Assembly: GCA_026396275.1 (NCBI GenBank)
Contig: JAPLXC010000019.1
Coordinates: 355-64,354 of the forward strand
Direction: 5' to 3'
DNA length: 64,000 nt
Origin: Candidatus Moraniibacteriota bacterium
Lineage (GTDB): Bacteria > Patescibacteriota > Minisyncoccia > Moranbacterales > JAPLXC01
In this document: positions 1 to 64,000 of the stretch, in pieces
Numbering within the stretch: position 1 is the stretch's first letter
How the letters are laid out: the number at the start of each line of letters is the position of its first letter
The notes under the pieces: generated by a model
Databases searched by the model: none
Told to the model about the DNA's origin: nothing
What the model saw: only the letters and a program-made list of their open reading frames with translations
Translations under genes and position numbers: made by a program

Positions 1-1
1 T

Positions 2-502
2 AAAAACGAGTGTCAGGTTGTTTATATTTTGTCTCGAATTAGAAAAATTTTAGAAATTAAAAATCAGAAAGATAAATACGAACTTCTTAATTTTTATTGT
101 AACTGGTCATTGCATGTTAATTTGAAATATAAAAATACAACGCAATTTATATCAAAAATGTTCGATCAATATATTGAATTTACGAAAAGTGAGAAGGATA
201 TTGCTCGCGAAATGAAATCTAATCATGCCGATTTTTTTAAGCTCAATGATTTAAAAAACGAGCTAAGGAAATTTTTTGAAGTCCATGATTTGCCATTAAA
301 CTTAGTAGATAAAAACAAATATTGGATTACTTTTATAAAGTTGCTTCTGGAAATAATTGAAGAATGTCCAGTTATTTGTATTAAAAGTTCAAAGAAAATA
401 GAAAGATTGACCCTGATAAAAAATAAAAAAGGAGATTATTGTTATAAATTTAATTTGATTAATTTAAGGCATAAACCAATCATAAAATTAAAGTTCAAAT
501 AA
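2..502 (+). CDS. Hypothetical protein, probably a C-terminal fragment; the frame is open back to the window edge and the listed start is TTG
   Basis: ORF track 29..502. No in-frame stop between positions 2 and 29. Very AT-rich coding sequence. No recognisable motif. Confidence 0.35.
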   Translation, partial: KNECQVVYILSRIRKILEIKNQKDKYELLNFYCNWSLHVNLKYKNTTQFISKMFDQYIEFTKSEKDIAREMKSNHADFFKLNDLKNELRKFFEVHDLPLNLVDKNKYWITFIKLLLEIIEECPVICIKSSKKIERLTLIKNKKGDYCYKFNLINLRHKPIIKLKFK

Positions 503-605
503 AATAATATCTAAAAAAATTTTTAGGCAGCGTGCCAGCCTTGTTGGCACAAAATCCGGTGGGGGAAAATATCTTTTCTAAAAAAGTTATTGCTAAATAA
601 AATTT

Positions 606-1376
606 ATGGATCCATTATCAATTTTGTCTGCAGTTCCAACTATCTGGGATTTTTTTAGACGATTACTAAAAGCGTTACCTAAGGCGATTACCTCCCATAG
701 TCTTAAAAAGTTTTTTGGTAAGCATTTTTTTGATAATAAAAAAATCTATCTGGTACTTGATACATACAGAGATTCACGACCCAGAACAGACAATCGTTAT
801 TATAAGGATTACCCGAATAGAGGAAAAGGACGACAGCCTCTTATAGGTGGTGATATAATTTATGGAACATTTGCTCCCAAATTCGTATCTTTATTTGAGT
901 CAAAATTTTCTGATTTCCGCAAGGGTCAATTTAATGTTGTGATAGACGAAGAGGTAGACACGGTTATGGATGCTACACTAGTTTGTTATGGGAGTTCAGA
1001 TTCAAATCTTAAAACATTTGATATTGAAAAAGAGTATGGCGGGAAATATTACGAATTCGTTTTTGGGAATAATAGACGGAGAGCTTTTAAAATGAAAGGT
1101 AGAATTTTTGAATTTAAACAAGGTACTCCCGCTAAAGATAGAGCAGTATTGCTAAAGATAAAGAATCCAAACGATAAAGAACATTCCTTAATTGTTTGCG
1201 CTGGACTTTCTGAATGGGGATCTCTTGCGGCTGCATACTATTTAGTTAATAATTGGCGAACGCTTTATAAGGATTACAAACAGAAAAACTTCTGCTTACT
1301 TTTTGAGATTACCTATGGTCAATTCGAAAATGCAAATGTTTTAGAAAGAATTACAGAGGAAGATATTGATAAATGA
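606..1376 (+). CDS. Hypothetical protein of the AT-rich island; the C-terminus has a Rossmann-like beta-strand followed by a Gly loop (HSLIVCAGLSEWGSLAAAYYL)
   Basis: 256-aa ORF. The strand-plus-Gly-loop motif resembles nucleotide-binding or sensor folds (SLOG/DprA/LOG-like), but this is inference only. Low GC relative to neighbours. Confidence 0.45.
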   Translation: MDPLSILSAVPTIWDFFRRLLKALPKAITSHSLKKFFGKHFFDNKKIYLVLDTYRDSRPRTDNRYYKDYPNRGKGRQPLIGGDIIYGTFAPKFVSLFESKFSDFRKGQFNVVIDEEVDTVMDATLVCYGSSDSNLKTFDIEKEYGGKYYEFVFGNNRRRAFKMKGRIFEFKQGTPAKDRAVLLKIKNPNDKEHSLIVCAGLSEWGSLAAAYYLVNNWRTLYKDYKQKNFCLLFEITYGQFENANVLERITEEDIDK

Positions 1377-1378
1377 AA

Positions 1379-1408
1379 TCACTTGAGGACTGTCCTCGCC
1401 TCGGCCAT
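1379..1408. repeat. 30-bp direct repeat copy A (tcacttgaggactgtcctcgcctcggccat) containing the GAGGAC/GTCCTC hairpin
   Basis: 27 of 30 positions match the copy at 2239-2267. Together the two copies bracket ORF 1431..2201. Confidence 0.8.
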
Positions 1409-1430
1409 TTTATAAAAAAATGTTATAAAG

Positions 1431-2201
1431 ATGAAACAACTAGAATTTGAAGGAGAATTAAAATGGATTTCTCCGAACAAAATTATCAAAGAGGGTGGCT
1501 ATAATGTGGATAATGAAGTGGCTAGTTTTTTTATAGGATTCGGGGTTATTTTTAATGACCTAAAAGATCTAATTTTATTTGAACAATTGCTCATTAATAA
1601 TTATCGTAAACCGAAGGAAAAAAAGGCGTCTGTTCACTCAGGAAGTTATAATGGAATAATTGTTCATATAAACAAATTAATAGCCAGTACTATTCATGAA
1701 TTTTTTAAATTTTTGAATAAAAATAAAAAAATTTTAGGCACAAGAGAGTTTAACGAAATATTAAATAAGCTTCCCGCAGAAGAAAAAATAATATGGAATG
1801 GACTTGTTGCTGCCTCTCAGGGTAATTTGTTAAAGGCCTTAAATTTTTTAAAAACTATCGTCCGTATTAGAAGTAATATAGCTTTTCATTATGATCATTC
1901 TGGAAAAATTTTAAAAAGAGGATATAAAAGTCGATTTTTTGGTGAATATAAAGATGATAGTAATAAATGTGCTTATTATTCTATAGGGGATAAAATCGAA
2001 CTTACTAGATTTTTCTTTGCTGACGCGGTTGTTGAAGAATCTCTATTTATCGAAGCAGGAAAGGAAGAGAAAAAGAAGTTTATAGAGGATATGAGCTTGA
2101 TAAAATATCAAGCTCAATTAAGAGAGACTGTTAATGTTGTAACTAAAATTATAAAGCTTTTGTTGAAAAATTTTTTACAATCACGGCGTAACCGTCCGTG
2201 A
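1431..2201 (+). CDS. Hypothetical alpha-helical protein with a HEPN-like Rx5H motif (VRIRSNIAFHYD); candidate RNase effector
   Basis: 256-aa ORF flanked by near-identical 30-bp direct repeats at 1379-1408 and 2239-2267. The Rx4-6H pattern is characteristic of HEPN domains. AT-rich. Confidence 0.45.
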   Translation: MKQLEFEGELKWISPNKIIKEGGYNVDNEVASFFIGFGVIFNDLKDLILFEQLLINNYRKPKEKKASVHSGSYNGIIVHINKLIASTIHEFFKFLNKNKKILGTREFNEILNKLPAEEKIIWNGLVAASQGNLLKALNFLKTIVRIRSNIAFHYDHSGKILKRGYKSRFFGEYKDDSNKCAYYSIGDKIELTRFFFADAVVEESLFIEAGKEEKKKFIEDMSLIKYQAQLRETVNVVTKIIKLLLKNFLQSRRNRP

Positions 2202-2238
2202 TTACGTAATTAATTACCCCGTAAAATCCGCGGCGGAT

Positions 2239-2267
2239 CACTCGAGGACCGTCCTCGCTTCGGCCAT
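2239..2267. repeat. 30-bp direct repeat copy B (tcactcgaggaccgtcctcgcttcggccat)
   Basis: See copy A. Immediately followed by a palindromic element. Confidence 0.8.
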
Positions 2268-2278
2268 CAAATCTAATA

Positions 2279-2304
2279 GTTGCTATGGATTGCGTACGCA
2301 ATTT
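2279..2304. repeat. Palindromic element, truncated copy (gttgctatggattgcgtacgcaattt)
   Basis: Matches the near-perfect 37-nt palindrome at 37642-37678 (GGTTGCTAT-aa-ATTGCGTACGCAAT-cc-ATAGCAACC). Confidence 0.7.
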
Positions 2305-2402
2305 ATAAGAGTCATTAAGTTTTTTATCTACGTAGATACCTATGTAGATCCGAAACTTGGCCGGCCCCGGGAGAGCTGGGTTTTTTTGGTTTCTTTAAGC
2401 CC

Positions 2403-2459
2403 TTGACAAAACGCCTAATTTGACTATAATATTGATGTTTTGAATGGAATTGGTATAAT
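2403..2459 (+). promoter_or_regulatory. Tandem sigma70-like promoters upstream of the RNase P RNA
   Basis: TTGACA at 2403-2408, 16-nt spacer, TATAAT at 2425-2430. A second pair: TTGATG at 2432-2437 and TATAAT at 2454-2459. Confidence 0.5.
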
Positions 2460-2467
2460 AATAGCGT

Positions 2468-2762
2468 GTTCTTTTTAGGTCTAATACTCATCAAGGCAAG
2501 CTGGGCAATTACTCTTCTGCAGGGTTCTGCAGCGGGGAGGAAAGTCCGGACATTCGGTCCCGCTTTGGCGGGACAAGGGTAGCGGGTAACGCCCGTCTAG
2601 AGTAATCTAAGAGGTGCGAGCAGAAACGCCGCGTGGCGAAAGCTTTACGCGGGGACCCCATCCCAAGCTAGGTGGTCCAACTCCGCTATAGGGATAAAAA
2701 GGCGGAGATGAAACGGCTAAATCCTTACCTGAATGCAAGGTCGTACTGCCAATGCTTTGCGT
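2468..2762 (+). ncRNA. rnpB: RNase P RNA (bacterial type A-like, compact); boundaries approximate
   Basis: P4 5' strand GGAGGAAAGTCCGGAC at 2536-2550 preceded by the P3 hairpin CTGCAG-ggtt-CTGCAG. AGGGTAGCGGGTAACGCCCG matches the conserved GGUAACGCC region. P4 3'-strand-like GAAACGGCTAAAT at 2709-2721. The minus-strand ORF 2607..2831 is spurious. Confidence 0.75.
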
Positions 2763-3041
2763 TGGCTTTGTGCCGCTAGAGCTCCGCAGTAATGCGGAGT
2801 CGAGATTAATGATTGCCACCGATGTGTTCACCTTGATGTCACCCCAGCACCTTTTCCGGGTATAAATTTACCTATAATGGAAACTTGTTTCACGGAACGG
2901 CTTCGCCTGAACAGGAAATGATATGAAATTTGTACTTAGAAAAGGTGCGGGGTGCTCAATGTGTTACCGAAATTAAAATTTCGAACACATTGGCACAGAA
3001 TCCGGCTTATGGCTTGTCTTGATAAGTATTGGACTTAATTT

Positions 3042-4454
3042 ATGAAAAAGTCAGAATTATTTTTTAGCGCGTTTCAGGTGCCAGTGGACTTTGCAATGAT
3101 TATTCTGGCGGCAATCACCGCTTTTGCCATCCGCGACATTCCCCAGATTTTGGCGCTCAAACCCAAACTGTATAATTTTCCCTTTGAGAGCTACGTTGAA
3201 ATTGCACTTTTAGTAGCTCCTTTTTTTATTCTTATTTACGCCTTGGAAGGGCTTTATGACATCCGGTCAACCAGGAAAATTTGGAAAGAAATAGTAAAGG
3301 TCTTCGTAGCCACTTCAATCGGCCTGGTCATAATTATTGTTGCCATATTTCTTAAGCGCGAATGGTTTTCTTCGCGTTTTATAATTTTAGCCGGCTGGTT
3401 TTTTATGGTCGTTTATGTCGTGATAGCCAGATTTATTCTCCAAAATATCCAGAAGGTGCTTTTGGTTAAAAAAGGAATTGGCATCCACCGGGTGCTTCTC
3501 ATTGGCCGCAACGGTAAAATTGATGAAATTGGCAGAGTGATAAAGGAAAAGCCAAAGCTGGGTTATAAAATTGTCGGGCAGATTGATACCGGAAGCGTGA
3601 AGGCGGTGAAGCAAATTCGCGGGGCTGAGGGAGTAGATGAAATTATCGTCTGCGATCCGACGCTTACCGATGCCGAGCAGGAAAAATTGGTTGATTATTG
3701 CGCGATCAATAACGTTTCCTATAAATTTATTCCCACTACTCTCCAGACATCTCAGCTGGAAATCGGGATGCTGGACGGCGAGCCCATTATTGAGGTTCAG
3801 CATACTCCTTTGGAAGGGTGGGGAAGGATACTCAAAAGAATCTTTGACATTGCGGGATCAGCCGCACTGATTATTATTTTCTCTCCGGTTATGATTGTTA
3901 CGGCCATAATTATTTGGCTTGAGGGAGAGGGGCCGATTATTTATAAGAACGAACGGATAGGAAACGACGGGAAAAAATTTTACGCCTGCAAATTCCGCTA
4001 TATGAAATGGCGTTACAGCATCCATCGTGACAATCCGAATTTAAAAGAAGCGCTTGAATACGAACAAGAACTAATCAGGGAACGGAGCGTCCGCCAGGGA
4101 CCCCTTTATAAAATCAAAAACGACCCTCGCAAGACCACTTTTGGAAAATTTATTGAAAAGTATTCTATTGACGAACTCCCGCAATTTTTTAATGTATTAA
4201 AAGGCGACATGAGCTTGGTTGGGCCGCGCCCCCATCAGGAAAGGGAAGTGGAAAAATACCGCGAATATCACCGCCGGCTGCTCACCATCAAACCGGGGAT
4301 AACCGGCATGGCGCAAGTGGCGGGCCGGTCCGATCTTGATTTCGAGGACGAATATAAAATGGATGTCTATTACATTGAAAACTGGTCGCTGTGGCTGGAT
4401 ATCCAGCTTTGCCTGAAAACCGTCGGAGTGATTTTCAGAAGGAGGAAAAATTGA
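3042..4454 (+). CDS. Polyprenyl glycosylphosphotransferase (bacterial sugar transferase, WbaP/EPS family)
   Basis: N-terminal TM segments. C-terminal bac_transf motifs DELPQFFNVLKGDMSLVGPRP and KPGITGMAQV. Confidence 0.85.
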   Translation: MKKSELFFSAFQVPVDFAMIILAAITAFAIRDIPQILALKPKLYNFPFESYVEIALLVAPFFILIYALEGLYDIRSTRKIWKEIVKVFVATSIGLVIIIVAIFLKREWFSSRFIILAGWFFMVVYVVIARFILQNIQKVLLVKKGIGIHRVLLIGRNGKIDEIGRVIKEKPKLGYKIVGQIDTGSVKAVKQIRGAEGVDEIIVCDPTLTDAEQEKLVDYCAINNVSYKFIPTTLQTSQLEIGMLDGEPIIEVQHTPLEGWGRILKRIFDIAGSAALIIIFSPVMIVTAIIIWLEGEGPIIYKNERIGNDGKKFYACKFRYMKWRYSIHRDNPNLKEALEYEQELIRERSVRQGPLYKIKNDPRKTTFGKFIEKYSIDELPQFFNVLKGDMSLVGPRPHQEREVEKYREYHRRLLTIKPGITGMAQVAGRSDLDFEDEYKMDVYYIENWSLWLDIQLCLKTVGVIFRRRKN

Positions 4455-4456
4455 AG

Positions 4457-4485
4457 TTGACAATTTTCAAAAGATTAGTTATAAT
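4457..4485 (+). promoter_or_regulatory. Sigma70-like promoter for the khpA-trmD unit
   Basis: TTGACA at 4457-4462, 17-nt spacer, TATAAT at 4480-4485. A leader hairpin AAGGTT-tagtca-AACCTT lies at about 4512-4530. Confidence 0.5.
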
Positions 4486-4569
4486 AGGCGATGAGAGATT
4501 GCGAAAAGGAAGGTTTAGTCAACCTTTCGGTCATTCCACTCTCCGTAATCAGTAATAATCAGTACTAAT

Positions 4570-4899
4570 ATGGCGAAAGAGAGCTATACTGATCAGGAAT
4601 TCCTTGAGTACACCGTGAAGTTGCTCGTGGACACTCCTGACGCAGTAAAAGTCGAAAGAAAGATTGATGAAATGGGAGTACTCATCACACTCCAGGTCGA
4701 TCCCAAGGACATGGGTATGGTCATCGGTCGAGAAGGTGCGACCGCCAAGGCCCTGCGAACAATCCTCCGAGTTATCGGCGCAAGAAACAATGCCCGTGTT
4801 AACCTCAAGATCAATGAGCCGGAAGGATCCGAGCGACCTAATCGCAGTCAAGAAGGAAGAAAAAGCATAGAAGATGTGGTCGGAGACATAAAGATTTAA
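4570..4899 (+). CDS. khpA: KH-domain RNA-binding protein KhpA (YlqC/UPF0109)
   Basis: GMVIGREGATAKALRTILRV KH motif. Conserved position upstream of trmD. Confidence 0.8.
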   Translation: MAKESYTDQEFLEYTVKLLVDTPDAVKVERKIDEMGVLITLQVDPKDMGMVIGREGATAKALRTILRVIGARNNARVNLKINEPEGSERPNRSQEGRKSIEDVVGDIKI

Positions 4900-4981
4900 A
4901 ATGCTTTGAATCATTTTCTTTTAGCAAAAAAGCCACAACCGTGGCTTTTTTGTTTCGGGAAAGCGTGATATTATTAGGAAT

Positions 4982-5662
4982 ATGAAAGTAAAATTTCACA
5001 TAATTACCCTGTTTCCTCAAATGTTTGAAGGGTATTTTTCCCATTCGATTTTGAAAAAAGCCGAGAAAAAAGGCCTTATTGACGTTAAGGTTTATAACCT
5101 GCGCGATTACACTGCCGACAAACACCGCACAGCCGACGATACGCCGTACGGCGGGGGAGCCGGGATGGTGTTGAAAATTGAACCGATTTATAGATGCGTG
5201 CAAGATTTAAAATCAAAAATCAAAAATCAAAAATCAAAATTAAGGATAGCTTTGTTCTCTGCTAAGGGAAAGAAATATACACAAAAGGAAGCTGAAAGAT
5301 TGGTAAAGTATAATGACCTAATACTGATTTGCGGCAGGTATGAAGGAGTAGATGAGCGGGTAGCCAAATACATTGCTGATGAGGAAATTTCAATTGGCGA
5401 TTATGTATTGACTGGAGGAGAAATCCCAGCGATGATTTTGGTTGATTCAATAGCCCGCCTAATACCCGGGGTCTTAAGCAATACAGAAAGCTTGAAAAGC
5501 GAGTCGCACAGTAACGAGGGATACCTGGAATATCCACAATACACCAAGCCCGAAAATTTTCGCGGCTGGAAGGTGCCGAAAATTTTGCTAAGCGGAAATC
5601 ATAAGAGGATCGAGGAATGGAGAATTAAAAGTTCAAAAATTAAAATTCAAAAATCAAAATGA
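4982..5662 (+). CDS. trmD: tRNA (guanine37-N1)-methyltransferase TrmD, carrying in-frame heptamer-repeat insertions
   Basis: [27 protein letters not shown] and [12 protein letters not shown] motifs. The [10 protein letters not shown] insert is encoded by (AAAATCA)n. Confidence 0.9.
5207..5241. repeat. (AAAATCA)n heptanucleotide microsatellite, about 4.5 units, in frame inside trmD
   Basis: Read directly from the sequence. Encodes [10 protein letters not shown]. Confidence 0.9.
5628..5660. repeat. Degenerate AAAATCA/AAAATTA repeats at the trmD 3' end, encoding [11 protein letters not shown]
   Basis: Read directly. An inverted copy (cattttgatatttacattttg) lies downstream at about 5700-5740. 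Confidence 0.7.
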
Positions 5663-5742
5663 CATATCAAAGTGTAAAAAGAATAAAATCATTTTTTATT
5701 TTACATTGTCATTTTGCATTTTGATATTTACATTTTGCATTA

Positions 5743-6855
5743 ATGGTCATGTCTCAAAATCAGCCCGACAAAAAACTGCTTTTCACCGTCTTTGCACTGA
5801 TAATATTTGGTTTAGTTATGATCGCCAGCGCCGGGGTGGTGTATTCGCAAACCCGCTTTGGCGACCAGTATTATTTCTTCAAGCATCAGCTTTTTTTTGG
5901 CGTTATTCCCGGACTGGTGGCGCTTTATATTTTCCAGAAAATTGACTATCATTTTTGGAAAAAGATGGCAACGCCCTTTTTCATTCTTTCCCTGGTCTTG
6001 CTGGTCTTAGTGTTTGTTCCCGGCATTGGAGCCAAGGCCTACGGCGCCAGCCGCTGGATTCAATTAGGTTCATTTTCCTTTCAGCCGGCAGAGATGATGA
6101 AATTGGCAATCGTGCTTTACTTGGCGGCCTGGCTGGAAAGCCGCGGATGGAGAAAGGCAAGGGATTTTTTTGAAGGTCTTCTGCCCTTTTTGGTTATCAT
6201 GGGTGCTGTGGGCTTTCTGATTATTAAACAGCCAAATATAGGCACATTGGGAGTAATTATCCTGACTTCCCTTACTATTTATTTCATTGCCGGAGCGCGG
6301 CTCTCTCATATGATCTCTCTAATTTCCGCCGGGGTGCTGCTTTTGGTAGTTCTTGTTAAAATAGCGCCTTATCGTTTTAGCCGCTTTCTTGTCTTTCTCA
6401 ATCCCCAGCTTGATCCCCGAGGAATCGGATATCAGATCAATCAGGCGCTTTTAGCCATTGGCTCGGGAGGGATTTTTGGACTAGGACTGGGACATAGCCG
6501 CCAAAAGTTTAATTATCTTCCCGAGCCAACTGGGGATTCAATTTTTGCTATAATAGGAGAAGAGTTAGGCATTATTGGAGCGGGTCTAATTATCCTCCTT
6601 TTTGTTGCTCTGGCTTTTCGGGGATTAAAGATTGCCGCCAGTGCTCCTGATAATTTTGGAAGGTTAGCAGCCGGCGGAGTTACTGCTTGGATTGTTATTC
6701 AGGCCTTTGTTAACATTTCAGCCATCACGGGAATTATTCCGCTTACGGGCATTCCGTTGCCGTTTATCAGCTACGGCGGAACCTCACTGATGTTCGTAAT
6801 GGCAGGGGTCGGGATATTGCTTAATATTTCAAAACAAGCAAAAATGGAATCATAA
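5743..6855 (+). CDS. ftsW: SEDS-family peptidoglycan glycosyltransferase FtsW (FtsW/RodA/SpoVE)
   Basis: Polytopic membrane protein with the typical N-terminus and a C-terminal GIIPLTGIPLPFISYGG motif. Sits in ftsW-murG-murC synteny. Confidence 0.85.
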   Translation: MVMSQNQPDKKLLFTVFALIIFGLVMIASAGVVYSQTRFGDQYYFFKHQLFFGVIPGLVALYIFQKIDYHFWKKMATPFFILSLVLLVLVFVPGIGAKAYGASRWIQLGSFSFQPAEMMKLAIVLYLAAWLESRGWRKARDFFEGLLPFLVIMGAVGFLIIKQPNIGTLGVIILTSLTIYFIAGARLSHMISLISAGVLLLVVLVKIAPYRFSRFLVFLNPQLDPRGIGYQINQALLAIGSGGIFGLGLGHSRQKFNYLPEPTGDSIFAIIGEELGIIGAGLIILLFVALAFRGLKIAASAPDNFGRLAAGGVTAWIVIQAFVNISAITGIIPLTGIPLPFISYGGTSLMFVMAGVGILLNISKQAKMES

Positions 6856-6928
6856 GTCATGAGTTATGAATTATGGACAGGGAGAAATATTCCTAATTCA
6901 TAATTCCTAATTCATAATTCAAAAATAT

Positions 6929-8035
6929 ATGCGTATTGTTCTAACCGGCGGCGGAACAGGCGGGCACATATTTCCTCTTGTTGCCGTAGCCCAAGAGTTA
7001 AGAAAAAAACTGAGGGAAGAAGCAGAGATTCTCTACGTGGGGTCGCGGGGAGAATTGGAAAAGGAGGTTATGGTCAAAGAAGGGATCCCGGCCAAGCACG
7101 TTTTGAGCGGCAAAAAGCGGCGTTATTTTTCGCTGCAGAACTTTTTGGATTTTTTTAAAATCCCCCTTGGATTTATTCAGTCGCTCTGGATACTTCTTTG
7201 GTATATGCCGGATGTAGTTTTTTCCAAAGGAGGATATGCGTCTATTCCAGTAGTGCTGGCGGCCTGGCTCTACCGCATTCCGGTAATGATTCACGAGTCC
7301 GACGCGGTTCCCGGAACCGCTAATCAGATACTGGCCAAATTTTCCCAGCGGATAGCCGCGGCCTATCCTTCAGCGGAGCAGTACTTTCCGCACTCCCAAG
7401 TGGTGCTTACCGGCAATCCGGTCCGCTCTGAAGTGTCCAAAGGAAGTGCTCATTCCGCCCGGACGAAATTTGAATTTACTGAATCAAAACCTGTGATATT
7501 GGTAATGGGAGGAAGCCAGGGAGCTCAAATCATCAATCGGGCAATTGTTAAAATTCTTCCGCGTCTTTTGGAGCGCGCTCAAGTTGTTCATCAGACCGGA
7601 GAAAAAAATTATGATGAAGTGGTTCATTTAGCGGCAGAATACGGAATTAAAGCGGGAAGAGAGGGATACGCGCCGGTAAGATTTTTAGGCATAGATGACT
7701 TAAAAAATGTTTACGCGGCAGCCATGCTTGTCGTCAGCCGGGCGGGAGCTAATTCCATCGCTGAAATTGCCGCCAATGGAAAAACGGCTGTTCTTGTTCC
7801 TCTGGAAAATTCTGCCAATGATCATCAGCGAATGAATGCTTATGAAATTGCGCGGATTGGTGGTGCGCTGGTGCTGGAAGAAACTAACTTAGGCGAAAAT
7901 ATTTTACTGGATAAAATAATAATGCTTTTGGACGATGAAGAGTTGCGAGGCGCGATGGGCCAAAAAATTCGCGTTTTCCATCACTCCGATGCGGCGGAAA
8001 AAATCGCGGACGGGTTAATTGAACTAGTTCACTAA
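6929..8035 (+). CDS. murG: Undecaprenyldiphospho-muramoylpentapeptide beta-N-acetylglucosaminyltransferase MurG
   Basis: MRIVLTGGGTGGHIFP N-terminus and the GT28 C-terminal domain. Confidence 0.9.
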   Translation: MRIVLTGGGTGGHIFPLVAVAQELRKKLREEAEILYVGSRGELEKEVMVKEGIPAKHVLSGKKRRYFSLQNFLDFFKIPLGFIQSLWILLWYMPDVVFSKGGYASIPVVLAAWLYRIPVMIHESDAVPGTANQILAKFSQRIAAAYPSAEQYFPHSQVVLTGNPVRSEVSKGSAHSARTKFEFTESKPVILVMGGSQGAQIINRAIVKILPRLLERAQVVHQTGEKNYDEVVHLAAEYGIKAGREGYAPVRFLGIDDLKNVYAAAMLVVSRAGANSIAEIAANGKTAVLVPLENSANDHQRMNAYEIARIGGALVLEETNLGENILLDKIIMLLDDEELRGAMGQKIRVFHHSDAAEKIADGLIELVH

Positions 8036-8095
8036 TGAATCGCGAATGGCAAAACAATATTCGCGAATATAGTTTTAACATTTGCGCTGATTCGC

Positions 8096-9490
8096 ATGTT
8101 TAATTTATCAAAAATCAAGAAAGCTTATCTTATCGGCATCAAAGGAGCCGGCATGACCGCCGTGGCGCAGATTTTGAAATCGCGCGGTATTGAAATTTCC
8201 GGTTCGGATACCAGTGAAAAATTTTACACTGATGAAATTTTAAAAAGCAACCGCATCCCTTTTGTGGAAAAATTTTCGGCTGAAAATGTGCCCAGTGATA
8301 ACGATGTTATTATTTACTCCACCGCCTATTTGGAGAAAAATAATCCGGAGATGGCAAGAGCAAAAAAACTGGCTATTCCGCTAGTGAGTTATCCAGAAGT
8401 ATTAGGAATGTTATTTCAAGAGAAAATAGGGATTGCTGTTTGCGGCACTCACGGAAAAACAACAACCACGGCAATGCTTGCTGAATGTCTGCGCCTGGCG
8501 GGGGCAGAGCCAAGCGCCATTGTAGGAAGCAAAGTTATTGGATGGGGAGGAGGAGCGCTTTCCGGAAAAGGCCGGTATTTCGTGGCCGAGGCGGACGAAT
8601 ATCAGAATAAATTCCAGTATTACAATCCTTTTGCGGTAGTGCTCACCAGCGTTGATTGGGATCACCCGGATTTCTTCCCGACATTTACCGAATATAAAAG
8701 CGTTTTTGAAAACTTCGTGGCCAAAATTCCGCGCCACGGATTTTTGGTTTCCTGGGGAGACAGTTCAGATGTTTTAGATATCGTGAAAGAGGCTGAGTGC
8801 CAAGTGTTGAAATACGGATTTAGAGAAGATAATGACATAATTATATCAAATATCAAATATCAAATATCAAAATCCGGACAAAACATTCAAGTTTTTGAAA
8901 TTACTCAAAATGATAATCTGCTGGGAAGTTTTGAAATACAGCTTATTGGGAAACACAACATTCTCAACGCCGCGGCGGCTGTCGCCACTTGCCATAAATT
9001 AAATATTGATATTGATAAAGTACGCAAGGCGCTTAGAAATTTCCAGGGAACGGCGCGGCGTTTTGAGCATATTGGTAAAAAAAACAGCGCGATTTTGATA
9101 GATGATTACGCCCATCATCCGGAGGAAATAAAAGTTACCCTGAAAGCCGCGCGGGAAATTTATCCGGGAAAAAACATCATCACCGTTTTTCATCCTCACA
9201 CATATACGCGCACTAAGGCGCTGCTTTCCGAATTTTCTCAAAGTTTTGATGATGCTAATAAAGTTATAGTCATTGACATTTACGGCAGCGCGCGCGAAAT
9301 TCAGGGAGGAGTTTCCTCAAAAGAGCTGGTTGATCTGATAAATAAATACGATCACGACAAAGCCGAATATATTCCGACGATTAATGAAGTTATTGATAAT
9401 TTAAAAGATGCGCTTGGCGAAAATGATGTTGTGATTTCCATGGGAGCGGGGGATGTTTGGAAGGTAACTTCAGGTTTGCGAACTAACTGA
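8096..9490 (+). CDS. murC: UDP-N-acetylmuramate--L-alanine ligase MurC
   Basis: GIKGAGMTAVAQ and GTHGKTTTTAM Mur ligase motifs. Confidence 0.9.
   Translation: MFNLSKIKKAYLIGIKGAGMTAVAQILKSRGIEISGSDTSEKFYTDEILKSNRIPFVEKFSAENVPSDNDVIIYSTAYLEKNNPEMARAKKLAIPLVSYPEVLGMLFQEKIGIAVCGTHGKTTTTAMLAECLRLAGAEPSAIVGSKVIGWGGGALSGKGRYFVAEADEYQNKFQYYNPFAVVLTSVDWDHPDFFPTFTEYKSVFENFVAKIPRHGFLVSWGDSSDVLDIVKEAECQVLKYGFREDNDIIISNIKYQISKSGQNIQVFEITQNDNLLGSFEIQLIGKHNILNAAAAVATCHKLNIDIDKVRKALRNFQGTARRFEHIGKKNSAILIDDYAHHPEEIKVTLKAAREIYPGKNIITVFHPHTYTRTKALLSEFSQSFDDANKVIVIDIYGSAREIQGGVSSKELVDLINKYDHDKAEYIPTINEVIDNLKDALGENDVVISMGAGDVWKVTSGLRTN
8843..8872. repeat. (ATATCAA)x4 heptamer repeat in frame inside murC, encoding ISNIKYQISK
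   Basis: Read directly from the sequence. Confidence 0.85.
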
Positions 9491-9523
9491 CAGATGTTAA
9501 AACATATCAGCAGGTGTTTACTA

Positions 9524-9547
9524 CCGTATAACAGTATACGGTAGTAA
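9524..9547. repeat. Hairpin CTACCGTATA-acag-TATACGGTAG in the murC/ATPase intergenic spacer
   Basis: 10-bp perfect stem. A related ACGGTAT hairpin followed by AAGGGTAAA occurs at about 18697-18740. Confidence 0.6.
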
Positions 9548-9587
9548 GGGTAAATTATTATTTATTGGATCTTCAATTTAATTCGAG

Positions 9588-12374
9588 ATGATAATGTATA
9601 AAATGCAAAAGCGTATCTATAATTTAACTCCCGAAGAAGTATTGAAGAAATTCAATGCTTCTTTAAATGGTCTTTCAGAAGAAGAATTAAAAGCGCGGCT
9701 TAAAATTTACGGCTGGAATCAGATTGAAAAAAAAGCGCGGTGGAAGTGGCTGAAACTCATCTTTAATCAATTTAACGACGCACTGGTTTTGATCTTGCTA
9801 GTCGCGGCGTTTTTGGCGCTGCTTTTTCATGAATACCGCGACGTAACGATAATTTTGATTATCGTTTTTATTAACGCGCTCATCGGATTTTTCCAGGAAT
9901 TCAAGGCCGAGCGCATCTTGGATAGCATTAAAAAGTTTACCACTGATAAGGCACTGGTGATTCGCGGCAGCATAAAAAAGGAAATTGACTCGCGCTGGAT
10001 AGTGCCAGGAGACATAATTTTTTTAACAGCGGGTGATAATATTCCGGCCGACGGTTATCTTCTGGAAAGCTACGGACTGCGCGTCAACAGTTTCATTTTT
10101 ACCGGTGAGTCAAAACCGGAAACAAAGTCCTCCAAAGTTCTAGCGGATGAGAACATAGTATTGGCCGATGTTGACAACATGATTTTTATGGGTGAAACCG
10201 TGACGACAGGAGAAGGAAGATTTGTCGTGACTGCAACAGGAATGAATACAGAACTGGGAAAAATTGCAGGCCTTACCCAGAAAGTGAAAGACGAGTTGAC
10301 ACCGCTTCAGAAACAAATGCGAAAACTGGGCAAGGACGTCACTATTTTGGCAGTGCTCATTGGGATATTGGTAATGATCGCCGGCCAATATTTCAAATTA
10401 TCATTATATGAAAACTTCCTGTTTGCTTTAGCGCTTGCCGTTTCGGTAGTGCCGGAAGGACTTCCAGCAGCGATTTCAGTGGCTCTTTCACTGGGAATGA
10501 AACGCCTGCTCAAGAGCAATGTTTTAGCCAAAAAGCTGAACGCTGTGGAAACACTGGGGTCAGTTTCTGCGATTTGCACCGACAAAACCGGAACAATTAC
10601 CAAAAATGAATTGACGGTAACGAAAATTATAATTGACAACCGAATTATTAATGTAACTGGCGAGGGCTATAAACCGGAAGGAAAATTCAGCATTAACGGA
10701 AAAATAATTAATGCTCAGGAAATAAGAAATTTTGATTTGCTTTTTAAAATCGGAACGCTTTGCAACGACGCTAGTTTAGTGAAAGAAAATGGCACCTATA
10801 AAATCCTGGGCGATCCGACAGAAGGAGCAATAATTGTAGCCGGCAAGAAATTTAATCCAAAGGATGGCATATACGAAATCGGCGAGTATAAGATTAATGA
10901 AAATCCCTTCTCTCCCGAGCGGCGAAAAATGAGTGTAGTATTCCGGAATAAAAACACAGTTTCTTATGTCAAAGGATCGCCGGATGTGATGCTGGATTTG
11001 TGTGTTCAAAAAATGGCTGGCGATAAAATAGTTGGGTTTACCCAAGAGGAGAAAGAAAAAGTGAAAGCAATTTATAATGAAATGTCTTCCCGGGCGCTTC
11101 GCGTTCTTGCTTTTGCTTATAGGAATTTAGATGAGTTTCCTGAAAATAAGTACCTTGAGGAAAGTGAGAGAAATTTAATCTGGGTTGGCATGATGACTAT
11201 GATTGATCCGCCGCGGAGAGATGTAGCGCGGGCAATCGGACAATGCAGAAGTATGGGAATTAGAGTAATTATGATTACGGGGGATTATGAAGTGACGGCG
11301 CGGGCGATTGCCGAGCAAATAAAACTTATAAACAGAGAAACTGAGCAACTAAGCAACGATAATCTGGTTATTAATGGAAAAACATTAAACACATTAAGCG
11401 ACAAGGAAATTTATAATAAAATTAAAAACGGCGCGCGTGTTTTTGCCAGAATTGCCCCGGAACAAAAACTGCGAATTGCCAATATTTTGAAAAACAACCA
11501 TGAAGTTATTGCGATGACCGGAGACGGCGTTAATGATGCGCCGGCGCTCAAGCGCGCCGACATTGGAGTGGCAATGGGGATTATTGGCACGGATGTTTCC
11601 AAAGAAGCTTCAGATATGATTTTATTAGATGATAATTTTGCTTCTATTGTGGAAGGAATAAAAGAGGGGCGCACTATATTTCAAAATCTCAAAAAATTTG
11701 TTCATTATGTTTTTACCTCGAATGGAAGCGAATTGTTTACTGTGGTGTTTGGAGTTTTGCTGGGCATTCCATCGCCAATAACCGCCATTCAAATTTTAGC
11801 CACCGATCTCGGAACCGATATTTTTCCATCTTTTTCGCTAGGCATTGAGCCGGCCGAGCCGGATCTGCCGGCTCGCCTCGATAAGACCGAGTCGGAGCAG
11901 GCTGCCGGAGAAAAAAATAAAATAATAAGCAGCAAGCAAAAAGTGATGACATGGAAAGGTTTTCGGAGGATAATTTATATAGGAGTGATTATGGCAACGG
12001 GGGCAGTAGCGGCATTTGTCTGGTCTATGCTTCGGGGCGGCTGGTACTTTGGAGAATCAATCGTGTCCGATTCTTTGCTCTATATACAATCTACAACCGC
12101 GGCCTACGCGGTCATATCCATGACTCAAATGGCAAATCTTTTACAATCCCGAAGTGAAAACTTGTCGCCTTTTAAACTAGGATTTTTTAAAAATAAATAC
12201 GCCATCGGCGCGATATTTATTTCTGTCGGAATTCTGCTATCCTTTATATATCTTCCATTTTTCCAAAAATATCTCCACATGCATCCGATTGTGTGGCAGG
12301 ACTGGCTGATTGTCATTGTAACCACCCTTTTGGTATTTTTATGGGAAGAAGCAAGGAAAGCAGAGGAGCGTTAA
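9588..12374 (+). CDS. P-type cation-transporting ATPase (P2-type, Ca2+/Mg2+-like)
   Basis: DKTGTIT phosphorylation motif, MITGDYEVTA, TGDGVNDAPALKRADIGVAMG, and about 10 TM helices. Confidence 0.85.
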   Translation: MIMYKMQKRIYNLTPEEVLKKFNASLNGLSEEELKARLKIYGWNQIEKKARWKWLKLIFNQFNDALVLILLVAAFLALLFHEYRDVTIILIIVFINALIGFFQEFKAERILDSIKKFTTDKALVIRGSIKKEIDSRWIVPGDIIFLTAGDNIPADGYLLESYGLRVNSFIFTGESKPETKSSKVLADENIVLADVDNMIFMGETVTTGEGRFVVTATGMNTELGKIAGLTQKVKDELTPLQKQMRKLGKDVTILAVLIGILVMIAGQYFKLSLYENFLFALALAVSVVPEGLPAAISVALSLGMKRLLKSNVLAKKLNAVETLGSVSAICTDKTGTITKNELTVTKIIIDNRIINVTGEGYKPEGKFSINGKIINAQEIRNFDLLFKIGTLCNDASLVKENGTYKILGDPTEGAIIVAGKKFNPKDGIYEIGEYKINENPFSPERRKMSVVFRNKNTVSYVKGSPDVMLDLCVQKMAGDKIVGFTQEEKEKVKAIYNEMSSRALRVLAFAYRNLDEFPENKYLEESERNLIWVGMMTMIDPPRRDVARAIGQCRSMGIRVIMITGDYEVTARAIAEQIKLINRETEQLSNDNLVINGKTLNTLSDKEIYNKIKNGARVFARIAPEQKLRIANILKNNHEVIAMTGDGVNDAPALKRADIGVAMGIIGTDVSKEASDMILLDDNFASIVEGIKEGRTIFQNLKKFVHYVFTSNGSELFTVVFGVLLGIPSPITAIQILATDLGTDIFPSFSLGIEPAEPDLPARLDKTESEQAAGEKNKIISSKQKVMTWKGFRRIIYIGVIMATGAVAAFVWSMLRGGWYFGESIVSDSLLYIQSTTAAYAVISMTQMANLLQSRSENLSPFKLGFFKNKYAIGAIFISVGILLSFIYLPFFQKYLHMHPIVWQDWLIVIVTTLLVFLWEEARKAEER

Positions 12375-12416
12375 ATTGCTATATGGTTAAATTGTTACAT
12401 TGTTGAAAGTTTTTTT

Positions 12417-13346
12417 ATGCTGGAAATTAAAAAAAATGTTTTAATGAAAAATTATACCACCTTCCGCATCGGCGGACCGGCGAAGTTTTTCGCGGAGGTA
12501 AAAAGTAAGGAAGAGCTACTTGAAGCGTTAAAATATGCAAAGGATAATAAGCTTGATTTTTTTATCCTTGGCGGGGGCAGTAATTTACTAGTGAGCGACA
12601 AAGGATTCAGTGGGATTGTAATTAAAATACATGATACATCATACATGATACATAATACTTTGATAAAATGTGACGCCGGAATTCCACTCGCGCTTGTTGT
12701 TAATTTAGCCACACAAAATAGTTTATCCGGCATGGAATGGGCGGCGGGGATTCCGGGAACAATCGGTGGAGCTATAAGAGGCAACGCAGGAGCGTTTGGG
12801 GGTTGTGTGGCGGATGTGATTGACACAGTCAAGGCCTTGGATACTAACAACTTACAACCTGTAACCTACCGCAAAGAAGATTGCCAGTTTAAATATAAAA
12901 ACAGCATTTTTAAGCAAGATCCGAATCTGATAATTATGTCGGCAATAATTAAACTGCAATCAGGAAATAAAGAGGAGAGCCAAAGGAAGATTCAGGAAAT
13001 TATTGCTAAAAGATCAACCCGGCATCCTTTGGACTTGGGAAGCGCCGGGTCGTTTTTTATGAATCCGGTGGTGGCAAGTGAAGAATTATGTAAGAAATTT
13101 GAAGAGGAAAGTGGCAGCTGCTGTGAAGGGAGAAGAATTCCAGCCGCCTGGCTTGTTGATCAGTCAGGTCTCAAGGGCAAAAAAATCGGCGGAGCAATGG
13201 TAAGTGAAAAACACACCGGCTTCATTGTTAACACTGGTAACGCTACTGCTGAAGATGTTATAATACTGGTAAGTTTAATTAAGCAGCAGGTGAGGGATAA
13301 ATTCGGGGTGGAGTTAATAGAAGAAGTACAGTATCTCGGGTTCTAG
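12417..13346 (+). CDS. murB: UDP-N-acetylenolpyruvoylglucosamine reductase MurB
   Basis: NYTTFRIGGPAKFF...ILGGGSNLLVSD FAD-binding domain. Contains an in-frame heptamer insert. Confidence 0.85.
   Translation: MLEIKKNVLMKNYTTFRIGGPAKFFAEVKSKEELLEALKYAKDNKLDFFILGGGSNLLVSDKGFSGIVIKIHDTSYMIHNTLIKCDAGIPLALVVNLATQNSLSGMEWAAGIPGTIGGAIRGNAGAFGGCVADVIDTVKALDTNNLQPVTYRKEDCQFKYKNSIFKQDPNLIIMSAIIKLQSGNKEESQRKIQEIIAKRSTRHPLDLGSAGSFFMNPVVASEELCKKFEEESGSCCEGRRIPAAWLVDQSGLKGKKIGGAMVSEKHTGFIVNTGNATAEDVIILVSLIKQQVRDKFGVELIEEVQYLGF
12627..12658. repeat. (ATACATN)x4 heptamer repeat in frame inside murB, encoding IHDTSYMIHNT
   Basis: Sequence reads atacatgatacatcatacatgatacataatac. Confidence 0.85.
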
Positions 13347-13348
13347 TC

Positions 13349-13427
13349 TTTACGAATTACGAATTTTGTACGAATATACAAATATTTTTTTAATTAGTAT
13401 ATTAGTATTTGATTAGTAATTAGTAAA
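13349..13427. repeat. Intergenic repeat family B copy 1 (ACGAATTACGAATTTTGTACGAATATAC ... ATTAGTATATTAGTATTTGATTAGTAATTAGTA)
   Basis: About 85% identical to 61811-61884 and related to 25193-25275. Sits between the murB stop and the hpf start. Confidence 0.8.
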
Positions 13428-13439
13428 AATTTACTCAAT

Positions 13440-13808
13440 ATGACAGTTGAAGACATGAAGTTTATGCGCTTATTTTTTAAAGGCGTGAAGATCGACGAGC
13501 GCACGGAAGAATATATTAGAAAGCGGCTGGCAACTATTCAGCGGTTTCTCCCTAAAATTTTGCGGGCAGAAGTTGAAATAGACCTTGATAAAAAAGGAAA
13601 ATTTCGAGTGGAGGTGATGTTAAAAACACCATATCGGCTATACCGGGCTGAAGATATAACTGAAAGCATCGAGGGCTCTGTTGATTCTGTCGCAGAGGAT
13701 CTCAGGACTCAGATTAATCGAAGCAAAGATCGTCTAATATCACTTCGTCGCCGCGGCGGGCGGTCTATCAAGAAAAAAGCGGTGATTGACGAAAACGCGC
13801 GGTTTTGA
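13440..13808 (+). CDS. hpf: Ribosome hibernation promoting factor (HPF/RaiA, S30EA family)
   Basis: VKIDERTEEYIRKRL...LKTPYRLYRAEDITESIEGSVDSVAEDL is typical of YfiA/HPF. Confidence 0.75.
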   Translation: MTVEDMKFMRLFFKGVKIDERTEEYIRKRLATIQRFLPKILRAEVEIDLDKKGKFRVEVMLKTPYRLYRAEDITESIEGSVDSVAEDLRTQINRSKDRLISLRRRGGRSIKKKAVIDENARF

Positions 13809-13931
13809 GTATATATCGAGGTTCAACCCCCATAATTTACTGTGCTGTGCATAACCTGAATTTTGCCAATTTTTTCGTGGTAAAATAGAGAATAGCTAAT
13901 AATAACCAACTTTACTTCCATATTACCTAAT

Positions 13932-14333
13932 ATGGTAGCAGAACAAAAAACAAATATGCAAACCCAAATCAAAACCTGGCTGGGAGTGGTAATTATTATC
14001 ATCTTGGCCATCACTGCGGGTGTATTTGTCTGGCTGGCGCAGAAGAATCAACCGGAAATAATTTCGCCTCCGATACAGCCACCGATTAGCAAGAACCAGA
14101 AATTCTGCACCCAGGAAGCAAAAATTTGCTCCGACGGAACCTCCGTCGGCCGCACCGGACCCAACTGCGAATTCGCGCCGTGTCCCAGTGAGACGAATTG
14201 TGCCAAAGAAGGGGAAAGCATTGGAGCGGTATATCCAGGAGTGGTGCTAAAAGAGTGTTGCGATGGACTAACGCCGATTATTCCCAAAAACATAGTTGGC
14301 ACGCAGGGAATCTGCACGAAGGTGAATAATTAA
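13932..14333 (+). CDS. Hypothetical membrane-anchored Cys-rich secreted protein
   Basis: N-terminal TM helix followed by 10 Cys in about 90 aa. Confidence 0.45.
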   Translation: MVAEQKTNMQTQIKTWLGVVIIIILAITAGVFVWLAQKNQPEIISPPIQPPISKNQKFCTQEAKICSDGTSVGRTGPNCEFAPCPSETNCAKEGESIGAVYPGVVLKECCDGLTPIIPKNIVGTQGICTKVNN

Positions 14334-14453
14334 ATTTCCACTTTCAAATTCACAAACTAGCACTACCATAGATATATGGAAGAAAATATAAAAGCCCCTC
14401 ATCTTTGACCTGGGAGGCTTTTTTTGGTATGATTATTGGGTTATAATTGGTAG

Positions 14454-14511
14454 TGTCATCCCGAACTTAATTCAGGATCTAATTAGATTCCGGATCGAGT
14501 CCGGAATGACA
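14454..14511. mobile_element. MITE-like hairpin element family A (TGTCATCC...GATTCCGGATCGAGTCCGGAATGACA), copy 1, in the secA 5' UTR
   Basis: Terminal inverted ends TGTCAT/ATGACA with two internal stem-loops. Related copies at 19262, 46473, 52606, 54436 and 55265. Confidence 0.75.
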
Positions 14512-14520
14512 AATTTCATT

Positions 14521-17187
14521 ATGTCCCTATTTAAAAAAGTTTTTGGCTCTAATGAAAGAGAACTGAAAAAACTTCGGCCGCTAGTGGAAAAAATCAACGT
14601 GCTGGAGCCGGCTGTTAGCAAGCTTTCCGACGAAGAGCTGAAAAATAAAACAACTGAATTTAAAGAACGTTTAAATCCGCCAGCCAGTGGAGGCGAGGCG
14701 CTGGATGATTTGATTCCCGAGGCCTTTGCGGTAGTTCGTGAAGCCGCCAAACGTGTTATTGGCGAGCGGCATTTTGACGTGCAACTTATGGGCGGAATTG
14801 TGCTTCATCAAGGAAAAATCGCCGAGATGAAAACCGGTGAAGGAAAAACACTAGTATCAACGCTTTCGACATATTTAAACGCGCTTACCGGAAAGGGAGT
14901 GCATATCGTGACAGTCAATGATTATCTGGCCAAGCGTGACTGCAATTGGATGGGAGCAATATATCACGCTCTGGGAATTTCCACCGCCTGCATCGTTCAT
15001 GACACCTCTTATCTTTATGAACCAAAAATTGTTGATGCCGATGAAGTAAGCGTGGAAATGGAAAACCTCAAACCCGTTTCGCGCCGCGAGGCCTACAGTG
15101 CCGATGTTACTTACGGAACCAATAATGAATTCGGTTTTGACTATCTTCGCGACAATATGGTTCCGGGTTTAGATCAAATGACCCAGAGAGAATTAAGCTA
15201 CGCTATTGTGGATGAAGTGGATTCTATTTTAATTGACGAAGCGCGTACTCCTCTTATTATTTCCGCTCCCGACACGGAATCCACTAAGCTCTATCGTGAA
15301 TTCGCGCGAATCGTTCCGCGGCTGAAAGTCAAAGATGACTACGAAGTGGATGAAAAAATGAAAGCGGTAACTCTCACTGAAAAAGGCATTACTAAAGTAG
15401 AAGAACTGCTGGGAATCGGAAATATTTACGAGCCGGGAAAAATAACTTATGTTCATCATCTGGAGCAGTCGCTAAAAGCCAATGTTATTTTCAAACTTGA
15501 CCGCGATTACGTTGTGAAAGACGGGCAGGTGATTATCGTTGACGATTTCACGGGGCGCTTGATGCATGGCCGCCGCTACTCCGAAGGACTTCATCAGGCC
15601 ATTGAGGCCAAAGAAGGAGTAGAGGTGCAAAAAGAATCGCGCACCTTGGCCACCATTACTTTTCAAAATTATTTCCGGATGTATGGAAAACTAGCGGGAA
15701 TGACCGGAACAGCGGTAACCAGTGCGGAGGAGTTTTCCAAAGTGTACAAACTGGAGGTGATGGAAGTTCCAACCAACAAGCCAATGATCCGCAAGGATTT
15801 TCCTGACGTTGTGTACAAAAGCGAAGAGGGCAAATTCAAGGCGATTGTTGAGAAAATAAGGGAACTTCATCAGGCCGGCCAGCCGGTGCTGGTGGGAACC
15901 ATCGCCATTGAAAAATCAGAGTATTTGAGCGAACTTCTTTCCCGGGAGGGAATTACGCATGAGGTTTTAAACGCCAAGCACCATGAAAAAGAAGCTAATA
16001 TTGTGGCCAAAGCAGGGCAAAAAGGAGCAGTAACTATCGCCACTAACATGGCTGGGCGGGGTACTGATATTAAACTGGGAGAAGGCGTAAGAGAACTGGG
16101 CGGACTTTGCATAATTGGAACCGAACGCCATGAAGCCCGCCGGATTGATAACCAGTTGCGGGGACGCGCTGGCCGCCAAGGCGATCTGGGCGCGTCTCAA
16201 TTTTACGCTTCGCTCGAAGATGAATTGATGCGCCGATTTGGCGGTGATAAGCTGCACAATATGATGAATACCCTAGGACTACCCGAAGATCAGCCGATTC
16301 AGAACGCCATTATTTCCAAATCAATCGAAAGTGCGCAGTCAAAAATAGAAGGATTTAACTTTGATATCCGCAAACACGTTTTGGATTATGACGATGTGAT
16401 GAATAAGCAGCGCGAAGTTGTCTACAAAAAGCGACGCCAGATTCTTGAACTGGAGGAAACAAAAAACGAAATTTTCAACTTTCTTTCGGAGGAGCTGGAA
16501 AAAATTGTTTCCCTCTATTGTACCAAAGAGGATTACCAATGGAATACCGAAGGCATTATTGCGGAAGTCAGCACAATTTTTCCTCTTAACGGCGATGATA
16601 AAAAACAATTAGATATAATCCGGGACGATAAGTCAAAAGACGATGCCGAAAAAATCAATTCCCTGATTGAATATCTTTTAGGACAGGCGAAGAAAGTTTA
16701 CAATCAAAAAGAGAAGGAAATTGGAGAAGAAACAATGCGCCAGGTTGAGAAAATGATAATTCTCCAAACAATCGACATGCTTTGGATGAACCATCTGGAC
16801 GAGATTGATTATCTGCGCCAAGGGATAGGACTGCGCGGTTACGGCCAGAGAGATCCTTTGATTGAGTACAAAAGGGAAGCGTTCAATATGTTTTCCCACT
16901 TAATGGATAATGTCCGGTCCACCATTGTGCGGACAATATTCAGAATTAGCCCGGTCCGGCGGGAAGGCGAGCAGCGTGAATTAACGGAGCGGCAGAACTT
17001 ACAGTTTAAGGGAGCAAATGATGCGGTAGAACAGTTTGGAGCGGCTAAGGAAATGCAGTCCTCTTCAGGCGGGGAAGCAAAAAGTGAAGCCAAACAGAAG
17101 CCAATTATAAATAAAAACAAAGTGGGCCGCAACGATCCCTGCCCGTGCGGGAGTGGCAAAAAGTATAAGAAGTGTTGTGGAGCGTAG
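14521..17187 (+). CDS. secA: Preprotein translocase ATPase SecA (start revised to [18 protein letters not shown])
   Basis: DEAD-like motor motifs and a C-terminal zinc finger [14 protein letters not shown]. The ATG listed at 14506 lies inside the MITE-like element. Confidence 0.9.
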
Positions 17188-17197
17188 GGATAGAAAT

Positions 17198-18136
17198 ATG
17201 GCATACAATCCAGAAAAACCATATAAAAATCAAATTTTAGGGCTGATTAAGAAAACCTGGCATACGCCCTATGTTTCTGTCCAGGAAGGAACATACACGG
17301 TGTTTAAGAGAAAATTTGATTATTCTGAAATCGATCATACCGATGGGATAGGTACGAAAGGAATTTACCACTGGGGTAGACGCACTTTTCGGAACGCAGT
17401 TTTAGACGCCTTAGCGATGAATTTGAATGATTTAGCAATGGCGAGGGCGATCCCATATAAACTTCAATGTCATCTTATTGTGCCAAAAGATGATAACAGA
17501 GCAATATTAGAGATTATGAAGAATCTGGTAGCGGAGTGCAAAAAACGCAATATTGTGATTACCGGCGGGGAAACGTCTATTCAGAATAATATACAAGGTC
17601 TTGACATCAGTCTGACAGTTAGTGGTTTTGTAAAAAGCGAGAAGCAAAATCAGTTTCGGGTTGGTGATGTATTGGTAGGCTTGGCAAGTAATGGAGTGCA
17701 TTCAAACGGTTTTACAACGGTACGAAAGACGCTAGGTAACAGATTTTCCGAAGCATTCACAGAGCCAACAAAGATATATATAGAAATGCTACAAGCCATT
17801 CAGGAAAAGTACGTTGTTCATGGCATGATGCATATAACAGGCGGTGCTTTCACAAAGCTGAAAAGTTTGCTTTCTAAAGCCGATGCGATTATTACGAAAA
17901 ATCATTCATTGAAACCTCAAGCTATATTCAGGAAGCTATATACACACGGGATCACAGATAAAGATATGTACAGGACTTTCAACTGTGGAATAGGGTTTGT
18001 GTTGTCAACCCCCAAAGATGACGCATTAAAAGTTGTTTCCGGAATAAAAGGCGCAGATATAATCGGAAAGGTAATACCAGGGACGGGCAAGGTGAGAATT
18101 ACCTCAATTTTTAGCGGTAAAGAGATAAAACTTTAA
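17198..18136 (+). CDS. AIR synthase-related protein (PurM-like)
   Basis: DGIGTK motif and NLNDLAMARA...ITGGETS PurM-family N-domain. Start chosen at MAYNPEKPY; the listed 17153 start overlaps the secA end. Confidence 0.6.
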   Translation: MAYNPEKPYKNQILGLIKKTWHTPYVSVQEGTYTVFKRKFDYSEIDHTDGIGTKGIYHWGRRTFRNAVLDALAMNLNDLAMARAIPYKLQCHLIVPKDDNRAILEIMKNLVAECKKRNIVITGGETSIQNNIQGLDISLTVSGFVKSEKQNQFRVGDVLVGLASNGVHSNGFTTVRKTLGNRFSEAFTEPTKIYIEMLQAIQEKYVVHGMMHITGGAFTKLKSLLSKADAIITKNHSLKPQAIFRKLYTHGITDKDMYRTFNCGIGFVLSTPKDDALKVVSGIKGADIIGKVIPGTGKVRITSIFSGKEIKL

Positions 18137-18142
18137 GAGAAT

Positions 18143-18187
18143 TACTGCGGGAGCGGTAAGAAGTATAAGAAGTGCTGCGGAAAATAA
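18143..18187 (+). pseudogene. Duplicated secA 3' fragment (encodes [14 protein letters not shown]), in frame directly after the purM-like stop
   Basis: Matches secA 17140-17187 ([15 protein letters not shown]) apart from synonymous changes. Confidence 0.7.
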
Positions 18188-18196
18188 AGTGTAGTT

Positions 18197-18664
18197 ATGA
18201 AGATTATCCAAACAGTTGCAATAATCCAAAAAGGAGATGAAATTCTTCTCGGCATGAAAAAGCGCGGTTTTGGAGCTGGAAGATGGAATGGTTTTGGCGG
18301 GAAATTAAAAGAAAATGAAAATGTAATTCAAGCAGCGCAAAGGGAGCTTAAAGAGGAAACCGGGATTGATACAGAAAATTTAATTGAAATGGGCATTATT
18401 GAATTTGAATTTAAGAGGAATCCTGATATCCTTGAAGTTCATTTTTTAAAAGGAACAGATTTTTCCGGAGCGCTGGTAGAAACAGAAGAAATGAAACCCG
18501 CTTGGTTTAAAATTAATGAAATCCCCTACGACTCAATGTGGCCGGATGATAAATTCTGGCTGCCGCTGTTTCTGGAAGGAAAAAAATTTTGCGGTAAATT
18601 CTTATTTGATAATTATAATAAAATCATTAAACATAAACTTGAGATCGTAGATAAGTTACAATAG
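18197..18664 (+). CDS. NUDIX hydrolase (MutT-like)
   Basis: Nudix box GGKLKENENVIQAAQRELKEETGI. Confidence 0.8.
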   Translation: MKIIQTVAIIQKGDEILLGMKKRGFGAGRWNGFGGKLKENENVIQAAQRELKEETGIDTENLIEMGIIEFEFKRNPDILEVHFLKGTDFSGALVETEEMKPAWFKINEIPYDSMWPDDKFWLPLFLEGKKFCGKFLFDNYNKIIKHKLEIVDKLQ

Positions 18665-18757
18665 CTGTTTCCATATATCAATATATGAAAAGACAATACC
18701 GCATTCTAGTATACGGTATGATGGACAAGTAAGGAATAAAGGGTAAAAAAGAAAAGC

Positions 18758-19240
18758 ATGAAACCAAAATTTTCCTTTGAAAAATCAGTCGGTGGAGTAA
18801 TATTTTTTCAGGAGGAAAACACTATAAAATATCTTCTTCTCCATTATGAGTCAGGCCATTGGGATTTTCCTAAGGGCCATGTTGAAAAAGGAGAAAGTGA
18901 TGGAGAAACGCTGAAAAGGGAAATTCAGGAGGAAACCGGGATTACTGGCGTTGGGATTATCCCGGGATTTAAAAAACAGATTAGATATTTTTACCGGGCC
19001 GGCAAGGAAGAAAAAGAAAAAAGGATAAAAGAGGGCATTGGCACAAGCATTATCAAAAGGGTAATATACTACCTTGCCGAAACCAAAACCAAAGAAGTAA
19101 AAATTTCTTTTGAGCATATCGGCTTTGAGTGGCTGGCATACGACAACGCGTTAGAGAGAATTACCTACAAAAATTCAAAAGAAGTTTTAAAAGAAGCTAA
19201 TGATTTTTTGATAAATAATAAGCAGTTGAGCATTCTATAA
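18758..19240 (+). CDS. NUDIX hydrolase
   Basis: Nudix box PKGHVEKGESDGETLKREIQEETGI. Confidence 0.8.
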   Translation: MKPKFSFEKSVGGVIFFQEENTIKYLLLHYESGHWDFPKGHVEKGESDGETLKREIQEETGITGVGIIPGFKKQIRYFYRAGKEEKEKRIKEGIGTSIIKRVIYYLAETKTKEVKISFEHIGFEWLAYDNALERITYKNSKEVLKEANDFLINNKQLSIL

Positions 19241-19261
19241 ACTTAAAAATTGCACATCAAA

Positions 19262-19331
19262 TGTCATTCCTGCCTCTGAGCCGGAATCCAGAACAAATTT
19301 TTCTAGATTCCGCATCAAGTGCGGAATGACA
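19262..19331. mobile_element. MITE-like element family A copy 2
   Basis: TGTCATTCCTGCC...GATTCCGCATCAAGTGCGGAATGACA. Relative to copy 1, one stem base pair has a compensatory change (GG/CC to GC/GC). Confidence 0.75.
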
Positions 19332-19345
19332 TTAAAAAACCCCCC

Positions 19346-19579
19346 ATGACTTACAAAGGCGGAGAATATTCATTCAATGAATTATTAAAAGAGCTGAAAC
19401 AGCGGGCTAAAAAAGAATTGATACAATCCGACTACGAGTACCTGGAGTTAATTGACGGACTAATCGAAGAAAAGAAAAGCCAGGGTTATTTTTCGGAAGA
19501 CGAGGATATGGAGCAACTCAAAAGCGATCTGGAAATTATGTGGCCGGAAGTGGAAAAATATTTGCAGGATGAAAAATAG
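19346..19579 (+). CDS. Hypothetical small acidic protein (start revised to MTYKGGEYSF)
   Basis: The listed ORF start at 19319 lies inside the MITE-like element. Confidence 0.4.
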   Translation: MTYKGGEYSFNELLKELKQRAKKELIQSDYEYLELIDGLIEEKKSQGYFSEDEDMEQLKSDLEIMWPEVEKYLQDEK

Positions 19580-19636
19580 TTTTAATAGTCAGGCCATTCT
19601 TGATAAATTATTTAAGCCGGGATATTATATTAAAAG

Positions 19637-21346
19637 ATGAATATCAGGAAAAAAATCAAGATTAAATTTGCAGGAGTTTTATTTCTTGGCATAATTGCCG
19701 GGCTGATTTCGTATCCTCAAGCAATGAAATTCGCGCCGCCGTTTTATAATGCGCTTAATAAACTTAAGATAAATTTAGGCCTGGATCTTCAGGGCGGAAT
19801 ACATTTGGAATATAAAGCCGATGTTTCCAATGTTGAAAAAAGCAAAGTTAACGATGCTCTTCAGGGGGCGCAGGACGTGATTGAGCGACGCATTAATGCT
19901 TTTGGCGTCGGCGAACCGTTAGTGCAAACAGCGCAATCAGGAGGAGAACGTCGGATTGTTGTAGAACTGCCCGGAGTGAAAGACATTGAAGAGGCAAAAA
20001 AAAGAATAAAAGACACGCCTTTTTTGGAATTTAAAGAAGAGACCAGTCCCGAGGAATTGGCCAAAACCCAGGAATTATTCAATTCCTTGAATGAGCAGAC
20101 AAAAAAACAGGCAGAGGATATCCTTCAGCGCGCGCTGGCCAGTGAAAATCTTGAGGACTTGGCAAAGCAGTACAGTCAGGATCCCGGCTCTAAGGACCAG
20201 GGTGGTGATCTGGGTTTTGTGAAGAAAGGGATTTTTGTTCCTGAATTTAACAAAATTTTATTTGAAGAAAATTTAAAGCCGGGCGAAATTTACCCCAAGC
20301 TGGTTGAATCCCAATTCGGCTGGCATATTATTAAATTTATTGAATCGCGCGGGGAAGGGGATAATCTGGAGGTGCATAGCCAGCATATTCTTTTTGCCAA
20401 GCAGTCGGCGGAGATGGTTCCTGATTTGAAATATAAATCAACCGGGCTTTCAGGAAAAAATCTCAAAAGTGCCGCGGTGACCTTTACCAGCCAGGGCTTG
20501 AGTGAGCCGCAGGTTTCCCTGAAATTCGACGCAGAAGGGACAAAACTTTTCGCGGAACTTACTAAAAAAAATCTGGGGAAAACCATCGCTATTTATCTTG
20601 ATGGCACAGTTATTAGTGCCCCAGTGGTCCAGGCGGAAATCGCCAATGGTGAAGCTGTTATCACGGGAGATTTTTCCCAGGAGGAAGCAAAAGAATTGGC
20701 TCAACGTCTCAATGAAGGAGCGCTTCCGGTACCACTCACGTTAGTCGGCCAGCAAAGCGTGGAAGCGTCACTGGGAGCCGAATCTCTGAAAAAAAGTTTT
20801 GTGGCTGGCCTGGTGGGACTGGCGGCGGTGATGATCTTTATGATTTTTTATTACCGGTTCCTGGGAGTGGTGGCAGTGATAGCTCTTCTTATTTACACCT
20901 GCATAATGGTTTCCATCGTAAAATTATCCGGAACTTTCACTCCCTGGCCGATTACTCTTACCCTTTCCGGAATCGCCGGCTTTATTCTTTCCATCGGAAT
21001 GGCGGTTGATGCCAATATCCTGATATTTGAAAGAACTAAAGAAGAAATCCGAAGGGGGAGAGGCATTATGAACGCACTGGACGAAGGATTTAAGCGCGCC
21101 TGGACGTCCATCCGCGACGGCAATGTTTCTTCCATTATTACCTCTTTCATTTTAATTATGATGGGAACCGGCTTTGTTAAGGGATTCGCCGTGATGCTGA
21201 TTGTCGGAGTGCTGATTTCGATGTTCACGGCAGTGACGATTTCAAGAACGTTGCTTAGGGTTTTGGTGGGAGAGTGGATAATGGATAAGCTGTGGATGAT
21301 GGGGATTTCTGAAAAATCAAAAATCAAAAATCAAAATGAAAAATGA
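19637..21346 (+). CDS. secD: Protein translocase subunit SecD with an inserted parvulin-like (PpiC-type PPIase) segment
   Basis: SecD TM core. Periplasmic region contains [37 protein letters not shown]...[18 protein letters not shown]...HSQHILF. C-terminal KSKIKNQ heptamer insert. Confidence 0.85.
21311..21340. repeat. (AAAATCA)x3 heptamer repeat in frame at the secD 3' end
   Basis: Read directly. An inverted partner ttttgatatttgattttttatttttgatat lies at about 21385-21415. Confidence 0.85.
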
Positions 21347-21412
21347 CAAGGTAAAAATGATAATCGCAGTGCGATACAATAATTTTGATATTTGATTTTT
21401 TATTTTTGATAT

Positions 21413-22171
21413 ATGTTTGATATTATCTCTAAAATAAAATACGCCTACATATTCTCTGGAATACTAACAATCTTGAGCATACTTAGTTTGTTCGTTTGGG
21501 GATTGAATTTCGGCATTGATTTTAAAGGCGGAACGTTGATGGAAGTTCAGTTCAGCGCAGCTGCTCCGGGGGTCTCGGAAATTCAGGAGAAACTTAAAGA
21601 GGTACAAGTTCAGGATCTCACTATCCAGCCTAGCCAGGTAAGTTCCGTGATTTTGCGCTATTTGGCTTCAGACGAGACGCACAACGAACAAGTGCTTGAG
21701 AAACTGCGCGAATTTGATCCCGGCGCCAAACAGCTGAAAGTTGACTTCATCGGTGCTTCTGTTTCCGATCAGATCAAAAAGAACGCTATTTGGGCGATTC
21801 TGCTGGCAGTGGTGGGGATTGCGCTCTATATTGCTTGGGCTTTTCGCAAGGTCTCGCGGCCTGTTTCTTCCTGGCAATATGGGATAAACGCGGTTATCGC
21901 GCTTATTCACGACATCTTGATTACTTCTGGTGTTTTTTCAGTGCTGGGGCATTTTTTCCAAGTGGAGATCGGCGTTCCTTTTATAGCGGCGCTGCATACA
22001 TCTCTTACAGTCATTATTACGCTTCTGGCAATTTATATTTTTGGCGGGGAGTCAGTCAAATTATTTTCCCTCGCGCTTTTGATCGGGATAACTTTCGGAA
22101 CCTATTCTTCAATTTTTATCGCCTCGGCATTATTGGTTACCAGTTATAATCTAAAAGTTAAAACCCGTTAA
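21413..22171 (+). CDS. secF: Protein translocase subunit SecF
   Basis: N-terminal TM helix followed by GIDFKGGT, and a 6-TM C-terminal domain. Confidence 0.85.
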   Translation: MFDIISKIKYAYIFSGILTILSILSLFVWGLNFGIDFKGGTLMEVQFSAAAPGVSEIQEKLKEVQVQDLTIQPSQVSSVILRYLASDETHNEQVLEKLREFDPGAKQLKVDFIGASVSDQIKKNAIWAILLAVVGIALYIAWAFRKVSRPVSSWQYGINAVIALIHDILITSGVFSVLGHFFQVEIGVPFIAALHTSLTVIITLLAIYIFGGESVKLFSLALLIGITFGTYSSIFIASALLVTSYNLKVKTR

Positions 22172-22212
22172 CTCGCGAACTCGTTAACCGGACAATAAAT
22201 AACCAGATAGCA

Positions 22213-22464
22213 ATGTGGAATCCGTTAAAAAAATTTAAAAAATCAGATGATCCTAATAAAATGGGAATATTACAGCGTTTGGCAATGAAAAGAGTGATGT
22301 CGATGAGTGAAGAAGAAAGAAAAAAGTTGGCGGAAAAGGCAATGTCGCCGGAAAACATCACCAAAAACAAGGATAAAATTCTGGAAGTATTAGAACAGAT
22401 GAAAGCTAGCGGACAACTTACTGAAGAACAAGTGGAAGAGGCTAAAAGGAAATTAAACCTTTAA
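22213..22464 (+). CDS. Hypothetical small Lys/Glu-rich protein
   Basis: 83-aa ORF followed by a rho-independent terminator. Confidence 0.4.
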   Translation: MWNPLKKFKKSDDPNKMGILQRLAMKRVMSMSEEERKKLAEKAMSPENITKNKDKILEVLEQMKASGQLTEEQVEEAKRKLNL

Positions 22465-22493
22465 ATCAATTCGTATTCTTTAAGAAAGCAAAA

Positions 22494-22519
22494 AGGCAGA
22501 AAATATCTGCCTCTTTTTA
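22494..22519 (+). terminator. Rho-independent terminator (AGGCAGA-aaata-TCTGCCT followed by CTTTTTA)
   Basis: 7-bp GC-containing stem plus a T-run. Confidence 0.7.
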
Positions 22520-22560
22520 TGCCATTCGGAAAGAAAGAACTACCTCCATTTGGAGGTGAA

Positions 22561-22624
22561 GCGGGAGGGAGGATTCGAACCTCCCCCCAGAAGTGGTCCC
22601 CCTAGGCTCCCAAGGAACTCCCGC
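22561..22624 (-). pseudogene. Truncated tRNA-like element (acceptor stem, D arm and T arm present; anticodon arm missing), 64 nt
   Basis: The reverse complement reads GCGGGAG-TT-CCTTGGGAGCCTAGGG...GGAGG-TTCGAAT-CCTCC-CTCCCGC. There is a perfect 7-bp acceptor stem and a canonical T loop, but no 5+7+5 anticodon stem-loop. Confidence 0.5.
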
Positions 22625-22723
22625 ACATTGATTTTAGCTTTCTTAATTTAATTATATTGCGTCTGCCTGAAAGTGCAATACACCTTTTCTTTTTCGGAAA
22701 AATGCACTAAAATAGGAAAGAAA

Positions 22724-22805
22724 GGGCATTTAGCTCCCCGTACATCCCGCTTGAGCGGGAAACGGGGCAAATAGCTGGCTGCTAATAAATGGGCACATAG
22801 CTCAG
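22724..22805 (+). repeat. Two decayed copies of the tRNA-Val 5' end (GGGCAtTtAGCTC at 22724 and GGGCACATAGCTCAG at 22791) upstream of the intact gene
   Basis: Direct sequence identity with the first 15 nt of the tRNA at 22824. Confidence 0.7.
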
Positions 22806-22823
22806 CCTTGCCCCGCACCATTT

Positions 22824-22897
22824 GGGCACATAGCTCAGTTGGTTAGAGCGCTGCATTCACATTGCAGAGGTCACTGGTTCGAGTCCAGTTGTGCCCA
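22824..22897 (+). tRNA. tRNA-Val (anticodon CAC)
   Basis: GGGCACA/TGTGCCC acceptor stem, GCTC-AGTTGGTT-AGAGC D arm, CTGCA-TTCACAT-TGCAG anticodon arm, ACTGG-TTCGAGT-CCAGT T arm. CCA is not encoded. Confidence 0.85.
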
Positions 22898-22935
22898 CAA
22901 TTGCAAAAAATAAACCGTGCTGATACTATAAGGTT

Positions 22936-24159
22936 ATGGACAAAGATTTTGAGTCAAAAGTTGAAGAAATTCTAACTCGCGGAGTAAGCGAGGTGATTGA
23001 CCGCGAACATCTTAAAAAGTGTCTTTTAAAAGGGGAAAAATTAAGAATAAAACACGGTGTTGATCCAACAACTCCCGATTTACATTTGGGATATGCAGTA
23101 GTTTATCGGAAATTAAAGCAACTTCAGGATTTGGGCCACCAGATAGTTTTTTTAATTGGCGATTTTACCGGCCGTTTTGGCGATCCGACGGACAGAGAAA
23201 AAATAAGGGAGATGAAAAAGAAAGAAGATGTAAAAGAACTTGCGAAAAATTACATTAATCAATTGGGAAAAATTTTGGATATTAAAAAAGTTGAAGTACG
23301 CCATAACGGTGAATGGTACGATAAAATGTCGGCCGAAGAACTGCTTAAATTAATGTCGAAATTTACTACCAGAAGGATGCTTGAGCGTGATATGTTTAAA
23401 GAAAGAGATAGAAAAGGATTAGAAATTGGACTGCACGAGCCAGTATATCCAGTTCTTCAAGGATATGATTCGGTGATGCTCAAATCCGACCTCACGGTCA
23501 TCGGTAGCGATCAAAAATTTAATGAACTTCAAGGAAGAAAAATTCAGGAAATTTATGGTCAGGAACCGCAAGATATTATTATCATGCCTGTTTTAGCTGG
23601 CACCGACGGCAAGCAAAAAATGAGCCAGAGTTTGGGAAATTATATCGGCCTTACTGAAGACTCTGATCAAATGTTTGGAAAAATTATGTCTATTCCTGAC
23701 ACTTCAATAACAAATTATTACGAACTTTGTACAGATGTTCCAATGGAAAGCATAAAAAAGATTGAAAAAGATATGAAATCGGGCAAATTAAATCCGCGCG
23801 ACGCGAAGCTTGATCTGGCGCAGGAAATTGTGAAAATTTATCACGGAGAAGATAATGCCAAAAAAGCAAGGGAATATTTCATTAAGACATTTTCAGAGCG
23901 TAAAACGCCGGAAAATATTCCAGAACAAGTTATAGAATGGGTTGAGGCTTACAATGCGCATCAAAACGTTATGGATTTTATGGTTTCAGCCAAACTTGCA
24001 ACCAGCAGAAGCGACGCAAGAAGAAAAATTGAACAGGGCGGCGTATCAATTGATGGAAAAAAAGTTATTGCAGGAGAATTAATTTTAACACCGGAAATAT
24101 ATGATGGCAAAGTGGTGAAAGTTGGAAAAATACATTTTGTAAAAATAAAATTCAAATAA
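22936..24159 (+). CDS. tyrS: Tyrosyl-tRNA synthetase
   Basis: DPT..DLHLGY (HIGH-type motif), KMSQS (KMSKS motif) and a C-terminal S4 domain. Confidence 0.9.
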   Translation: MDKDFESKVEEILTRGVSEVIDREHLKKCLLKGEKLRIKHGVDPTTPDLHLGYAVVYRKLKQLQDLGHQIVFLIGDFTGRFGDPTDREKIREMKKKEDVKELAKNYINQLGKILDIKKVEVRHNGEWYDKMSAEELLKLMSKFTTRRMLERDMFKERDRKGLEIGLHEPVYPVLQGYDSVMLKSDLTVIGSDQKFNELQGRKIQEIYGQEPQDIIIMPVLAGTDGKQKMSQSLGNYIGLTEDSDQMFGKIMSIPDTSITNYYELCTDVPMESIKKIEKDMKSGKLNPRDAKLDLAQEIVKIYHGEDNAKKAREYFIKTFSERKTPENIPEQVIEWVEAYNAHQNVMDFMVSAKLATSRSDARRKIEQGGVSIDGKKVIAGELILTPEIYDGKVVKVGKIHFVKIKFK

Positions 24160-25188
24160 ATGCTGGAGCAGAAAATTTTAAATATCAAAACGCAGGCATT
24201 TCAGGATACGAAAGACGCCAAAACGGGAGCGGATGTTTTGAATTTGCGCGTGAAATATTTAGGGCGAAAAAGCGAATTCAACAAGATTTTGAAAGGCCTC
24301 AAGGACTTGTCCGCTGCGGAAAAAAAGTTGATCGGGCCGCTGGCTAATTCAGCAAAAAAAGAAATAGAACAGGAGCTTCAAAGAGCCGAAAAAGCGATCA
24401 AGGCGAAGAGTTTTGACGCGAAAAAAGAGAAAATTGACGTGACCATACCAGGAAGAAGAGTTAAGCGCGGCCATCTTCATCCACTCACTAAAATCCAAAA
24501 TGAGATAGAAGACATTTTTGCTTCGATGGGATTTGAAATTGCCGACGGGCCGGAAGTGGAAACGGAATGGTATAATTTTGACGCTCTTAATATTCCCGCT
24601 GATCATCCGGCAAGAGACGCGTGGGATACGTTTTTTATCAAAAATAAAAATGAAGGAAAATTATTATTGCGGACGCATACATCGCCCGTTCAGATACGAT
24701 ACATGCAGACGCATAAGCCGCCATTTCGCATTATCGTACCGGGAAAGTGTTTTCGCCATGAAGCGACTGACGCGGCTCACGAGCATACTTTTTATCAATT
24801 TGAAGCGCTGATGGTAGGCGATGATATTAGCGTTGCTCACTTAAAACACATTGCCCAGCAGTTTTTTTCCCGATTTTTCAAGAAGGAGGTAAAAATTCGG
24901 CTGCGCCCCAGTTTTTTTCCTTTCACCGAACCCAGCTTTGAATTTGATTTGAGCTGCACGGTCTGCTCCGGCAAGGGTTGTCCATCGTGCAAAGGCGGAG
25001 GATGGCTGGAAATGGGCGGAGCCGGAATGGTCAATCAAGCCGTTTTCGTCGCAGCAGGTTATCCGCGCAACCGCTACCAGGGATTGGCCTGGGGATTTGG
25101 CCTGGAGCGTTTGGCGATGATGAGATGGAAGATTGATGATATCCGGCTGTTTCATAGCGGGGATTTAAGGTTTATTAAGCAGTTCTAG
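24160..25188 (+). CDS. pheS: Phenylalanyl-tRNA synthetase alpha subunit
   Basis: FDALNIPADHPARD and GKCFRHEATDAAHEHTFYQFE class II motifs. Also a Cys-rich insert CTVCSGKGCPSCKGG. Confidence 0.9.
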   Translation: MLEQKILNIKTQAFQDTKDAKTGADVLNLRVKYLGRKSEFNKILKGLKDLSAAEKKLIGPLANSAKKEIEQELQRAEKAIKAKSFDAKKEKIDVTIPGRRVKRGHLHPLTKIQNEIEDIFASMGFEIADGPEVETEWYNFDALNIPADHPARDAWDTFFIKNKNEGKLLLRTHTSPVQIRYMQTHKPPFRIIVPGKCFRHEATDAAHEHTFYQFEALMVGDDISVAHLKHIAQQFFSRFFKKEVKIRLRPSFFPFTEPSFEFDLSCTVCSGKGCPSCKGGGWLEMGGAGMVNQAVFVAAGYPRNRYQGLAWGFGLERLAMMRWKIDDIRLFHSGDLRFIKQF

Positions 25189-25192
25189 TAAT

Positions 25193-25275
25193 CTTTACAA
25201 ATTACTAATTTAATACGAATATACTAATCATTTCTTAAAAATTCGTATATTAGTAAATAATTCGTAATTAGTAAA
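25193..25275. repeat. Intergenic repeat family B copy 2 (rearranged)
   Basis: Shares tctttac...tacgaatata...attcgtatattagtaaataattcgtaattagtaaag with copies 1 and 3. Confidence 0.65.
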
Positions 25276-25283
25276 GAATTGTC

Positions 25284-27359
25284 ATGAAATTTTCATATAA
25301 TTGGTTGAAAGAATTAAGCGGAACGAAAAAGTCGCCAAAAGAATTGGCGGAGCTTTTGACAATGCGTTCATTTGAGGTTGAAGGAATTGAAAAAGCAAAA
25401 AGCGATAATGTTTTGGATATTAAAATACTGGCTGATCGGGGACATGATTGTTTAAGTCATATAGGAATTGCCAGGGAAATTACAGCACTCGAAGGAAAAA
25501 AATTTGTCTTACATTACGGAAAATCAAAAATCAAAAATCAAAAATCAAAAATTGTTAAGATAGATATTCAAGACAAGAAATTATGTCCTCGCTATATCGG
25601 CGCGGTAATGACGAATATAAAAATAGGGCCGTCGCCAAAATGGATGCAGGAACGATTAATTACTGGAGGATTAAGGCCGATAAACAATATAGTTGACGCA
25701 ACCAATTATGTAATGCTGGAAACGGGACAGCCACTGCACGCATTCGATGCGGACAAAATCAAAGATCAAAAATCAAAAATCAAAATTATAATAAGGAAAG
25801 CGAAAAAAGGGGAGAAAATTAAATTGTTGGATGAAACGGAAAAAGTTTTAGCAGACGATGATCTAGTAATTGCTGATTCTCAAAAAGCCCTGGCTATTGC
25901 CGGGATTAAGGGCGGGGTGGAGGCGGAAATTGGCGAGAACACCCAAACGATCGTGCTGGAAGCGGCAAATTTCAATCCGACGGCCATTCGCAAAAGCCGG
26001 ATTCGTCTGGGACTAAAAACCGATGCCTCCGACCGGTTTGAAAAAGAAATTGATCCCAATCTTGCGGAAATCGCAATGGCAAGAGTTGTCTGGATAATTG
26101 AGGAATTTGGCGGAAAAACGGAAGGAATGTTTGATGTTTATCCTTCCAAGGTGAATTCTTGGAAAATCAAGTTGGACCTGAATTATGTTAATAAACTTCT
26201 TGGAGAAAATATACCAGTCAAGGCGGTTACAAAAATATTAAAATCGCTCGGATTGCTGGTTACTGGTTACGGATCACAAGTTACGGTTACGGTTCCGACG
26301 TTCAGGATTGATTTAAAAACCCAGGAAGATCTGGTTGAAGAAATCGGAAGAATTTACGGATATGAGAAAATTAAGCCGCAAGCCCCTCACGCTCCGATTC
26401 AGGCGGCGGAGGTGAACGAGCAAAGGTTATTTGAGAGGGAGGTCAAAAATATTCTTGCGGGCAAAGGATTTTCGGAAGTGTATAATTATTCCTTCTACAG
26501 CGCGCGCGACGCGGGACTGGCCGGGCTGGGAGCGATCGAGCATCTGGAACTGGAAAATCCGATGAATCCCGATCAAGCGTTGATGCGGGTGAGCTTGATT
26601 CCTGGAATTTTGAAAAATATTAATCATAATCTGAAATATTTTGACGATTTTCGAATTTTTGAAATTGGGCGCGTATATTGGACAAATAAAACAATATTAC
26701 CTGAAGAAAAAAATATGCTGGCGGGAGCGATTGTTATGGAAGAAAGCAGCAAGAAGGAAGCATTAAGCGGAGTTGAAAAAGCAAAAGGATTTTATGAATT
26801 AAAAAGTTATGCAGATGTATTGCTAAGCAGGATAGGAATTGATGATTATTATTTTGACACTTTTGACGCGGTGCCAAATGATTCATTTTCAACGCTCTGG
26901 CACGAGGGAAGGACAGCGGAAATAAAAATAGAAGGTCATGAAAAAGCCATTGGATTTTTGGGAGAAATAAATCCTTTTTTACTGGCCAATTTTGATATTC
27001 ACAAAAGAGTGGCGTGTTTCGAATTTGATCTGGAAAAGTTGCAGGAAATATCCCAGTCGGAAAGAGAATATCAGCCGGTCAGGAAATATCCGGAAGTTAT
27101 CCGCGATATATCCATGATCGCCCGGAGCAATGTACTGGTAGACGAAATTCTAGCTGCTATTCAAAAAGCTGGAGGAAATTTAGTTCTAGATGTTGACCTC
27201 TTTGACATTTTCGATTTTGCCGACAGCACATCCAGCTACGCTTTTCACATTATCTTCGGTGCGGAAAACCGGACGCTCAAAAGCGGGGAAGTGGATGAAT
27301 TGATGAAAAAAATAAGTTCTGTGCTGGAAAAAGATTTAAAGGTTAAGGTAAGGAAATAA
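25284..27359 (+). CDS. pheT: Phenylalanyl-tRNA synthetase beta subunit, with two in-frame heptamer inserts
   Basis: MKFSYNWLKEL N-terminus plus the B3/4 and B5 domains. Inserts [12 protein letters not shown] and KIKDQKSKIKI. Confidence 0.9.
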   Translation: MKFSYNWLKELSGTKKSPKELAELLTMRSFEVEGIEKAKSDNVLDIKILADRGHDCLSHIGIAREITALEGKKFVLHYGKSKIKNQKSKIVKIDIQDKKLCPRYIGAVMTNIKIGPSPKWMQERLITGGLRPINNIVDATNYVMLETGQPLHAFDADKIKDQKSKIKIIIRKAKKGEKIKLLDETEKVLADDDLVIADSQKALAIAGIKGGVEAEIGENTQTIVLEAANFNPTAIRKSRIRLGLKTDASDRFEKEIDPNLAEIAMARVVWIIEEFGGKTEGMFDVYPSKVNSWKIKLDLNYVNKLLGENIPVKAVTKILKSLGLLVTGYGSQVTVTVPTFRIDLKTQEDLVEEIGRIYGYEKIKPQAPHAPIQAAEVNEQRLFEREVKNILAGKGFSEVYNYSFYSARDAGLAGLGAIEHLELENPMNPDQALMRVSLIPGILKNINHNLKYFDDFRIFEIGRVYWTNKTILPEEKNMLAGAIVMEESSKKEALSGVEKAKGFYELKSYADVLLSRIGIDDYYFDTFDAVPNDSFSTLWHEGRTAEIKIEGHEKAIGFLGEINPFLLANFDIHKRVACFEFDLEKLQEISQSEREYQPVRKYPEVIRDISMIARSNVLVDEILAAIQKAGGNLVLDVDLFDIFDFADSTSSYAFHIIFGAENRTLKSGEVDELMKKISSVLEKDLKVKVRK
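25521..25549. repeat. (AAAATCA)x3 in frame inside pheT
   Basis: Read directly. Confidence 0.85.
25756..25786. repeat. (AAAATCA)-type heptamer repeat in frame inside pheT, second site
   Basis: Sequence reads aaaatcaaagatcaaaaatcaaaaatcaaaat. Confidence 0.85.
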
Positions 27360-27414
27360 GTTTTATCACTTCCATATAAGGTATAAAGTTGTAATTACTA
27401 TGTTATAAAAATAG

Positions 27415-27476
27415 AGGCCTGCTGCTCTATGAGCAACAGGCCTATTTAATTTCTATCGAAGTCGGACTTCGATAGA
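27415..27476. terminator. Convergent terminator pair between pheT (+) and the minus-strand gene
   Basis: Two hairpins: AGGCCTG-n15-CAGGCCT and TCTATCGAAG-tcgga-CTTCGATAGA (10-bp perfect stem). Confidence 0.65.
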
Positions 27477-27477
27477 T

Positions 27478-27795
27478 TTACTCTAAAAAAGCTCTTGTGA
27501 CATCTGATGGGCTATTGAACTTTTTATAATCAACCTCAAATTTAATTTCATCTTCCTGTAAAATAGATGCCACAAAATCTGCTAACTGTCTGCACCAAAT
27601 CTCCTTTCCCTTTACCCCTATTATGTAGGAGTTTGCTGGTGCAGTATCCTGTTCAGTTAAGATATATGAGTTCTTCTTTCTTTTATCCTTTCTAACCGAG
27701 TATCCTCCGGTTCCCAAAGGATAGAAACTCTTATCCTGATCCTCAATGAGTTTTTTTAATACTTCTTCATTTGTATTGGTCTTGAAAATTGTCAT
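27478..27795 (-). CDS. Hypothetical protein
   Basis: 105-aa ORF co-oriented with the DHODH-like gene. No recognisable motif. Confidence 0.4.
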   Translation of the reverse strand: MTIFKTNTNEEVLKKLIEDQDKSFYPLGTGGYSVRKDKRKKNSYILTEQDTAPANSYIIGVKGKEIWCRQLADFVASILQEDEIKFEVDYKKFNSPSDVTRAFLE

Positions 27796-27824
27796 TGTAA
27801 TTTCTTGCTACGCGGTAATTGTTT

Positions 27825-28781
27825 TCATCTTTCACCTCCAAATTGTTTATTGGCTTCTTTTTTTGTTCCCTTTAACCTCCAAGGACGGACTATTTTTACC
27901 GCTCCAACAGCAATCGCACTGGCTCCGGCTTCTTTCATAAGTCGCACGTCACCTCTTTTGTAAATACTCCCGGCAATTATCGGAAGTTCAATATCCGCCT
28001 TTCTTGCTCTCCAAATCCATTCAGCTGTTAGCTGTGTTTGCCAGGGTCCAGAATAGCCACCGCCCCCGTAATTATGAAGGGGTGATATTCCATTCTTGAA
28101 TAATTTTTTTCTGAATTTTTCCGGAAGTTCGTAAAATGGATAGGTATTGGGTATGGAAAAAGCATCGCAAAATCCTGAATGAGCAAGCTTGACTGCCAAA
28201 AAAATGGGAATAAGAAGATTGAATTTTGCAATCAGCGGAACTCCTAAACCGTCCATTATTTCGAAGTGGAGCAAAGATTCTTTCGCAAGTTTTCGGGTGT
28301 CGTGACCAACGTTAGGACAACTTTCATTTATCTCAACAGCAATTTTAGCTTTAAGATCAGGAATTAACCTTTTAAGATGGGTTTTTATTCCTTTCATTTC
28401 TTCAATCCTTTGTTCCAAACTTTTCCCGATAACCATGACGGATATTACAAAGTTTTTAGTCATTTGCTGCCAAATGTTCCTGCTGATAAGATCATCAAGA
28501 CCGGTATTAGTAAGTTCAACAGCATTGAGAACAAAAGACCTTAAAAAATCCACATAAATGCAGTCCGGAAGTTTATCGAGTGGTTGCAATGTTTCCTTAT
28601 TGATTGGCATATTGCCGATTGTTTCTAGAAGCGTTGCGGTTTTTGAGATGTGCGTTATCCCATCCATTGTATAACCGGGAATGAACTTAAAATATTTGTC
28701 GTACGGCCAACCATCTTTGAAAAAATTCATACTTCCCGATGCTCCGAAAATATTTCCAAATTCAACTCCTCTCAGTTTCAT
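27825..28781 (-). CDS. Dihydroorotate dehydrogenase-family TIM-barrel flavoprotein (class 1-like)
   Basis: NESCPNV, GGGGYSGPW and IIAGSIYKRGD...GASAIAVGA motifs match the DHODH/DHPD fold. Confidence 0.65.
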   Translation of the reverse strand: MKLRGVEFGNIFGASGSMNFFKDGWPYDKYFKFIPGYTMDGITHISKTATLLETIGNMPINKETLQPLDKLPDCIYVDFLRSFVLNAVELTNTGLDDLISRNIWQQMTKNFVISVMVIGKSLEQRIEEMKGIKTHLKRLIPDLKAKIAVEINESCPNVGHDTRKLAKESLLHFEIMDGLGVPLIAKFNLLIPIFLAVKLAHSGFCDAFSIPNTYPFYELPEKFRKKLFKNGISPLHNYGGGGYSGPWQTQLTAEWIWRARKADIELPIIAGSIYKRGDVRLMKEAGASAIAVGAVKIVRPWRLKGTKKEANKQFGGER

Positions 28782-28949
28782 AAATTCCTCCTATAATTTA
28801 TGGTTTTATATCCAATTTTTATTCACTTTTTAAAAAACTGCCTAATTTCTTATAGCACAACCTTCATTTCTTGTCACTCTTGACAAAAATAGGTAATATG
28901 TGCTAATCTATGCTGTTACATATTCAGTAAATTTTTAGCTCAAAATTTA

Positions 28950-30020
28950 ATGAAAAGCCCATCTCTTACCAAGGAGGCGCAAAAAGAAGAAAAAGATGTT
29001 TCTGGCGGTGATTTTTGCTTTCAAAAAGCCCTAAATGAGGTTACTTCCGGCTTTCCGGAACGTTCTCGCAGCATAATTTTGATGCGTTACGGGATCAGCC
29101 AGAAGAATCCGAAAACGCTTGAGGAAATCGGCAATTCCTACCGCGTTACCCGGGAAAGAATACGGCAGATAATCCGGGAAGTTATCAAAAAAGTTGAGGA
29201 GAAGAAAGAAAATCCCATTTTGCAGGAGGTAAGCAGAAAAATAACATTTACAGTAAACGAAAAGAGTGGTATAATAAAGAAAAAAGAACTGATAAAACTG
29301 CTTGGTAAGGGGAATGAAAAAGAGTCCGGAGCGGTTGAATTTTTCTTGGATTGCCTGAAAGACCCGGTAATGGCGGAAACCAAAGGCGAAATGGAAGAGT
29401 CCTGTATTCGGATTGAGTTTGACTTGGATTATTGGAAAAAAATAAAAGACATTGCCAAAAACGTTTTGGAAGCCGAGGGGAAACCAATTAATGACGATGA
29501 GTTGGCGAAGAAAATTTTACTCCAGGTTCCAGCCATAACCCGGAAAAAACTGTTTGATTACCTGGCTCCCTCAAAAGAAATCGTAAAAAATAATTTTGGA
29601 AAGTGGGGACTGGATAATTGGCCGGAAATTACTCCTAAAGGAACACGGGAGAAAGCGTATCTCATGCTCAAAGAAAGCGACCGGCCGCTTCATTTCAGAG
29701 AAGTCGCGTCTCTTATTGATCATTACAAGCTTAGCAAGAAAAAGACCCATCCCCAGACGGTTCACAATGAACTTATCAAAGACAGCCGCTTTGTGTTAGT
29801 GGGAAGAGGGGTTTACGCTCTGTCTTCCTGGGGATACAAAAAGGGAACAGTCAAGGAAGTGCTGGAGGAAATTTTAAAAAATAATAAAGGGCCGATGAAA
29901 CGCGGGGATATACTCAATCAGATACTCAAAGTGCGCCAAGTCAAAAAATCGACGGTAATAATCAATCTTAATAATTTTTTTCTGAAAACTGGCAGAGATG
30001 AGTACACCATTCGCCGGTAA
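28950..30020 (+). CDS. DNA-binding protein with a sigma-70 region-4-like HTH and a HARE-HTH (RNAP delta-like) domain
   Basis: LEEIGNSYRVTRERIRQI (region 4). PLHFREVASLID...THPQTVHNELIKDSRFVLVGRGVYALSSWGY (HARE-HTH pattern). Confidence 0.55.
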   Translation: MKSPSLTKEAQKEEKDVSGGDFCFQKALNEVTSGFPERSRSIILMRYGISQKNPKTLEEIGNSYRVTRERIRQIIREVIKKVEEKKENPILQEVSRKITFTVNEKSGIIKKKELIKLLGKGNEKESGAVEFFLDCLKDPVMAETKGEMEESCIRIEFDLDYWKKIKDIAKNVLEAEGKPINDDELAKKILLQVPAITRKKLFDYLAPSKEIVKNNFGKWGLDNWPEITPKGTREKAYLMLKESDRPLHFREVASLIDHYKLSKKKTHPQTVHNELIKDSRFVLVGRGVYALSSWGYKKGTVKEVLEEILKNNKGPMKRGDILNQILKVRQVKKSTVIINLNNFFLKTGRDEYTIRR

Positions 30021-30048
30021 AAAACAAAAATAGTTAACAAAAAATTCA

Positions 30049-31332
30049 ATGGATTTTTTTGTACAAATTTTTAAAGATCTCTTTGAAAACGCAAAAGCCA
30101 TAGGGAACATATTTTCGTATGTCTGGTTTATCGTGTTGCCTATGGCTTTTTATTATTTGTTCAAAGTTCTGTGGCTGGAATATATTCGCACCCGGTACGG
30201 GAAATCCATTAAATACGTTCTTTTAGAGATCATTCCGCCGCGCAACGTTGAAAAAAGCCCCAAGCCGATGGAGTCGCTCTACTGGGGAATATCAGGAGTG
30301 TTAAAGACATTCAACGCTCTGGAAGAATTTGTAAAGGGAATGACCACCTTCAAATTCAGTTTGGAACTGATGAGCAGTGAAGGCACGGTCCATTTTTACA
30401 TTAGGACCCCGGTGCAATTCCGCAATTTGGTTGAGGCCCATCTCTACGCCCAGTATCCGGACGCGGTAATCAAAGAGGCCCCGGATTATATTAATGAAGT
30501 TCCCAAGATCGTTCCCAATCGCGAATGGAATCTCTGGGGAACGGACTTTGAGCTGGTAAAACCCGATCTTTATCCCATCCGGACTTTTCGCTATTTTGAA
30601 GAAGATATCACCGGAAAAATGATTGATCCTTTATCCGGACTAGTGGAAACAATGGGAAAATTGGGACCAAACCAAAAAATCTGGTTTCAGTATGTTATCG
30701 TGCCCGAATATGAAGTTCATAAACCCTGGGTAACTGCGAGCCGGGCGGTAATAGATAAACTAGCCGGAAGAGACAAGAAACAGGAAAGTGTCTGGAGCAG
30801 AATCTGGAGCGATATTGTTGATGTTATTTCCAATATCGGAAACGCTCTTTTCGGACCGGTTGAATTTACCAAGAAGGAAGAAGCCAAAGAAGAAGCGCCG
30901 CTTGAATTCCGCCTTACTCCAGTAGAAAAAGAAATACTCAAAGCGGTGGAAAACAACTTCGGAAAAAACGCTTTTAAGGTCAAAATGCGCTTTATTTATT
31001 TTGGGAAAACAGAAAATTACGACCCGACTTTTATTTCCGCATTCGTCGGCGGGATCAAGCAGTTCAATGACATCAATCTCAACAGCTTCAAGCCCTATGA
31101 TAAAGCGAAAACATTCGCTGATTATATTTTAGTAGAACCCCGTTTGCGCCACCGGCAAAGAAAAATTTTCCGCCGTTACCGGGACCGGGACACCGATGGC
31201 AAGACCTTTTATCTTAGCACCGAAGAACTGGCCACTGTCTATCATCTTCCCGATATGTCGGTAGTGGCGCCGTCTGTTACCTATGTGGAAGCCAAAAGGG
31301 GAGGAGCGCCGGCTAATTTGCCAGTTGAATGA
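30049..31332 (+). CDS. Hypothetical membrane-anchored protein, partner of the downstream ATPase
   Basis: Single N-terminal TM helix. 427 aa with no recognisable catalytic motif. Only 85 bp upstream of the ATPase gene. Confidence 0.45.
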   Translation: MDFFVQIFKDLFENAKAIGNIFSYVWFIVLPMAFYYLFKVLWLEYIRTRYGKSIKYVLLEIIPPRNVEKSPKPMESLYWGISGVLKTFNALEEFVKGMTTFKFSLELMSSEGTVHFYIRTPVQFRNLVEAHLYAQYPDAVIKEAPDYINEVPKIVPNREWNLWGTDFELVKPDLYPIRTFRYFEEDITGKMIDPLSGLVETMGKLGPNQKIWFQYVIVPEYEVHKPWVTASRAVIDKLAGRDKKQESVWSRIWSDIVDVISNIGNALFGPVEFTKKEEAKEEAPLEFRLTPVEKEILKAVENNFGKNAFKVKMRFIYFGKTENYDPTFISAFVGGIKQFNDINLNSFKPYDKAKTFADYILVEPRLRHRQRKIFRRYRDRDTDGKTFYLSTEELATVYHLPDMSVVAPSVTYVEAKRGGAPANLPVE

Positions 31333-31416
31333 TACGAATAATAATCCGAATTAGATCCGAATAAGATGCGAATTTGAATTCAGATTTGGATGTAATTTGG
31401 ACAATAATTCGAATAT

Positions 31417-33168
31417 ATGTCAGATGTAACATTCTTCGCCAAAACCAATTTCCGCAACGAGGAGCAGACATTTGGAATTAAAACCGACGACCGGCGCCGG
31501 CATATGTATGTTATTGGAAAAACCGGAATGGGGAAAACTAATCTTCTGGAGCACATGGCGATTCAAGACATCAAAAACGGACACGGCATAGCCTATGTTG
31601 ATCCCCATGGCGACACGGCGGAAAAAATAATTAAAACCATTCCTTCAAACAGAATAAACGATGTCATATATTTTAACCCGGCTGACCAGGATTATCCGAT
31701 TGCTTTCAATGTGATGGAAAAAGTTGATCCGGAATGCCGCCATTTAGTAGCTTCCGGACTGGTAGGCGTATTCAAAAAAATCTGGGCGGATTCCTGGGGG
31801 CCGAGATTGGAATATATTTTAAGAAACGCGATTCTTTCCCTTCTTGAATATCCCGGAGCGACACTTCTGGGGGTCACCAGAATGCTGGTTGATAAAAATT
31901 ACCGCATTCGGGTGGTAAATAAATTAACCGATCCGGTAGTAAGATCTTTCTGGGTGGATGAATTCACCAAATGGAATGAGCGGGTTCTGCAGGAAGTCGT
32001 TTCTCCGATTCAAAATAAAGTTGGGCAGTTTTTATCAAGCGCGCTTATCAGAAATATAGTAGGCCAGACCAAATCTTCCTTTGATATAAGGGAAATTATG
32101 GATAATAAAAAAATACTTATCCTTAATCTTTCCAAGGGGAGAATCGGGGAGGATAATAGCGCGCTTCTGGGAGCGATGATGATAACGAAGATCCAGCTCG
32201 CCGCCATGGCGAGGATTGATATTCCCGAAGAAGAACGGAAAGATTTTTATCTTTATGTCGATGAATTTCAGAATTTTGCGACGGAATCCTTTGCCAATAT
32301 ATTGTCCGAAGCGAGAAAGTACCGGCTTAATTTGACTTTGGCCAATCAATATATCACGCAAATTGACGAAATAGTGAGAGATGCCATTTTTGGAAACGCG
32401 GGGACGCTTGTTACTTTCCGGGTAGGGGCGGTTGACGCGGAATTTATGGAAAAAGAATTTGAGCCGATATTTATGCTGAACGATCTAGTTAATCTTCCAA
32501 AATACAACATTTATCTTAAATTGATGATAGACGGAATAGCCGGCGATGCGTTTTCAGCTGTGACGCTTCCGCCAATTGACATCAGAGATACCGAAGGAAA
32601 TGCCGGCAAAGTGATAAAAGTTTCCCGCGAGCGATACGCGTCAAGCCGGGCCGAAGTTGAGGATAAAATTAACCGCTGGAGCGGGATGCTGCCGGCAGAA
32701 ACAGTACAAAAAATAGAGAGGCCAAGCAACCAGAAAACTGAAGAACTAAGCAGTCCTGTAGAGCCAGTGGTAGTTGGACGCGAGGCAAGCCAAGTGGCTA
32801 AACAGCTATTTAACGCCGTCTGCGACACCTGCGGTGTGGGAATTCAGGTTCCCTTTGAGCCGGACGGGAGAAGGCCCACGTTTTGCAGAGAGTGTCTGAA
32901 AGATTACCAGCGGACGATGGCGCGGGGCAAAGACCAGGAATCAAGAATTAGAAATCCGGAACTAGTGAGAAAAAATAATATAGACAGGAATAAAGAAAAA
33001 GAAGTTAAGAAAACAGAATTGAAGGCCTATATTCCGCAAGAAAACCCCCTAAAACTTTCTCAAATTCAGCACGTGGCTCCGAAAAAATTTCAGTCCACCC
33101 GCAAAAAGCCGGAAGTGAATCTGGAGGAAGTGAGGAAGTTGATTAAGGAAAGCAGAAATGAAAATTAA
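31417..33168 (+). CDS. FtsK/HerA-superfamily P-loop ATPase (VirD4/TraG coupling-protein-like) with a C-terminal CxxC...CxxC zinc ribbon
   Basis: Walker A VIGKTGMGKT at residue ~36, VDPHGD, Walker B LYVDEFQNF, ARKYRLNLTLANQ, and a terminal CDTCG...CRECL ribbon. No TM segment. Confidence 0.6.
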   Translation: MSDVTFFAKTNFRNEEQTFGIKTDDRRRHMYVIGKTGMGKTNLLEHMAIQDIKNGHGIAYVDPHGDTAEKIIKTIPSNRINDVIYFNPADQDYPIAFNVMEKVDPECRHLVASGLVGVFKKIWADSWGPRLEYILRNAILSLLEYPGATLLGVTRMLVDKNYRIRVVNKLTDPVVRSFWVDEFTKWNERVLQEVVSPIQNKVGQFLSSALIRNIVGQTKSSFDIREIMDNKKILILNLSKGRIGEDNSALLGAMMITKIQLAAMARIDIPEEERKDFYLYVDEFQNFATESFANILSEARKYRLNLTLANQYITQIDEIVRDAIFGNAGTLVTFRVGAVDAEFMEKEFEPIFMLNDLVNLPKYNIYLKLMIDGIAGDAFSAVTLPPIDIRDTEGNAGKVIKVSRERYASSRAEVEDKINRWSGMLPAETVQKIERPSNQKTEELSSPVEPVVVGREASQVAKQLFNAVCDTCGVGIQVPFEPDGRRPTFCRECLKDYQRTMARGKDQESRIRNPELVRKNNIDRNKEKEVKKTELKAYIPQENPLKLSQIQHVAPKKFQSTRKKPEVNLEEVRKLIKESRNEN

Positions 33169-33324
33169 TTTTGATTTTAAATGGAACGAAAAAGTATCAA
33201 GCGGGCTGTGCTTTATTTTGATTTGTCTTTTGAGTTTAATCACGGCTTGGTATGTTGTCAAAGCAGGCGAGAGCATTATTGAAAACCCGCCGCAAGCGAT
33301 TGTGAAAAATATCACGGAGTAGCG

Positions 33325-34545
33325 ATGGATAAATCTTATAAAAAGCAAGTTATTGTAGCGATATCCCCGAAGGAATCCCTTCGGGATCCTACGGGGCAAG
33401 CCGGCGGGCACAGCAAGAAAGTCATTATTGCCATGTCAGGCGGAATTGATTCTTCAGTCGCCGCTTATTTGCTAAAAAAACAAGGTTACGATGTTACCGG
33501 ATTTCATCTCCGGCTTTTTAAGGATGAAAAAAAAGAGAAACAAATTAAAAAAATTGCTAAAATGATTGGCATACCGCTTGTTGTCAGAGACGCCAGAAAA
33601 GAATTTAAGAAAAAAGTGATTGATTATTTTTTGCGCGAATATGAAACAGGAAGAACGCCTAATCCCTGCGTGGCGTGCAACCGGGAAATTAAATTTAAAT
33701 TTTTATTTGACGAATTATCCAAACAAAACGCGGATTATGTGGCGACGGGACACTATGCGCGAATCATGAAACATATAACATATAACATAAAACATGGCAT
33801 TTATAAACTTTACAAGGCCAAAGACAAAACTAAGGACCAGTCATATTTTCTTTACACTCTGGCACAAAAACAATTGGTGAAAATCATATTTCCTCTTGGT
33901 AATTATACCAAAACCGAAGTAAGAAAATTGGCGAAAAAATTTAGGTCTCCAGTGACTCAAAAAGATGAATCGCAAAATGTTTGTTTTCTGGCGGGGAAAT
34001 GCCCGGATGATTTTTTGAAGCGTTATTTAAAATTAAGAAAAGGGAATATAGTTGACAGCCGGGGCAAAATAATCGGACGCCATGAGGGACTTCCCTTTTA
34101 TACTATCGGCCAGCGCCGAGGCATAAAGATCGGCGGAACGGGGCCGTATTATGTAGTAGGGAAGAATAAAAAGCAAAACCGGCTTATTGTAACAAACAAA
34201 AAAGATGATCCGCTAATTTTTCGAAAATCCGCTTTTCTCCAAAACGTCAATTGGATCGCGGGGAAGCCCGCTTCGACTCGGTCTCATCGAGGCGAGCCAA
34301 AACTGCCACTGAAAGTGCTAGCAAGAACCCGCTACCGAAATCCGCTGGTTGGTGCTATAATAGAATTAACCAACAACCGACCCGCCCGCTTCGATTCGCG
34401 AAGCGATTCGGGCAGGCAACTAATAACTAAAAACTTTAAATGCAAAGTCGTGTTTGAAAAACCGCAGAGAGCGGTGACACCGGGGCAATCGGCTGTATTT
34501 TACGGGAAAAATGGCGAGGTTTTGGGAGGAGGAGTCATCAGCTAA
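33325..34545 (+). CDS. mnmA: tRNA-specific 2-thiouridylase MnmA
   Basis: SGGIDSSVAAYLL PP-loop, NPCVACN, ATGHYAR. A C-terminal insertion of about 50 aa. Confidence 0.85.
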   Translation: MDKSYKKQVIVAISPKESLRDPTGQAGGHSKKVIIAMSGGIDSSVAAYLLKKQGYDVTGFHLRLFKDEKKEKQIKKIAKMIGIPLVVRDARKEFKKKVIDYFLREYETGRTPNPCVACNREIKFKFLFDELSKQNADYVATGHYARIMKHITYNIKHGIYKLYKAKDKTKDQSYFLYTLAQKQLVKIIFPLGNYTKTEVRKLAKKFRSPVTQKDESQNVCFLAGKCPDDFLKRYLKLRKGNIVDSRGKIIGRHEGLPFYTIGQRRGIKIGGTGPYYVVGKNKKQNRLIVTNKKDDPLIFRKSAFLQNVNWIAGKPASTRSHRGEPKLPLKVLARTRYRNPLVGAIIELTNNRPARFDSRSDSGRQLITKNFKCKVVFEKPQRAVTPGQSAVFYGKNGEVLGGGVIS

Positions 34546-34581
34546 TCACAAATCTTAAAGAGCAACCTTTAATTTTAAAAT

Positions 34582-34866
34582 ATGGCTCTGGGAAATTTAA
34601 ATTTTAGAGGAAGCGGGAAAACGTTGGGCGGAAAATTTACGCCCGCGAGCGCTAGAAGAGTTTTACAGTCCCAGTTTAAAGACCTGACTCTGGAAGCAAG
34701 AAATTACTTTAGCAGGGAACTTGGCCGCGGCAGGATGATTCACGGAGCTGATTTTGACAAAATTGTGACCGAAGCCCACAAAAGGGGTCTTATTAGCAGT
34801 ACTCATGCCGAGCAAATAAAGGACGTAGTGAAACTTCCCGACGAATTTAATGAACACTGGAAATAA
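34582..34866 (+). CDS. Hypothetical protein
   Basis: 94-aa ORF. Confidence 0.4.
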   Translation: MALGNLNFRGSGKTLGGKFTPASARRVLQSQFKDLTLEARNYFSRELGRGRMIHGADFDKIVTEAHKRGLISSTHAEQIKDVVKLPDEFNEHWK

Positions 34867-34872
34867 ATAATT

Positions 34873-35130
34873 ATGGAAGACCAAGGACAAAGCAAAGGGG
34901 CGCAAGTTCGGCGGATCCAATTGGATCTGACAATACTTGAATCGGATTACCGGAAAAATGAAAGAGAATTGGAGGACTTGAGATTGGAGCTAACTAAAAT
35001 GAAAAGACAAAGGAGCCAGTTGGATTTGGAAATCGGCGAAGAAGAGGAAAAGGTAAAAAAACTGCAAAACGAACAAATGATACTGGTTGACGAACTGAAG
35101 CGACTAAAGCACAAAATGAACCTTTTATGA
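34873..35130 (+). CDS. Hypothetical coiled-coil protein
   Basis: 85-aa ORF rich in charged heptads. Confidence 0.4.
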   Translation: MEDQGQSKGAQVRRIQLDLTILESDYRKNERELEDLRLELTKMKRQRSQLDLEIGEEEEKVKKLQNEQMILVDELKRLKHKMNLL

Positions 35131-35155
35131 AACTTTTAAGTATTAAGCTAATTTT

Positions 35156-35389
35156 ATGGCGTCAAAAGATAAGTATTTTTCAGTTGTTAAGGACGTAGCC
35201 GGGAAATACGGAATTTCGTTATCAAGCGACAGTGAAAGCAGGATAAAAAGCTTTTACGGTTCGGATGTTGAGGGGATGGTCAAAAGCGCTATCCAAGAGC
35301 TTCGCGACAGAGCTATCGAGACGGGAGTAAAATTTGACGAGGGCGATGAACGCTACGCTGAAAAAGAGATAAGAAACAGAATTAAGTAA
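35156..35389 (+). CDS. Hypothetical protein
   Basis: 77-aa ORF. Confidence 0.4.
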   Translation: MASKDKYFSVVKDVAGKYGISLSSDSESRIKSFYGSDVEGMVKSAIQELRDRAIETGVKFDEGDERYAEKEIRNRIK

Positions 35390-35392
35390 ATC

Positions 35393-37336
35393 ATGACCGC
35401 TCAAGAATTACGGCAGAAATTTCTGGACTTTTTTAAGTCGAAGGAGCACGCTATTATTCCTTCGGCGTCTTTAATTCCGCGCGAAACCGACCCGACAGTG
35501 CTTTTTACCACGGCTGGAATGCACCCGCTAGTGCCATATCTTCTGGGGGAAGACCATCCCGGCGGCCGGCGCGTCGCTAACGTGCAAAAATGCATTCGTA
35601 CGGTGGATATTGAAGAAGTAGGGGATAATCGCCACCTTACCTTTTTTGAGATGCTGGGAAACTGGAGTTTTGGCGACCCTGCCTCGCCCGACGGCATTGG
35701 CGGGGCGGGCTATTTTAAGCGCGAGGCGATTGAGTGGAGCTGGGAATTTTTAACTGGCAAAAAATGGCTTGAATTGGATCCGAAAAGAATTTATGTGACA
35801 GTTTTTCAGGAAGAACAGGGGATACCTAGAGACGAAGAGTCAATTATGATTTGGCAGGAAGTGTTGGCTAAAGCCGGAATTTCCAGCAGCGTTGCCGGCG
35901 AAAATTCAATCATCAAAGACGATATCAGAATCATTTCACTGGGAACGGACGACAATTTCTGGATTGCAAGCGCCACTGGTCCCTGCGGTCCGGACACGGA
36001 AATGTTTTATGACACGCGCCCGGCAGATGGCCCAATAAATGATACTTTTGAGAACCTGGTTAATTCCGGCCGCCTGATTGAAATGTGGAACGATGTTTTT
36101 ATGGAGTTTAATAAAACCACCGATGGAAAGTATGAAAAGTTGAAGCAGAAAAATGTGGATACGGGAATGGGAGTGGAACGGACACTGGCGGTGCTTAACG
36201 GAAAAGAAACCGTCTTTGACACGGAATTGTTTGAACCGATTTTCAAGAAAATAAAAAACGTCATCCCGGACTCGATCCGGGATCCAGAAATGGATTCCCG
36301 CCTTCGCGGGAACGACAATGATGATCAGAAAAGCTATAGAATTATCGCTGATCATATAAAAGCTGCTGTTTTTATTCTGGCTGATAGCGTTGTTCCTTCC
36401 AATGTTTTGCAGGGCTACGTCTTGCGCCGCTTAATTCGCCGGGCGATCAGGCACGGAAAAATCATCGGGATTCAGAATAATTTTACCCGGGCAATCGCGA
36501 AAGTGGTGATTGAAACGTACGAAGATTTTTATCCGGAAGTAGGGGAGAATAAAAATAGGATTTTGGAGGAGCTGGAAAAGGAGGAGGATAAATTTAGAAA
36601 AACGTTGGAGAAAGGATTAAAAGAACTTGATTTGTTACTTAAGATTGACCAAGCTATGCCATTTTCTGTTGCTACTTCTAAATCTGGATGGGTGAGCGGA
36701 GAAGAAGCGTTTAATTTATATCAATCTTATGGTTTTCCGTTGGAATTGTTTTTTGAAGAATTGGACAGAAGAAATATCATGTATGATAAAAACAGTATAA
36801 ACAGAGATTTTAATAAAAGATTTATAAAACACCAAAAATTGTCAGAAACAGCGGCGGCCGGGCAATTTAAAGGCGGACTGGCGCAAGTAAGCGAAGAGAC
36901 AGCCCGGCTCCATACGGCCACCCATTTGCTTTTGGCGGCTCTGCGAAACGTTTTAGGGCCGCATGTTTATCAAAAGGGTTCAAATATCACTGCCGAACGG
37001 CTGCGATTTGATTTTTCTCATCCTCAAAAAATGACTTCCGAGGAAATTAAAAAAGTGGAAAGAATTGTGAATGATTATATTGAAAGAAATCTTCCCGTCG
37101 TTGCGGAAGAAATGAGTATTGAAGAAGCCAAAAAGATCGGAGCAATGGGGGTCTTTGATGCCAAATACGGGGAGAAAGTCAGGGTTTACACGATAGGGGA
37201 AAAGATGTTTCCCATAAGCATTGAGATCTGCGGCGGACCGCATGCTAATTCTACCGGAGAACTGGGACATTTCAGAATCGTCAAAGAAGAGGCTTCTTCG
37301 GCGGGAGTGAGAAGAATTAAAGCAATTTTAGAGTAG
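35393..37336 (+). CDS. alaS: Alanyl-tRNA synthetase, short form (catalytic, tRNA-recognition and editing domains; no C-Ala domain)
   Basis: PSASLIP..DPT.LFT.AGM and FEMLGNWSFGDY class II motifs. Editing-domain HTATHLL...H motif present. Confidence 0.85.
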   Translation: MTAQELRQKFLDFFKSKEHAIIPSASLIPRETDPTVLFTTAGMHPLVPYLLGEDHPGGRRVANVQKCIRTVDIEEVGDNRHLTFFEMLGNWSFGDPASPDGIGGAGYFKREAIEWSWEFLTGKKWLELDPKRIYVTVFQEEQGIPRDEESIMIWQEVLAKAGISSSVAGENSIIKDDIRIISLGTDDNFWIASATGPCGPDTEMFYDTRPADGPINDTFENLVNSGRLIEMWNDVFMEFNKTTDGKYEKLKQKNVDTGMGVERTLAVLNGKETVFDTELFEPIFKKIKNVIPDSIRDPEMDSRLRGNDNDDQKSYRIIADHIKAAVFILADSVVPSNVLQGYVLRRLIRRAIRHGKIIGIQNNFTRAIAKVVIETYEDFYPEVGENKNRILEELEKEEDKFRKTLEKGLKELDLLLKIDQAMPFSVATSKSGWVSGEEAFNLYQSYGFPLELFFEELDRRNIMYDKNSINRDFNKRFIKHQKLSETAAAGQFKGGLAQVSEETARLHTATHLLLAALRNVLGPHVYQKGSNITAERLRFDFSHPQKMTSEEIKKVERIVNDYIERNLPVVAEEMSIEEAKKIGAMGVFDAKYGEKVRVYTIGEKMFPISIEICGGPHANSTGELGHFRIVKEEASSAGVRRIKAILE

Positions 37337-37369
37337 CTCTTTTTAAATTTTTAGGGACAAGGGAGGTGG

Positions 37370-37564
37370 ATGATGGCTGGATATATTAAACATATCATAG
37401 AAGGTGCAGCAGCAGCTGCTTTAATTACTACAACAGCTGTCACAGTTTACAGAAGTGAGAAATTTGAAAATTTCATAAGATTTGTTAGATCTGTAATTGC
37501 TGAAGGTTATAAAATGGCCTTTGTAAGATTAAAGGAGAGGAAAAAGAAAGGAGCTAAAAAATAA
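37370..37564 (+). CDS. Hypothetical small membrane protein
   Basis: 64-aa hydrophobic ORF with an upstream RBS GGGAGGTGG, followed by a hairpin and T-run. Confidence 0.3.
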   Translation: MMAGYIKHIIEGAAAAALITTTAVTVYRSEKFENFIRFVRSVIAEGYKMAFVRLKERKKKGAKK

Positions 37565-37641
37565 AAAAGGTGTTGCGGAGTCAGCACCTTTTTTTAAATT
37601 AAAGCATTCCGCCATTCGCGCGAAAGTTCACCAGCGTCAAT

Positions 37642-37678
37642 GGGTTGCTATAAATTGCGTACGCAATCCATAGCAACC
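37642..37678. repeat. Near-perfect 37-nt palindrome GGTTGCTAT-aa-ATTGCGTACGCAAT-cc-ATAGCAACC
   Basis: Self-complementary. A truncated copy lies at 2279-2304. Confidence 0.8.
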
Positions 37679-37741
37679 ACTCTAATTTTTTAAATTTTCC
37701 TATTAGAGCGTGCCTGTGTCGAATCTAACTTTAATAGGCAA

Positions 37742-38353
37742 TTATTCAAATGGCAAGGGCGAGGTCTTTTCTGTTTCTTTTGACTCTGTTTTTGATAACT
37801 CGGCCAGTTTCTTTTTAAAATAGTAAAGATAGAAGGCATAAATTATGATCCCGACTTCTATTACCGTCGGAGCAAACCAGGAATTTTCCCGGCACCCGTC
37901 AAACCGGTCCCAGGCGATGAGAGCCAGTATTGTGTAGAGCGACTCCCAAAACCAGCGGAGGCGATTGTCTTTTTCAAAGCCGTAAGAAAGATTGAAAAGA
38001 ATGAGAAATAAATAAGCGCCTAGAAGAAAAACCCAAAGACCTTCCGGAAGAGAAGAACAGGGCGGTATCTTTTGTGCCACTTTTTGCATTTCTGTCTTGC
38101 TCTTTGGCTGGCTCTCTTCTTCTTTCACGACGGATGCCGCTTCCTCGTCAATGCGCGGCTCGGGATTCAAAAAAGGGGAATCAGAAGGAACTTTGGTCTT
38201 GTCAATAATGAAGTCCTCCGGAGTGTCGGCATCGGAATTTTCGCCTTCAGCGGCCAGAGAAAGAGAAGCGGGAAAAGAAAAAATAATCAGTAATGATATT
38301 ATTACTGACGCTGAAAACATGACGGCTTTATTAAAGCATCCAAACGCTCTCAT
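37742..38353 (-). CDS. Membrane protein, paralog of the 38350..39261 product (shared C-terminal 2-TM domain WFWESLYTILALIAWDRFD)
   Basis: The two C-termini align with each other. N-terminal signal/TM segment. Confidence 0.5.
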   Translation of the reverse strand: MRAFGCFNKAVMFSASVIISLLIIFSFPASLSLAAEGENSDADTPEDFIIDKTKVPSDSPFLNPEPRIDEEAASVVKEEESQPKSKTEMQKVAQKIPPCSSLPEGLWVFLLGAYLFLILFNLSYGFEKDNRLRWFWESLYTILALIAWDRFDGCRENSWFAPTVIEVGIIIYAFYLYYFKKKLAELSKTESKETEKTSPLPFE

Positions 38354-39261
38354 AATTTTTTATCATTGGGAGGGTAAGCTTCCAAATCGCTTCCGGATTG
38401 GATTTTTTTTCTGAAGAAGTAGAGATAAGCGAGATAAATGGCAAAGCCGGAAATTATAGTAGCGTAGACAAACCAAGTATTCGTCCGGCAGCGGTCAAGA
38501 TAGTACCAGCCAATAAGCGCCAAAACTGTGTAGATTACCTGCCAGAACCAGCGAATACTTTTTTGTTCCTGGAATCGATAGGAAAGAGTGAAAATCATAA
38601 GTAGCACATAAGCGGCTAGAATCAGAGCGAAAATCCACCACCTAACCGGAACACATTCTTCCTCGCCGGCTACTAGCCCTTCTGCGCCGGGTCCTGCTTC
38701 AGCGGCGGCTTCCGGTGTTACGCCTTCTTCTGTTACTGCGCCGGCGGCTTGCCCGGGGCGGTAGGGAGGCGGCGCGCCGAGAGCGGTCAAAATTCCGAAT
38801 CCGAAAACCATATCAAATTTCACTTTCTCGTCCTGAAATTCATTTCCGGCTTCCTCGTCAAATTTCACTTTTACTTCGTATCTATTGGATTCGCCGGGCT
38901 CCAGCCGTTCAATGAAAACATCTCCGGCCTTGTCCATTTCGTGGAGAGTGAACCGGTCACCCGGCCCGCCGATGAAATATTTTCCGCTGCTCTTGTCAGT
39001 GAGGTAAAATTTGAGTTCGTCCGCCAAATCGTCATTGCTGACATCGTCAATATTAAGATAAAGGTCTTCCGCTTCAGTGCCGACATTTTCCGCCCGCACT
39101 TCCTTGGTTTTGGAATATCCCGGCGCGGCGTTTTTCACGTCAAAAAGCGGATCATCTTCGGGATTAATGTCTATTTTAACTTCGGCGCAGGCATGACTGG
39201 CCATTCCCAAAACTAGCAGGGAAAATACGCCGAAAATAAATAAAAATTTTAACTTATTCAT
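38350..39261 (-). CDS. Secreted/membrane protein, paralog of the preceding gene
   Basis: Signal peptide, Ala/Gly/Pro linker, and the conserved C-terminal membrane domain WFWQVIYTVLALIGWYYLDRC. Confidence 0.55.
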   Translation of the reverse strand: MNKLKFLFIFGVFSLLVLGMASHACAEVKIDINPEDDPLFDVKNAAPGYSKTKEVRAENVGTEAEDLYLNIDDVSNDDLADELKFYLTDKSSGKYFIGGPGDRFTLHEMDKAGDVFIERLEPGESNRYEVKVKFDEEAGNEFQDEKVKFDMVFGFGILTALGAPPPYRPGQAAGAVTEEGVTPEAAAEAGPGAEGLVAGEEECVPVRWWIFALILAAYVLLMIFTLSYRFQEQKSIRWFWQVIYTVLALIGWYYLDRCRTNTWFVYATIISGFAIYLAYLYFFRKKIQSGSDLEAYPPNDKKL

Positions 39262-39319
39262 AAATTATTTCAAACCTGTTTGAAACTCGGTAACGTTATA
39301 CTGCGGCTGCGGTATAATG

Positions 39320-41308
39320 TTACGCATCTTTTGCCGAGTCATTATCTGATTTAGAATCACCTTTAGAATCATCATCTTTCTGGCTGTCTTTTTTATCCCC
39401 GTCTTTTTTCTTGTCATCATCTTCATCTTTCTTATCGCTGTCGCTATCATCGTCTTTTTGCTGGATAGCACTGGACTTTCCATCAGTTTTTTCCTCATCA
39501 TCTTCTGCCTTATCTCCCTCATCATCCTCGTCTTTCTTTACTTCGGCGGATTCTTCCTCATCGTCACCACTGTCTTTTATTTCTTCTTTAGTATCGCTTG
39601 AAGTGGTATCACCGCCGCCATCGTTATCACTGTCAATATTATCCGCGTCTTCATCCGTTCCGGCATTTTCTTCCGGCGCGGAAGCTGCCGGATCTTCGGC
39701 TTCGCCGCTTTCATCCTCGCCATTTTCTTCCGGAACGATTGCCGGCTCGTCCGTTGTTTCGGCTGTTTCATCAGTGTTATTTTCTTCAGTTGCTTCCTCG
39801 CCACTGGCGCTTTCTTCACCTACTGCTTCATCGGCATCTTCTGAATCCGCTTCTGACCCGTCGGACATTTCGGATTCCTTTTCTTCCTTTTTGTCAAAGT
39901 ATTCTTTTTCCATGAATTCTGGATCGTATTCTTCCGAAGACGGATCATTAACCGATAAATTGGCATGTCCCGGCGTTCCGAAATTCACGCCCTCGTGATC
40001 CCAATAAGTCGTGTTATTGCAATGGAAATCAACGCAAGTATGCCAGCTTCCGGAATCCAAACCGTCGCCCGGAGTATTATTTCTTTCCATTGACATTTGG
40101 AATAATATCCCATGCCAGCCAGCCGGCCAGTGTGGAGTGCCTTTGGCCTGATCAATTATGTTTACGTCTTTGTCTTTTAATATTAAATTGCCATTGTTTG
40201 AATTATAGAGAGAAATACTGTCATTCACTACATCCACATCAACGTTTAACTCCGTATTGGAACTGGTTTTGGGATAATTGGCGATGAGGAAATATCCATG
40301 GGCGGCAATTGATTCGCTTGCAGGGATTTGAATTTTATTATTGCCAGTATGCTTGGCGTTTTCAATTTCCCACTGGCCGATGTCAATTTCATGCCCGGTC
40401 ATATTGCGCAGTTCTATCCATTCGTCGGCAGTATGGCCGAAAGAACCCATCCACATCACTTCGTTAATAATCACATCCCCAGCTTTGGCTGTCACGGAGT
40501 TATTAACCTTAACGTCAATCCAATCCACGGAGTCACTGGGATTTTCCGGATCGGCCGGCACCGGCGCCAGATTCGGGCACTTGTTTCCGGCTTCGTCGCG
40601 GGCTTCCAGCTTGATCGTATAATCGCCGTCATTAACCCCGGTCGTATCCCAGTCAAAAAATTTTTTGTTGGTGAAAGAATTTGTGTCATTAACTGTTCCG
40701 GGTCCTGCAACAATGCTTCCACCGGAATTTTGGATTACCAGCCAGTAATGATGCGGGTTAGCGTCGGTGACAGTGCCGCGAATTTCAACTGTTCCGGAAA
40801 GAGTGTCCCCGTCGTCCGGATTAGTGATTTCTACAACCGGGCATTGAGTGTCCACTTTGAAACTTCCCGTAACAATATTGCTTACCCAGCTTGAATTGTC
40901 ATTATTGGCGGCATGAGCCGAAAAATCCCATTTGCCTTCCGGAACCGGGATGCAGGAGCCGGGATAGAGGTAACTTCCGCTGATTGAGCTTGAATTATGG
41001 GTGAATTCCCAGTAAATAGTAACATCGCTGATGCTCGAGGTGAGCGTAATGCAAGGCGTGCTGGCGTACCATCCGTTATCTCCATCCGGGCTTGAAGGGC
41101 TTACACTCATCGTAAGCTCCGGAATCCAATATCCCGCCGTCATCGTGTTCCCGCCGGAAATCGCCGTATCGGAAAAATAAGAATTAGTCCCGGAAACGCT
41201 GGCAAAAACAACGGCCAAAAACAAGACAGCAAAAACCGAGCCGATTTTCTTCGCCGACCGAAAAATCCTTTTATTGATTATGGATTTATATTTCTTTCTT
41301 TTCTTCAT
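39320..41308 (-). CDS. Large secreted protein with a SipW-cognate (TasA/camelysin-type) signal region, a lamin-tail domain and a long acidic low-complexity tail
   Basis: SGTNSYFSDTAISGGNTMTAGYW (SipW-cognate motif). GDVIINEVMWMGSFGHTADEWIELRNMTGHEIDIGQWEI (lamin-tail domain). About 200 aa of D/E/S-rich tail. Confidence 0.6.
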   Translation of the reverse strand: MKKRKKYKSIINKRIFRSAKKIGSVFAVLFLAVVFASVSGTNSYFSDTAISGGNTMTAGYWIPELTMSVSPSSPDGDNGWYASTPCITLTSSISDVTIYWEFTHNSSSISGSYLYPGSCIPVPEGKWDFSAHAANNDNSSWVSNIVTGSFKVDTQCPVVEITNPDDGDTLSGTVEIRGTVTDANPHHYWLVIQNSGGSIVAGPGTVNDTNSFTNKKFFDWDTTGVNDGDYTIKLEARDEAGNKCPNLAPVPADPENPSDSVDWIDVKVNNSVTAKAGDVIINEVMWMGSFGHTADEWIELRNMTGHEIDIGQWEIENAKHTGNNKIQIPASESIAAHGYFLIANYPKTSSNTELNVDVDVVNDSISLYNSNNGNLILKDKDVNIIDQAKGTPHWPAGWHGILFQMSMERNNTPGDGLDSGSWHTCVDFHCNNTTYWDHEGVNFGTPGHANLSVNDPSSEEYDPEFMEKEYFDKKEEKESEMSDGSEADSEDADEAVGEESASGEEATEENNTDETAETTDEPAIVPEENGEDESGEAEDPAASAPEENAGTDEDADNIDSDNDGGGDTTSSDTKEEIKDSGDDEEESAEVKKDEDDEGDKAEDDEEKTDGKSSAIQQKDDDSDSDKKDEDDDKKKDGDKKDSQKDDDSKGDSKSDNDSAKDA

Positions 41309-41906
41309 AATCTTTATCTAAATTCTCATTCCGTTTTTCAATGCGCTTTTTGTAATCCATCTTTTTTCTTATTTCATTCCTGATTTTCTGCATTTCGTCA
41401 TAAATTATTATCACCGCCGGAATGATTATCAGTAAAATTAATCCGGGCGTTGTTTTGGCGTAACTCACCGGATAGCCGAGAAGGGGGACAGAGATAAATG
41501 CTTTTCCCACAATTCCTTCTTTGGTGAACTTCTCGCCGTCCGGCGCGTCGTTGGCGTCTCCCTTGGTTTCAAACGCGATTTTGCCGCCTGCTTCGCCAGC
41601 CTCGCCGAGTCTAGGCGGGCCGAGTTGAGGCGAGTTAATTTCTTCTTTGCTGACGATCCGGTGGGTGATGGTTATTTTCGGGTCTCTTGTTCTTCTGGTT
41701 ATCACATCGCCGACATTGTAATCAGCCAGCGGTTTAACGAATATCAAGCTCCCTGCGTGGATCGCCGGGGACATTGACCCGGACATTACGGTAAAGACCT
41801 TATAGTTTCCCGGAAATGGAATGAATGAGAATACCACCAGAACGCCGATGAGAACGAGCGCAACCAGCAGGGTATTTACAGTGTACTTAAAAATTTTTCC
41901 GATCAT
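41286..41906 (-). CDS. sipW: Signal peptidase I of the SipW/archaeal type (S26B)
   Basis: SGSMSPAIHAGSLIFV Ser box and GDVITRRT. Confidence 0.75.
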   Translation of the reverse strand: MIGKIFKYTVNTLLVALVLIGVLVVFSFIPFPGNYKVFTVMSGSMSPAIHAGSLIFVKPLADYNVGDVITRRTRDPKITITHRIVSKEEINSPQLGPPRLGEAGEAGGKIAFETKGDANDAPDGEKFTKEGIVGKAFISVPLLGYPVSYAKTTPGLILLIIIPAVIIIYDEMQKIRNEIRKKMDYKKRIEKRNENLDKDYEEKKEI

Positions 41907-41929
41907 TTTTATTTAAACATTCAAACATC

Positions 41930-42139
41930 TTAACATTTCAACTCTTTTTTCAATTTTTCTATTTCTTTCTTCCCTTCTTCTCCAACAATTTTTCCGCACT
42001 CTGGGCAATAGCCATGAGATATTGATCCTTTCGGCACATCTTCAACGGTTCCATATTCTTTCCCGCACTTTAAACACTTCATTATTCCTTTACCAATCTT
42101 CTGTTCTGGCGGTTTTATAAAACTATTTTCTCCTTCCAT
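41930..42139 (-). CDS. Small zinc-ribbon protein
   Basis: CLKCG...CPECG double CxxC. Confidence 0.5.
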   Translation of the reverse strand: MEGENSFIKPPEQKIGKGIMKCLKCGKEYGTVEDVPKGSISHGYCPECGKIVGEEGKKEIEKLKKELKC

Positions 42140-42233
42140 ATTTGTAAATTTTGAATTTGGGATTTTGGATTTGATTTGTCATTTGACATTGGGATTTTGA
42201 ATTTCCGAAGCAGAACTTCGGTTCCTCCCTCTA

Positions 42234-42270
42234 CTTGTTACGTAACTTGTTAAGTAACTTGTTACGTAAC
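42234..42270. promoter_or_regulatory. Three tandem 12-mers CTTGTTACGTAA / CTTGTTAAGTAA / CTTGTTACGTAA upstream of the sipW operon; candidate operator array
   Basis: Read directly. The TTACGTAA palindromic core also occurs at 2209 and, as AATTACGTAATT, at about 59497. Confidence 0.45.
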
Positions 42271-42284
42271 AAAAAGAGATCGGA

Positions 42285-42860
42285 TTAGCGGTGAGGATTA
42301 TACGCATTCATAACAAAATCAAAGGTACAAGTTTTTCCTTGCAAAGTATCGCCAGCAATTGTTGGTAAGCAAACTTCATATTTAGTGGTTATTGAACTTC
42401 CTGCAATAAGCCCTCCACCGTACCATGACATTAACAGATTTGCTTCAGTTACTCCGTTAAGAGCACCGGTCGCATATGCAGTTTCACAAGTACCAGAGCA
42501 TCTTTCAATTTTTGCTGTTAAAGCGTTGCAAAGTCCTGTGTCTCCAGTAAAATCGGCTGTGCTAATTACTAATTCCTTAGCAGTTAGAGTACTTGGTCCA
42601 GCAAACCAAGGTGCGCCGTAGTTTTGAACATCAAATTCTCCTGTCTTACAATCGCCAGGAGCCATATCTGAAGCAGTAAATCCTGCTATCGTTGGCTGGC
42701 CATTTACTCTAATTTGCAAGGTTCCAGTTGCGAAACTGTTATTATCTACAGTTGCAGTAGAGCTAAATATTGCCCAGGTGGCGACGGATGCGACGGCGGC
42801 GACGGCGACGACGATTACCAAGCTCTTAATTATATTTTTCATTTCATATACACCTCCCAA
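42285..42860 (-). CDS. TasA/camelysin-like secreted protein with a SipW-cognate signal
   Basis: Signal peptide followed by AIFSSTATVDNNSFATGTLQI. Confidence 0.6.
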   Translation of the reverse strand: MGGVYEMKNIIKSLVIVVAVAAVASVATWAIFSSTATVDNNSFATGTLQIRVNGQPTIAGFTASDMAPGDCKTGEFDVQNYGAPWFAGPSTLTAKELVISTADFTGDTGLCNALTAKIERCSGTCETAYATGALNGVTEANLLMSWYGGGLIAGSSITTKYEVCLPTIAGDTLQGKTCTFDFVMNAYNPHR

Positions 42861-43089
42861 TCTAGTTGGATTTCTCTATAATAAGCAGTAAATCTTTTAA
42901 ACCCTCCTCCTTGGGGGATCGCCCTCCTTTTTATAGAGGGCTTAAATCATCGGCTGCCTATTTAAAAAGCCAACGGGCGCGCGCTATCCGAAAATAGCAA
43001 GCACCAGTCGGCTTTCTAAAAATGAATTACTTCTTTGTAGCCAAAGAATATCCATAAATCACCCGTATTTAACTTGTCCCCCACCACTT

Positions 43090-43344
43090 TTATTCTAAAC
43101 TTTTCTTTATTCTTTTTTTTAATTCTTGCAGGCCTCTCGCGTTCTTCTTTAATTTGCTTTCTCTTCTGAAAGCGTCTTCTTTTGAGTAAAACGCTTCGTA
43201 ATATCTGACTTCCCATGGTCCTCTAAATCGGGTAAATACTGATTTGTTTTGGTTATGCTTGTTTACTCTTTCTTTTAGATTGTTCGTGCAACCAATATAT
43301 ATCCCGCTATCCCTCCGGCTTTTAATAATATAAACGTAATACAT
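43090..43344 (-). CDS. GIY-YIG nuclease-domain protein (small standalone)
   Basis: YVYIIKSRRDSGIYIGCTNNLKERVNKH. Confidence 0.7.
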   Translation of the reverse strand: MYYVYIIKSRRDSGIYIGCTNNLKERVNKHNQNKSVFTRFRGPWEVRYYEAFYSKEDAFRRESKLKKNARGLQELKKRIKKSLE

Positions 43345-43595
43345 AGAATAAAAGTGGTGGGGGATAAAAACAAAACCGGCCTAAACCAACAAGCGCAGCA
43401 CTTATTAATTCAGGCCGGTTTCGCTATTTTGCTCCCCGCGCTTCACTGGCGACCAATGGTATCTTTCGTCACGAGAGTTTCTGGCGCGGATCCACGCTTT
43501 CCCGAACGGTTTTGTTTTTTTGTTTTCCTTTGTTATCTTATGCTACTATAGCGCCAGTTGAATATTCTGTCAACGAAATTATCCACAGTTTTTGG

Positions 43596-43633
43596 CTTGA
43601 CAAAAGGAAAATTTATGTTTTAATTTTTTACTG
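43596..43633. repeat. 38-bp direct repeat copy 1 (cTTGACAaaaggaaaatttatgTTTTAATtttttac), promoter-like
   Basis: About 85% identical to 44526-44564. Overlaps the stop codon of the metalloprotease gene. Confidence 0.7.
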
Positions 43634-44422
43634 ATAAATGGCAGTCACCCCATCAATATCTCCTGTTGTTAAAGTGTCTTTATTAATTTCTCCTTTAAAG
43701 CCGTAGCCGTACATTGTGTTGTTTCTATAAATTGTAGTGTATTCGTCATCCAAACCGACCCAGTGTCCAAGTTCGTGGGTCAAAATGTCTTGAGCGTCAT
43801 AGGTAACAAGATTCGGGCAGGCGGTCGGTGAAAATGGCGTCCAAGTCCAGGAAAACTTTTTGTTCATAATCGTGTCGGTTTCTACTGCCAGTCCGGTGCT
43901 TTGGTAATACCATATATAAGTAATTCCCAATGCGCTGCCGGGCGCGCTCCCAAAAGCCACTATATTTTTCCCATCCAAAGCTTTTTTTGAAAGGGTTGTT
44001 ACTCCGGCATTTTTGAAGATTACTCCCGCCGCATTAATCTCTGTACCTTGCCAAGTTTCAAAAGATAAATTCGTCAAATTACTGAACTTGGAAGAACCGA
44101 CCGAACTAGGAGCACTGCCCGCATTCAAGTAATATTTCCATTCGCCTGCCGGAAGCTCCCAGCCGGCTGGACTGACCATGGCAGTTGAATCAGGATCACT
44201 GTAACTGCATTGCAGGGGCTTGGTTTCTTTCACTTTCGGATAATGCACAAACACCCTGACTTTGAGGTTAGGATGCCCCGGCACGTCGTAAACGCCGTTT
44301 TGTTCAGGAATTGCCCAATCATCATCGGTATTGTCGTCATTTTTGGCTAAAACCGGACTTACCGACAAAACCAGCGCGGCCATTGCAAGAATCAAAGAGG
44401 TAAAAATAAGTTTTTTAAGCAT
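43628..44422 (-). CDS. Secreted matrixin-like zinc metalloprotease (metzincin)
   Basis: Signal peptide. HELGHWVGLDD (HExxHxxGxxD) and C-terminal GDIDGVTAIYQ. Confidence 0.7.
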   Translation of the reverse strand: MLKKLIFTSLILAMAALVLSVSPVLAKNDDNTDDDWAIPEQNGVYDVPGHPNLKVRVFVHYPKVKETKPLQCSYSDPDSTAMVSPAGWELPAGEWKYYLNAGSAPSSVGSSKFSNLTNLSFETWQGTEINAAGVIFKNAGVTTLSKKALDGKNIVAFGSAPGSALGITYIWYYQSTGLAVETDTIMNKKFSWTWTPFSPTACPNLVTYDAQDILTHELGHWVGLDDEYTTIYRNNTMYGYGFKGEINKDTLTTGDIDGVTAIYQ

Positions 44423-44525
44423 AATTTTTTTGGGTCAAGATTAAGAATTATGAGTAAATAATAGCAATGTTAAATCAGGGTGTCAACAAAAAAAACAGCC
44501 TGCCAAAATCGGGCAAATTATTTCG

Positions 44526-44564
44526 GCCTGACAAAAAGGAAAAATATTGTTTAATTTTTTCCCA
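44526..44564. repeat. 38-bp direct repeat copy 2 (cCTGACAaaaaggaaaaatattgTTTAATtttttc)
   Basis: See copy 1. Positioned as a possible promoter for the wHTH gene. Confidence 0.7.
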
Positions 44565-44570
44565 CTCATT

Positions 44571-44620
44571 CGCTATCCATCGCTATCCATATTCCACATA
44601 CTTGCGGCCGCGAATATGTG
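44571..44620. repeat. Left inverted-repeat arm: (CGCTATCCAT)x2 followed by the palindrome CACATACTTGCGGCCGCGAATATGTG
   Basis: Mirrors the right arm at 45404-45464 (CACTTATCTGCGGCCGCAAATAAGTG followed by GATAG-type repeats). Confidence 0.75.
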
Positions 44621-44727
44621 TTATACTGGATATAGGTACTTTATACAGGTATTTTATGCAGATATTTTGCGCAACAGAAAATTGCTAAGACGGCCAATAA
44701 ACAATAAACGCAAGCTGACTAAAGCTA

Positions 44728-45311
44728 TGGCAAGAAGGGAGAAAATGAAAAATGTGATCGCGAAAAATATTTTAAGCGGCACCTTGAGCGCAACGGCTTG
44801 GGCATTTGAGTTATTGATTAATGCTGGTGTTTTGACTATTGAAGCGTTTCTTAACCCGTCTGTGTACGCGGACATGCCGAGCGTATTGTATCAAAGGAAC
44901 TTTATCAAGAAGAAAAAAGCTAAGTTTCGGGAAATGACAATAAGGCAAAGCCTCTGGAGACTTAAAAGAGCTGGCTTTGTGGCTAAAAAAGAAAATAGAT
45001 ATTTTCTTACAAAAAAGGGGAAGAAACTCGCTCTTTTTGTGCGTGGCAGAAGTGATGTGATTACTAAGCAATGGGACAAGAAATACAGAGTAGTTATTTT
45101 TGATATCCCGGAAGAAAAAAAGAAAATCCGTGACTGGTTAAGGCAGGAGTTAAATATGCTGAACTACAGAAAACTCCAGGAAAGCGTTTTTATCGGCAAA
45201 TATCCTCTGCCGCAGGACCTGATTGAGAGTATTAAAGAATATAAAATAGGGAATTGTGTCAATTACCTTCTTGTTGAAAAAGTGTATAAAAACGTTGAAC
45301 AGAGCTTTTGA
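44728..45311 (+). CDS. Winged-helix DNA-binding domain fused to a Cas2/VapD-like C-terminal domain (PaaX-like architecture); start revised to MARREKMKNV
   Basis: LWRLKRAGFVAKKENRYFLTKKGKKL (wHTH-like). YRVVIFDIPEEKKKIRDWLRQELNMLNYRKLQESVFI resembles the Cas2 beta1-alpha1-beta2 core. Confidence 0.5.
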
Positions 45312-45403
45312 ATTTCCAGAGCAAGTTATGGAAATTAAAAATTAATCAGTTTGCCAAAAACGGAAAACTTTAGCTTCATTTTAAACCATTTTACACTATT
45401 TTA

Positions 45404-45464
45404 CACTTATCTGCGGCCGCAAATAAGTGTAGTAAGATAGTAAGATAGTGGGATAGTAGGATTG
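45404..45464. repeat. Right inverted-repeat arm: palindrome CACTTATCTGCGGCCGCAAATAAGTG followed by (GTAAGATA)-type tandem repeats
   Basis: Read directly. Preceded by a tandem (TATTTTACAC)x2. Confidence 0.75.
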
Positions 45465-45598
45465 TTATTGCAATCCTTGCAATTCTTACTAACTATATTT
45501 ACTTGGTTTACTTGTTGTTGGCAGAATGTAGTTTTTTTGTTGACAAAATTATATTATTGGAGTAAATTAGTAAGAGTAATCATTGATTTGTTTTTATT

Positions 45599-45907
45599 AT
45601 GCTAGCAGTCATCAAAACCGGCGGGAAGCAGTATATCGTCAAAAAAGGCGCGCGGATTAAAATTGAAAAAATTGAAGGAAAAGAAGAAAAAGCGGTAAAA
45701 TTTTCCGAAGTGCTTTTTATTGGGGACGAAAAGGGAGTAAAAATCGGGACGCCGAAAGTGAAAGGAGCAATAGTGGAAGGAAAGATTATTCAGCAGGGGA
45801 GAGGCAAAAAGGTCTGGGGCATCAAGCATAATCCCAAAAAGCGCTACAAAGTGAAATTCGGTCATCGCCAGCCGTTTACGGAGGTGGAAATCATTAAAAT
45901 CGCGTAA
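45599..45907 (+). CDS. rplU: 50S ribosomal protein L21
   Basis: MLAVIKTGGKQYIVKKG. Confidence 0.9.
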   Translation: MLAVIKTGGKQYIVKKGARIKIEKIEGKEEKAVKFSEVLFIGDEKGVKIGTPKVKGAIVEGKIIQQGRGKKVWGIKHNPKKRYKVKFGHRQPFTEVEIIKIA

Positions 45908-45949
45908 CCTGTAACCTATAACCTGAAACGATTTTTGGAAAATTTAAAA

Positions 45950-45981
45950 CACCTGGCAAGAATTTTTGTCAGGTGTTTTTT
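45950..45981 (+). terminator. Rho-independent terminator after rplU (CACCTG...CAGGTG followed by TTTTTT)
   Basis: Hairpin plus T-run. Preceded by the tandem repeat taacctg-taacctataacctg. Confidence 0.7.
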
Positions 45982-45988
45982 GGTTGCT

Positions 45989-46204
45989 TTAAAATAGAGC
46001 ATAATCTTCAAAAGTACTTCTTTCGGGACGGGGGATTTCGTCAACAGGAGTGTTCACAATAGTGAAAGACCGACAGTTAAATCCCTGGGGGTATAATCGG
46101 TAACAATCATCGCAAGTGATACCACATTGAAGAAGAGTTGGTTTCTGAATCATCTGCAACGACATTCCCATCTTTTGGATGTTAGGACTTTTTTGCGAGC
46201 TCAT
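45989..46204 (-). CDS. Hypothetical Cys-containing small protein
   Basis: 71-aa ORF. Possibly a fragment of a CxxC-rich protein. Confidence 0.3.
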   Translation of the reverse strand: MSSQKSPNIQKMGMSLQMIQKPTLLQCGITCDDCYRLYPQGFNCRSFTIVNTPVDEIPRPERSTFEDYALF

Positions 46205-46437
46205 AGTCCCTCCTTTTCCAAAAGCGATTTTATGAGGTCATACGGTACCATCTCTTCGCAAAATATGCCGTGGATTATTATTCTCCTTTCATAGAGGCTG
46301 TTTTTCCCAAAACATACTCCTACGCATTTTTTACCGCAGTATCCGCTTACTTTCATAAGAGAAACATCATCTGGGATCATGACCCCTTGATCTTTTAGAT
46401 CCCTCCTTACTATTGCTTCATATCCCGGTAATGGCAT
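46201..46437 (-). CDS. Hypothetical small protein with a CGKKCVGVCFG motif; start trimmed to exclude the MITE-like sequence
   Basis: The listed ORF start at 46515 runs through MITE-like copy 46473-46500. Confidence 0.3.
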   Translation of the reverse strand: MPLPGYEAIVRRDLKDQGVMIPDDVSLMKVSGYCGKKCVGVCFGKNSLYERRIIIHGIFCEEMVPYDLIKSLLEKEGL

Positions 46438-46472
46438 TTTTCTACCTCCTCTTTTTTTATAATATTTTTTAC

Positions 46473-46500
46473 TGTCATCCTGAACGCAGTGAAGGATCCT
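46473..46500. mobile_element. MITE-like element family A, partial copy (TGTCATCCTGAACGCAGTGAAGGATCC)
   Basis: Matches the left half of copy 54436. Confidence 0.55.
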
Positions 46501-46577
46501 TGAATAATACAGCAAGTGATATTTAGGACGGGATTCTTCGCTTTGCTCAGAATGACTTTATTTTAACGAACTCACCA

Positions 46578-47171
46578 TTATACCAACTCCTTCCGATTTG
46601 TCAAGGCCTCACTTAAAGTTATCTCATCGGCGTATTCAATGTCGCCGCCCGTGGAAAGTCCCCGTGCCAGGCGGGTAATTTTGATTTTTAGCGGTTGGAG
46701 TTTACGTTTGACGTAGAGTGTTGTTATGTCGCCTTCGGTAGTCGGATTGGTGGCGATAATGACTTCTTTAATTTTCTCGTCTTTGATGCGTTTCAGCAGC
46801 TGTGGTATTTTTAGGTCCTGTTGCGCTCCGGAAAGGGGAGAATCAATCGTTCCTCCCAGCACGTGGTAAAGCCCCCGGTACGCTTTTGTCTTTTCAATGG
46901 AGATAATATCCAGCGGTTCCTCAACAATGCAGATCGCGCCTCGTTCGCGATGAGCGTCTTTGCAAATTTCACAAAGATCTCCTTCGGAGATATTAAAACA
47001 CTGCCGGCAGCTTTTAAGATTTTGTATCCCTTCAAGATTTTCGGCGAAGTCCTTAATTTTTTCTTTGTCCTGCTTGAACAAAAACAAAACCAGCCGCTCG
47101 GCCATTTTTGGACCGACAGAAGGCAATGAAGCGAAGTTTTCTATTAGTTTTCGAAATGGCTTAGGAAACAC
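46578..47171 (-). CDS. recR: Recombination protein RecR
   Basis: C4 zinc finger CRQCFNISEGDLCEIC plus a Toprim domain. Confidence 0.9.
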   Translation of the reverse strand: MFPKPFRKLIENFASLPSVGPKMAERLVLFLFKQDKEKIKDFAENLEGIQNLKSCRQCFNISEGDLCEICKDAHRERGAICIVEEPLDIISIEKTKAYRGLYHVLGGTIDSPLSGAQQDLKIPQLLKRIKDEKIKEVIIATNPTTEGDITTLYVKRKLQPLKIKITRLARGLSTGGDIEYADEITLSEALTNRKELV

Positions 47172-47301
47172 AAATTTTAGTGAATTTTGAATTGAGAATT
47201 TAGAATTTTGAATGGGAATACTGAATAAATAATTTAGATTCTATTTCCAATATTCTATATTCCAATTCTAAATTCCATATTCCAAATTCACAATTCTAAA
47301 A

Positions 47302-48660
47302 TTACTCAGTATGCGTTCTCTCCAACGACCTAAATGTTGTGCTTGTTTCATCGAAAAACAGCGACACCCGCCCCAGCGGGCCGTTTCGGTGCTTGGAGAC
47401 GATGACTTCCACGATATTCTTGTTGGGGGTATCTGGTTTTTCCCGGTCTTCCCGGTAAAGGAAAAGCACCACGTCGGCGTCCTGCTCAATGGAACCGGAC
47501 TCGCGAAGGTCAGAGAGTTTGGGAATCTGGGGAGAGCGAGATTCAACGGCGCGGGACAATTGAGAAATAGCCAGAACCGGAGTGTTAATTTCCCGAGCCA
47601 GATTTTTGAGAGAGCGCGATATTTCGGAAATTTCTTGAACCCGGTTTTCCGTGCGGCGCCCCTCCATCAATTGAAGATAATCAATGATAATAAGCCCCAG
47701 TTTATGTTCGGACTGGAGGCGCCTGGCCATTGTTCGCATCTCAAGCACATTGGCAGTGGCGGTATCGTCAATGAAAATCGGCGCTTCAGAAAGGATTCCC
47801 ATCGCGTCGCCGATGCGCTGAAAGTCATTTTGTTCGGGATCACTACGGAGCCGTCCGGTGCGCAATCGCCACAGATCCACTCCTGACTGAGCCGCCAGCA
47901 GCCGGTCGATTAACTGATCGGAAGACATTTCCAGAGAAAAGATCCCCACTGGTATTTTATGTTTCACGGCTGCATAGCGGGCGATGTCCAATGAAAGTGC
48001 TGTTTTTCCGATAGAGGGGCGAGAGGCGAGAATCACAAGATCTGATTTTTGCAGTCCCGCCAGAATATTATCCAAATCGGGAAATCCGGTTGGTACGCCG
48101 CGCAGCGTGTGCTCCTCCCGATGAAGTTCATCAATGCGGTTGAAGGCCGCTTCCAGAATTGACCGGATGGGAATAAAATCCTGCTTGATGTATTTTTGCG
48201 AGATGCTGAATATTTTCTGTTCCGCTTCATCCATTATTTTGTCCACGTCTTCTCCTTCCCGGTAACCCATTTCCACTACTTCACTGGCAGCGGTAATGAG
48301 TCGCCGCAGGAGCGATTTTTTCTGCACCACTTTGGCGTAGTGCACCACATTGGAAGCCGAAGGAACAGTATTGACAAGAGACGCCAGATAACTTGAGCCG
48401 CCGATTTCATCCAGCTTCTTTTTTTCTTCCAGCTTATTGGACAAACTCAAAACATCAATCGGCTCGCGCTCTTCATAAAGTTCCAGCATATTTTCATAAA
48501 TCACGTTGTGGTCGTCTTTGTAGAAATCCCCGACGCGGAGAAGATCAGCGATTTTGACAATCGCGTCTTTATCCAGCATCAAGGAACCCAGCACCGACTG
48601 CTCGGCTTCGATGTTGTGGGGAGAAACACGCAGGTTTTCGTTGGAAGTATTAGCTGCCAT
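47302..48660 (-). CDS. dnaB: Replicative DNA helicase DnaB
   Basis: N-terminal domain NIEAEQSVLGSLM. RecA-like core with Walker A/B motifs. Confidence 0.9.
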   Translation of the reverse strand: MAANTSNENLRVSPHNIEAEQSVLGSLMLDKDAIVKIADLLRVGDFYKDDHNVIYENMLELYEEREPIDVLSLSNKLEEKKKLDEIGGSSYLASLVNTVPSASNVVHYAKVVQKKSLLRRLITAASEVVEMGYREGEDVDKIMDEAEQKIFSISQKYIKQDFIPIRSILEAAFNRIDELHREEHTLRGVPTGFPDLDNILAGLQKSDLVILASRPSIGKTALSLDIARYAAVKHKIPVGIFSLEMSSDQLIDRLLAAQSGVDLWRLRTGRLRSDPEQNDFQRIGDAMGILSEAPIFIDDTATANVLEMRTMARRLQSEHKLGLIIIDYLQLMEGRRTENRVQEISEISRSLKNLAREINTPVLAISQLSRAVESRSPQIPKLSDLRESGSIEQDADVVLFLYREDREKPDTPNKNIVEVIVSKHRNGPLGRVSLFFDETSTTFRSLERTHTE

Positions 48661-48917
48661 AAGTGAACTTAGTATACAATAGCAATGATAAAAATCAACC
48701 TTGCATTATGCGCAGTTTGTGCAGTATTTATTGACTTTTATAAGTCAGCTTGAAATTAAAGTTCTCCTAAATTTAACTTTAGGATTTATATAACACTTTT
48801 AATATTTGACAAGTTATATAAAGTATGATTGAATAGGATGCCACAGTACATTAAAAGCAAATTTAGCAGAAAGGTTCCGCTTTGCGGAATTAAAAAAAGA
48901 AAAATAGGAGGATAAAG

Positions 48918-49508
48918 GTGAAAAAATTTGGGTTGCTAGTAATATTAGCTATTGCTATTTCATTTGCAACTGTATCAAATGCGCAGGGTGAAGTTGAATA
49001 TGCTTATATGAATGGTTCGGATTATTCATTCGAAAGAATTGAATGGCCTGCCGGAGTTTCAGTGGAAGTTTCCATAGGCAAAGTGCAACAGTATGGAGGC
49101 GATTTGGTGGATGTTGTTTTTATCACGGCCTATGGTGCCGAAGAAATGGAAATCGTTGGAAATCTTGCTCCGCGATTCGACCAAAACTGGGGAGGATTCG
49201 AATTAGGGCCAATTTTTATGGAGCAATTGGCAGATGGCAGTATACATCCCATTTCCATGTACGTTAGTAATAAGAAAGAAGCACTTCCATTCCAGAAAAA
49301 AGGAAGTATATGGCAGACATACTTCATAAGGGAATGGCTTTGCAGGAATACGGATGGATATACGCTTTCGCTAGTGTTACATGATTATGCGATACGGCAC
49401 GATTACGAGATAGATCTTGATTTAACGCAAAATTATTTTGTAGCCGGCAACGGAGTTGAAAAGCATATCTCAGCACATGGCCCGACAATGATTACGGTTT
49501 GTAAATAA
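48918..49508 (+). CDS. Hypothetical secreted protein
   Basis: Signal peptide with an SNA-QG cleavage site. RBS AGGAGG. Confidence 0.5.
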   Translation: MKKFGLLVILAIAISFATVSNAQGEVEYAYMNGSDYSFERIEWPAGVSVEVSIGKVQQYGGDLVDVVFITAYGAEEMEIVGNLAPRFDQNWGGFELGPIFMEQLADGSIHPISMYVSNKKEALPFQKKGSIWQTYFIREWLCRNTDGYTLSLVLHDYAIRHDYEIDLDLTQNYFVAGNGVEKHISAHGPTMITVCK

Positions 49509-49624
49509 TAGTAAAAGCAGGTTTGCGCCGAGTCGCGAACCTGCTTTTCAATTACTTTGAAAATCTCCTAAAGTTCAACTTTAAATGAAAAAGAGTGAGC
49601 GCTGTTAAGATCTGCTCACTCTTT

Positions 49625-50107
49625 TTAAGTTGCCTTTCGTTTTCTTCTCTTTAGTGCAAATTTCAGGCCAACCGATGTAACGATAATTGAGATTAGTATG
49701 AATTTCAAGGGTATTCCTCCTAAATTTACAAGAGCGGCGTAGCCCAGCAATGGAATTCTAAAAAAATATATCCCCCTCACATAGGAAATCAGGACTACCT
49801 CAGAATCATTGTTAGCGTCTCCCTTGGCAATGATATACTGATCTGAGACCCAAAGCACTCTGTGCAGTACTTCATAGTAGGAGTTAAGTTTATAATAGAC
49901 AATATCTCCTATCTCAATTTTCTCAGGTCGGCTTATCAATCTGGTTACTATTAAATCACCTTCTTTCAAAGTCGGGTGCATGCTCTCGCTGCAAAATGAG
50001 CGAATCTCATATTTACCGGAGAAGCGGAAAAAACAGAGGCAGGCAATAAAGATTATAAGAATTGCCGTAATAAAATACCTGAAGTATTTTTTCATTTTTC
50101 CCTCCAA
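49625..50107 (-). CDS. Signal peptidase I (S26, SipW-like short form)
   Basis: SESMHPTLKEGDLIVT and IGDIVYY. Confidence 0.7.
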   Translation of the reverse strand: MEGKMKKYFRYFITAILIIFIACLCFFRFSGKYEIRSFCSESMHPTLKEGDLIVTRLISRPEKIEIGDIVYYKLNSYYEVLHRVLWVSDQYIIAKGDANNDSEVVLISYVRGIYFFRIPLLGYAALVNLGGIPLKFILISIIVTSVGLKFALKRRKRKAT

Positions 50108-50152
50108 AACGTCCTTATTTTTTTTGAAAAGATCTAAAAGCAGTGGCGGTTT

Positions 50153-51577
50153 TTAGCTTTTTGGTTTTATTTTATATCCCTCTCTTACGTCTTCTATTAA
50201 ATATCCTTTTTCTTCAATTTTTTTCCTTATATTATCAGCTTTCTGGAAATCTTTATCCATTCTAGCAGTTTCTCTTTCCTCGGCAAGTTTTCTAATATCT
50301 CCAGGAATTTCAATTTTCTCTTTTTTAATGACAAAACCAAAAACTTTATTCATTTTTTCCCAAACATTAAGATATTCCTTAGCTTCATCAGCTCCTAACT
50401 TATTATCTTGAATTTTTTTGTTAGCTTCTGTTATCAGCTCGTATAAAACCGCCAGAGCCACCGGGGTGTTTAAGTCATCATTCATCGCCTCCTCAAACTT
50501 TTTTTCATATGAAGCCAAATTAAGACCGGAAGCCGATTTGGAGGTTGAACCTCCAAATCCGGTTTTCAGGATGGAAACAAAGTCGGAAATTCTCTGTAGG
50601 TTTACTCTGGCTTGTTGAAGAGCATCTTCAGTATAGTTTGTGACACTCCGGTAATGGGAACTCAAAATCCAAAGTCGTACCACCATCGGATCGTATTTTT
50701 TGAGGGCGTCTTTAATATAGACAAAATTTCCTAGGGACTTTCCCATTTTCTCGCCGCTCACCGTCACCATATTCCAGAGCGTCCAAAAATTGGCCATTGG
50801 TTTTCCCAAGAAGGCCTCGCTCTGGGCAATTTCATTTTCATTGTGAGGGAAAACGTTTTCATTTCCGCCGCCGTGAATGTCAAAAGTATCCTGGCCGAGA
50901 AGATCATAAGACATCACCGAACACTCAATATGCCAGCCGGGATATCCCACCCCCCAGGGACTTTCCCATTTTAAAATGTGCTCTTTGGGCGCTTTTATCC
51001 AAAGGGCAAAATCCAAAGGATTTTTTTTGTCGGGATTCACTTCCACGCGGGCGCCGGCAATAAGGTTCTCCTTTTTCTTGCCGGAAAGCTTTCCGTAATC
51101 GGGGAATTTCTCCACCGAAAAATAAACCGATCCGTTTACTTCATAAGCATATCCTTTTTTAATCAGTCCCTGAACAAAATTAATAATCTGGGCAATATAT
51201 TTCGTCGGTCGGGGATTAAAATGAGCCGGCTTGATATTGAGAGAGCGAAAATCATCTTGGCAGGACTGAATGAAGCGGTTGGCGATTTCCATCGGATCAA
51301 CTTTTTCCGTTTTGGCTTTCTTCTCAACTTTATCTTCGCCAATTTCCGCGTCCGCCACTAAATGCCCCACATCGGTATAGTTCATAATATGACGCACTTC
51401 AAATCCGGAATATTCCAGATAACGGCGCAGCACGTCCATCATCGTATAGCCGCGGGCGTGCCCCAGATGGCAGTGATCGTAAACCGTCGGACCGCAGACA
51501 TAAAGGCCGGCCTTGCCGGGATGGATAGGGTTAAAAATCTCTTTTTTCTTCGTTAAAGTGTTATAAAGTTTTAGCAT
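50153..51577 (-). CDS. cysS: Cysteinyl-tRNA synthetase
   Basis: CGPTVYDHCHLGHARGY (HIGH motif), KMGKS, and zinc-binding Cys residues. Confidence 0.9.
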   Translation of the reverse strand: MLKLYNTLTKKKEIFNPIHPGKAGLYVCGPTVYDHCHLGHARGYTMMDVLRRYLEYSGFEVRHIMNYTDVGHLVADAEIGEDKVEKKAKTEKVDPMEIANRFIQSCQDDFRSLNIKPAHFNPRPTKYIAQIINFVQGLIKKGYAYEVNGSVYFSVEKFPDYGKLSGKKKENLIAGARVEVNPDKKNPLDFALWIKAPKEHILKWESPWGVGYPGWHIECSVMSYDLLGQDTFDIHGGGNENVFPHNENEIAQSEAFLGKPMANFWTLWNMVTVSGEKMGKSLGNFVYIKDALKKYDPMVVRLWILSSHYRSVTNYTEDALQQARVNLQRISDFVSILKTGFGGSTSKSASGLNLASYEKKFEEAMNDDLNTPVALAVLYELITEANKKIQDNKLGADEAKEYLNVWEKMNKVFGFVIKKEKIEIPGDIRKLAEERETARMDKDFQKADNIRKKIEEKGYLIEDVREGYKIKPKS

Positions 51578-51664
51578 TTAGCTTTATTAGCTTTATTAGC
51601 TTTATTAGCTTGTTAGCGAAAGTTAATCTAATAAAGCTAACCAAGCTGAAAGCTAAGAAGCTAA
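51578..51664 (-). promoter_or_regulatory. cysS 5' leader built from (TAGCTTTAT)x3 plus an inverted partner, forming a long hairpin; closely related to the dnaK leader
   Basis: The reverse complement ends ...ttaactttcgctaacaagctaataaagctaataaagctaataaagctaaATG. Compare the dnaK leader ...ttaactttgaagctaatcaaactaacaaagctaatgaagctaataaagctATG. Confidence 0.6.
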
Positions 51665-52573
51665 TTATAGCCATTTTCGCAGTTTGAAAATCGTAATTGT
51701 GAGAAAAGAAATAAAAAGCATAATGGAGGTATGGATCCAGAAGCCGTAGGGATTTTTTCCGAAAGGGATATCAGCGCTCATTGCCAGGATATTAGAGTAC
51801 ACCGTCATTGGAAGCATTATGGCGGAGAAAATAGTGAGCACTTTCATGGTGAGATCGAGTTTGTTGGAAAGCAGTGAATTGTTCGTTTCTTCGAGCGATT
51901 CTATGGTTTCTTTCTTACTTTCCAGGTCGTTCCAAATCCGGGTGTTAGTGCCGATAAGATCATAAAAATAGGGCTTTAATTCTTTAGGGATAAGAGGAGA
52001 GTCCTTTTGAACAAGGGATTCCAAAATTGACCGCTGGGGCTTGAGCGTTCTTCTGAAATTGAGAATATCTCTTTTAACTACCGATATTTCAAAAACCATT
52101 TCTTTTTCTTTTCCGGCGAAAACGTCTTTTTCAATACGATCGAGATTTTCAGAAATGTGATCGAGCCGGGGAAAGCAGGATTCAAAAAGAAGCTCAAGAA
52201 GATTGTAGAGCAGATGAGCCGGGGTCTTGTCCATATAAAGGCGCCGTTTCCCCTCGCTTTCGGAAAGGGTGTCAAAAAAGTCGCTCAACTGGTAGATGTT
52301 GTTGGCATGCCCGGTGATTAAACAATTTTTCGTAATCACAATGTCCAGTTCTTCCGGATAAGTGGTTCTGGACGCAACGTCAAAAAGGGGAAGATGGACA
52401 GTAAGAAAAAGGCAGTTGTCGTACTGGGTCGCTTTGGGGCGGAAGGTAGGCGTGGTGAATTCCTCAATGGCCAAAGGATGAATGTTAAAGTTTTCCTGGA
52501 GATACAAAATATCATCCGCCGAGGGATTTTCAAAATCAATCCAGGTTATATCTTTGAATTTTACTGACTTCAT
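51665..52573 (-). CDS. CorA-family divalent cation transporter-like protein with a degenerate GMN motif (AMS)
   Basis: CorA-like soluble domain and 2 C-terminal TM helices. LPMTVYSNILAMSADIPF occupies the position of YGMNF. Confidence 0.65.
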   Translation of the reverse strand: MKSVKFKDITWIDFENPSADDILYLQENFNIHPLAIEEFTTPTFRPKATQYDNCLFLTVHLPLFDVASRTTYPEELDIVITKNCLITGHANNIYQLSDFFDTLSESEGKRRLYMDKTPAHLLYNLLELLFESCFPRLDHISENLDRIEKDVFAGKEKEMVFEISVVKRDILNFRRTLKPQRSILESLVQKDSPLIPKELKPYFYDLIGTNTRIWNDLESKKETIESLEETNNSLLSNKLDLTMKVLTIFSAIMLPMTVYSNILAMSADIPFGKNPYGFWIHTSIMLFISFLTITIFKLRKWL

Positions 52574-52605
52574 GGCATGTTAAGTTTTATTTTTATGTCA
52601 TTCCC

Positions 52606-52690
52606 GCGAAACTTGTCCTCGAGAAATCGGGGAGCGGGAATCCAGAAAACTTTTTTCTTTACTGGATTCCGCATCAAGTGCGGAATGACA
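52606..52690. mobile_element. MITE-like element family A copy 3 (long loop variant), in the divergent corA/yidD spacer
   Basis: TGTCATTCCCGC...GCGGGAATCCAGAAAAC...GATTCCGCATCAAGTGCGGAATGACA. Confidence 0.75.
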
Positions 52691-52745
52691 TTAAGTTTAT
52701 CATACACCATTTTCTGCCTTGACGGAAGGGCGATAAACTGGTAGA

Positions 52746-52991
52746 GTGTTGATAATGTTTAAAAAAGCATCGTTGTTGTTAATTCGGCTGTATCAGAGAA
52801 CATTATCGTTAGATCATGGTCTATTGTCCTATGTCTATTCCGAGCGATGGTGTCGGTTTCATCCGACCTGTTCGCAGTACACCTACGAAGCGATTGATAA
52901 ATTTGGAATAGTAAAAGGCGTGTGGCTCGGAATTAGAAGAATAGTAAGATGTCATCCCTGGAACGATGGAGGGTACGACCCGGTTCCATAG
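52746..52991 (+). CDS. yidD: Membrane protein insertion efficiency factor YidD
   Basis: [18 protein letters not shown]. Confidence 0.8.
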
Positions 52992-53056
52992 CAACCATAA
53001 AGTTTCATAAATTTTATAGCTATTTGAAAATTCAGCTCTAAAGGAAGGAGATTTTA

Positions 53057-53242
53057 ATGAATGGATTATATGAAGCACCAAACTGCGAGCTGTTACTGAC
53101 AGAAATTTTCGGGGTAAAAGTTGAAGTTCCTGGCACGGCTTGCAACCCGAGATGTCAGAAAGAAATGTGTTCCAAGGTAAACCAAGTTTGCGGGGTTTGC
53201 CCGTGTTTGGCTTACTGTGTTCAGGAAGGATTAATAGAATAA
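53057..53242 (+). CDS. Small Cys-rich peptide (8 Cys in the C-terminal 35 aa)
   Basis: Strong RBS AAGGAAGGAG. CNPRCQKEMCSKVNQVCGVCPCLAYC. Confidence 0.45.
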   Translation: MNGLYEAPNCELLLTEIFGVKVEVPGTACNPRCQKEMCSKVNQVCGVCPCLAYCVQEGLIE

Positions 53243-53266
53243 AACATAGCAAAAAAGGAGGAGAGT

Positions 53267-53563
53267 ATGAGAGATATTTTTGGGGGTTTTAAACCGACAG
53301 AAAGGGAAGAAACCAAGGGAAAAAATTTAGGAATAGAAATTGTTGATTACAGCAAATGGGCCGGGGCCGGCAGGGGAAAAGGCAGCGACTACCCGGCTGG
53401 CAAGAGTATTCACTCTGATGAGATGGGATTCATTTCTTATTGCCGTGTGGTTAGTGAATTCAAAAAGGACAAGGATGCGAGAGAAATTAATAATTCAGCC
53501 TCGTCGGAAACTAAAGAAGAGATCTGTTCGAAAATATGCAAACTCAACTGCTTCTTAAATTAA
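53267..53563 (+). CDS. Small protein with a Gly-rich core and a Cys-rich C-terminus (ICSKICKLNCF)
   Basis: Strong RBS AAAGGAGGAG. Confidence 0.4.
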   Translation: MRDIFGGFKPTEREETKGKNLGIEIVDYSKWAGAGRGKGSDYPAGKSIHSDEMGFISYCRVVSEFKKDKDAREINNSASSETKEEICSKICKLNCFLN

Positions 53564-53687
53564 GGAATTAGTTATTTTTACACCGCTTAGCGCTAATGGC
53601 TAAGCGGTATTGTTTTTCTGGAGTGCTTTTTCATTTTGCAAAAAATATGGTAGAATAAATTAGCAGGTAATAATTAAAACAAACCAA

Positions 53688-54287
53688 ATGAAGAAAATTG
53701 CCGTTTTTGCGCTGGTAGTAGGATTGTCAATCTTTGTCGCCGGATGCAAAAAAACAAACCAAAATGATAACCAGGACCAGGGAGCAATACAGAAACAGGA
53801 AAAAGGCGGTGTTGTCAGTTCTATTAAGGACGCGATGGGTCTGGGCAAAAAAGTGAAATGCACGTATCGTTACGCAATTGCCGGACAAACAGATGAATCA
53901 GTAGTGTATATTGAAGGAAAAAAATACAAATCAAGCTATGAGATAGAAGGCCAGAAAACCAACAATTTTTTTGACGGAGAAATAAGCTACACCTGGACTG
54001 AAGGACAAAAGACCGGGACGAAAATTTCCATGGCCTGTCTTAAGGAAATCGGGGACTCATATAAAAGCGAAGAAAAGAACACTGGCCAAAATCAGAACCA
54101 ATTAAAAGCCGGGCAAGAAGCGTTTGAAAACGCGGTTGACACAAAATGCGAACCAACTAATGAGGATATTTCACTTCCCATTGACATAACTTTTACTGAC
54201 CAGTGCGATCAAATGAAAGGGCAGATACAATCAATGCAGGAAATGATGAAAAAATATCAGAATATGGGACAGGGTGCCGGACAATAA
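53688..54287 (+). CDS. Hypothetical lipoprotein (lipobox FVAGC)
   Basis: Signal peptide plus lipobox. Gln/Asn-rich. Confidence 0.55.
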   Translation: MKKIAVFALVVGLSIFVAGCKKTNQNDNQDQGAIQKQEKGGVVSSIKDAMGLGKKVKCTYRYAIAGQTDESVVYIEGKKYKSSYEIEGQKTNNFFDGEISYTWTEGQKTGTKISMACLKEIGDSYKSEEKNTGQNQNQLKAGQEAFENAVDTKCEPTNEDISLPIDITFTDQCDQMKGQIQSMQEMMKKYQNMGQGAGQ

Positions 54288-54306
54288 AAAATCCTTGATT
54301 TGCCAA

Positions 54307-54331
54307 GAGCCCGCAAAAACGGGCTCTTTTG
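54307..54331 (+). terminator. Rho-independent terminator (GAGCCCG-caaaaa-CGGGCTC followed by TTTTG)
   Basis: 7-bp stem plus a T-run. Confidence 0.75.
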
Positions 54332-54342
54332 TATTGAAATAT

Positions 54343-54401
54343 TGACCCATTTTCAGAGTAGTATATAATCACAATTAGCACTCGGACTTGACGACTGCTA
54401 A
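54343..54401 (+). promoter_or_regulatory. hrcA promoter (TTGACC ... TATAAT) overlapping a CIRCE operator TTAGCACTC-N9-GACTGCTAA
   Basis: CIRCE consensus is TTAGCACTC-N9-GAGTGCTAA; this copy has one mismatch. It spans 54375-54401. Confidence 0.8.
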
Positions 54402-54435
54402 TGGAAGGTTTATAATGGAAATATAAAGTTAAGAA

Positions 54436-54504
54436 TGTCATCCTGAACTTGTTTCAGGATCTAATGATATCGGATTAGATTCCGGATCAAGTCCGGAATG
54501 ACAA
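54436..54504. mobile_element. MITE-like element family A copy 4, in the hrcA 5' UTR
   Basis: TGTCATCCTGAA-cttgtt-TCAGGATC...GATTCCGGATCAAGTCCGGAATGACA. Confidence 0.75.
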
Positions 54505-54511
54505 GCCAAAA

Positions 54512-55255
54512 ATGAACACTCGTCAGAAAAAAATTCTATCCGCCGTCATTGAGGAATATACCAATACTGCTATTCCGGTGGCTTCGGAATTATTGGTAAA
54601 AAAATATAATGTCAAAATGAGCCCGGCGACGATTAGAAATGATATGAATGAACTGGAAAAAGACGACTTGCTCTATCAGCCGCATATCAGCGCCGGAAGA
54701 ATTCCCACCGATAAGGGCTATCGCTATTTCGTGGAGGAGATAATGAAGGACCGCGAGCTTTCCAAAGAGGATCAAAATAAATTACAGAGAGAATTACTGA
54801 AGCTTAAGGGTCAAAATAAAAGGATCACCAAGACCACAGCGAAATTACTTTCTATTCTAAGCGGAAATTTAGCGGTAAGCGGACTTTTGAAAAAAGAAGA
54901 ATTTTCCGAATTCGGGATGTTGGAACTGCTGGCTGAACCGGAATTTAAAAAACTGGATGAGGTCTGCCGTCTGGTTGAAGTGATGGATTCTATTGACGAG
55001 AATGTTGATAAATTAACCAGGGGTTTGAGAATAGGGGAGACAAAAATTTTCATCGGCAAAGAAAATCCGCTGGCAAAAATGCCCAACTGCGCGATGATGG
55101 TGTCGCCCTATAAATTAAAAACCGGAGAAAAAGGAGTGCTGGCTCTCATTGGCCCTAAAAGGATGGAATACGCCAAAAATAAGTCGCTAATTGAGTATAT
55201 GAAGAAGTTGTTGAGTTCGGCGGTAGTAGTAATATTAGTGGTAAATTTATTGTAA
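54512..55255 (+). CDS. hrcA: Heat-inducible transcription repressor HrcA (short form)
   Basis: N-terminal wHTH ILSAVIEEYTNTAIPVASELL and GRIPTDKGYRYFV. Confidence 0.85.
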   Translation: MNTRQKKILSAVIEEYTNTAIPVASELLVKKYNVKMSPATIRNDMNELEKDDLLYQPHISAGRIPTDKGYRYFVEEIMKDRELSKEDQNKLQRELLKLKGQNKRITKTTAKLLSILSGNLAVSGLLKKEEFSEFGMLELLAEPEFKKLDEVCRLVEVMDSIDENVDKLTRGLRIGETKIFIGKENPLAKMPNCAMMVSPYKLKTGEKGVLALIGPKRMEYAKNKSLIEYMKKLLSSAVVVILVVNLL

Positions 55256-55264
55256 TAAAATGTT

Positions 55265-55295
55265 ATTCCGGGCTTGACCCGGAATCCAGAAAAAT
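55265..55295. mobile_element. MITE-like element family A, partial copy (ATTCCGGGCTTGACCCGGAATCCAGAAAAAT)
   Basis: Shares CCGGAATCCAGAAAA with copies 2 and 3. Confidence 0.5.
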
Positions 55296-55301
55296 AAAGA
55301 C

Positions 55302-55895
55302 GTGAGAAAGAGTAACGACAAAATTATGACCAAGAAAAAAGAAAAAGAAGAAGATGTAATAAAGGAACAGGATATTGAAAAAGCCGCTAAAGAAGAAATT
55401 GAACTTGCTGAAGGCGAGGTTGAGGCGGAAAAGATCGACAAAAAGGTGCACGAAGAACTGATAAAAACAGCAGAAAATTATATTTCCGGCTGGAAACGCT
55501 GCCAAGCCGATTTTGAAAATTATAAAAAAGACCAGGCGCGAAGAATGGAGGAATTTCGAGAGTTCGCCACTCTGGACTTTGTGTTCCAAATTTTTCCGGT
55601 GTTAGATAGTTTTGAAAGTTCACTCACTCATGTTCCTGAAGACCAGAAAGAAAGCGCGTGGGTCGGCGGGATATTGCATATAAAAAAGCAGCTAGAAGAG
55701 CTTTTAAGGAATAATAAGGTAGAGGAGATTGAAGCCAGAGCCGGAGATGAGTTTAATCCGGAGGTGCATGAAGCCGTAAAACAGGAATCAGGAATCGCGA
55801 ATCAGGAATCAGGAAATAAAATAAGTAAAGTTTTGCAGAAAGGATACAAAATGGAAAAAAGAGTGATTAGACCGGCAAGAGTAATAGTAGAATAA
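55302..55895 (+). CDS. grpE: Nucleotide exchange factor GrpE (listed start is GTG; the true start may be the ATG at 55326)
   Basis: RCQADFENYKKDQARR and a conserved C-terminal domain. In-frame (AGGAATC)n insert. Confidence 0.85.
   Translation: MRKSNDKIMTKKKEKEEDVIKEQDIEKAAKEEIELAEGEVEAEKIDKKVHEELIKTAENYISGWKRCQADFENYKKDQARRMEEFREFATLDFVFQIFPVLDSFESSLTHVPEDQKESAWVGGILHIKKQLEELLRNNKVEEIEARAGDEFNPEVHEAVKQESGIANQESGNKISKVLQKGYKMEKRVIRPARVIVE
55783..55817. repeat. (AGGAATC)x5 heptamer repeat in frame inside grpE, encoding QESGIANQESGNK
   Basis: Read directly. Confidence 0.85.
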
Positions 55896-56008
55896 CCCGC
55901 GAATAAAAATAGTTCATTTTAAAATAAAATAAAAAAGCCCGATTCGCTCTAAATTTCTATATTGGTTTGTGAACCCGTTAGAAAGTTAGGCGAACCGAGC
56001 TGGGACAG

Positions 56009-56203
56009 CTACGAGTTTTCAGGATTAAAACCGTAGAGCTTTTTCATTAGTTTTCGCAAGCGAGGACTAACGCCCTTGTTTATTTTGTTAAGAAATTTTT
56101 CGCCGCCATCACCGAGAAGATCGGTGCGAACGGCATTAATTTTCTTTTTCATTGGGAGCGGGTTCCGGACAAGTTTGTCACGAACTGGTAAATCGTCAAA
56201 CAT
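56009..56203 (-). CDS. Hypothetical small basic protein
   Basis: 64-aa ORF in the 685-bp grpE-dnaK spacer. Confidence 0.25.
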   Translation of the reverse strand: MFDDLPVRDKLVRNPLPMKKKINAVRTDLLGDGGEKFLNKINKGVSPRLRKLMKKLYGFNPENS

Positions 56204-56227
56204 TTTTCACCTCCGTTTGCACTAGGA

Positions 56228-56467
56228 TTATCTAAGTAGTTCTCTCCGAATCTCAATGTATCCATTTTCTCTGCTATTCCTAATAAGATTAGTCAAGTAA
56301 ATGCTTATTTGCTTTAAATGATCCGATGAAAATTCCAACGCTTGAGAAAAAAACCAGTTTCTAAGCTCCACTGCTTCGGGCAAAGTTATTTTTACCATAA
56401 AAAGAACTACCTCCTCGTATAAATTTTTTGATGTCCAAAGGTTAACATAAATAAATATTTTAGTCAA
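56228..56467 (-). CDS. Hypothetical small protein
   Basis: 79-aa ORF immediately upstream of, and co-oriented with, the 64-aa ORF. Confidence 0.25.
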   Translation of the reverse strand: MTKIFIYVNLWTSKNLYEEVVLFMVKITLPEAVELRNWFFSQALEFSSDHLKQISIYLTNLIRNSRENGYIEIRRELLR

Positions 56468-56580
56468 AATTGATTATCGACTTTTGCCTTAAATAAAGCT
56501 AAAAGCTGGTAATTAATAAATTTTTGCTAATTAACTTTGAAGCTAATCAAACTAACAAAGCTAATGAAGCTAATAAAGCT

Positions 56581-58554
56581 ATGGGTAAGATATTAGGAAT
56601 CGACCTCGGCACCACTAACTCGGCAATGGCTGTAGTTCAGGCCGGAAAGCCGCAGATTTTAGAAAACAAAGAGGGAGCGCGCACCACTCCTTCAATGGTG
56701 GCAATTTCCAAAAATGGCGAGCGTCTCGTGGGTCTTTTGGCCAAACGCCAAGCGGTAACTAATCCGGGAAATACTTTGTTTTCCATCAAACGGCTCATTG
56801 GGAGAAGATTTGAGGATGCTGAAGTGCAAAGGGATTTAAAACTAATGCCCTACAAAATTGTAAAGGCCAATGGGGGAGTAAAAGTCATAATGGGAGACCC
56901 CTCGAGTTCCTCGGGGCAAGCAGAATATACACCGCAGGAAATTTCGGCCATGATTTTGGGGAAACTGAAAGCCGATGCCGAAGAGCGATTGGGAGAAAAA
57001 ATTACTGACGCGGTGATTACCGTTCCGGCCTATTTTGACGACTCACAGAGAAAATCAACTAAAGAAGCGGGAGAAATCGCCGGGTTTAATGTCAAAAGAA
57101 TAATCAACGAACCAACAGCCGCGGCGCTGGCTTATGGATTTAGCCAGAAGTCCGCCCAAGGCGGATCCGCCTCCGGCGGAAAAGAAGAAAAAATTGCGGT
57201 TTACGATCTGGGAGGTGGGACTTATGACATTTCTATTCTGGAAGTAGGCGGAGATACGGTGGAAGTGAAATCCACCAACGGCGACACTCACTTGGGGGGA
57301 GATGATTTTGACCAGCGGCTCATTGAGTGGATTATTGGCGAATTTAAAAAACAGGAAGGAATTGATTTAGGGAAAGATCCGTTGGCTTTGCAAAGGATTA
57401 AGGAAGCGGCGGAAAAGGCGAAAATTGAATTATCCACCGCGATGGAAACGGAAATTAATCAGCCGTTTATTACTAGCGGCACCGATGGCCCCAAACACTT
57501 GGTAATGAAAATGAGCCGGGCAAAATTGGAAGAACTAGTGCACGATTTAGTAGAAAAAACGATTGAACCAATGAAGAAAGCACTCTCCGACGCTAAAATG
57601 GACGCAAAAGATATCGATGAGGTAATTATGGTTGGCGGAGTTACCCGAATGCCTCTGGTTTTGCAGACGGTAGAAAAATTTTTCGGCAAGAAACCGAACA
57701 TTTCAGTTAATCCAGATGAAGTGGTGGCCGTCGGCGCAGCCATTCAAGGCGGGGTGCTGGAAGGATCAGTGCGTGATGTATTGCTTTTAGATGTGACACC
57801 TTTGACGCTGGGAATTGAAACACTGGGGGGAGTGCGAACTCCTTTAATCGAAAGAAATACGACTATTCCCACTGCCAAGTCGCAAATATTTTCTACGGCC
57901 GCTGACAGTCAGCCCAGCGTGGAAATTCACGTGCTTCAGGGCGAACGGGAGATGGCAAGCGATAATAAAACACTAGGGAGATTTATTCTGGACGGCATTC
58001 CGCCGGCTCCGCGCGGTATTCCCCAGGTTGAAGTTACTTTTGACATTGACGCCAATGGAATTTTAAGCGTTACAGCCAAGGACAAAGCCACCGGAAAGTC
58101 GCAATCAATCCGTATTGAAGCATCAACCGGGCTTTCCAAAGAAGAAATTGAAAAGATGAAAAAAGACGCGGAAGCGCACGCCGAAGAGGATAGAAAGAAA
58201 AAGGACTTAGTTGAAGCGCGAAACATGGCCGACACGCTGGTTTACACCACTGAAAAAGCCCTGCGCGATGCCGGCGGCAAAATCACGGCGGATGAAAAGA
58301 AACCGATTGAAGAAAAAGTTGAGGCGCTGAAAAAAGTAAAAGACAGCGATGATGCGGAAGCGATCAAGCGCGCAACGCAGGAACTTTCCACCGAAGCGCA
58401 AAAGATAGGGGAGAAGTTGTATAAAGCGGCTTCCGAGGCGCAAAAACAACAGGGCGGACAACCAGGCGAACAGCCGAAAAAAGAGGGAGAAGTGAAAGAC
58501 GCGGAAGTGGATAATGAAAAGAAGGACGAAGGAGCTTCAGAGGATAAAAAGTAA
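56581..58554 (+). CDS. dnaK: Molecular chaperone DnaK (start revised to [14 protein letters not shown])
   Basis: HSP70 signatures [16 protein letters not shown] and VGGVTRMP. The listed TTG start at 56524 reads through the repeat leader. Confidence 0.9.
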
Positions 58555-58561
58555 TCTTTTA

Positions 58562-58588
58562 GCGGGGGCATACGCCCCCGCTTTATAC
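58562..58588 (+). terminator. Rho-independent terminator after dnaK (GCGGGGGC-atac-GCCCCCGC followed by TTTAT)
   Basis: 8-bp GC stem. Confidence 0.8.
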
Positions 58589-58597
58589 ATAAAGTAA

Positions 58598-58987
58598 ATG
58601 AAACAAGATTCCATATTGACATTGCATAGATATTATATTTGGGCGACAACAATGAAGTTTCACTTTGAGGAAGAATTAAAAAAACATAATATATCTAAAA
58701 ATAAAGATATTACTATAGAGCAAATGATGTATATGTCGATTTGGTATGGATTATTATATGTTGTAGCTGAAGGATGGAAAAATCTAAAACTGCACGATAA
58801 GGTTATTGATTCGTTGCTTCAATCTAAAAATATTAATTTACTTAAAAGATATAGAAACGGAGTATTCCATTTTAATAAAAAATATTATAATGATAAATAC
58901 CTAGATTTTTGCAAAGAAAAATCATCTGCAGATTGGATTAGAAAATTAAACTTAGAGCTCGGAAAGTATTTTTTTGGAATATTTTAA
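58598..58987 (+). CDS. Hypothetical protein (AT-rich islet)
   Basis: 129-aa ORF with about 28% GC. Confidence 0.4.
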   Translation: MKQDSILTLHRYYIWATTMKFHFEEELKKHNISKNKDITIEQMMYMSIWYGLLYVVAEGWKNLKLHDKVIDSLLQSKNINLLKRYRNGVFHFNKKYYNDKYLDFCKEKSSADWIRKLNLELGKYFFGIF

Positions 58988-59010
58988 AAAATAATTTTTA
59001 AATTAAAAAT

Positions 59011-59316
59011 ATGGAAAACGAAACAATCAAAGAAAATAAATCAGCAAAATTAGACAAAATAATGAAGCTAAGTATAATTTTTGGAGTGTTGATAGTAGCA
59101 TTGTCAATTGCTTATTATCTGGTAGTTTTTTTGCCCCTTAAAAATAAAGAGCAGTGGAAGCAAGAAGAAGAAAAACAGAAAATGACGCAAGAGTGTTCAA
59201 ACAAGACACTGGATGATATCAGAAGATGGGCAGAAGGAAGACAAGTTTCCGATGATAATTCAATCAAACAATATAATTTCTTTTTTGAAAAATGTTTAAA
59301 AGAAAAAGGATTATAA
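59011..59316 (+). CDS. Hypothetical single-TM protein (AT-rich islet)
   Basis: 101-aa ORF with one TM helix. Confidence 0.4.
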   Translation: MENETIKENKSAKLDKIMKLSIIFGVLIVALSIAYYLVVFLPLKNKEQWKQEEEKQKMTQECSNKTLDDIRRWAEGRQVSDDNSIKQYNFFFEKCLKEKGL

Positions 59317-59600
59317 AAATAATTTCACAAACCAACCCTCCGACCGGGGCAGTAAAACAAAACAGCTTGTAAAATTAGTGATAATTAGAAATACTGACGA
59401 TTTACCATATTTGCATATATAATAAAAAGTGTTGCTTGACCTGTTCAGTAACTTGTTACTTAACAATGTAAGTAATTTCCTCCAAAGGCGGACAAGAATT
59501 ACGTAATTCTAAAATCAGCTTTTAAGCTTGACAAAAGTCCGATAATGAAATAGGATAAACAGTTGTAGTTGAGATGTTTTTTAAAAAATAAAAGCCTGAA

Positions 59601-59852
59601 TTGGCAAAAGGAAAAGGAGGAAAAATGAGTGGAAAAATAATAACAAAGAATATGAAGATCGGAGAAATAATTGCCTTCAAAGATGAGAGAGCGAAAAAAA
59701 TTATTGAAGATTATTTCTTTGATTTCAAAAATCTCCCACTCTATGCTAAGAAGATTACTCTTGAAGAAGCTGCCCGCAAGAGCGGCAAGGATTACAAAAT
59801 CTTAGCTGTTTTACGGGCAATCAATAATTTGCCCGAGAAAAAGAAGAAATGA
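59601..59852 (+). CDS. Hypothetical small protein (DUF1858-like pattern; low confidence)
   Basis: IITKNMKIGEIIAFKDERAKKIIEDYF. RBS GGAAAAGGAGG. Confidence 0.35.
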   Translation: MAKGKGGKMSGKIITKNMKIGEIIAFKDERAKKIIEDYFFDFKNLPLYAKKITLEEAARKSGKDYKILAVLRAINNLPEKKKK

Positions 59853-60122
59853 TTTTTCTTGGGAGATATTACAGGCGGAAAAAAATCTGCCTGTATTTTT
59901 TACTGCATTATTCCGGCATACTATAATGTTACTACTACATAACCTTATATGGTAGTGATGAATTTATGAACCAATAAGCGACCGGAAATTTTGGAATAAT
60001 TCGGTGACCGAAATCAGTCACCCACTTTTATTTTCTAAGGTCGTAATTTTTGACAAAATGAGCTTATTTGTTAATCTGGATATGCTTTTTAACAACATGT
60101 CACATATTAGAGGAGGATAAAA

Positions 60123-61052
60123 ATGAAAGTAATTAGTGGTAACAGCAATCCCGATCTGGCACTTGCCATTGTGGAGTATTTGGGAATATCGTTAACCGAT
60201 GCAACCATTTCCAGATTTAGCGACATGGAAATCAGGGCAGAAATCAATGAGAACATTCGAGGCAAGGATGTGTTCGTCATCCAGTCAATCTGTACACCGG
60301 CCAATGAGTATATAATGGAACTTCTCATTATAATCGATGCGCTCGTGCGTGCTTCGGCAAAACGCATAACGGCGGTAATACCATACTATGGTTATGCCCG
60401 TCAGGATCGGAAAACCGAATCCAGAGCGCCGATTACCGCGAAACTTGTGGCTAACTTGATTACCGCTGCAGGCGCCAACCGCGTGCTTACTATGGATCTT
60501 CATGCTGGACAAATCCAAGGATTCTTTGACATACCAGTTGATCATCTTTATGCCTCTACCGTGCTCTTGGATTATCTAAAACGGAACTTCTCGGGCCATC
60601 TGGTCATTGTTTCACCTGACGCTGGGGGAGCAGACCGAGCGAGAGCGTACGCTAAACGGCTCAATGCAGATCTAGCTGTCGTTGACAAAAGGAGAGAAGA
60701 GCCGGGCAGGTCAGAAATACTGAACATTATTGGAGAGGTGTCAGGTAAAACGGCCATTATCATCGATGATATGGTGGATACAGCGGGGACTATTTGCAAC
60801 GCTGCTCAAGTGATCGCGGAGAAAGGAGCGCAAGCGGTATATGCTTGCTGCAGCCATGCAGTGCTGTCTGGCCCTGCTGTTCAAAGAATCAGCCGATCAG
60901 CCATTGAACGATTGATTGTGACTGACTCAATTCCACTTTCGGAAAGTGCCAAGACACTGGGGAAGATTACAGTGGTTTCTGTAGCGGAGCTTCTGGCAAA
61001 AGCCATACATTCTGTCCACAATTCCGAGTCATTAAAACCATTGTTCGTTTAG
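60123..61052 (+). CDS. prs: Ribose-phosphate pyrophosphokinase
   Basis: Typical Prs N-terminus and PRPP-binding loop VIVSPDAGGADRAR...IIDDMVDTAGT. Confidence 0.9.
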   Translation: MKVISGNSNPDLALAIVEYLGISLTDATISRFSDMEIRAEINENIRGKDVFVIQSICTPANEYIMELLIIIDALVRASAKRITAVIPYYGYARQDRKTESRAPITAKLVANLITAAGANRVLTMDLHAGQIQGFFDIPVDHLYASTVLLDYLKRNFSGHLVIVSPDAGGADRARAYAKRLNADLAVVDKRREEPGRSEILNIIGEVSGKTAIIIDDMVDTAGTICNAAQVIAEKGAQAVYACCSHAVLSGPAVQRISRSAIERLIVTDSIPLSESAKTLGKITVVSVAELLAKAIHSVHNSESLKPLFV

Positions 61053-61194
61053 GAAAAATAACAGGTGATTGATAAATCAGTCACCTGCTATTTATTTTTG
61101 ATGGCTCAACCGGCTATTGACAAAACTCTAATTTCTTGCTAGTATTAGGTGTTTCACGGGCATAAAATAAAAGGAGGTTGCTATGGGCGTGAAG

Positions 61195-61347
61195 ATCTTT
61201 GAAATAATAAAGCAGAAAGAAAGAGAAAGGGTAAATGAGTATAAGCGTGAGCTCTGGCTTAAGATTTTTATCCCCTGGCTGCAGGAGCTTAAAAAAGAGC
61301 GTTGCAAAAAGACACCTAATATAGTATTTGACGAATAGGAGGAAAAG
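61195..61347 (+). CDS. Unlisted 50-aa ORF with a strong RBS (AAAGGAGGTTGCTATG)
   Basis: Translates to MGVKIFEIIKQKEREVNEYKRELWLKIFIPWLQELKKERCKKTPNIVFDE. Below the ORF-track size cutoff. Confidence 0.3.
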
Positions 61348-61653
61348 ATGGAAAAATTTGATTTTAACGATGAGTTTTTCGCTCTTCAGGATAAATATGA
61401 AAAGATGGAGATAAAATTCAGAAAATCAATTGCCGAGGAGAATAGTGATATTCCAGGGAAAATCCTAGAGATTTTCAGGAAAGGAGATTTTAAAAAACTG
61501 GATGCCTTGGCGAAATTCGTAATGCGTTCTCTTAATACGGCAGAAGTTGGAGTATTAATAATGAAGTTTTACCGGAGCACTAGCACTGGGGATTACATCG
61601 AAAAAGAAGCTATCATAAATTATTTCAGGGTTATTTCCGGGTTTTGCCGTTAA
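61348..61653 (+). CDS. Hypothetical protein
   Basis: 101-aa ORF, followed by the terminator GCGGG...CCCGC plus T-run at about 61664-61702. Confidence 0.4.
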   Translation: MEKFDFNDEFFALQDKYEKMEIKFRKSIAEENSDIPGKILEIFRKGDFKKLDALAKFVMRSLNTAEVGVLIMKFYRSTSTGDYIEKEAIINYFRVISGFCR

Positions 61654-61810
61654 AAAATTTCGAAGCGGGCAGTTGACAAAGTCAATTTCCCGCTTTTTTG
61701 TTTTTCTGTCTGACAAAATTTTCACTCGGCCTGAATTAGCACTCGGGAGGTGGGATTGCTAATTTTGCTGAATTGTTGTATAATCTGATAAGCTTGTATA
61801 GTTGCTTCCT

Positions 61811-61884
61811 CTACGAATTACGAATTTGGTACGAATATACGAATTATGGGTATTAGTATATTAGTATATGATTAGTAATTAGTA
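61811..61884. repeat. Intergenic repeat family B copy 3, immediately upstream of dnaJ
   Basis: ctacgaattacgaatttggtacgaatatacgaatt...attagtatattagtatatgattagtaattagta. Confidence 0.8.
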
Positions 61885-61896
61885 GCCATTGCCATT

Positions 61897-62982
61897 ATGG
61901 ATTATTACAAAATTTTAGGAGTCAATCGTAACGCTTCCGATGACGAAATAAAGAAGGCCTACCGGAAGCTCGCTCACAAATACCACCCGGACAAAGCCGG
62001 CGGCGATGAGAAAAAGTTCAAGGAGATTAATGAGGCCTATCAGGTTTTGTCAGACAAGGCAAAGCGTCAGCAGTACGATCAGTTTGGGCGGACGTTTGAG
62101 CAAACCGGAGCTGGCTTTGGCGGATTCGAGGGATTTGACTTTGGCAGTTTTTCCGGAAGAGGCGGATCAAGCTGGGATTTTGGCGGCTTTGAGGATATTT
62201 TTTCTGATATTTTTGGGGAAGGATTTACTGGAAGGACTGGAACTCGCCGGCGAGCCGGCAGGGATATTCAGGTTGATGTGGAGATAAGTTTTGAGGAAAT
62301 GGTCCAAGGAACCCGGCGCGATGTCAATCTTTATAAGAGTGTTGTCTGTAGTGTCTGCCATGGAACGGGAGGAGAACCAGGAGCCAAAGAGCAATCCTGT
62401 CCCACTTGCGGTGGGTCGGGTCAAGTGCGAAAAACAACGCGCAGTTTTTTTGGAAGCTTTACCCAGGTTTCCACATGTCCAACCTGCGTAGGTACGGGAA
62501 AGACATATTCCCAGAAATGCCACAAATGCGGCGGCGACGGCCGGGTGAAAGAATACCAGGCAGTCGCGATTAATATTCCCGCCGGTATCCAGGACGGGCA
62601 GACCATAACGCTTCCCGGACAAGGAGAGGCGGGTGAACATGGCGGCGCTGGCGGCGATCTTTATACCAGTGTCCATGTGCGTCCGCATCCGAAATTTCAG
62701 CGGGAAAGAGACAACATTACTTCCACCGAACAAATAACTTTTTCCCAGGCGGTGTTGGGTGACAAAATCGCAGTGGAGACGGTTGAAGGATCAGTGAAAA
62801 TGAAAATTCCGGCCGGAACTCAGTCAAGCGAAATCTTCAGAATTAAAGATGAAGGCATTCCGCATTTGGGAAAACGGGGACGCGGGGATCATCTAGTAAA
62901 AATTGTTGTTAAAATTCCGCGGCATCCCAGCCGGGAGCAAAAGGAATTAATCGAAAAACTGAGGAAATTGGATGAACGATAA
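61897..62982 (+). CDS. dnaJ: Molecular chaperone DnaJ
   Basis: J domain with HPDK (HPD tripeptide), G/F region, and four CxxCxGxG zinc-finger repeats. Confidence 0.9.
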
Positions 62983-63988
62983 TTCAAGATATTGGTATTC
63001 TCACCTGGCGGTTTTTTTACTGTTGGCTGTATTGATTGCAGCTGGCGGTTTTTTGTTTTTTTCCAGAAGTAAGTGGTCAACAGAAGAAATAAGAGTATCA
63101 GGTGAGATTGATAGTGTCCATGAAAGTGTCGCGGAAAAACAAGAAAGTGTGGAGGAAATTAAAATACTATTTCTCGGCGACATTATGTTTGATCGCTATA
63201 TTCGCCAAGTGGCGAAAAGAAAGGGTTATGACTTTGTCTTTCAGGACGTTGATAATTTACTTAAAGAAAAAGATCTCGTCGTTGCTAATTTAGAAGGACC
63301 GCTAACTGATAATAAATCAGTAAGTGCTACCAGTGAATTTGGAGAGAGAAATAATTACATTTTTACTTTTGATCCGCAAGTGGCGCCGATTTTAAAAAAT
63401 CACAACATTAACCTAATTAATTTAGGAAACAATCACATTCTTAATTTTAGACAAAACGGTCTTGAACAAACGAAAAAATATTTAAGCGACGCAGGAGTAA
63501 AATATTTTTGCGACAAAGATATACGTTATACTTTATACAAAATACCTGCCTCGCCGGCAGGCGGGCATAATACAACCCTAAGTTTCGTTTGCTATAACCA
63601 GTTTGAGTCCGATGCGGTCGAGAAGGCACTGGCCGATATCGGGGAGGTGAAAAAAAGCGCCGATGTTGTTATTCTTTACGCTCACTGGGGAAAAGAATAT
63701 GAAACAAAAGCTGATGCCAAACAAAAAGAATTAGCTCATAAATTTATTGACGCTGAAGCGGACTTGATTATCGGCTCCCATTCTCACGTAGTTCAGGAAA
63801 AAGAAATATATCAGGGTAAAACAATTTATTATTCACTAGGAAATTTCATTTTTGACCAGTATTTTAATTCGGAGACGATGAAAGGACTGGCAGTGGAAAC
63901 AATTATTAATCCCGTTACAAAAGATATTAAGTTTAAGGAACATCAACTTCAAATGAAAAATAACGGACAGACAGAATGGAAAAAATAG
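62972..63988 (+). CDS. CapA/PgsA-family metallophosphatase (poly-gamma-glutamate capsule biosynthesis-like)
   Basis: [35 protein letters not shown] and YAHWGKEY...[10 protein letters not shown] motifs. Confidence 0.8.
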
Positions 63989-64000
63989 TATATAATTGAA

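Follow-up and report, generated by a model that had tools for sequence, protein, structure and literature searches.

The hairpin elements found in the window (the whole stretch analysed, 64,000 nt; Candidatus Moraniibacteriota bacterium, GCA_026396275.1, contig JAPLXC010000019.1, positions 355–64,354, forward strand) are probably inverted doublets of DNA hairpin units of the NTS/SRM type. They are judged to act at the DNA level, and selfish or domesticated DNA is a more likely description of them than gene-regulating RNA. Small GIY-YIG nucleases named Ssn bind and cut repeats of the NTS/SRM type, and do so on single-stranded DNA alone (Chenal et al. 2025, PMC11893778).

The repeated elements of the window

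Thirteen units were located at seven sites in the 64 kb, comprising six full elements (doublets) and one single unit:

14454..14511, + strand: doublet C1; units at E = 6.4e-9 and 1.6e-10 (covariance model)
19262..19331, + strand: doublet C2; units at E = 8.4e-5 and 1.7e-10 (covariance model)
36259..36317, + strand: doublet C5, in-frame within alaS (35393–37336)
46473..46557, − strand: doublet C7, diverged subtype (GTCATTCTGAGCAAAGCGAAGAATC ... GATCCTTCACTGCGTTCAGGATGAC); weak covariance-model match, E = 1.3
52596..52690, + strand: doublet C3, in the divergent spacer corA(−)/yidD(+)
54436..54503, + strand: doublet C4, paralogue of C1
55261..55289, + strand: single unit S6 (TGTTATTCCGGGCTTGACCCGGAATCCAG), between the hrcA stop and grpE; E = 1.6e-8

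The covariance model, trained on family units and run with the filters off, picked up 10 window units at E ≤ 0.012. Over the two strands, TGTCATYCC has 8 occurrences where 0.75 would be expected (8 reached by 0/100 shuffles); the window thus has the multi-copy status and enrichment over chance that mark NTS/SRM repeats. In relatives, about 9 units at 5 sites were counted in 65 kb.

The sequence-only reading had described a family of repeats, each with inverted termini and a pair of internal hairpins. This was borne out, as were its four full copies (C1–C4, at the coordinates listed) and the difference in the second stem between copies (ATTCCGG/CCGGAAT vs ATTCCGC/GCGGAAT); C5 and C7 are two full copies beyond its list. 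Of its two partial copies, S6 is a genuine single unit, and the one at 52950 is YidD coding sequence: it gives no match to the covariance model and lies inside the conserved YidD C-terminus (PF01809, E = 4e-28), and is therefore a chance match.

C1 runs from 20 nt past a predicted −10 hexamer to 9 nt 5' of the secA ATG (14521); left-unit stem ATCCCGAA/TTCAGGAT, with one C·A mismatch on the sense strand; right-unit stem ATTCCGGA/TCCGGAAT. C4 shares both units with C1, their spacers differing by a 10-nt indel; it begins 19 nt past the −10 of a promoter overlapping a CIRCE-like operator and ends 8 nt 5' of the hrcA ATG (54512). C2 lies 21 nt 3' of the stop of a Nudix-like ORF (18758–19240) and 14 nt 5' of the ATG at 19346. 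C7 is placed in the leader of a small ORF, 19 nt past a perfect TTGACA-N16-TATAAT promoter and 35 nt 5' of the SD/ATG at 46437. C3, in which the loop of the left unit is expanded by 26 nt, stands 22 nt away from the start of corA, with the predicted yidD promoter downstream of it. C5 is translated as VIPDSIRDPEMDSRLRGND within alaS.

Unit structure and the RNA alternative

The unit (about 28 nt) opens with YGTC, followed by a stem of 8 bp with A-T and T-A as closing pairs, a loop of 4–5 nt and ATC(C/T)A(G). Two units facing each other make up the element, a single compact doublet of 58–95 nt in the window, within which the outer flanks (YGTC/GACR) and the inner tails (CCAG/CTGG or CTAA/TTAG) are complementary; the module can therefore fold as a four-arm junction. 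The selection of the units makes G2 T3 C4 A5 T6 and A T C. A invariant; beyond the columns so fixed, the family consensus reads YGTCATTCC...GGAATCYAG.

Although the units were selected by their flanks alone, stem pairing was observed in 95% of cells; when the partner was slid by 1–3 columns, pairing fell to 11–51%. Cells with both sides changed numbered 66 (5-nt-loop set) and 37 (4-nt-loop set) vs 15.6 and 8.1 in shuffles (0/500 each). The compensatory change first described between a few copies is thus very strong across many, and the stem sequence is free to vary provided that Watson–Crick pairing is kept. Among 116 tail-facing doublets, covariation was observed between the inner tails (odds ratio 21, p = 4e-9) and between the outer flank bases (odds ratio 4.2, p = 0.002), and the same stem was present in both halves in 2/116; the insertion flanks are YY/GTC..GAC/RR. 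The similarity of C1 and C4 shows that the doublet is copied whole within the genome.

Preserved pairing had been taken as a sign of selection on structure, either of RNA in 5' UTRs or of DNA hairpins recognised by an enzyme; the latter proved the better option, and the former was unsupported. That cis-regulatory RNA structures were selected in 5' UTRs, for example as translational or thermosensing hairpins before secA, hrcA and others, is unlikely. The 5'-UTR position itself is real for C1, C4 and C7, which lie between strong predicted sigma-70-like promoters (upstream of the secA, hrcA and 46.5-kb copies) and start codons, 19–20 nt past the −10; for C2, the 19346 copy, which had also been placed between promoter and start codon, no promoter is predicted upstream. 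C1 and C4 end 8–9 nt before start codons without an evident SD, and the leader hairpins, which stand 8–35 nt 5' of their start codons, have RNA folding energies of −26 to −33 kcal/mol (z-scores −3 to −5.9). Against the RNA explanation, the unit occurs in over 15 phyla and in settings unrelated to one another (downstream of genes, ahead of a tRNA, in-frame in alaS); each doublet presents one unit per strand; G·U pairs are nearly absent (11 cells among about 615 paired); the C·A mismatch in the left stem of C1 falls on the sense strand; and strong promoters stand within 90 nt of only 6/297 units across loci. Rfam at the gathering threshold returned tRNA-Val only, and in E-value mode over C3, C4 and S6 the sole match was a spurious miRNA (E = 0.35). 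Clustering near start codons is descriptively real; in this sample it is indistinguishable from intergenic location in a compact genome.

Probable kinship with known repeats, and the GIY-YIG gene

Like NTS/SRM, the window unit is an oriented hairpin repeat of about 28 nt (28–30-nt semi-palindromes being the published form) with 5' (C/T)GTCAT, 3' ATCYRG and a variable stem, present in many, mostly intergenic copies across phyla; both flanks match when NTS CGTCATTCCCGCGMAVGCGGGAATCYRG is set against the window consensus TGTCATTCCGGACTTGATCCGGAATCYAG. The 8-bp stem with its covariation and the oriented conserved flanks (5' CGTCAT..., 3' ...ATCYRG) are both features of that class. The published SRM search string, HGTCWYN(0-2)YYVSBRHN(0-5)WNVSBRGN(0-2)RNCYNB, fitted 1/13 window units, the C5 unit at 36259–36287 (0.09 in shuffles); the other 12 fail because the stem is one base shorter, the mismatch falling at the only W or at the final B (string hand-traced on two units). 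The window units also differ from NTS/SRM in that the loop is usually CTTGA, that they are nearly always inverted doublets with complementary flanks, and that the host is a Patescibacteria genome, a group unmentioned in PMC11893778. Unlike NTS, of which only 2% lie inside genes in N. meningitidis (PMC11893778), one window copy is in-frame in an essential gene.

More than 120 stretches, drawn from many phyla, contain the exact 25-mer unit, nearly always within a doublet; the partner end lies downstream in 97/126. Besides many bacterial phyla, near-identical 25-mers occur in one archaeal MAG and in 16 viral contigs. A Rickettsia MAG (L042) carries the exact unit.

A small single-domain GIY-YIG gene is present in the genome, as for NTS/SRM, and is bracketed by one long (15-bp) inverted repeat, not by two hairpins:

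43090..43344, − strand: single-domain GIY-YIG nuclease ORF, 84 aa (PF01541, E = 3.8e-17)
43350..43365, − strand: upstream arm of the bracketing inverted repeat (ATCCCCCACCACTTTT)
43077..43091, − strand: downstream arm (AAAAGTGGTGGGGGA), overlapping the stop codon

Catalytic columns Y5, Y16, R26, H30 and E62 are conserved. Ssn nucleases are defined as single-domain GIY-YIG proteins of CDD class cd10448 (PMC11893778); the 84-aa protein, whose best solved relatives are UPF0213 proteins (cd10456), is a candidate Ssn-like partner of the repeats. In its close family, 44/79 loci carry the ORF within inverted arms that match exactly over 12 bp or more, covary and begin ATCCC. Canonical units were absent within 3 kb of the window gene (closest copy 3.1 kb off) and rare around some 80 relatives of the subfamily (3 in 306 kb); they stand 42–81 nt upstream of the gene in 2/80 (doublet at 42 nt in L151, unit at 81 nt in L184). 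Homologues of the window gene in other lineages are placed between two inverted units, a unit–gene–unit layout that NTS/SRM share. In L038 the GIY-YIG gene lies between unit(+) 5285 and unit(−) 5635; it was found with an HMM of the window protein's family (E = 1e-17) and is 41% identical to the 84-aa protein (E = 6.5e-10). The distant homologues L194–L223 carry TTC-ATGCTGAA-CTAGT-TTCAGCAT upstream and an inverted SRM-like hairpin downstream.

The label MITE-like holds in part. As in classical MITEs (e.g. Correia), the elements are short, non-coding, multi-copy and often co-transcribed with neighbours, and have terminal inverted repeats (YGTCAT...ATGACR ends, the flank base covarying); unlike them, they lack a DDE transposase parent and, in 114/116 doublets, a target-site duplication, so that the strict term does not apply.

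It is distinctly unlikely that the elements are REP/REPIN-type repeats moved by a REP-associated tyrosine transposase (IS200/IS605-like Y1 HUH) encoded elsewhere in the genome. A REPIN is defined as an inverted doublet of palindromic units with a spacer (PMC3116915, PMC3337134), and the 116 tail-facing doublets fit this definition. The missing target-site duplication and the central part that ssDNA hairpins play in the biology also agree, and vertical persistence and a proposed single-copy partner enzyme are common to both. The unit head, however, is GTC, GTAG being the typical head of RAYT-associated REPs. No Y1 (HUH) RAYT gene was found among the window ORFs (20 unassigned ORFs scanned with Pfam, the others recognised by eye as housekeeping), and GIY-YIG, not Y1, genes lie between the inverted units in L038 and L194–L223. 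The cognate IS200/IS605 TnpA that had been suggested finds no support in the window ORFs; the published and only experimentally shown partner of this sequence class is a GIY-YIG ssDNA nuclease (PMC11893778).

Rickettsia palindromic elements resemble C5 in lying in-frame in housekeeping proteins with the peptide in a tolerated loop; alaS carries a doublet in three other Moranbacteria as well. They differ in being about 150 bp long and forming ten families, and nine translated doublet frames gave no NCBIfam match at E ≤ 10 that would indicate peptide similarity. Neisseria dRS3/NIMEs share the core ATTCC(C)...(G)GGAAT and the inverted-repeat pairs around a short spacer, but NIME spacers are 50–150-bp RS units in arrays, in place of the single doublets seen here. 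By analogy, the elements could be passive sites with no dedicated enzyme, used for recombination or integration in the way that Neisseria filamentous prophages and IS110-like recombinases use dRS3, or structural sites (terminators, protein-binding sites). The literature describes the same-core dRS3 of Neisseria as a duplicated prophage/IS target, and S6 has a terminator-like score on the minus strand. Such passive targets are nevertheless very improbable: the window holds no prophage or IS110-type gene, the doublets have no T-tracts and lie downstream of promoters rather than at gene ends, and conserved oriented flanks with freely varying stems would be left unexplained.

Proposed mechanism

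For doublets of the NTS/SRM type, maintenance or spread would proceed via recognition of ssDNA hairpins by an Ssn-like nuclease together with host replication and repair. The short doublets would be gene-less derivatives of a unit–nuclease–unit cassette and would survive at sites that tolerate an insertion: leaders, spacers and one AlaRS surface linker; any effects on the secA, hrcA and small-ORF mRNAs would then be side effects. Judging from Neisseria, the substrate of the repeat/nuclease pair may be ssDNA that is incoming or replicative.

Several points tell against the NTS/SRM explanation. The published SRM string fits 1/13 window units; canonical units do not flank the window gene and are rare around its relatives; the best solved relatives of the protein are UPF0213 proteins; the nuclease alone leaves insertion unexplained, and mobility is deduced rather than seen directly; and three doublets start exactly 19–20 nt past a −10 hexamer, a position that a purely selfish-DNA view does not predict.

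More speculatively, and with considerable doubt, the doublets may be the gene-less form of an unrecognised kind of mobile DNA, the autonomous form of which would be a gene for a GIY-YIG ssDNA nuclease, placed between SRM-type hairpins or within them, moving with neither a transposase nor target-site duplication and targeting transiently single-stranded DNA. If true, this would explain the insertion past −10 hexamers, which corresponds to about +13 in complexes that are open or in early transcription, and the repeated, apparently independent insertions at one A-rich alaS site in different Moranbacteria; the 25-mer in many phyla, an archaeal MAG and viral contigs would then reflect horizontal spread and conserved recognition by the nuclease. 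On the likelier NTS/SRM reading, repeats of a kind described in 2025 are here present in a Moranbacteria bacterium with a tiny genome.

Inverted hairpin doublets of the window

The end motif TGTCATYCC is present eight times in the window against 0.75 expected, a count that no shuffle attained, and chance origin was ruled out on these figures. The sequence-only reading had described a MITE-like family of at least four full and two partial copies; the four full copies (C1–C4) were borne out by direct inspection of the sequence. A covariance model was made from family members and run over the window with filters off, and ten units were obtained at E ≤ 0.012 (C1, C2 and C4 with two halves each, C3 with its right half only, S6 with its single unit, and C5 with two units). 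The left half of C3 escaped the model. The proposed partial copies were divided by the same search: 55261–55289 was retained as a single unit; 52950 was undetected and proved to be a chance match in the coding sequence of the conserved C-terminus of YidD (PF01809, E = 4e-28). Sites of the window:

14454–14511: C1, doublet, full element
19262–19331: C2, doublet, full element
36259–36317: C5, doublet, two units overlooked by the sequence-only reading, in-frame in alaS
46473–46557, minus strand: C7, doublet, diverged, weak covariance-model match (E = 1.3)
52596–52690: C3, doublet, full element, left half with a 26-nt loop expansion
54436–54503: C4, doublet, full element
55261–55289: S6, single unit, covariance-model match, between hrcA and grpE

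In all, 13 units are present in 64 kb, arranged as six doublets and one singlet, or roughly one site every 9 kb in a very small genome. An assembly artefact was ruled out, the unit being found also in isolate genomes and in-frame within genes.

Read across C1–C5 and C7, each doublet consists of two inverted units of a single type, each in the order Y-GTC, 8-bp stem closed by A-T and T-A, 4–5-nt loop (CTTGA, CTCGA or GNRA-like GAAA/GAAG), ATC-(C/T)-A-(G/A). The right halves of C1–C4 are near-invariant GTCATTCCGSACTYGATSCGGAATC on the minus strand, the left halves having other stems; the conserved right end of the doublet, GGAATGACA, includes an ATG. C1 and C4 are paralogues (two units in common, four substitutions, 10-nt spacer indel), and C2 and C3 have in common the right half plus 4 nt beyond it; the copied item is thus the doublet, or at least a half with its flank. 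As DNA, the doublets were folded either into three hairpins with a terminal closing stem or into one long imperfect hairpin; energies −9 to −27 kcal/mol, z-scores −1.7 to −7.2.

Other repeats of the window were as follows. An intergenic repeat of ~85 nt (CTTTACGAATTACGAATTT..GTACGAATATAC ... AATTAGTATATTAGTA..GATTAGTAATTAGTA) was found in three copies (13348–13432, 25193–25280 and 61809–61891), just upstream of the 13440 ORF, the 25284 ORF and the dnaJ-like 61897 ORF, respectively. Runs of the heptamers AAAAATC / AAAATCA are present at several gene ends and spacers (5193–5232, 5620–5686, 21304–21363, 25504–25577, 25746–25805). A 12-nt motif (TGTTACGTAACT / TGTTAAGTAACT) in two to three tandem repeats is intergenic at 42224–42272 and 59430–59478 and looks like an operator.

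Stem pairing and occurrence in other genomes

Units were gathered from the window and the fetched loci by their flanks alone (YGTCAT, 16 or 17 free bases, ATCYA), so that circularity in the pairing count was avoided; pairing was counted at six unconstrained stem positions.

5-nt-loop set: 46 distinct sequences; 94.8% of cells paired; 66 cells changed on both sides vs 15.6 in column shuffles (66 reached in 0/500 shuffles); pairing 11–48% when the partner was slid by 1–3 columns
4-nt-loop set: 35 distinct sequences; 95.0% of cells paired; 37 cells changed on both sides vs 8.1 in column shuffles (37 reached in 0/500 shuffles); pairing 16–51% when the partner was slid by 1–3 columns

The stem difference claimed at the outset between copies (ATTCCGG/CCGGAAT vs ATTCCGC/GCGGAAT) is present in the sequence, and the flank-selected sets make this compensatory pair one case of a very strong pairing constraint. 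Stem switches are nearly all from Watson–Crick to Watson–Crick, with five G.U cells in the 5-nt-loop set and six in the 4-nt-loop set; with wobble pairs this scarce, pairing in DNA or in both strands is a better fit than pairing in one RNA strand.

The exact 25-mer GTCATTCCGSACTYGATSCGGAATC was found in at least 120 stretches of species-representative genomes, the hosts among the matches listed being Patescibacteria, Ignavibacteria, Dehalococcoidia, Flavobacteriia isolates, Pirellulales, Nitrospirota, Campylobacterota, Sphingomonadales and Rickettsia. It is present also in 16 IMG/VR viral contigs (L129–L144) and in one archaeal MAG (Methanosarcinales, L014; binning errors possible). Of the 126 cases listed, 97 have ATGAC or GTGAC as a downstream end no more than 140 nt away. 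The doublets have a median length of 73 nt, and the majority of partners fold into a unit whose stem differs. In the 116 doublets where both stems are good, a stem common to both halves was seen in only two; covariation links the inner tails (CCAG goes with CTGG and CTAG with CTAG; odds ratio 21, p = 4e-9), and likewise the base ahead of GTC and the one behind GAC (odds ratio 4.2, p = 0.002). The outer flanks, the two hairpins and the inner tails therefore make up a module of four complementary segments. A target-site duplication is absent in 114 of these 116. Insertion flanks are of the type YY ahead of GTC...GAC and RR behind it, with a T-rich, G-poor stretch ahead of each unit.

Leaders, spacers and the alaS linker

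Positions relative to genes and predicted promoters:

C1: starts 20 nt past the predicted −10 (TTGACC-17-TATGAT), ends 9 nt ahead of the secA ATG
C4: starts 19 nt past the predicted −10 (TTGACG-17-TATAAT), the promoter overlapping a CIRCE-like operator; ends 8 nt ahead of the hrcA ATG
C7: starts 19 nt past a perfect TTGACA-16-TATAAT, ends 35 nt ahead of SD and ATG
C2: 14 nt ahead of an ATG, no promoter predicted
C3: 22 nt from the corA start

Placement between promoter and start codon, proposed for secA, hrcA and the 19346 gene, agrees with the promoter predictions for the first two; for the third, no promoter is predicted ahead of C2. In 65 kb of related Moranbacteria five sites were found: two intergenic doublets, one unit 11 nt before dnaB, and two in alaS. 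Copies are near gene starts, but the sample fits a 5' preference and 'anywhere intergenic' alike, since intergenic regions of 100–220 nt do not allow the two to be separated for elements of 58–95 nt. A strong sigma-70-like promoter lies within 90 nt of only 6/297 units (all loci, C7 excluded), and three of these six are 19–20 nt from the unit. In the window this striking spacing, which sets the doublet start at roughly +13, is that of C1 (14434–14453), C4 (54417–54435) and C7 (46558–46576); a Gammaproteobacteria MAG (L018) has one further case. The spacing may come from targeting of ssDNA around open complexes or from selection acting on the leader. Function as terminators was ruled out, T-tracts being missing and the elements lying downstream of promoters. 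Regulation by RNA is unlikely overall, since such a role cannot account for the whole family; it may apply to individual copies, three predicted leaders certainly containing the hairpins.

At secA, GGAATGACA provides an additional in-frame start (14506, MTNFI-) upstream of the one at 14521; the latter agrees with the usual SecA N-terminus. Mis-called starts and junk ORFs, e.g., MDSRLRGND and ILHCVQDD (46201–46515), probably arise from the ATG in doublet ends; peptides of the VIPAKAGIQ, MDSRLRGND and ILRFAQND types are common junk peptides.

C5 inserts VIPDSIRDPEMDSRLRGND into AlaRS, in a linker of variable length ahead of the conserved YRIIADH motif. Three other Moranbacteria AlaRS have doublets at the same site in identical frame with different stems and with A-rich flanks in common (AAAAAAY ahead of GTCAT...ATGAC and AA behind it). 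A Candidatus Moranbacteria MAG has a protein 100% identical to the window AlaRS, and the next relatives reach no more than 67%. In a weakly resolved neighbour-joining tree the four insert-bearing sequences are scattered among insert-free ones, and hence either the site was hit repeatedly or an old insert was lost many times. In-frame insertion into proteins is paralleled by the Rickettsia palindromic elements (PMC10969869); translated doublets gave no NCBIfam match in a scan for RPE-type domains. The window AlaRS has a second insert (35678–35710; 11 aa, PASPDGIGGAG), unique among 20 homologues; its 33-nt coding segment is rich in GC and partly palindromic. SecA has a GC-rich stretch of similar appearance at about 14676–14711, which encodes 12 residues.

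A GIY-YIG gene and the Ssn-related motifs

The Neisseria dRS3 core, followed through the literature, pointed to Chenal et al. 2025 (PMC11893778), in which the Neisseria repeat NTS, CGTCATTCCCGCGMAVGCGGGAATCYRG, is described as part of wider 'Ssn-related motifs' (SRMs) occurring in many phyla and associated with ssnA, a 94-aa single-domain GIY-YIG gene (CDD cd10448). The SsnA protein acts solely on ssDNA, binding the hairpin and cutting on its upstream side, and is inactive on dsDNA, RNA and the opposite strand; NTS-ssnA-NTS was likened to an insertion sequence and a parallel with REP/RAYT was drawn; Patescibacteria are not mentioned (PMC11893778). Both oriented flanks are common to NTS and the window unit, and one alaS half (GTTCCCGCGAAGGCGGGAAT) is nearly identical to the Neisseria core. 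The published degenerate SRM search string recovered one window unit only; the others fail at a single position, the stem being one base shorter (two units traced by hand). Exact unit strings, the Neisseria type excepted, were absent from the paper texts searched. Candidate nuclease locus of the window:

43090–43344, minus strand: single-domain GIY-YIG protein, 84 aa (PF01541, E = 3.8e-17)
43077–43365, minus strand: inverted repeat bracketing the GIY-YIG ORF, arms ATCCCCCACCACTTTT and AAAAGTGGTGGGGGA

The protein retains all of the conserved columns (Y, Y, R, H, E); among solved structures it comes closest to UPF0213 proteins (1zg2, E = 3.7e-8), and no NCBIfam model covers it. Its 63 relatives are nearly all unnamed or from Moranbacteria/Patescibacteria and often adjoin a signal-peptidase/LTD/TasA-like cluster, as in the window, or pilus genes. 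Canonical units do not flank the window gene; the ORF is enclosed by a 15-bp inverted repeat, with one arm immediately ahead of the ATG and the other at the stop codon. A metagenome scan for relatives gave 80 loci (79 usable), and an exact inverted repeat of ≥12 bp brackets the ORF in 44 of the 79. The bracket shows compensatory differences between lineages (loci L121–L125 and L145–L188 included), its arms varying yet remaining complementary: ATCCCCCACCACTTTTACTT, ATCCCCCCTCACTTT, ATCCCCTCTCAC, ATCCCACACATAAC, ATCCAGCAC and ATCCCGCACATA. The arms start AT+CCC as SRM stems do, as if the gene were in the loop of one giant unit.

Canonical units are scarce near these relatives (three in 306 kb), and two of the three sites are directly upstream of the gene (a doublet at 42 nt in L151, a unit at 81 nt in L184). 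More distant homologues (35–42% identity) have inverted SRM-like hairpins on both sides, TTC-ATGCTGAA-CTAGT-TTCAGCAT-CTTT upstream and AAG-ATGCTGAA-ACGAG-TTCAGCAT downstream. In L038, a Bacteroidales MAG, the homologue is placed exactly between unit(+) 5285 and unit(−) 5635, the unit-nuclease-unit arrangement of Chenal et al. 2025 (PMC11893778); from this layout, and by homology and architecture in other genomes, the short doublets look like a gene-less derivative of such a cassette. With a family HMM the GIY-YIG gene was found in only 2 of ~136 repeat-centred loci, a figure uninformative by itself since it is expected for a high-copy repeat and a low-copy gene.

Upstream of the GIY-YIG gene in L194, L195, L203 and L223 the half-unit GAACTAGTTTCAGCATCTT is repeated in tandem up to four times, a pattern suggestive of slippage, or of recurrent partial copying, at the hairpin of the nuclease itself. 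A sub-threshold match to a c-di-GMP-II-GAG riboswitch aptamer (43405–43510, minus strand; 27 bits vs gathering 40, E = 0.008), with a TTGACA..TATAGT promoter before it and a terminator-like hairpin after it (by eye), is just upstream of the GIY-YIG cassette and the TasA-like/signal-peptidase/LTD operon; the cassette may have landed between the riboswitch and its operon.

The assignment with the best support is to the NTS/SRM class, as DNA-level hairpin repeats that come in inverted doublets. These are probably maintained via ssDNA-hairpin recognition by a candidate Ssn-like GIY-YIG nuclease and would be tolerated in leaders, spacers and one protein linker. Ascription to REP/RAYT, whose architecture the doublets fit (PMC3116915, PMC3337134), is unlikely, the corresponding enzyme not being found among the window ORFs. 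The finding is real and ordinary in kind; unreported in the published description of the NTS/SRM class are the four-segment doublet, presence in CPR, the recurrent in-frame alaS site, the spacing close to promoters and the nesting of a nuclease gene inside a hairpin that covaries. For annotation, the doublets explain common junk peptides and mis-called starts, GGAATGACA giving a false ATG before secA. A recently described Ssn/SRM repeat system is now placed in the Candidate Phyla Radiation, in a genome so small that every intergenic base is expensive; its natural unit is the inverted doublet with four complementary segments, and this type of repeat can occupy an essential aminoacyl-tRNA synthetase in-frame and positions directly before secA and hrcA. 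If the link to the nuclease is true, CPR proteins would give new hairpin specificities to the ssDNA-nuclease toolbox.

Follow-up and report, generated by a model that had tools for sequence, protein, structure and literature searches.

The question raised by this locus is how a single PurM-like gene came to lie directly behind secA, with a second copy of the codons for the SecA zinc finger following it. The window (the whole stretch of DNA that was analysed, 64,000 nucleotides from a Candidatus Moraniibacteriota bacterium) carries a secA gene whose product is 100% identical to SecA of a Candidatus Moranbacteria MAG. The features from just upstream of this gene as far as secD are listed below; other loci with which they are compared are cited by L numbers.

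The insert and the two copies of the secA tail

14405–14433, plus strand: promoter-like site 5′ of secA, TTGACC-17-TATGAT with TG (consensus match only)
14506–17187, plus strand: secA, 893 aa, with a complete SEC-C zinc-finger tail (Pfam SecA_DEAD, PP_bind, P-loop_SecA, SecA_SW, and SEC-C at residues 875–892)
17146–17187, plus strand: tail copy 1, the working secA end, in the role of attL; TGC GGG AGT GGC AAA AAG TAT AAG AAG TGT TGT GGA GCG TAG
17188–17197, plus strand: spacer of 10 nt, an AGGGA ribosome-binding-like motif preceding the ATG; homologous to the spacer that L001 and L003 have 5′ of their PurM-like gene
17198–18136, plus strand: inserted PurM-family (AIR-synthase-related) gene, 312 aa (AIRS 1.5e-10, AIRS_C 1e-18)
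18137–18145, plus strand: GAGAATTAC, insert side of tail copy 2, not secA-derived; behind other cassettes the tail copies have a similar GA(A/G)AAT + CCG/TAC in front
18146–18187, plus strand: tail copy 2, a displaced untranslated secA end, in the role of attR; TGC GGG AGC GGT AAG AAG TAT AAG AAG TGC TGC GGA AAA TAA
18197–18664, plus strand: NUDIX1, accessory gene of the variable slot, 55% identical to the NUDIX of the L168 array and absent from L167
18758–19240, plus strand: NUDIX2, conserved, closing the variable slot, with orthologues in L167, L168 and L170 (51–66% identity)
19319–19579, plus strand: small conserved ORF before secD, probable start ATG 19346, with counterparts hyp83 (L167) and hyp79 (L168)
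19637–21346, plus strand: secD, conserved right flank of the slot

A second secA-tail fragment after the stop codon of the PurM-like ORF had been reported in a preliminary description of this DNA, and it is indeed present at 18146–18187. A repeat finder paired 17146–17181 with 18146–18181 (36 nt, 86% identity, spacing exactly 1000 bp); the copies match at 31/36 nt, with identical runs of 8 and 14 nt in common, and all five of the differences are third-position and synonymous, an outcome that five random substitutions would give with a chance of 5e-5 in a uniform model or 0.002 in a transitions-only model. The peptide identity is 12/14 (P to Y and A to K) and not the 15/16 aa originally given. 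The judgement that a chance low-complexity match was unlikely stands: a codon-degenerate 30-nt tail pattern finds just these two sites in the 64-kb window, with 0 expected from 100 shuffles. The tail is Lys-rich and A-rich, as a chance match or an assembly artefact might require, but besides the expectation of zero chance matches the same architecture recurs in independent NCBI, ENA, JGI and Logan assemblies, and as the two copies differ at 5 positions they would not be collapsed or mis-joined in assembly; we regard an artefact of either kind as hardly credible.

The secA gene itself is intact, ending with TAG at 17185–17187, and its own tail matches SEC-C (PF02810) at 2.5e-10. Tail copy 2 is without its own start codon and has lost the first Cys of the CxC pair, reading Y-C...C-C in place of the four zinc ligands CxC...C(C/H) of SEC-C. 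With GAG AAT TAC before it (18137–18187 as a whole) it is in frame with the PurM-like ORF, as had been noted, but this frame is without function, since the copy after the PurM-like gene stands in another frame in L086 and L003; it is in frame in the window and L001. The in-frame position in these two loci, together with the intact peptide in the window, is what would be expected if read-through or a recent nonsense mutation lay behind a PurM-like protein with a C-terminal SEC-C domain. Such read-through or fusion is contradicted by the different frame in L086 and L003 and by the best 120 of 3056 homologues, none of which carries a SEC-C domain and whose lengths cluster at 309–319 aa; as the copy is also degraded with internal stops in L001 and L003, and its first zinc ligand is missing, a coding function for tail copy 2 is very improbable.

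The PurM-like ORF runs from ATG 17198, 10 nt past the secA stop, to TAA 18134–18136; this start was chosen because the closest homologues listed, of about 310 aa, align over 99–100% from MAYNPEKPYK. The overlap with secA that was described earlier exists only with the mechanical start, GTG 17153. Both AIR-synthase-related domains score above Pfam gathering (PF00586 AIRS 41.9 bits against 24, PF02769 AIRS_C 68.4 against 23.1), the DGIGTK, GGET, HSNG, HITGG and FNCGIG motifs are present, and PurM is by far the best family, with all of the best PDB matches being PurM (3.5e-35) and the HypE, ThiL and SelD profiles all at 29 bits or less. The protein differs from PurM in being about 30 residues shorter at the N-terminus and in belonging to an approximately 310-aa CPR/DPANN family of its own, annotated merely as ‘AIR synthase-related’; it scores 161.1 bits against the PurM equivalog TIGR00878, below the 236.35-bit cut-off, and PurM activity is putative, by family likeness. 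A solitary purM homologue had been thought odd in a CPR genome, but a lone copy is not odd because the family is large and conserved, with 3056 matches across CPR and DPANN-labelled MAGs, mostly away from secA; the closest homologue listed, in L001, is 93% identical. The protein also matches PHROG 1207 (5.9e-33) and has no match among the PADLOC defence families.

A variable slot behind secA

The order MurB–HPF–SecA–variable genes–core NUDIX, followed by SecD or MreB, is found at nine other Moranbacteria-type loci. The slot holds 0–9 small genes, all on the secA strand, among them NUDIX, MazG-like, CYTH, HAD, GNAT, SET, PNPOx, PurM-like and similar small nucleotide- or metabolite-handling enzymes, and its GC content is 0.33–0.40 against 0.45 for the flanks (0.33–0.36 for NUDIX1 against 0.45 for secA). 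Comparison of secA loci in relatives, which the preliminary description had proposed, showed that the presence of the insert varies: L167 and L239 are minimal loci that lack the PurM-like gene, and in L167 secA is directly followed by the orthologue of NUDIX2. The nearest genomes that lack the insert have a secA DNA identity of just 72–74%, and neither a strain-level empty-site allele nor a circular junction was seen. In an empty-site allele the NUDIX1-side sequence adjoining the secA tail would be AGTGTAGTTATG.

Several loci retain more than one secA end. A displaced remnant of the type CCGK-stop lies downstream of secA in 5/5 of the loci whose secA does not end in CCGK-stop and for which enough downstream sequence is available (window +980, L166 +45, L239 +53, L240 +61 and L241 +372, the last with one gene between the new tail and the old), and three loci with a CCGK-stop end have no remnant. 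CCGK is the majority Moranbacteria ending and that of 65/120 of the closest SecAs. Window 18157–18188 matches the L240 remnant 61 nt after secA at 30/32 nt, although the two secA genes are just 72% identical. Breakpoints inside the tail are seen directly in L170 and L171: over 9631 nt these two strains do not differ at a single position, and their similarity then ends altogether within the four final codons of secA (AAATGT/TGTGGAAAATAA against AAATGT/CATGGAGCATAA). Likewise, DNA homology between the window and L001 begins within the upstream tail plus spacer and stops at the end of the downstream tail copy, the outer neighbours being unrelated.

In L001, L003–5 and L086, which belong to another CPR lineage, a tail copy stands at almost every gene junction, always on the same strand, and the PurM-like gene has tail sequence both before and after it. 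L001 contains a run of four or five single-gene units with tail copies at the borders of each, and the PurM-like gene and SET stand in opposite order in L001 and L003. In most Moranbacteria arrays tail remnants occur at secA-proximal junctions only; weak A-rich tail-like matches at distal L170 junctions were set aside, as their composition makes them unreliable. A strict degenerate tail scan of 1.68 Mb gave 34 plus-strand and 2 minus-strand matches, and where a locus had several these were only the secA tail and its downstream copies, or the tail array of L001, a contig that lacks secA.

The copies at cassette ends have features of their own. Behind different cassettes the first Cys codon is absent and GA(A/G)AAT + CCG/TAC stands to the left, and TAG AAG TGT CAY with its in-frame stop recurs; none of these is found in working secA tails. 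The counterpart of GAGAATTAC is GGAAATTAC in L001 and GAAAATCCG in L086 (after the PurM-like gene), L003 (after GNAT) and L005 (an extra copy). On the other side of the insert, GCGTAGGGATAGAAAT (the last codons of tail copy 1 plus the spacer) is linked to the PurM-like gene in other genomes, the junction GCGTAGGG(A)TA(G)AAATATG being common to the window and L003 and ATAGAAATATG to the window and L001.

Probable origin of the insertion and candidate enzymes

We consider it likely that a gene unit in circular form, which brought a replacement secA tail with it, was inserted by a single crossover at a hot spot in the resident tail. In this scheme the last approximately 45 nt of secA (the SEC-C codons) would act as a hot spot for recombination, in Moranbacteria as in related CPR. 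A small circular unit, in which a secA-tail look-alike was followed by a short spacer, containing a ribosome-binding site, and by a PurM-family gene, would recombine with the resident tail by a single Campbell-type crossover. The outcome would be an intact secA with a hybrid or replacement tail (17146–17187), then the 1-kb unit, with the other tail copy left as an untranslated scar (18146–18187) directly before the former neighbour, NUDIX1. Both copies would encode the same peptide because both were working or replacement secA ends until the event, and the five differences would all be synonymous for the same reason, both copies having served as secA ends. The duplication, the insertion by comparison with other genomes, the recurrence of the arrangement and the breakpoints within the tail are observed, whereas a circular intermediate and an enzyme are what we infer from them. 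Against the scheme count the absence of a recombinase gene from the insert, the window ORFs scanned and the Pfam tables of related loci, the failure to see an empty site or a circular junction, the modest secA identity of the nearest genomes without the insert, the variable left edge of the duplication, the restriction of remnants to secA-proximal junctions in most Moranbacteria arrays, and the lack of a second tail copy in the parts examined of the phage-like elements beside secA. No promoter or terminator belonging to the inserted gene is evident, and there is no terminator-like site in the gap between secA and the insert; we infer from the sequence that the gene is probably co-transcribed with secA and expressed from that transcript.

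The earlier proposal of a single-gene insertion by recombination, with the donor bringing its own secA tail, agrees with L167, which lacks the gene, and with the tail sequence on both sides in L001, L003–5 and L086, but its assignment of the two ends should probably be reversed. The donor-linked part is more likely the present secA end, GCG TAG plus spacer, the same being found before the PurM-like gene in L003, and the fragment after the PurM-like gene, with its CCGK-stop end, is more likely the displaced earlier secA end. Nor is the insertion a lone event: single genes and phage-like elements have entered this hot spot repeatedly.

Phage-like elements lie directly behind secA in six CPR-type contigs, with ERF or AAA_24 (Sak4-like) recombination proteins near the junction; in the parts examined (for the 23.4-kb contig, as far as its last 1.7 kb) they show no attR copy and no integrase. 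The occupation of this site by such elements, and the place of PurM among the known auxiliary gene families of phages (PHROG 1207), would accord with decay of a larger prophage or island at the secA tail, internal deletions having spared the PurM-like gene and two att scars. We think this improbable, since the insert consists of a single compact gene and no more, the non-tail DNA at its two ends amounting to 10 nt and 9 nt, the four or five tail-bounded single-gene units of L001 are unlikely to result from repeated clean deletions, and the CPR PurM-like family was not found on viral contigs, which gave only distant PurM matches (31% identical or less).

Tyrosine integrases are associated with the same tail segment in other bacteria. 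Isolated tail fragments occur in IMG/VR contigs and 7/8 of those tested lie about 100–150 nt from a PF00589 tyrosine integrase gene, an attP-like arrangement in integrase-bearing elements. The seven tail-linked integrases form one family (48–87% mutually identical); the hosts of the elements are not CPR, and the nearest annotated integrases are those of Paenibacillus phages at 38%. A comparison of annotated phages with the integrase and attP region of L201 gave no DNA match and integrases just 38% identical. Within CPR, tblastn with the seven integrases found no homologue in the loci compared, PF00589 is absent from the Pfam tables of L003, L166–L171 and L239–L241 and from the window ORFs scanned, no recombinase was found among the unannotated window ORFs, and the insert holds the PurM-like gene only and encodes no integrase. 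Other matches in the scan of window ORFs were TraG/VirD4-like, sigma-70/HARE-HTH, PaaX-like and sugar transferase.

The enzyme may be a site-specific recombinase acting in trans, to which we give somewhat less than even credence, or, with slightly less confidence, the exchange may have been homology-driven, over the conserved 30–45 nt, by RecA or phage ERF/Sak4-type annealing proteins; some weight is left for neither. In its pure form, which we hold to be possible but do not favour, the latter explanation needs no dedicated site or recombinase: the SEC-C codons would be the sole island of DNA identity between divergent CPR genomes, crossovers would resolve in the tail because these codons are so conserved, and the repeats would be by-products. 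It accords with the absence of an integrase from the CPR loci examined, with the recombination proteins near the junctions of the secA-abutting elements and with the identical runs in the two window copies. The left edge of the duplicated stretch is also variable, being TGCGG in the window and at least 60 nt in L166, L239 and L240, a pattern that homology-driven events explain no less well than a single fixed crossover point would. Against it are the derived features that cassette-borne copies have in common and working secA tails lack, the strictly uniform orientation of the tail copies, and the use of the same segment as a tyrosine-integrase-linked attP-like site in other bacteria.

Relation to known systems and significance

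Phages, integrative and conjugative elements and islands integrate site-specifically at the 3′ ends of conserved genes (tRNA, tmRNA and protein-coding), with attP carrying a replacement 3′ end. The best reading of the insertion by circular unit and single crossover is as a variant of such integration. Direct repeats at 17146–17187 and 18146–18187 flank the 1-kb insert, the secA ORF is intact with a full SEC-C, successive events leave a series of remnants, and viral contigs carry an isolated secA-tail segment beside a tyrosine integrase; it differs in that the window insert is a single 1-kb gene with no integrase, and none was found in the CPR loci examined. The only Rfam match in the window and array loci is one tRNA (22824–22897), with none in the secA-tail region. 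A literature search found no description of the secA zinc-finger codons as an att site or of CPR cassette arrays.

Composite arrays of SCCmec/SCC sit at the 3′ end of rlmH (orfX), and streptococcal CIMEs accrete at the 3′ end of fda. Like these, the secA arrays have tandem units behind one housekeeping gene and a short copy of the end of that gene at the junctions (in the SCC and CIME arrays, its last approximately 15–20 nt). The SCC and CIME units are, however, multi-gene and moved by Ccr serine recombinases or ICE integrases, whereas those behind secA are often single promoterless genes and the repeat comprises up to about 45 nt of coding sequence. A further likeness is to integrons, in the compact, co-oriented and apparently promoterless single-gene units behind a fixed site, the junction repeats and the variable content and order. 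Unlike in integrons, the anchor site is inside the coding sequence of an essential gene, the GTTRRRY core is missing and no IntI gene adjoins the site, the genes directly upstream of secA being HPF and MurB. Eight folds (four tail copies with flanks, both strands) examined for attC-like hairpins gave MFE values of −1.2 to −6.7 kcal/mol and z-scores of −1.48 to +0.90, so no tail copy folds clearly better than shuffles. It is a speculative and rather unlikely suggestion that CPR have an integron-like form of gene capture anchored in the SecA zinc-finger codons, in which promoterless genes with degenerate tail sites are shuffled behind secA and expressed from its transcript. Their movement would be due to a trans-acting recombinase, or to ERF/Sak4-type annealing proteins of phages using the same site, and the site, being nearly identical across phyla, would allow distant lineages to exchange genes at a universal landing pad.

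The genomes of CPR (Patescibacteria) are tiny, and the gain and loss of accessory genes in them is poorly understood; to our knowledge few mobile-element systems have been described for these bacteria. A hot spot in the last codons of an essential universal gene, where each event brings its own replacement tail, would be a simple marker for recently acquired genes in thousands of MAGs. If integrase-bearing elements of other phyla truly use the tail segment, secA is to be added to the few protein-coding genes that serve as att targets, and if cassette movement proves to be enzyme-directed the arrays would represent an integron-like architecture of a second kind, one that depends on neither attC nor IntI.

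Duplicated secA tail and inserted PurM-like gene

The arrangement behind secA is as follows, the tail being the last ~45 nt of the gene, which carry codons of the SEC-C zinc finger.

14506-17187, secA; all SecA domains found by Pfam, SEC-C at residues 875-892
17146-17187, tail copy 1
17198-18136 (+), PurM-like ORF, 312 aa, stop TAA at 18134-18136
18137-18187, in frame after that stop, 16-residue tail-like coding fragment containing tail copy 2 (18146-18187)
18197-18664, NUDIX1 (accessory)
18758-19240, NUDIX2 (core)

The preliminary description read this region as a gene inserted at the secA tail with duplication of the tail, and this core reading was right, the insert being missing in the related locus L167. 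A repeat finder aligned 17146-17181 with 18146-18181 (31/36 nt identical, spacing exactly 1000 bp) and a codon-degenerate pattern for the 10-residue tail peptide matched at these two copies only in 64 kb, with 0 matches expected. All five nucleotide differences are synonymous third-position changes (uniform model, probability 5e-5; transitions-only model, 0.002), and the second copy is thus real. It lacks a start codon and the first zinc ligand. Some details had to be changed: 12 of 14 residues are identical rather than 15 of 16, and the PurM-like ORF does not overlap the secA end, as its start is placed at ATG 17198, 10 nt past the secA stop, because the protein beginning MAYNPEKPYK is 99-100% covered by the closest homologues listed, which have ~310 aa. 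The significance attached to the fragment being in frame with this ORF was not supported.

The PurM-like protein contains both AIR-synthase domains (Pfam), and the motifs DGIGTK, GGET, HSNG, HITGG and FNCGIG are readable in it. Among NCBIfam models PurM scores 161 bits, which is below the 236-bit PurM equivalog cut-off, and HypE, ThiL and SelD score 29 bits or less each; PDB matches are PurM without exception (best 3.5e-35), and the protein also matches PHROG 1207, a phage auxiliary-gene family. A lone purM homologue had been considered odd in a CPR genome. It is normal for this family, which is large and well conserved (~310 aa, 3056 homologue matches; named members from Kaiser-, Yanofsky- and Nealsonbacteria, loci labelled Patescibacteria or DPANN) and mostly lies away from any secA tail, as in 29 more distant loci, where none is closer than 5 kb. 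The 64-kb window also has a PRPP-synthetase-like ORF (60123-61052). A promoter-like site lies at 14405-14433 with no terminator-like site before 18538, and the insert is probably co-transcribed with secA.

Other repeats and genes were noted in their own right. A palindromic MITE/REP-like element of 60-95 nt is present in at least four copies in the window (14455-14511, 19262-19331, ~52596-52690 and ~54440-54505), with inverted repeats TGTCATYCC...GGAATGACA at its ends and GATTCCG[G/C]ATC[A/G]AGT[C/G]CGGAATC as an inner hairpin; the secA start codon forms the end of one copy, another stands 5' of a small ORF before secD and a third 5' of hrcA. Relatives lack the element upstream of secA, and it has no Rfam match. 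The palindrome ATACCGCATTCTAGTATACGGTAT (18696-18719, 5' of NUDIX2), which was flagged on the minus strand by a terminator scan, may be an operator or terminator; similar TATTC(T/C)AGTATAC motifs lie 5' of NUDIX genes in the relative L168 (13585-13640 and 14154-14202). The CPR contig L116 has junction repeats of another kind, direct and 139 nt long (83-84% identity; 202-340, 731-869 and 1915-2053), behind each of three consecutive genes including a PurM-like gene, and the locus L029 a 102-nt MITE-like element (589-690, 6016-6117 and 7916-8017; terminal inverted repeats GGGACTGTTGCCGAATG), one copy directly behind its PurM-like gene. The window also encodes a coupling protein of the TraG/VirD4 type that has a treble-clef zinc finger (31417-33168) and a sigma-70 region 4/HARE-HTH protein (28950-30020).

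The slot behind secA and displaced tails

The window SecA has a 100% identical counterpart in a Candidatus Moranbacteria MAG, the next relatives being at 78%. Ten loci of close SecA relatives were compared, of which L169 and L171 end too soon past secA for a slot count. All eight usable loci have MurB-HPF-(hyp)-SecA, then variable small genes on the secA strand, a conserved NUDIX gene and SecD/SecF or MreB. Window NUDIX2 is the orthologue of this core NUDIX (51-66% identity), and GC content is 0.33-0.40 in the slot against ~0.45 in secA and secD. Compared with L167, the window has gained the PurM-like gene and NUDIX1.

Slot contents and displaced tails (distance downstream of secA) in the window and related loci
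Window: PurM-like, NUDIX1; remnant at +980, behind the PurM-like gene
L167: slot before core NUDIX empty
L239: slot before core NUDIX empty; remnant at +53, no intervening gene
L166: NUDIX, aminotransferase, racemase, without a detected NUDIX2 orthologue; remnant at +45, no intervening gene
L240: hyp128, DUF2268, racemase, NUDIX, with ThyA after a second, probably core, NUDIX; remnant at +61, no intervening gene
L241: hyp, aminotransferase, pyrophosphatase, racemase; remnant at +372, behind one small gene
L168: eight genes

The 120 closest SecAs include 65 ending CCGK, 28 CHGK, 10 CCGA and 3 CHGA. All five secA loci with an ending other than CCGK* that extend far enough have a displaced CCGK*-type remnant downstream and none was found in three of three CCGK* loci, so that the minority endings look like replacement tails and the tail copy behind the window insert like the former secA end. 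The window and L240 remnants are identical at 30 of 32 nt though the secA genes are only 72% identical, and these remnants are therefore either of recent common ancestry or constrained at the DNA level. A strict degenerate scan for the tail (AARAARTGYYRYGGNNNNTRR, at least 16/17 positions) over 1.68 Mb of CPR loci gave 34 plus-strand and 2 minus-strand matches; several matches in one locus were always the secA tail with copies 3' of secA, or the array of L001, a contig without secA. As a separate observation, a subset of Moranbacteria SecAs (P0134, P0138, P0153, P0158, P0172, P0185, P0186, P0201, P0214, P0216, P0233, P0235 and P0236) have 7-9 extra residues inserted within the zinc finger (e.g. 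CPCGAKKPDGTPxKYKHCCGK), with loss of the PF02810 match.

Breakpoints, arrays and mobile elements at the tail

Breakpoints can be placed inside the tail itself. L170 and L171, from different samples, have 0 mismatches over 9631 nt including nearly all of secA and share no sequence from position 9632, inside the last four secA codons, where AAATGT is followed by TGT GGA AAA TAA in one and CAT GGA GCA TAA in the other; a different MazG-like gene lies behind each end. In L086 secA is broken directly after TGTCAT, from where the reading frame continues in foreign sequence. The window and L001 are ~90% identical in DNA from the upstream tail and spacer through the end of the downstream tail copy (PurM-like proteins 93% identical) and unrelated outside. 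The present secA end and spacer, GCG TAG GG(A)TA(G)AAAT ATG, also stand 5' of the PurM-like gene in L003, away from secA, and ATAGAAATATG stands 5' of that in L001; to judge from these matches, secA end and spacer travel with the PurM-like gene.

In a related lineage (L001, L003-5 and L086) tail copies, all on the secA strand, occur at almost every junction between GNAT, NUDIX, PNPOx, SET, VOC-like, PurM-like and GMP-synthase-like genes. The copies are full length (~45 nt), old ones being degraded (e.g. PCGFGNKA*KCHGA* and ENPCGWLLKQ*KCHGS*), and the L001 SET ORF terminates within one. Several genes have an ATG or GTG start overlapping the tail-copy stop (ATGA, GTGA), which is the geometry of translational coupling. 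In L001 and L003 the PurM-like gene and SET (49% identity between loci) stand in reversed order. Copies behind different genes share features absent from working secA tails: the first Cys codon is lost, with GA(A/G)AAT and CCG/TAC to the left (GAGAATTAC in the window), and TAG AAG TGT CAY recurs. A structured leader, which contains the inverted repeat CCCGAGGG...CCCTCGGG, lies 5' of a NUDIX cassette in L003 (5470-5545) and L005 (1140-1350), the cassette ATG being inside a tail-like TGTTATGGGAGA. Part of the leader is duplicated in L005, where an additional tail copy is present; this leader had no Rfam match.

Larger elements lie at the same position as well. In six CPR-type contigs a phage-like element begins right behind the secA terminator, and four of the six adjacent SecAs end GA*.

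L169, 9668-11718: SLT_3 and HTH_36 genes
L191/L242/L243 (L242/L243 whole): ERF recombination protein, ParB, ParB-methylase fusion, TerL and structural genes, TerL in L242/L243 only
L185, L208, L211 and L233: AAA_24 (Sak4-like) recombination protein, Rep_O-like and ParB-like genes

Neither an integrase nor a second tail copy was found in the examined parts of the six elements. The tail pattern matched at 67 loci in IMG/VR viral contigs, mostly SEC-C proteins or host secA, and ~10 were isolated tail fragments without a long ORF upstream. In seven of eight such fragments tested (L174, L173, L201, L189, L212, L221 and L178) the neighbour is a convergent tyrosine integrase ~100-150 nt away; in L175 a D5-primase-like gene takes its place. 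The seven integrases (PF00589, SAM_3 and Arm-DNA-binding domains) form one family with 48-87% mutual identity. Paenibacillus phages have the closest annotated integrases (38%), and the hosts are therefore probably Firmicutes-like, not CPR. This layout matches the classical one of int beside an attP carrying a replacement 3' end, and the fragments are probably attP sites of temperate elements integrating into the secA 3' end of non-CPR hosts.

Mechanism and relation to known systems

As a gene between direct repeats of its target site is the product of a single crossover between circle and chromosome, we propose that a circular unit of tail look-alike, spacer and gene recombines within the secA tail. 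This model accounts for secA staying intact, for the zinc-finger peptide being encoded by both copies (each having served as a working or replacement end), for new tails differing in their last codons, for the series of remnants that repeated events leave and for the ability of units to change order. The enzyme could be a site-specific recombinase acting in trans, given the precise junctions, uniform orientation, cassette-side features common to different cassettes and integrase-linked attP-like sites elsewhere. Alternatively, recombination could be driven by homology, in keeping with the lack of an integrase in any CPR locus examined, the annealing proteins encoded by CPR phages at the secA site and the varying left edge of the duplication.

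The closest kind of known system is 3'-end integration into conserved genes with a replacement end, such as the integration or accretion at tRNA, tmRNA, rlmH/SCCmec and fda/CIME. Like an integron array, the slot has compact single-gene units behind one site that share an orientation and can change order; it lacks the defining features of integrons, with no attC-like hairpin in its repeats, no adjacent IntI and no GTTRRRY core. The literature searched, the coverage of which was incomplete, described neither secA as an attachment site nor arrays of this kind in CPR. In CPR the SecA zinc-finger codons repeatedly serve as a landing pad, both for single genes and for phage-like elements, and elsewhere integrase-bearing elements appear to use this tail segment too; the wider pattern belongs to a known type of integration, in a new form.

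Follow-up and report, generated by a model that had tools for sequence, protein, structure and literature searches.

A parvulin-type PPIase domain, very probably circularly permuted, is embedded in the P1 domain of SecD in a Candidatus Moranbacteria genome and in relatives across the CPR

The 569-aa protein described here is a genuine SecD, whose P1 domain holds, as judged from profile matches and structure models, one parvulin-type PPIase domain at the junction between the base and the mobile head. The curated SecD model TIGR01129 matched this protein with 387.6 bits versus a cut-off of 244.4 bits, with aa 47-540 covering profile positions 1-397 of 397, while the Pfam families Rotamase_3 (E 1e-22, 81.3 bits versus a gathering cut-off of 22.5) and Rotamase (E 6.7e-20, 72.3 bits versus a cut-off of 21.7) were both matched over aa 152-237. 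The original prediction had proposed an embedded parvulin in SecD and had named a profile search as a test of this proposal; the strong parvulin matches uphold it. The explanation of the whole that we favor, with a probability of about 0.7, is that the protein is a SecD with a permuted parvulin in P1, which would serve as a foldase for emerging chains. The features of the gene and of its neighbor are collected in Table 1.

The base and head subdomains of P1 are both present, and each of them aligns to SecDF from T. thermophilus (3AQP), with aa 42-135 corresponding to residues ~30-118 and aa 271-554 to residues 160-437 of that protein. The AlphaFold model contains six TM helices, which are TM1 and five helices located between aa 377 and 545. 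In the standard topology of SecD everything before TM2 is extracytoplasmic, and because TM1 conforms to this topology the residues up to TM2 can be placed outside the cytoplasm. The proton-path Asp is intact, as D458 corresponds to D340 of T. thermophilus SecDF by a position counted from the alignment. A database record identical to the protein (P0001) is annotated as 'protein translocase subunit SecD' from Candidatus Moranbacteria. The same TM1, P1 base, head, and five further TM helices are found in canonical SecDF (T. thermophilus 3AQP/5YHF; Deinococcus radiodurans 5XAN), and the TM4 Asp and an adjacent secF are also common to the canonical and the CPR proteins. The difference is in the segment between base and head, which is variable and ~40 residues long in canonical SecDF, while the CPR SecD has a 130-residue parvulin instead. 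The P1 domain of SecDF is extracytoplasmic, and its head, which alternates between two forms by a swinging movement, binds preproteins as they emerge. Because P1 is an extracytoplasmic domain with a preprotein-binding head, the sequence places the parvulin, as far as topology can be predicted, on the exit side of the translocon. Upstream of secD, at 14506..17187, secA is encoded.

Table 1. Positions of secD, of its predicted domains and key residues, and of the adjacent secF, numbered along the window (the whole 64-kb stretch of DNA that was analysed)
Feature	Position	Strand	Basis or remark
secD, 569 aa, with embedded parvulin	19637..21346	+	ORF; TIGR01129
TM1 helix, aa 3-25	19643..19711	+	AlphaFold helix over hydrophobic stretch
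P1 base segment, aa 76-135, ends ...PFLEFKEE	19862..20041	+	PF21760 SecD_1st, E 3.7e-18, 65.2 bits
Whole insert, aa 136-265: linker/extended helix, parvulin core, trailing strand, short linker	20042..20431	+	130 residues
Parvulin core, aa 152-238 (alpha1-3, beta2, alpha4, beta3, beta4)	20090..20350	+	Rotamase_3
D191	20207-20209	+	parvulin core residue
H230	20324-20326	+	parvulin core residue, beta4
Putative relocated beta1-equivalent strand, aa 245-254 (EVHSQHILF region), with H250 at 20384-20386	20369..20398	+	models, SurA alignment
P1 head, aa 266-365	20432..20731	+	PF22599 SecDF_P1_head, E 8e-32, 109.9 bits
TM2-TM6 bundle, aa 372-545	20750..21271	+	PF02355 SecD_SecF_C (aa 372-543); five long model helices
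D458, in GMAVDANIL	21008-21010	+	TM4 Asp; invariant among homologs
secF, 252 aa, partner subunit	21413..22171	+	TIGR00966, 175.8 bits in two stretches

The alignment showed that the insert replaces residues ~119-159 of T. thermophilus SecDF, at the base-to-head junction. In ordinary SecDs merely 7-60 residues separate the two flanking SecD segments. The insert taken alone did not match any curated NCBIfam SecD/SecDF model; for this reason we rejected the possibility that the curated 993-position SecDF model NF009585, which aligns collinearly across the insert, already contains a parvulin. When the insert alone (aa 136-266) was modeled by AlphaFold with an alignment of 120 homologs, it was predicted with a pLDDT of 94 and a pTM of 0.87, while in the model of the full-length protein the pLDDT of the insert was about 79-88. 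The pTM of the full-length model is 0.51, and hence it does not reliably show how the parvulin is oriented towards the P1 head. In a Foldseek comparison of the insert model with the PDB the PPIases ranked top, with 8hm4_B (E 2.3e-7, 107 columns, rmsd 2.2 Å) and the archaeal parvulin CsPin 2rqs (77 columns, rmsd 1.9 Å) among the matches, which also included PrsA of B. anthracis and of Listeria; the probability was 1.0 for 8hm4, PrsA 6vj4, and CsPin 2rqs. These data suggest that the insert would form a rotamase-like fold on its own, which was the outcome that the original prediction expected of a structure model. The peptides on which that prediction was based are present in SecD at aa 174-210, aa 216-233, and, for HSQHILF, aa 247-253. 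By sequence, the nearest solved proteins are SurA, PrsA, and PpiC. The best matches in the PDB are PrsA and the second parvulin of SurA (P2), with the latter scoring 44.7 bits against the insert versus 18.5 bits for the first one (P1).

The residues expected to form the active site were compared among the 120 closest homologs (66-79% identity), which come from NCBI, JGI, ENA, and Logan, and all of which bear Rotamase domains. The comparison showed that H230, H250, and F209 are each conserved in 120/120 homologs, F204 in 116/120, and D191 in 115/120, while P262 in the linker after the parvulin is kept in 101/120. The domain thus has the dual-His motif, the Asp/Cys position, and the hydrophobic proline pocket by which a parvulin is recognized; by homology, H250, H230, and D191 presumably correspond to H59, H157, and C113 of Pin1. 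Among 28 diverse fusions of the single type both His residues were kept in 20 and both were lost in 5, and in none of the 28 was the trailing His kept without the beta4 His. The relatives without both His residues also lack F204 and still keep the domain (5/28). The loss of catalytic residues in some relatives suggests that some lineages can do without the isomerase activity.

The embedded parvulin is, on the strength of profiles and models, very likely a circular permutant that would have the normal fold with beta1 and the first catalytic His encoded last. The canonical order of elements is beta1-alpha1-3-beta2-alpha4-beta3-beta4, while in the SecD insert the strand of the beta1 type comes last, behind beta4. 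All parvulin profiles begin past beta1, as Rotamase_3 is matched at positions 33-115 of 116, Rotamase from position 15 of 97, and the PpiC equivalog NF011969 at positions 14-90 of 93. The model shows no beta1-type strand ahead of the core; instead, a long helix (aa 138-167) links the SecD base strand to alpha1. In the sequence the HIL strand comes after the GWHIIK strand, and in both AlphaFold models it follows beta4 (aa 228-238) via a six-residue turn, with a pLDDT of about 96-98 in the model of the insert alone. The original prediction had noted a partly permuted order of the parvulin blocks, which is here made specific as a circular permutation. In canonical parvulins, such as Pin1 and Par10, beta1 and beta4 are antiparallel neighbors that bear the two catalytic histidines, and hence a beta4-turn-beta1 hairpin is the geometry expected of a permutant. 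Taken together, the predicted secondary structure, the geometry of the hairpin, and the sequence evidence make it very probable that the trailing strand occupies the beta1 slot.

The sequence evidence for the permutation comes from the comparison with SurA and from rearranged versions of the insert. The HMMER alignment showed that the insert is collinear with residues 173-273 of E. coli SurA. This span takes in the core of parvulin-1, the linker between the two domains, and beta1 of parvulin-2, with which the trailing strand aligns. When the strand was spliced in front of the core, the Rotamase_3 score increased from 84.5 bits for the core alone to 91.3-93.7 bits, and the Rotamase match became full-length (1-96 of 97). 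Control splices with shuffled, reversed, or unrelated strands gave 86.2-87.7 bits, which means that the gain upon de-permutation is modest, merely about 4-6 bits over the controls. When the whole C-terminal tail was moved in front, or when the insert was duplicated, the Pfam match was no longer than before, which is explained by the about 30 linker residues that come between the strand and alpha1. With this order of elements the two chain ends of the insert are at the old beta1/alpha1 loop, and the domain could therefore be spliced into SecD.

To describe how widely the fusion occurs, the closest homologs, cluster representatives, and species representatives were surveyed. The original prediction had treated the fusion as a feature of a single protein; it instead belongs to a large and varied family that is widespread in the CPR, and the survey of SecD orthologs that the prediction had suggested showed the insertion in all of the 120 closest homologs. 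Of the best 150 representatives of 50%-identity clusters from an exhaustive search, 70 carry a parvulin at the junction of P1 base and head, and the other 80 lack it. Fifteen of these 70 clusters are single-domain like the SecD studied here and 55 are longer. The named sources of the fusion proteins are nearly all CPR. A scan of the GTDB species representatives, in which a 5-sequence alignment (A4) served as the query, found the single-type fusion at 12 loci, which were in Moranbacteria, Buchananbacteria, Parcubacteria, and Patescibacteria bins and in three bins labeled as non-CPR; the latter three are probably mis-binned. The remaining 68 loci of the scan were free-standing parvulins from other phyla. 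One candidate for a non-CPR fusion (L022, Pyrinomonadaceae), which matched up to query residue 196, was rejected, because its ORF has no SecD segments. The annotations of the fusion proteins vary between SecD, SecF, and even 'PrsA precursor', the last in the case of homolog P0050 ('foldase protein PrsA precursor'). A survey of the CPR listed PrsA annotations in all CPR classes (PMC9166423), and some of these calls may be mislabeled SecD-parvulin fusions.

The longer members of the family contain tandem arrangements. In the forms of ~655-705 aa a degenerate first core without the His is followed by a canonical full-length parvulin (Rotamase 1-97 of 97) and then by a trailing strand. The same tandem arrangement is present in the SecDF fusions of ~1000-1100 aa, which constitute a class found in Candidatus Peregrinibacteria and Gracilibacteria, and the inserts of the 780-940 aa fusion proteins are larger still. 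In the tandem layout core1*-beta1-core2-strand* both His residues are kept in beta1 and core2 (117/118 each), while core1* and the final strand are without the His; at the Asp position the residue is variable in the Peregrinibacteria class. The restriction of the His to beta1 and core2 suggests two domains, one made up of the intact beta1/core2 pair and the other of the degenerate pair. The most probable origin of the permuted unit is a SurA-like tandem of parvulins that was excised or duplicated out of register. A core-beta1 unit is the product of an out-of-register cut in a beta1-core-beta1-core arrangement, and the SurA alignment shows exactly that register.

The neighboring secF differs from its relatives. 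As assembled, SecF has a clean in-frame internal deletion of 47 aa, with the junction at aa 194/195 (about nt 21992-21997), and the missing block, LTILGYSVNDTIVVYDRIREN...SLNETLARSI, is intact in the alignment of 9/9 related loci. The residue equivalent to R671 of T. thermophilus SecDF, which is an essential Arg, falls within this block, so the assembled locus does not encode an intact SecF partner carrying this Arg. Hence, either the assembly of this MAG is wrong at secF, or the population has a crippled SecF, in which case the SecDF motor may be impaired here.

Several parvulin-type proteins of known secretion systems have a role similar to that proposed for the CPR domain, and in PrsA, PpiD-YfgM, SurA, and Mpn444 alike it is held by separate translocon-associated proteins. 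PrsA of Firmicutes (B. subtilis 4WO7) is likewise an extracytoplasmic parvulin foldase, at the outer face of the membrane in a single-membrane cell, and both by sequence and by fold it is one of the best matches of the SecD insert. The parvulin of PrsA is also an insertion into another domain. On the other hand, PrsA is a free-standing lipoprotein that forms dimers, and its parvulin has the canonical strand order and is accompanied by an NC chaperone domain, while the CPR domain has SecD as its host and a permuted order. In the CPR protein a lipobox, a lipoprotein signal peptide, and an NC domain are all absent, the N terminus is TM1 of SecD, and the parvulin is flanked by P1 segments of SecD, with no further domain detected. 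Accordingly, the scores were far below the cut-offs of the PrsA equivalogs, at 57.3 versus 361 bits for NF002846 and 52.3 versus 343 bits for NF002827, with the parvulin part alone being matched.

SurA of E. coli (1M5Y) is the best sequence match in the PDB and shares the motif 'RGE..N..EVHxxHIL' with the insert. It is a soluble protein with an N-terminal chaperone module and two canonical parvulins, which is different from the CPR SecD, where there is a single domain with beta1 supplied from a downstream position. The SurA model NF008038 was matched with 52.1 versus the required 394 bits, and the match consisted of one parvulin core without any match to SurA_N. The parvulin of PpiD is catalytically inactive. 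PpiD spans the membrane once and binds SecYEG as a protein of its own, in contrast to the CPR domain, which is covalently joined to SecD and has its catalytic residues preserved; nevertheless, the membrane-anchored, parvulin-containing PpiD-YfgM shares with it the logic of a parvulin kept at the exit site. In E. coli PpiD-YfgM docks on the Sec translocon (SecYEG) and assists translocation (PMC9643414), and contacts between SurA and the Sec holotranslocon have been reported (PMC9987972). In Mycoplasma pneumoniae, Mpn444 crosslinks to SecD and was modeled atop it (bioRxiv 10.1101/2024.09.05.611430). Mpn444 and Mpn436 are surface parvulin-type PPIases of a wall-less minimal bacterium. They are separate large lipoproteins whose association is non-covalent, while in the CPR the association is fixed by gene fusion.

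The position of the domain and the conservation of its catalytic residues make the coupling of secretion to prolyl isomerization, which was put forward in the original prediction, a reasonable inference. The domain would isomerize prolyl bonds in the chains leaving SecYEG, or at least bind unfolded segments of these chains. With a parvulin beside the P1 head that captures unfolded chains, secretory proteins would meet an isomerase or chaperone at once. From the sequence conservation, a catalytic foldase function of the domain appears somewhat favored. A further-reaching proposal, which is that the foldase is merged into the proton-driven SecDF, so that the P1 head hands chains to the attached isomerase and the fusion replaces chaperones of the PrsA, SurA, or PpiD type in many CPR, is possible but doubtful. 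The original prediction had also proposed that the fusion would replace a separate PrsA-like lipoprotein. No second parvulin is encoded within the 64-kb window or within the 3-kb flanks of 12 related loci, which are a small sample.

The reading of the domain as a foldase has to be weighed against two other views of what it does. The parvulin could be folded but catalytically silent, acting only as a substrate-binding (holdase) surface or as a spacer in P1, and there is precedent for this, as well-folded parvulins can be inactive, e.g., PpiD and P1 of SurA. The fusions that keep the domain after losing both His residues and F204, the variable Asp position in the Peregrinibacteria class, and the degenerate first core retained in the tandem forms all point in this direction. 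These observations support a silent domain for relatives with lost catalytic residues, but not for the own family of the 569-aa SecD, where the two histidines, D191, and the pocket residues are near-invariant, and where the insert is closer to the active P2 than to the inactive P1 of SurA. For the protein studied here we therefore regard a silent domain as unlikely. The parvulin could also act on SecD itself, by isomerizing a hinge proline between base and head, or as a latch regulating the swing of the P1 head. The chain passes between base and head twice, and the insertion of the parvulin at one of these crossings, together with the fairly conserved P262 in the linker that follows, is compatible with this idea. 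However, no evidence points specifically to SecD as the target, the nearest relatives of the domain are the general secretion foldases PrsA and SurA, and the widely varying insert length and copy number fit a precise hinge mechanism poorly, which makes a self-directed activity very improbable.

Two further explanations concern the structure of the protein rather than its activity. The EVHSQHILF strand could be a remnant of a deleted second parvulin, or a linker, in which case the domain would be truncated and three-stranded, with no permutation. This would agree with the canonical beta1 that follows the first core in tandem relatives and with the modest gain in profile score described above. 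Yet H250 is invariant in the 120 homologs and, in more distant fusions, is lost only alongside the beta4 His; the strand is confidently predicted as the hairpin partner of beta4 in a compact domain; and ordinary SecDs have no space for such a strand, with base-head gaps down to 7 residues. We consequently consider a remnant improbable, and a circular permutation remains the preferred description. The fusion as a whole could be suspected to be an artefact of assembly or gene calling that joined a PrsA-like gene to secD, given that the source is a metagenome-assembled genome in which the adjoining secF looks damaged. The insert is, however, in-frame in the middle of P1, away from any gene boundary, and the same architecture recurs in all of the 120 closest homologs from four sources and at the 12 GTDB loci; because independent assemblies share the fusion, an artefact is almost certainly not the explanation.

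The SecD and parvulin families are both well known, and automated pipelines already put both Pfam domains on the fusion proteins. In full-text searches of open-access papers we found no description of a SecD-parvulin fusion or of a circularly permuted parvulin. Because the fusions are annotated so variously, the numbers of secretion chaperones listed for CPR genomes may be wrong. The permuted parvulin offers a clean natural case of circular permutation via an out-of-register tandem repeat, and it shows a route by which a re-wired domain becomes insertable. The fusion would also provide a compact model for the coupling of translocation and folding, in which one polypeptide is involved and there is no transient complex to reconstitute. 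Prior links of PpiD, SurA, PrsA, and Mpn444 to the Sec machinery come from crosslinking, co-purification, and modeling. Conserved throughout a very large radiation of bacteria, the covalent fusion adds evolutionary evidence, independent of these links, that such foldases work at the P1 domain of SecD.

Some SecD and SecDF homologs have two parvulin segments (table). In both the tandem SecD and the tandem SecDF proteins a degenerate core1 is followed by beta1 with its histidine, core2 with its histidine, and a trailing strand that carries no histidine. This conservation pattern suggests that the tandem forms are nested, with a canonical parvulin placed within a permuted, degenerate one. Still larger inserts between the P1 base and the P1 head, of 340-475 residues, were found in the homologs P0156, P0170, P0204, and P0180 (780-1119 aa), where they comprise a full-length parvulin and additional, unassigned sequence. 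The insert of P0170 also appears to contain a hydrophobic stretch. Two further homologs, P0288 (962 aa) and P0292 (978 aa), gave no Rotamase Pfam match, and they aligned to the Peregrinibacteria tandem-parvulin SecDF with 56-57% identity over just 78% query coverage; the insert may have been lost secondarily in these proteins.

Three contigs bearing the fusion have bin labels outside the CPR, which are Bathyarchaeia, Gammaproteobacteria, and Lysobacteraceae for L003, L005, and L006, respectively. Their SecD proteins share 51-61% identity with that of Moranbacteria, so the probable explanation is mis-binning of CPR contigs and not horizontal transfer.

Features of the secD neighborhood and of related loci
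Feature	Length	Location or members	Remark
Tandem-parvulin relatives	about 655-705 aa	P0128-P0135, P0138, P0140, P0145	
Tandem-parvulin relatives	about 1000-1100 aa	P0147, P0150, P0155, P0270-P0388	
Neighboring ORF	155 aa	window 18197-18664	Nudix-box-like motif
Neighboring ORF	160 aa	window 18758-19240	Nudix-box-like motif
Acidic ORF	86 aa	window 19319-19579	directly upstream of secD
SecF deletion junction		window about 21992-21997	PFIAAL|HTSLTV
Fusion contig L003		DATGZC010000075.1	non-CPR bin label
Fusion contig L005		CAYIMB010000009.1	non-CPR bin label
Fusion contig L006		JAACEG010000012.1	non-CPR bin label

The comparison of the window SecF (21413-22171) with the SecF proteins of nine related loci showed that 47 aa are missing in-frame from its interior. 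The absent block is the conserved LTILGYSVNDTIVVYDRIREN...NETLARSI, and the equivalent of R671, an essential residue of Thermus thermophilus SecDF, falls within it. Either the gap was introduced artificially during assembly, or this SecF is defective. On the upstream side of secD, two adjacent ORFs located between a purM-like gene and secD each contain, on inspection of the sequence, what resembles a Nudix box, e.g., GGKLKENENVIQAAQRELKEETGI. The position just upstream of secD is a frequent site of yajC; the acidic ORF found there has no hydrophobic segment, and its Pfam search returned no significant match.

The same architecture is annotated under several names, namely SecD, SecF, "SecD/SecF fusion protein," and "foldase protein PrsA precursor," and this inconsistency was seen in the homolog P0050 (bacterium BMS3Abin15) as well as in the Peregrinibacteria SecDF homologs. 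SecD–parvulin fusions may account for part of the PrsA counts in CPR surveys.
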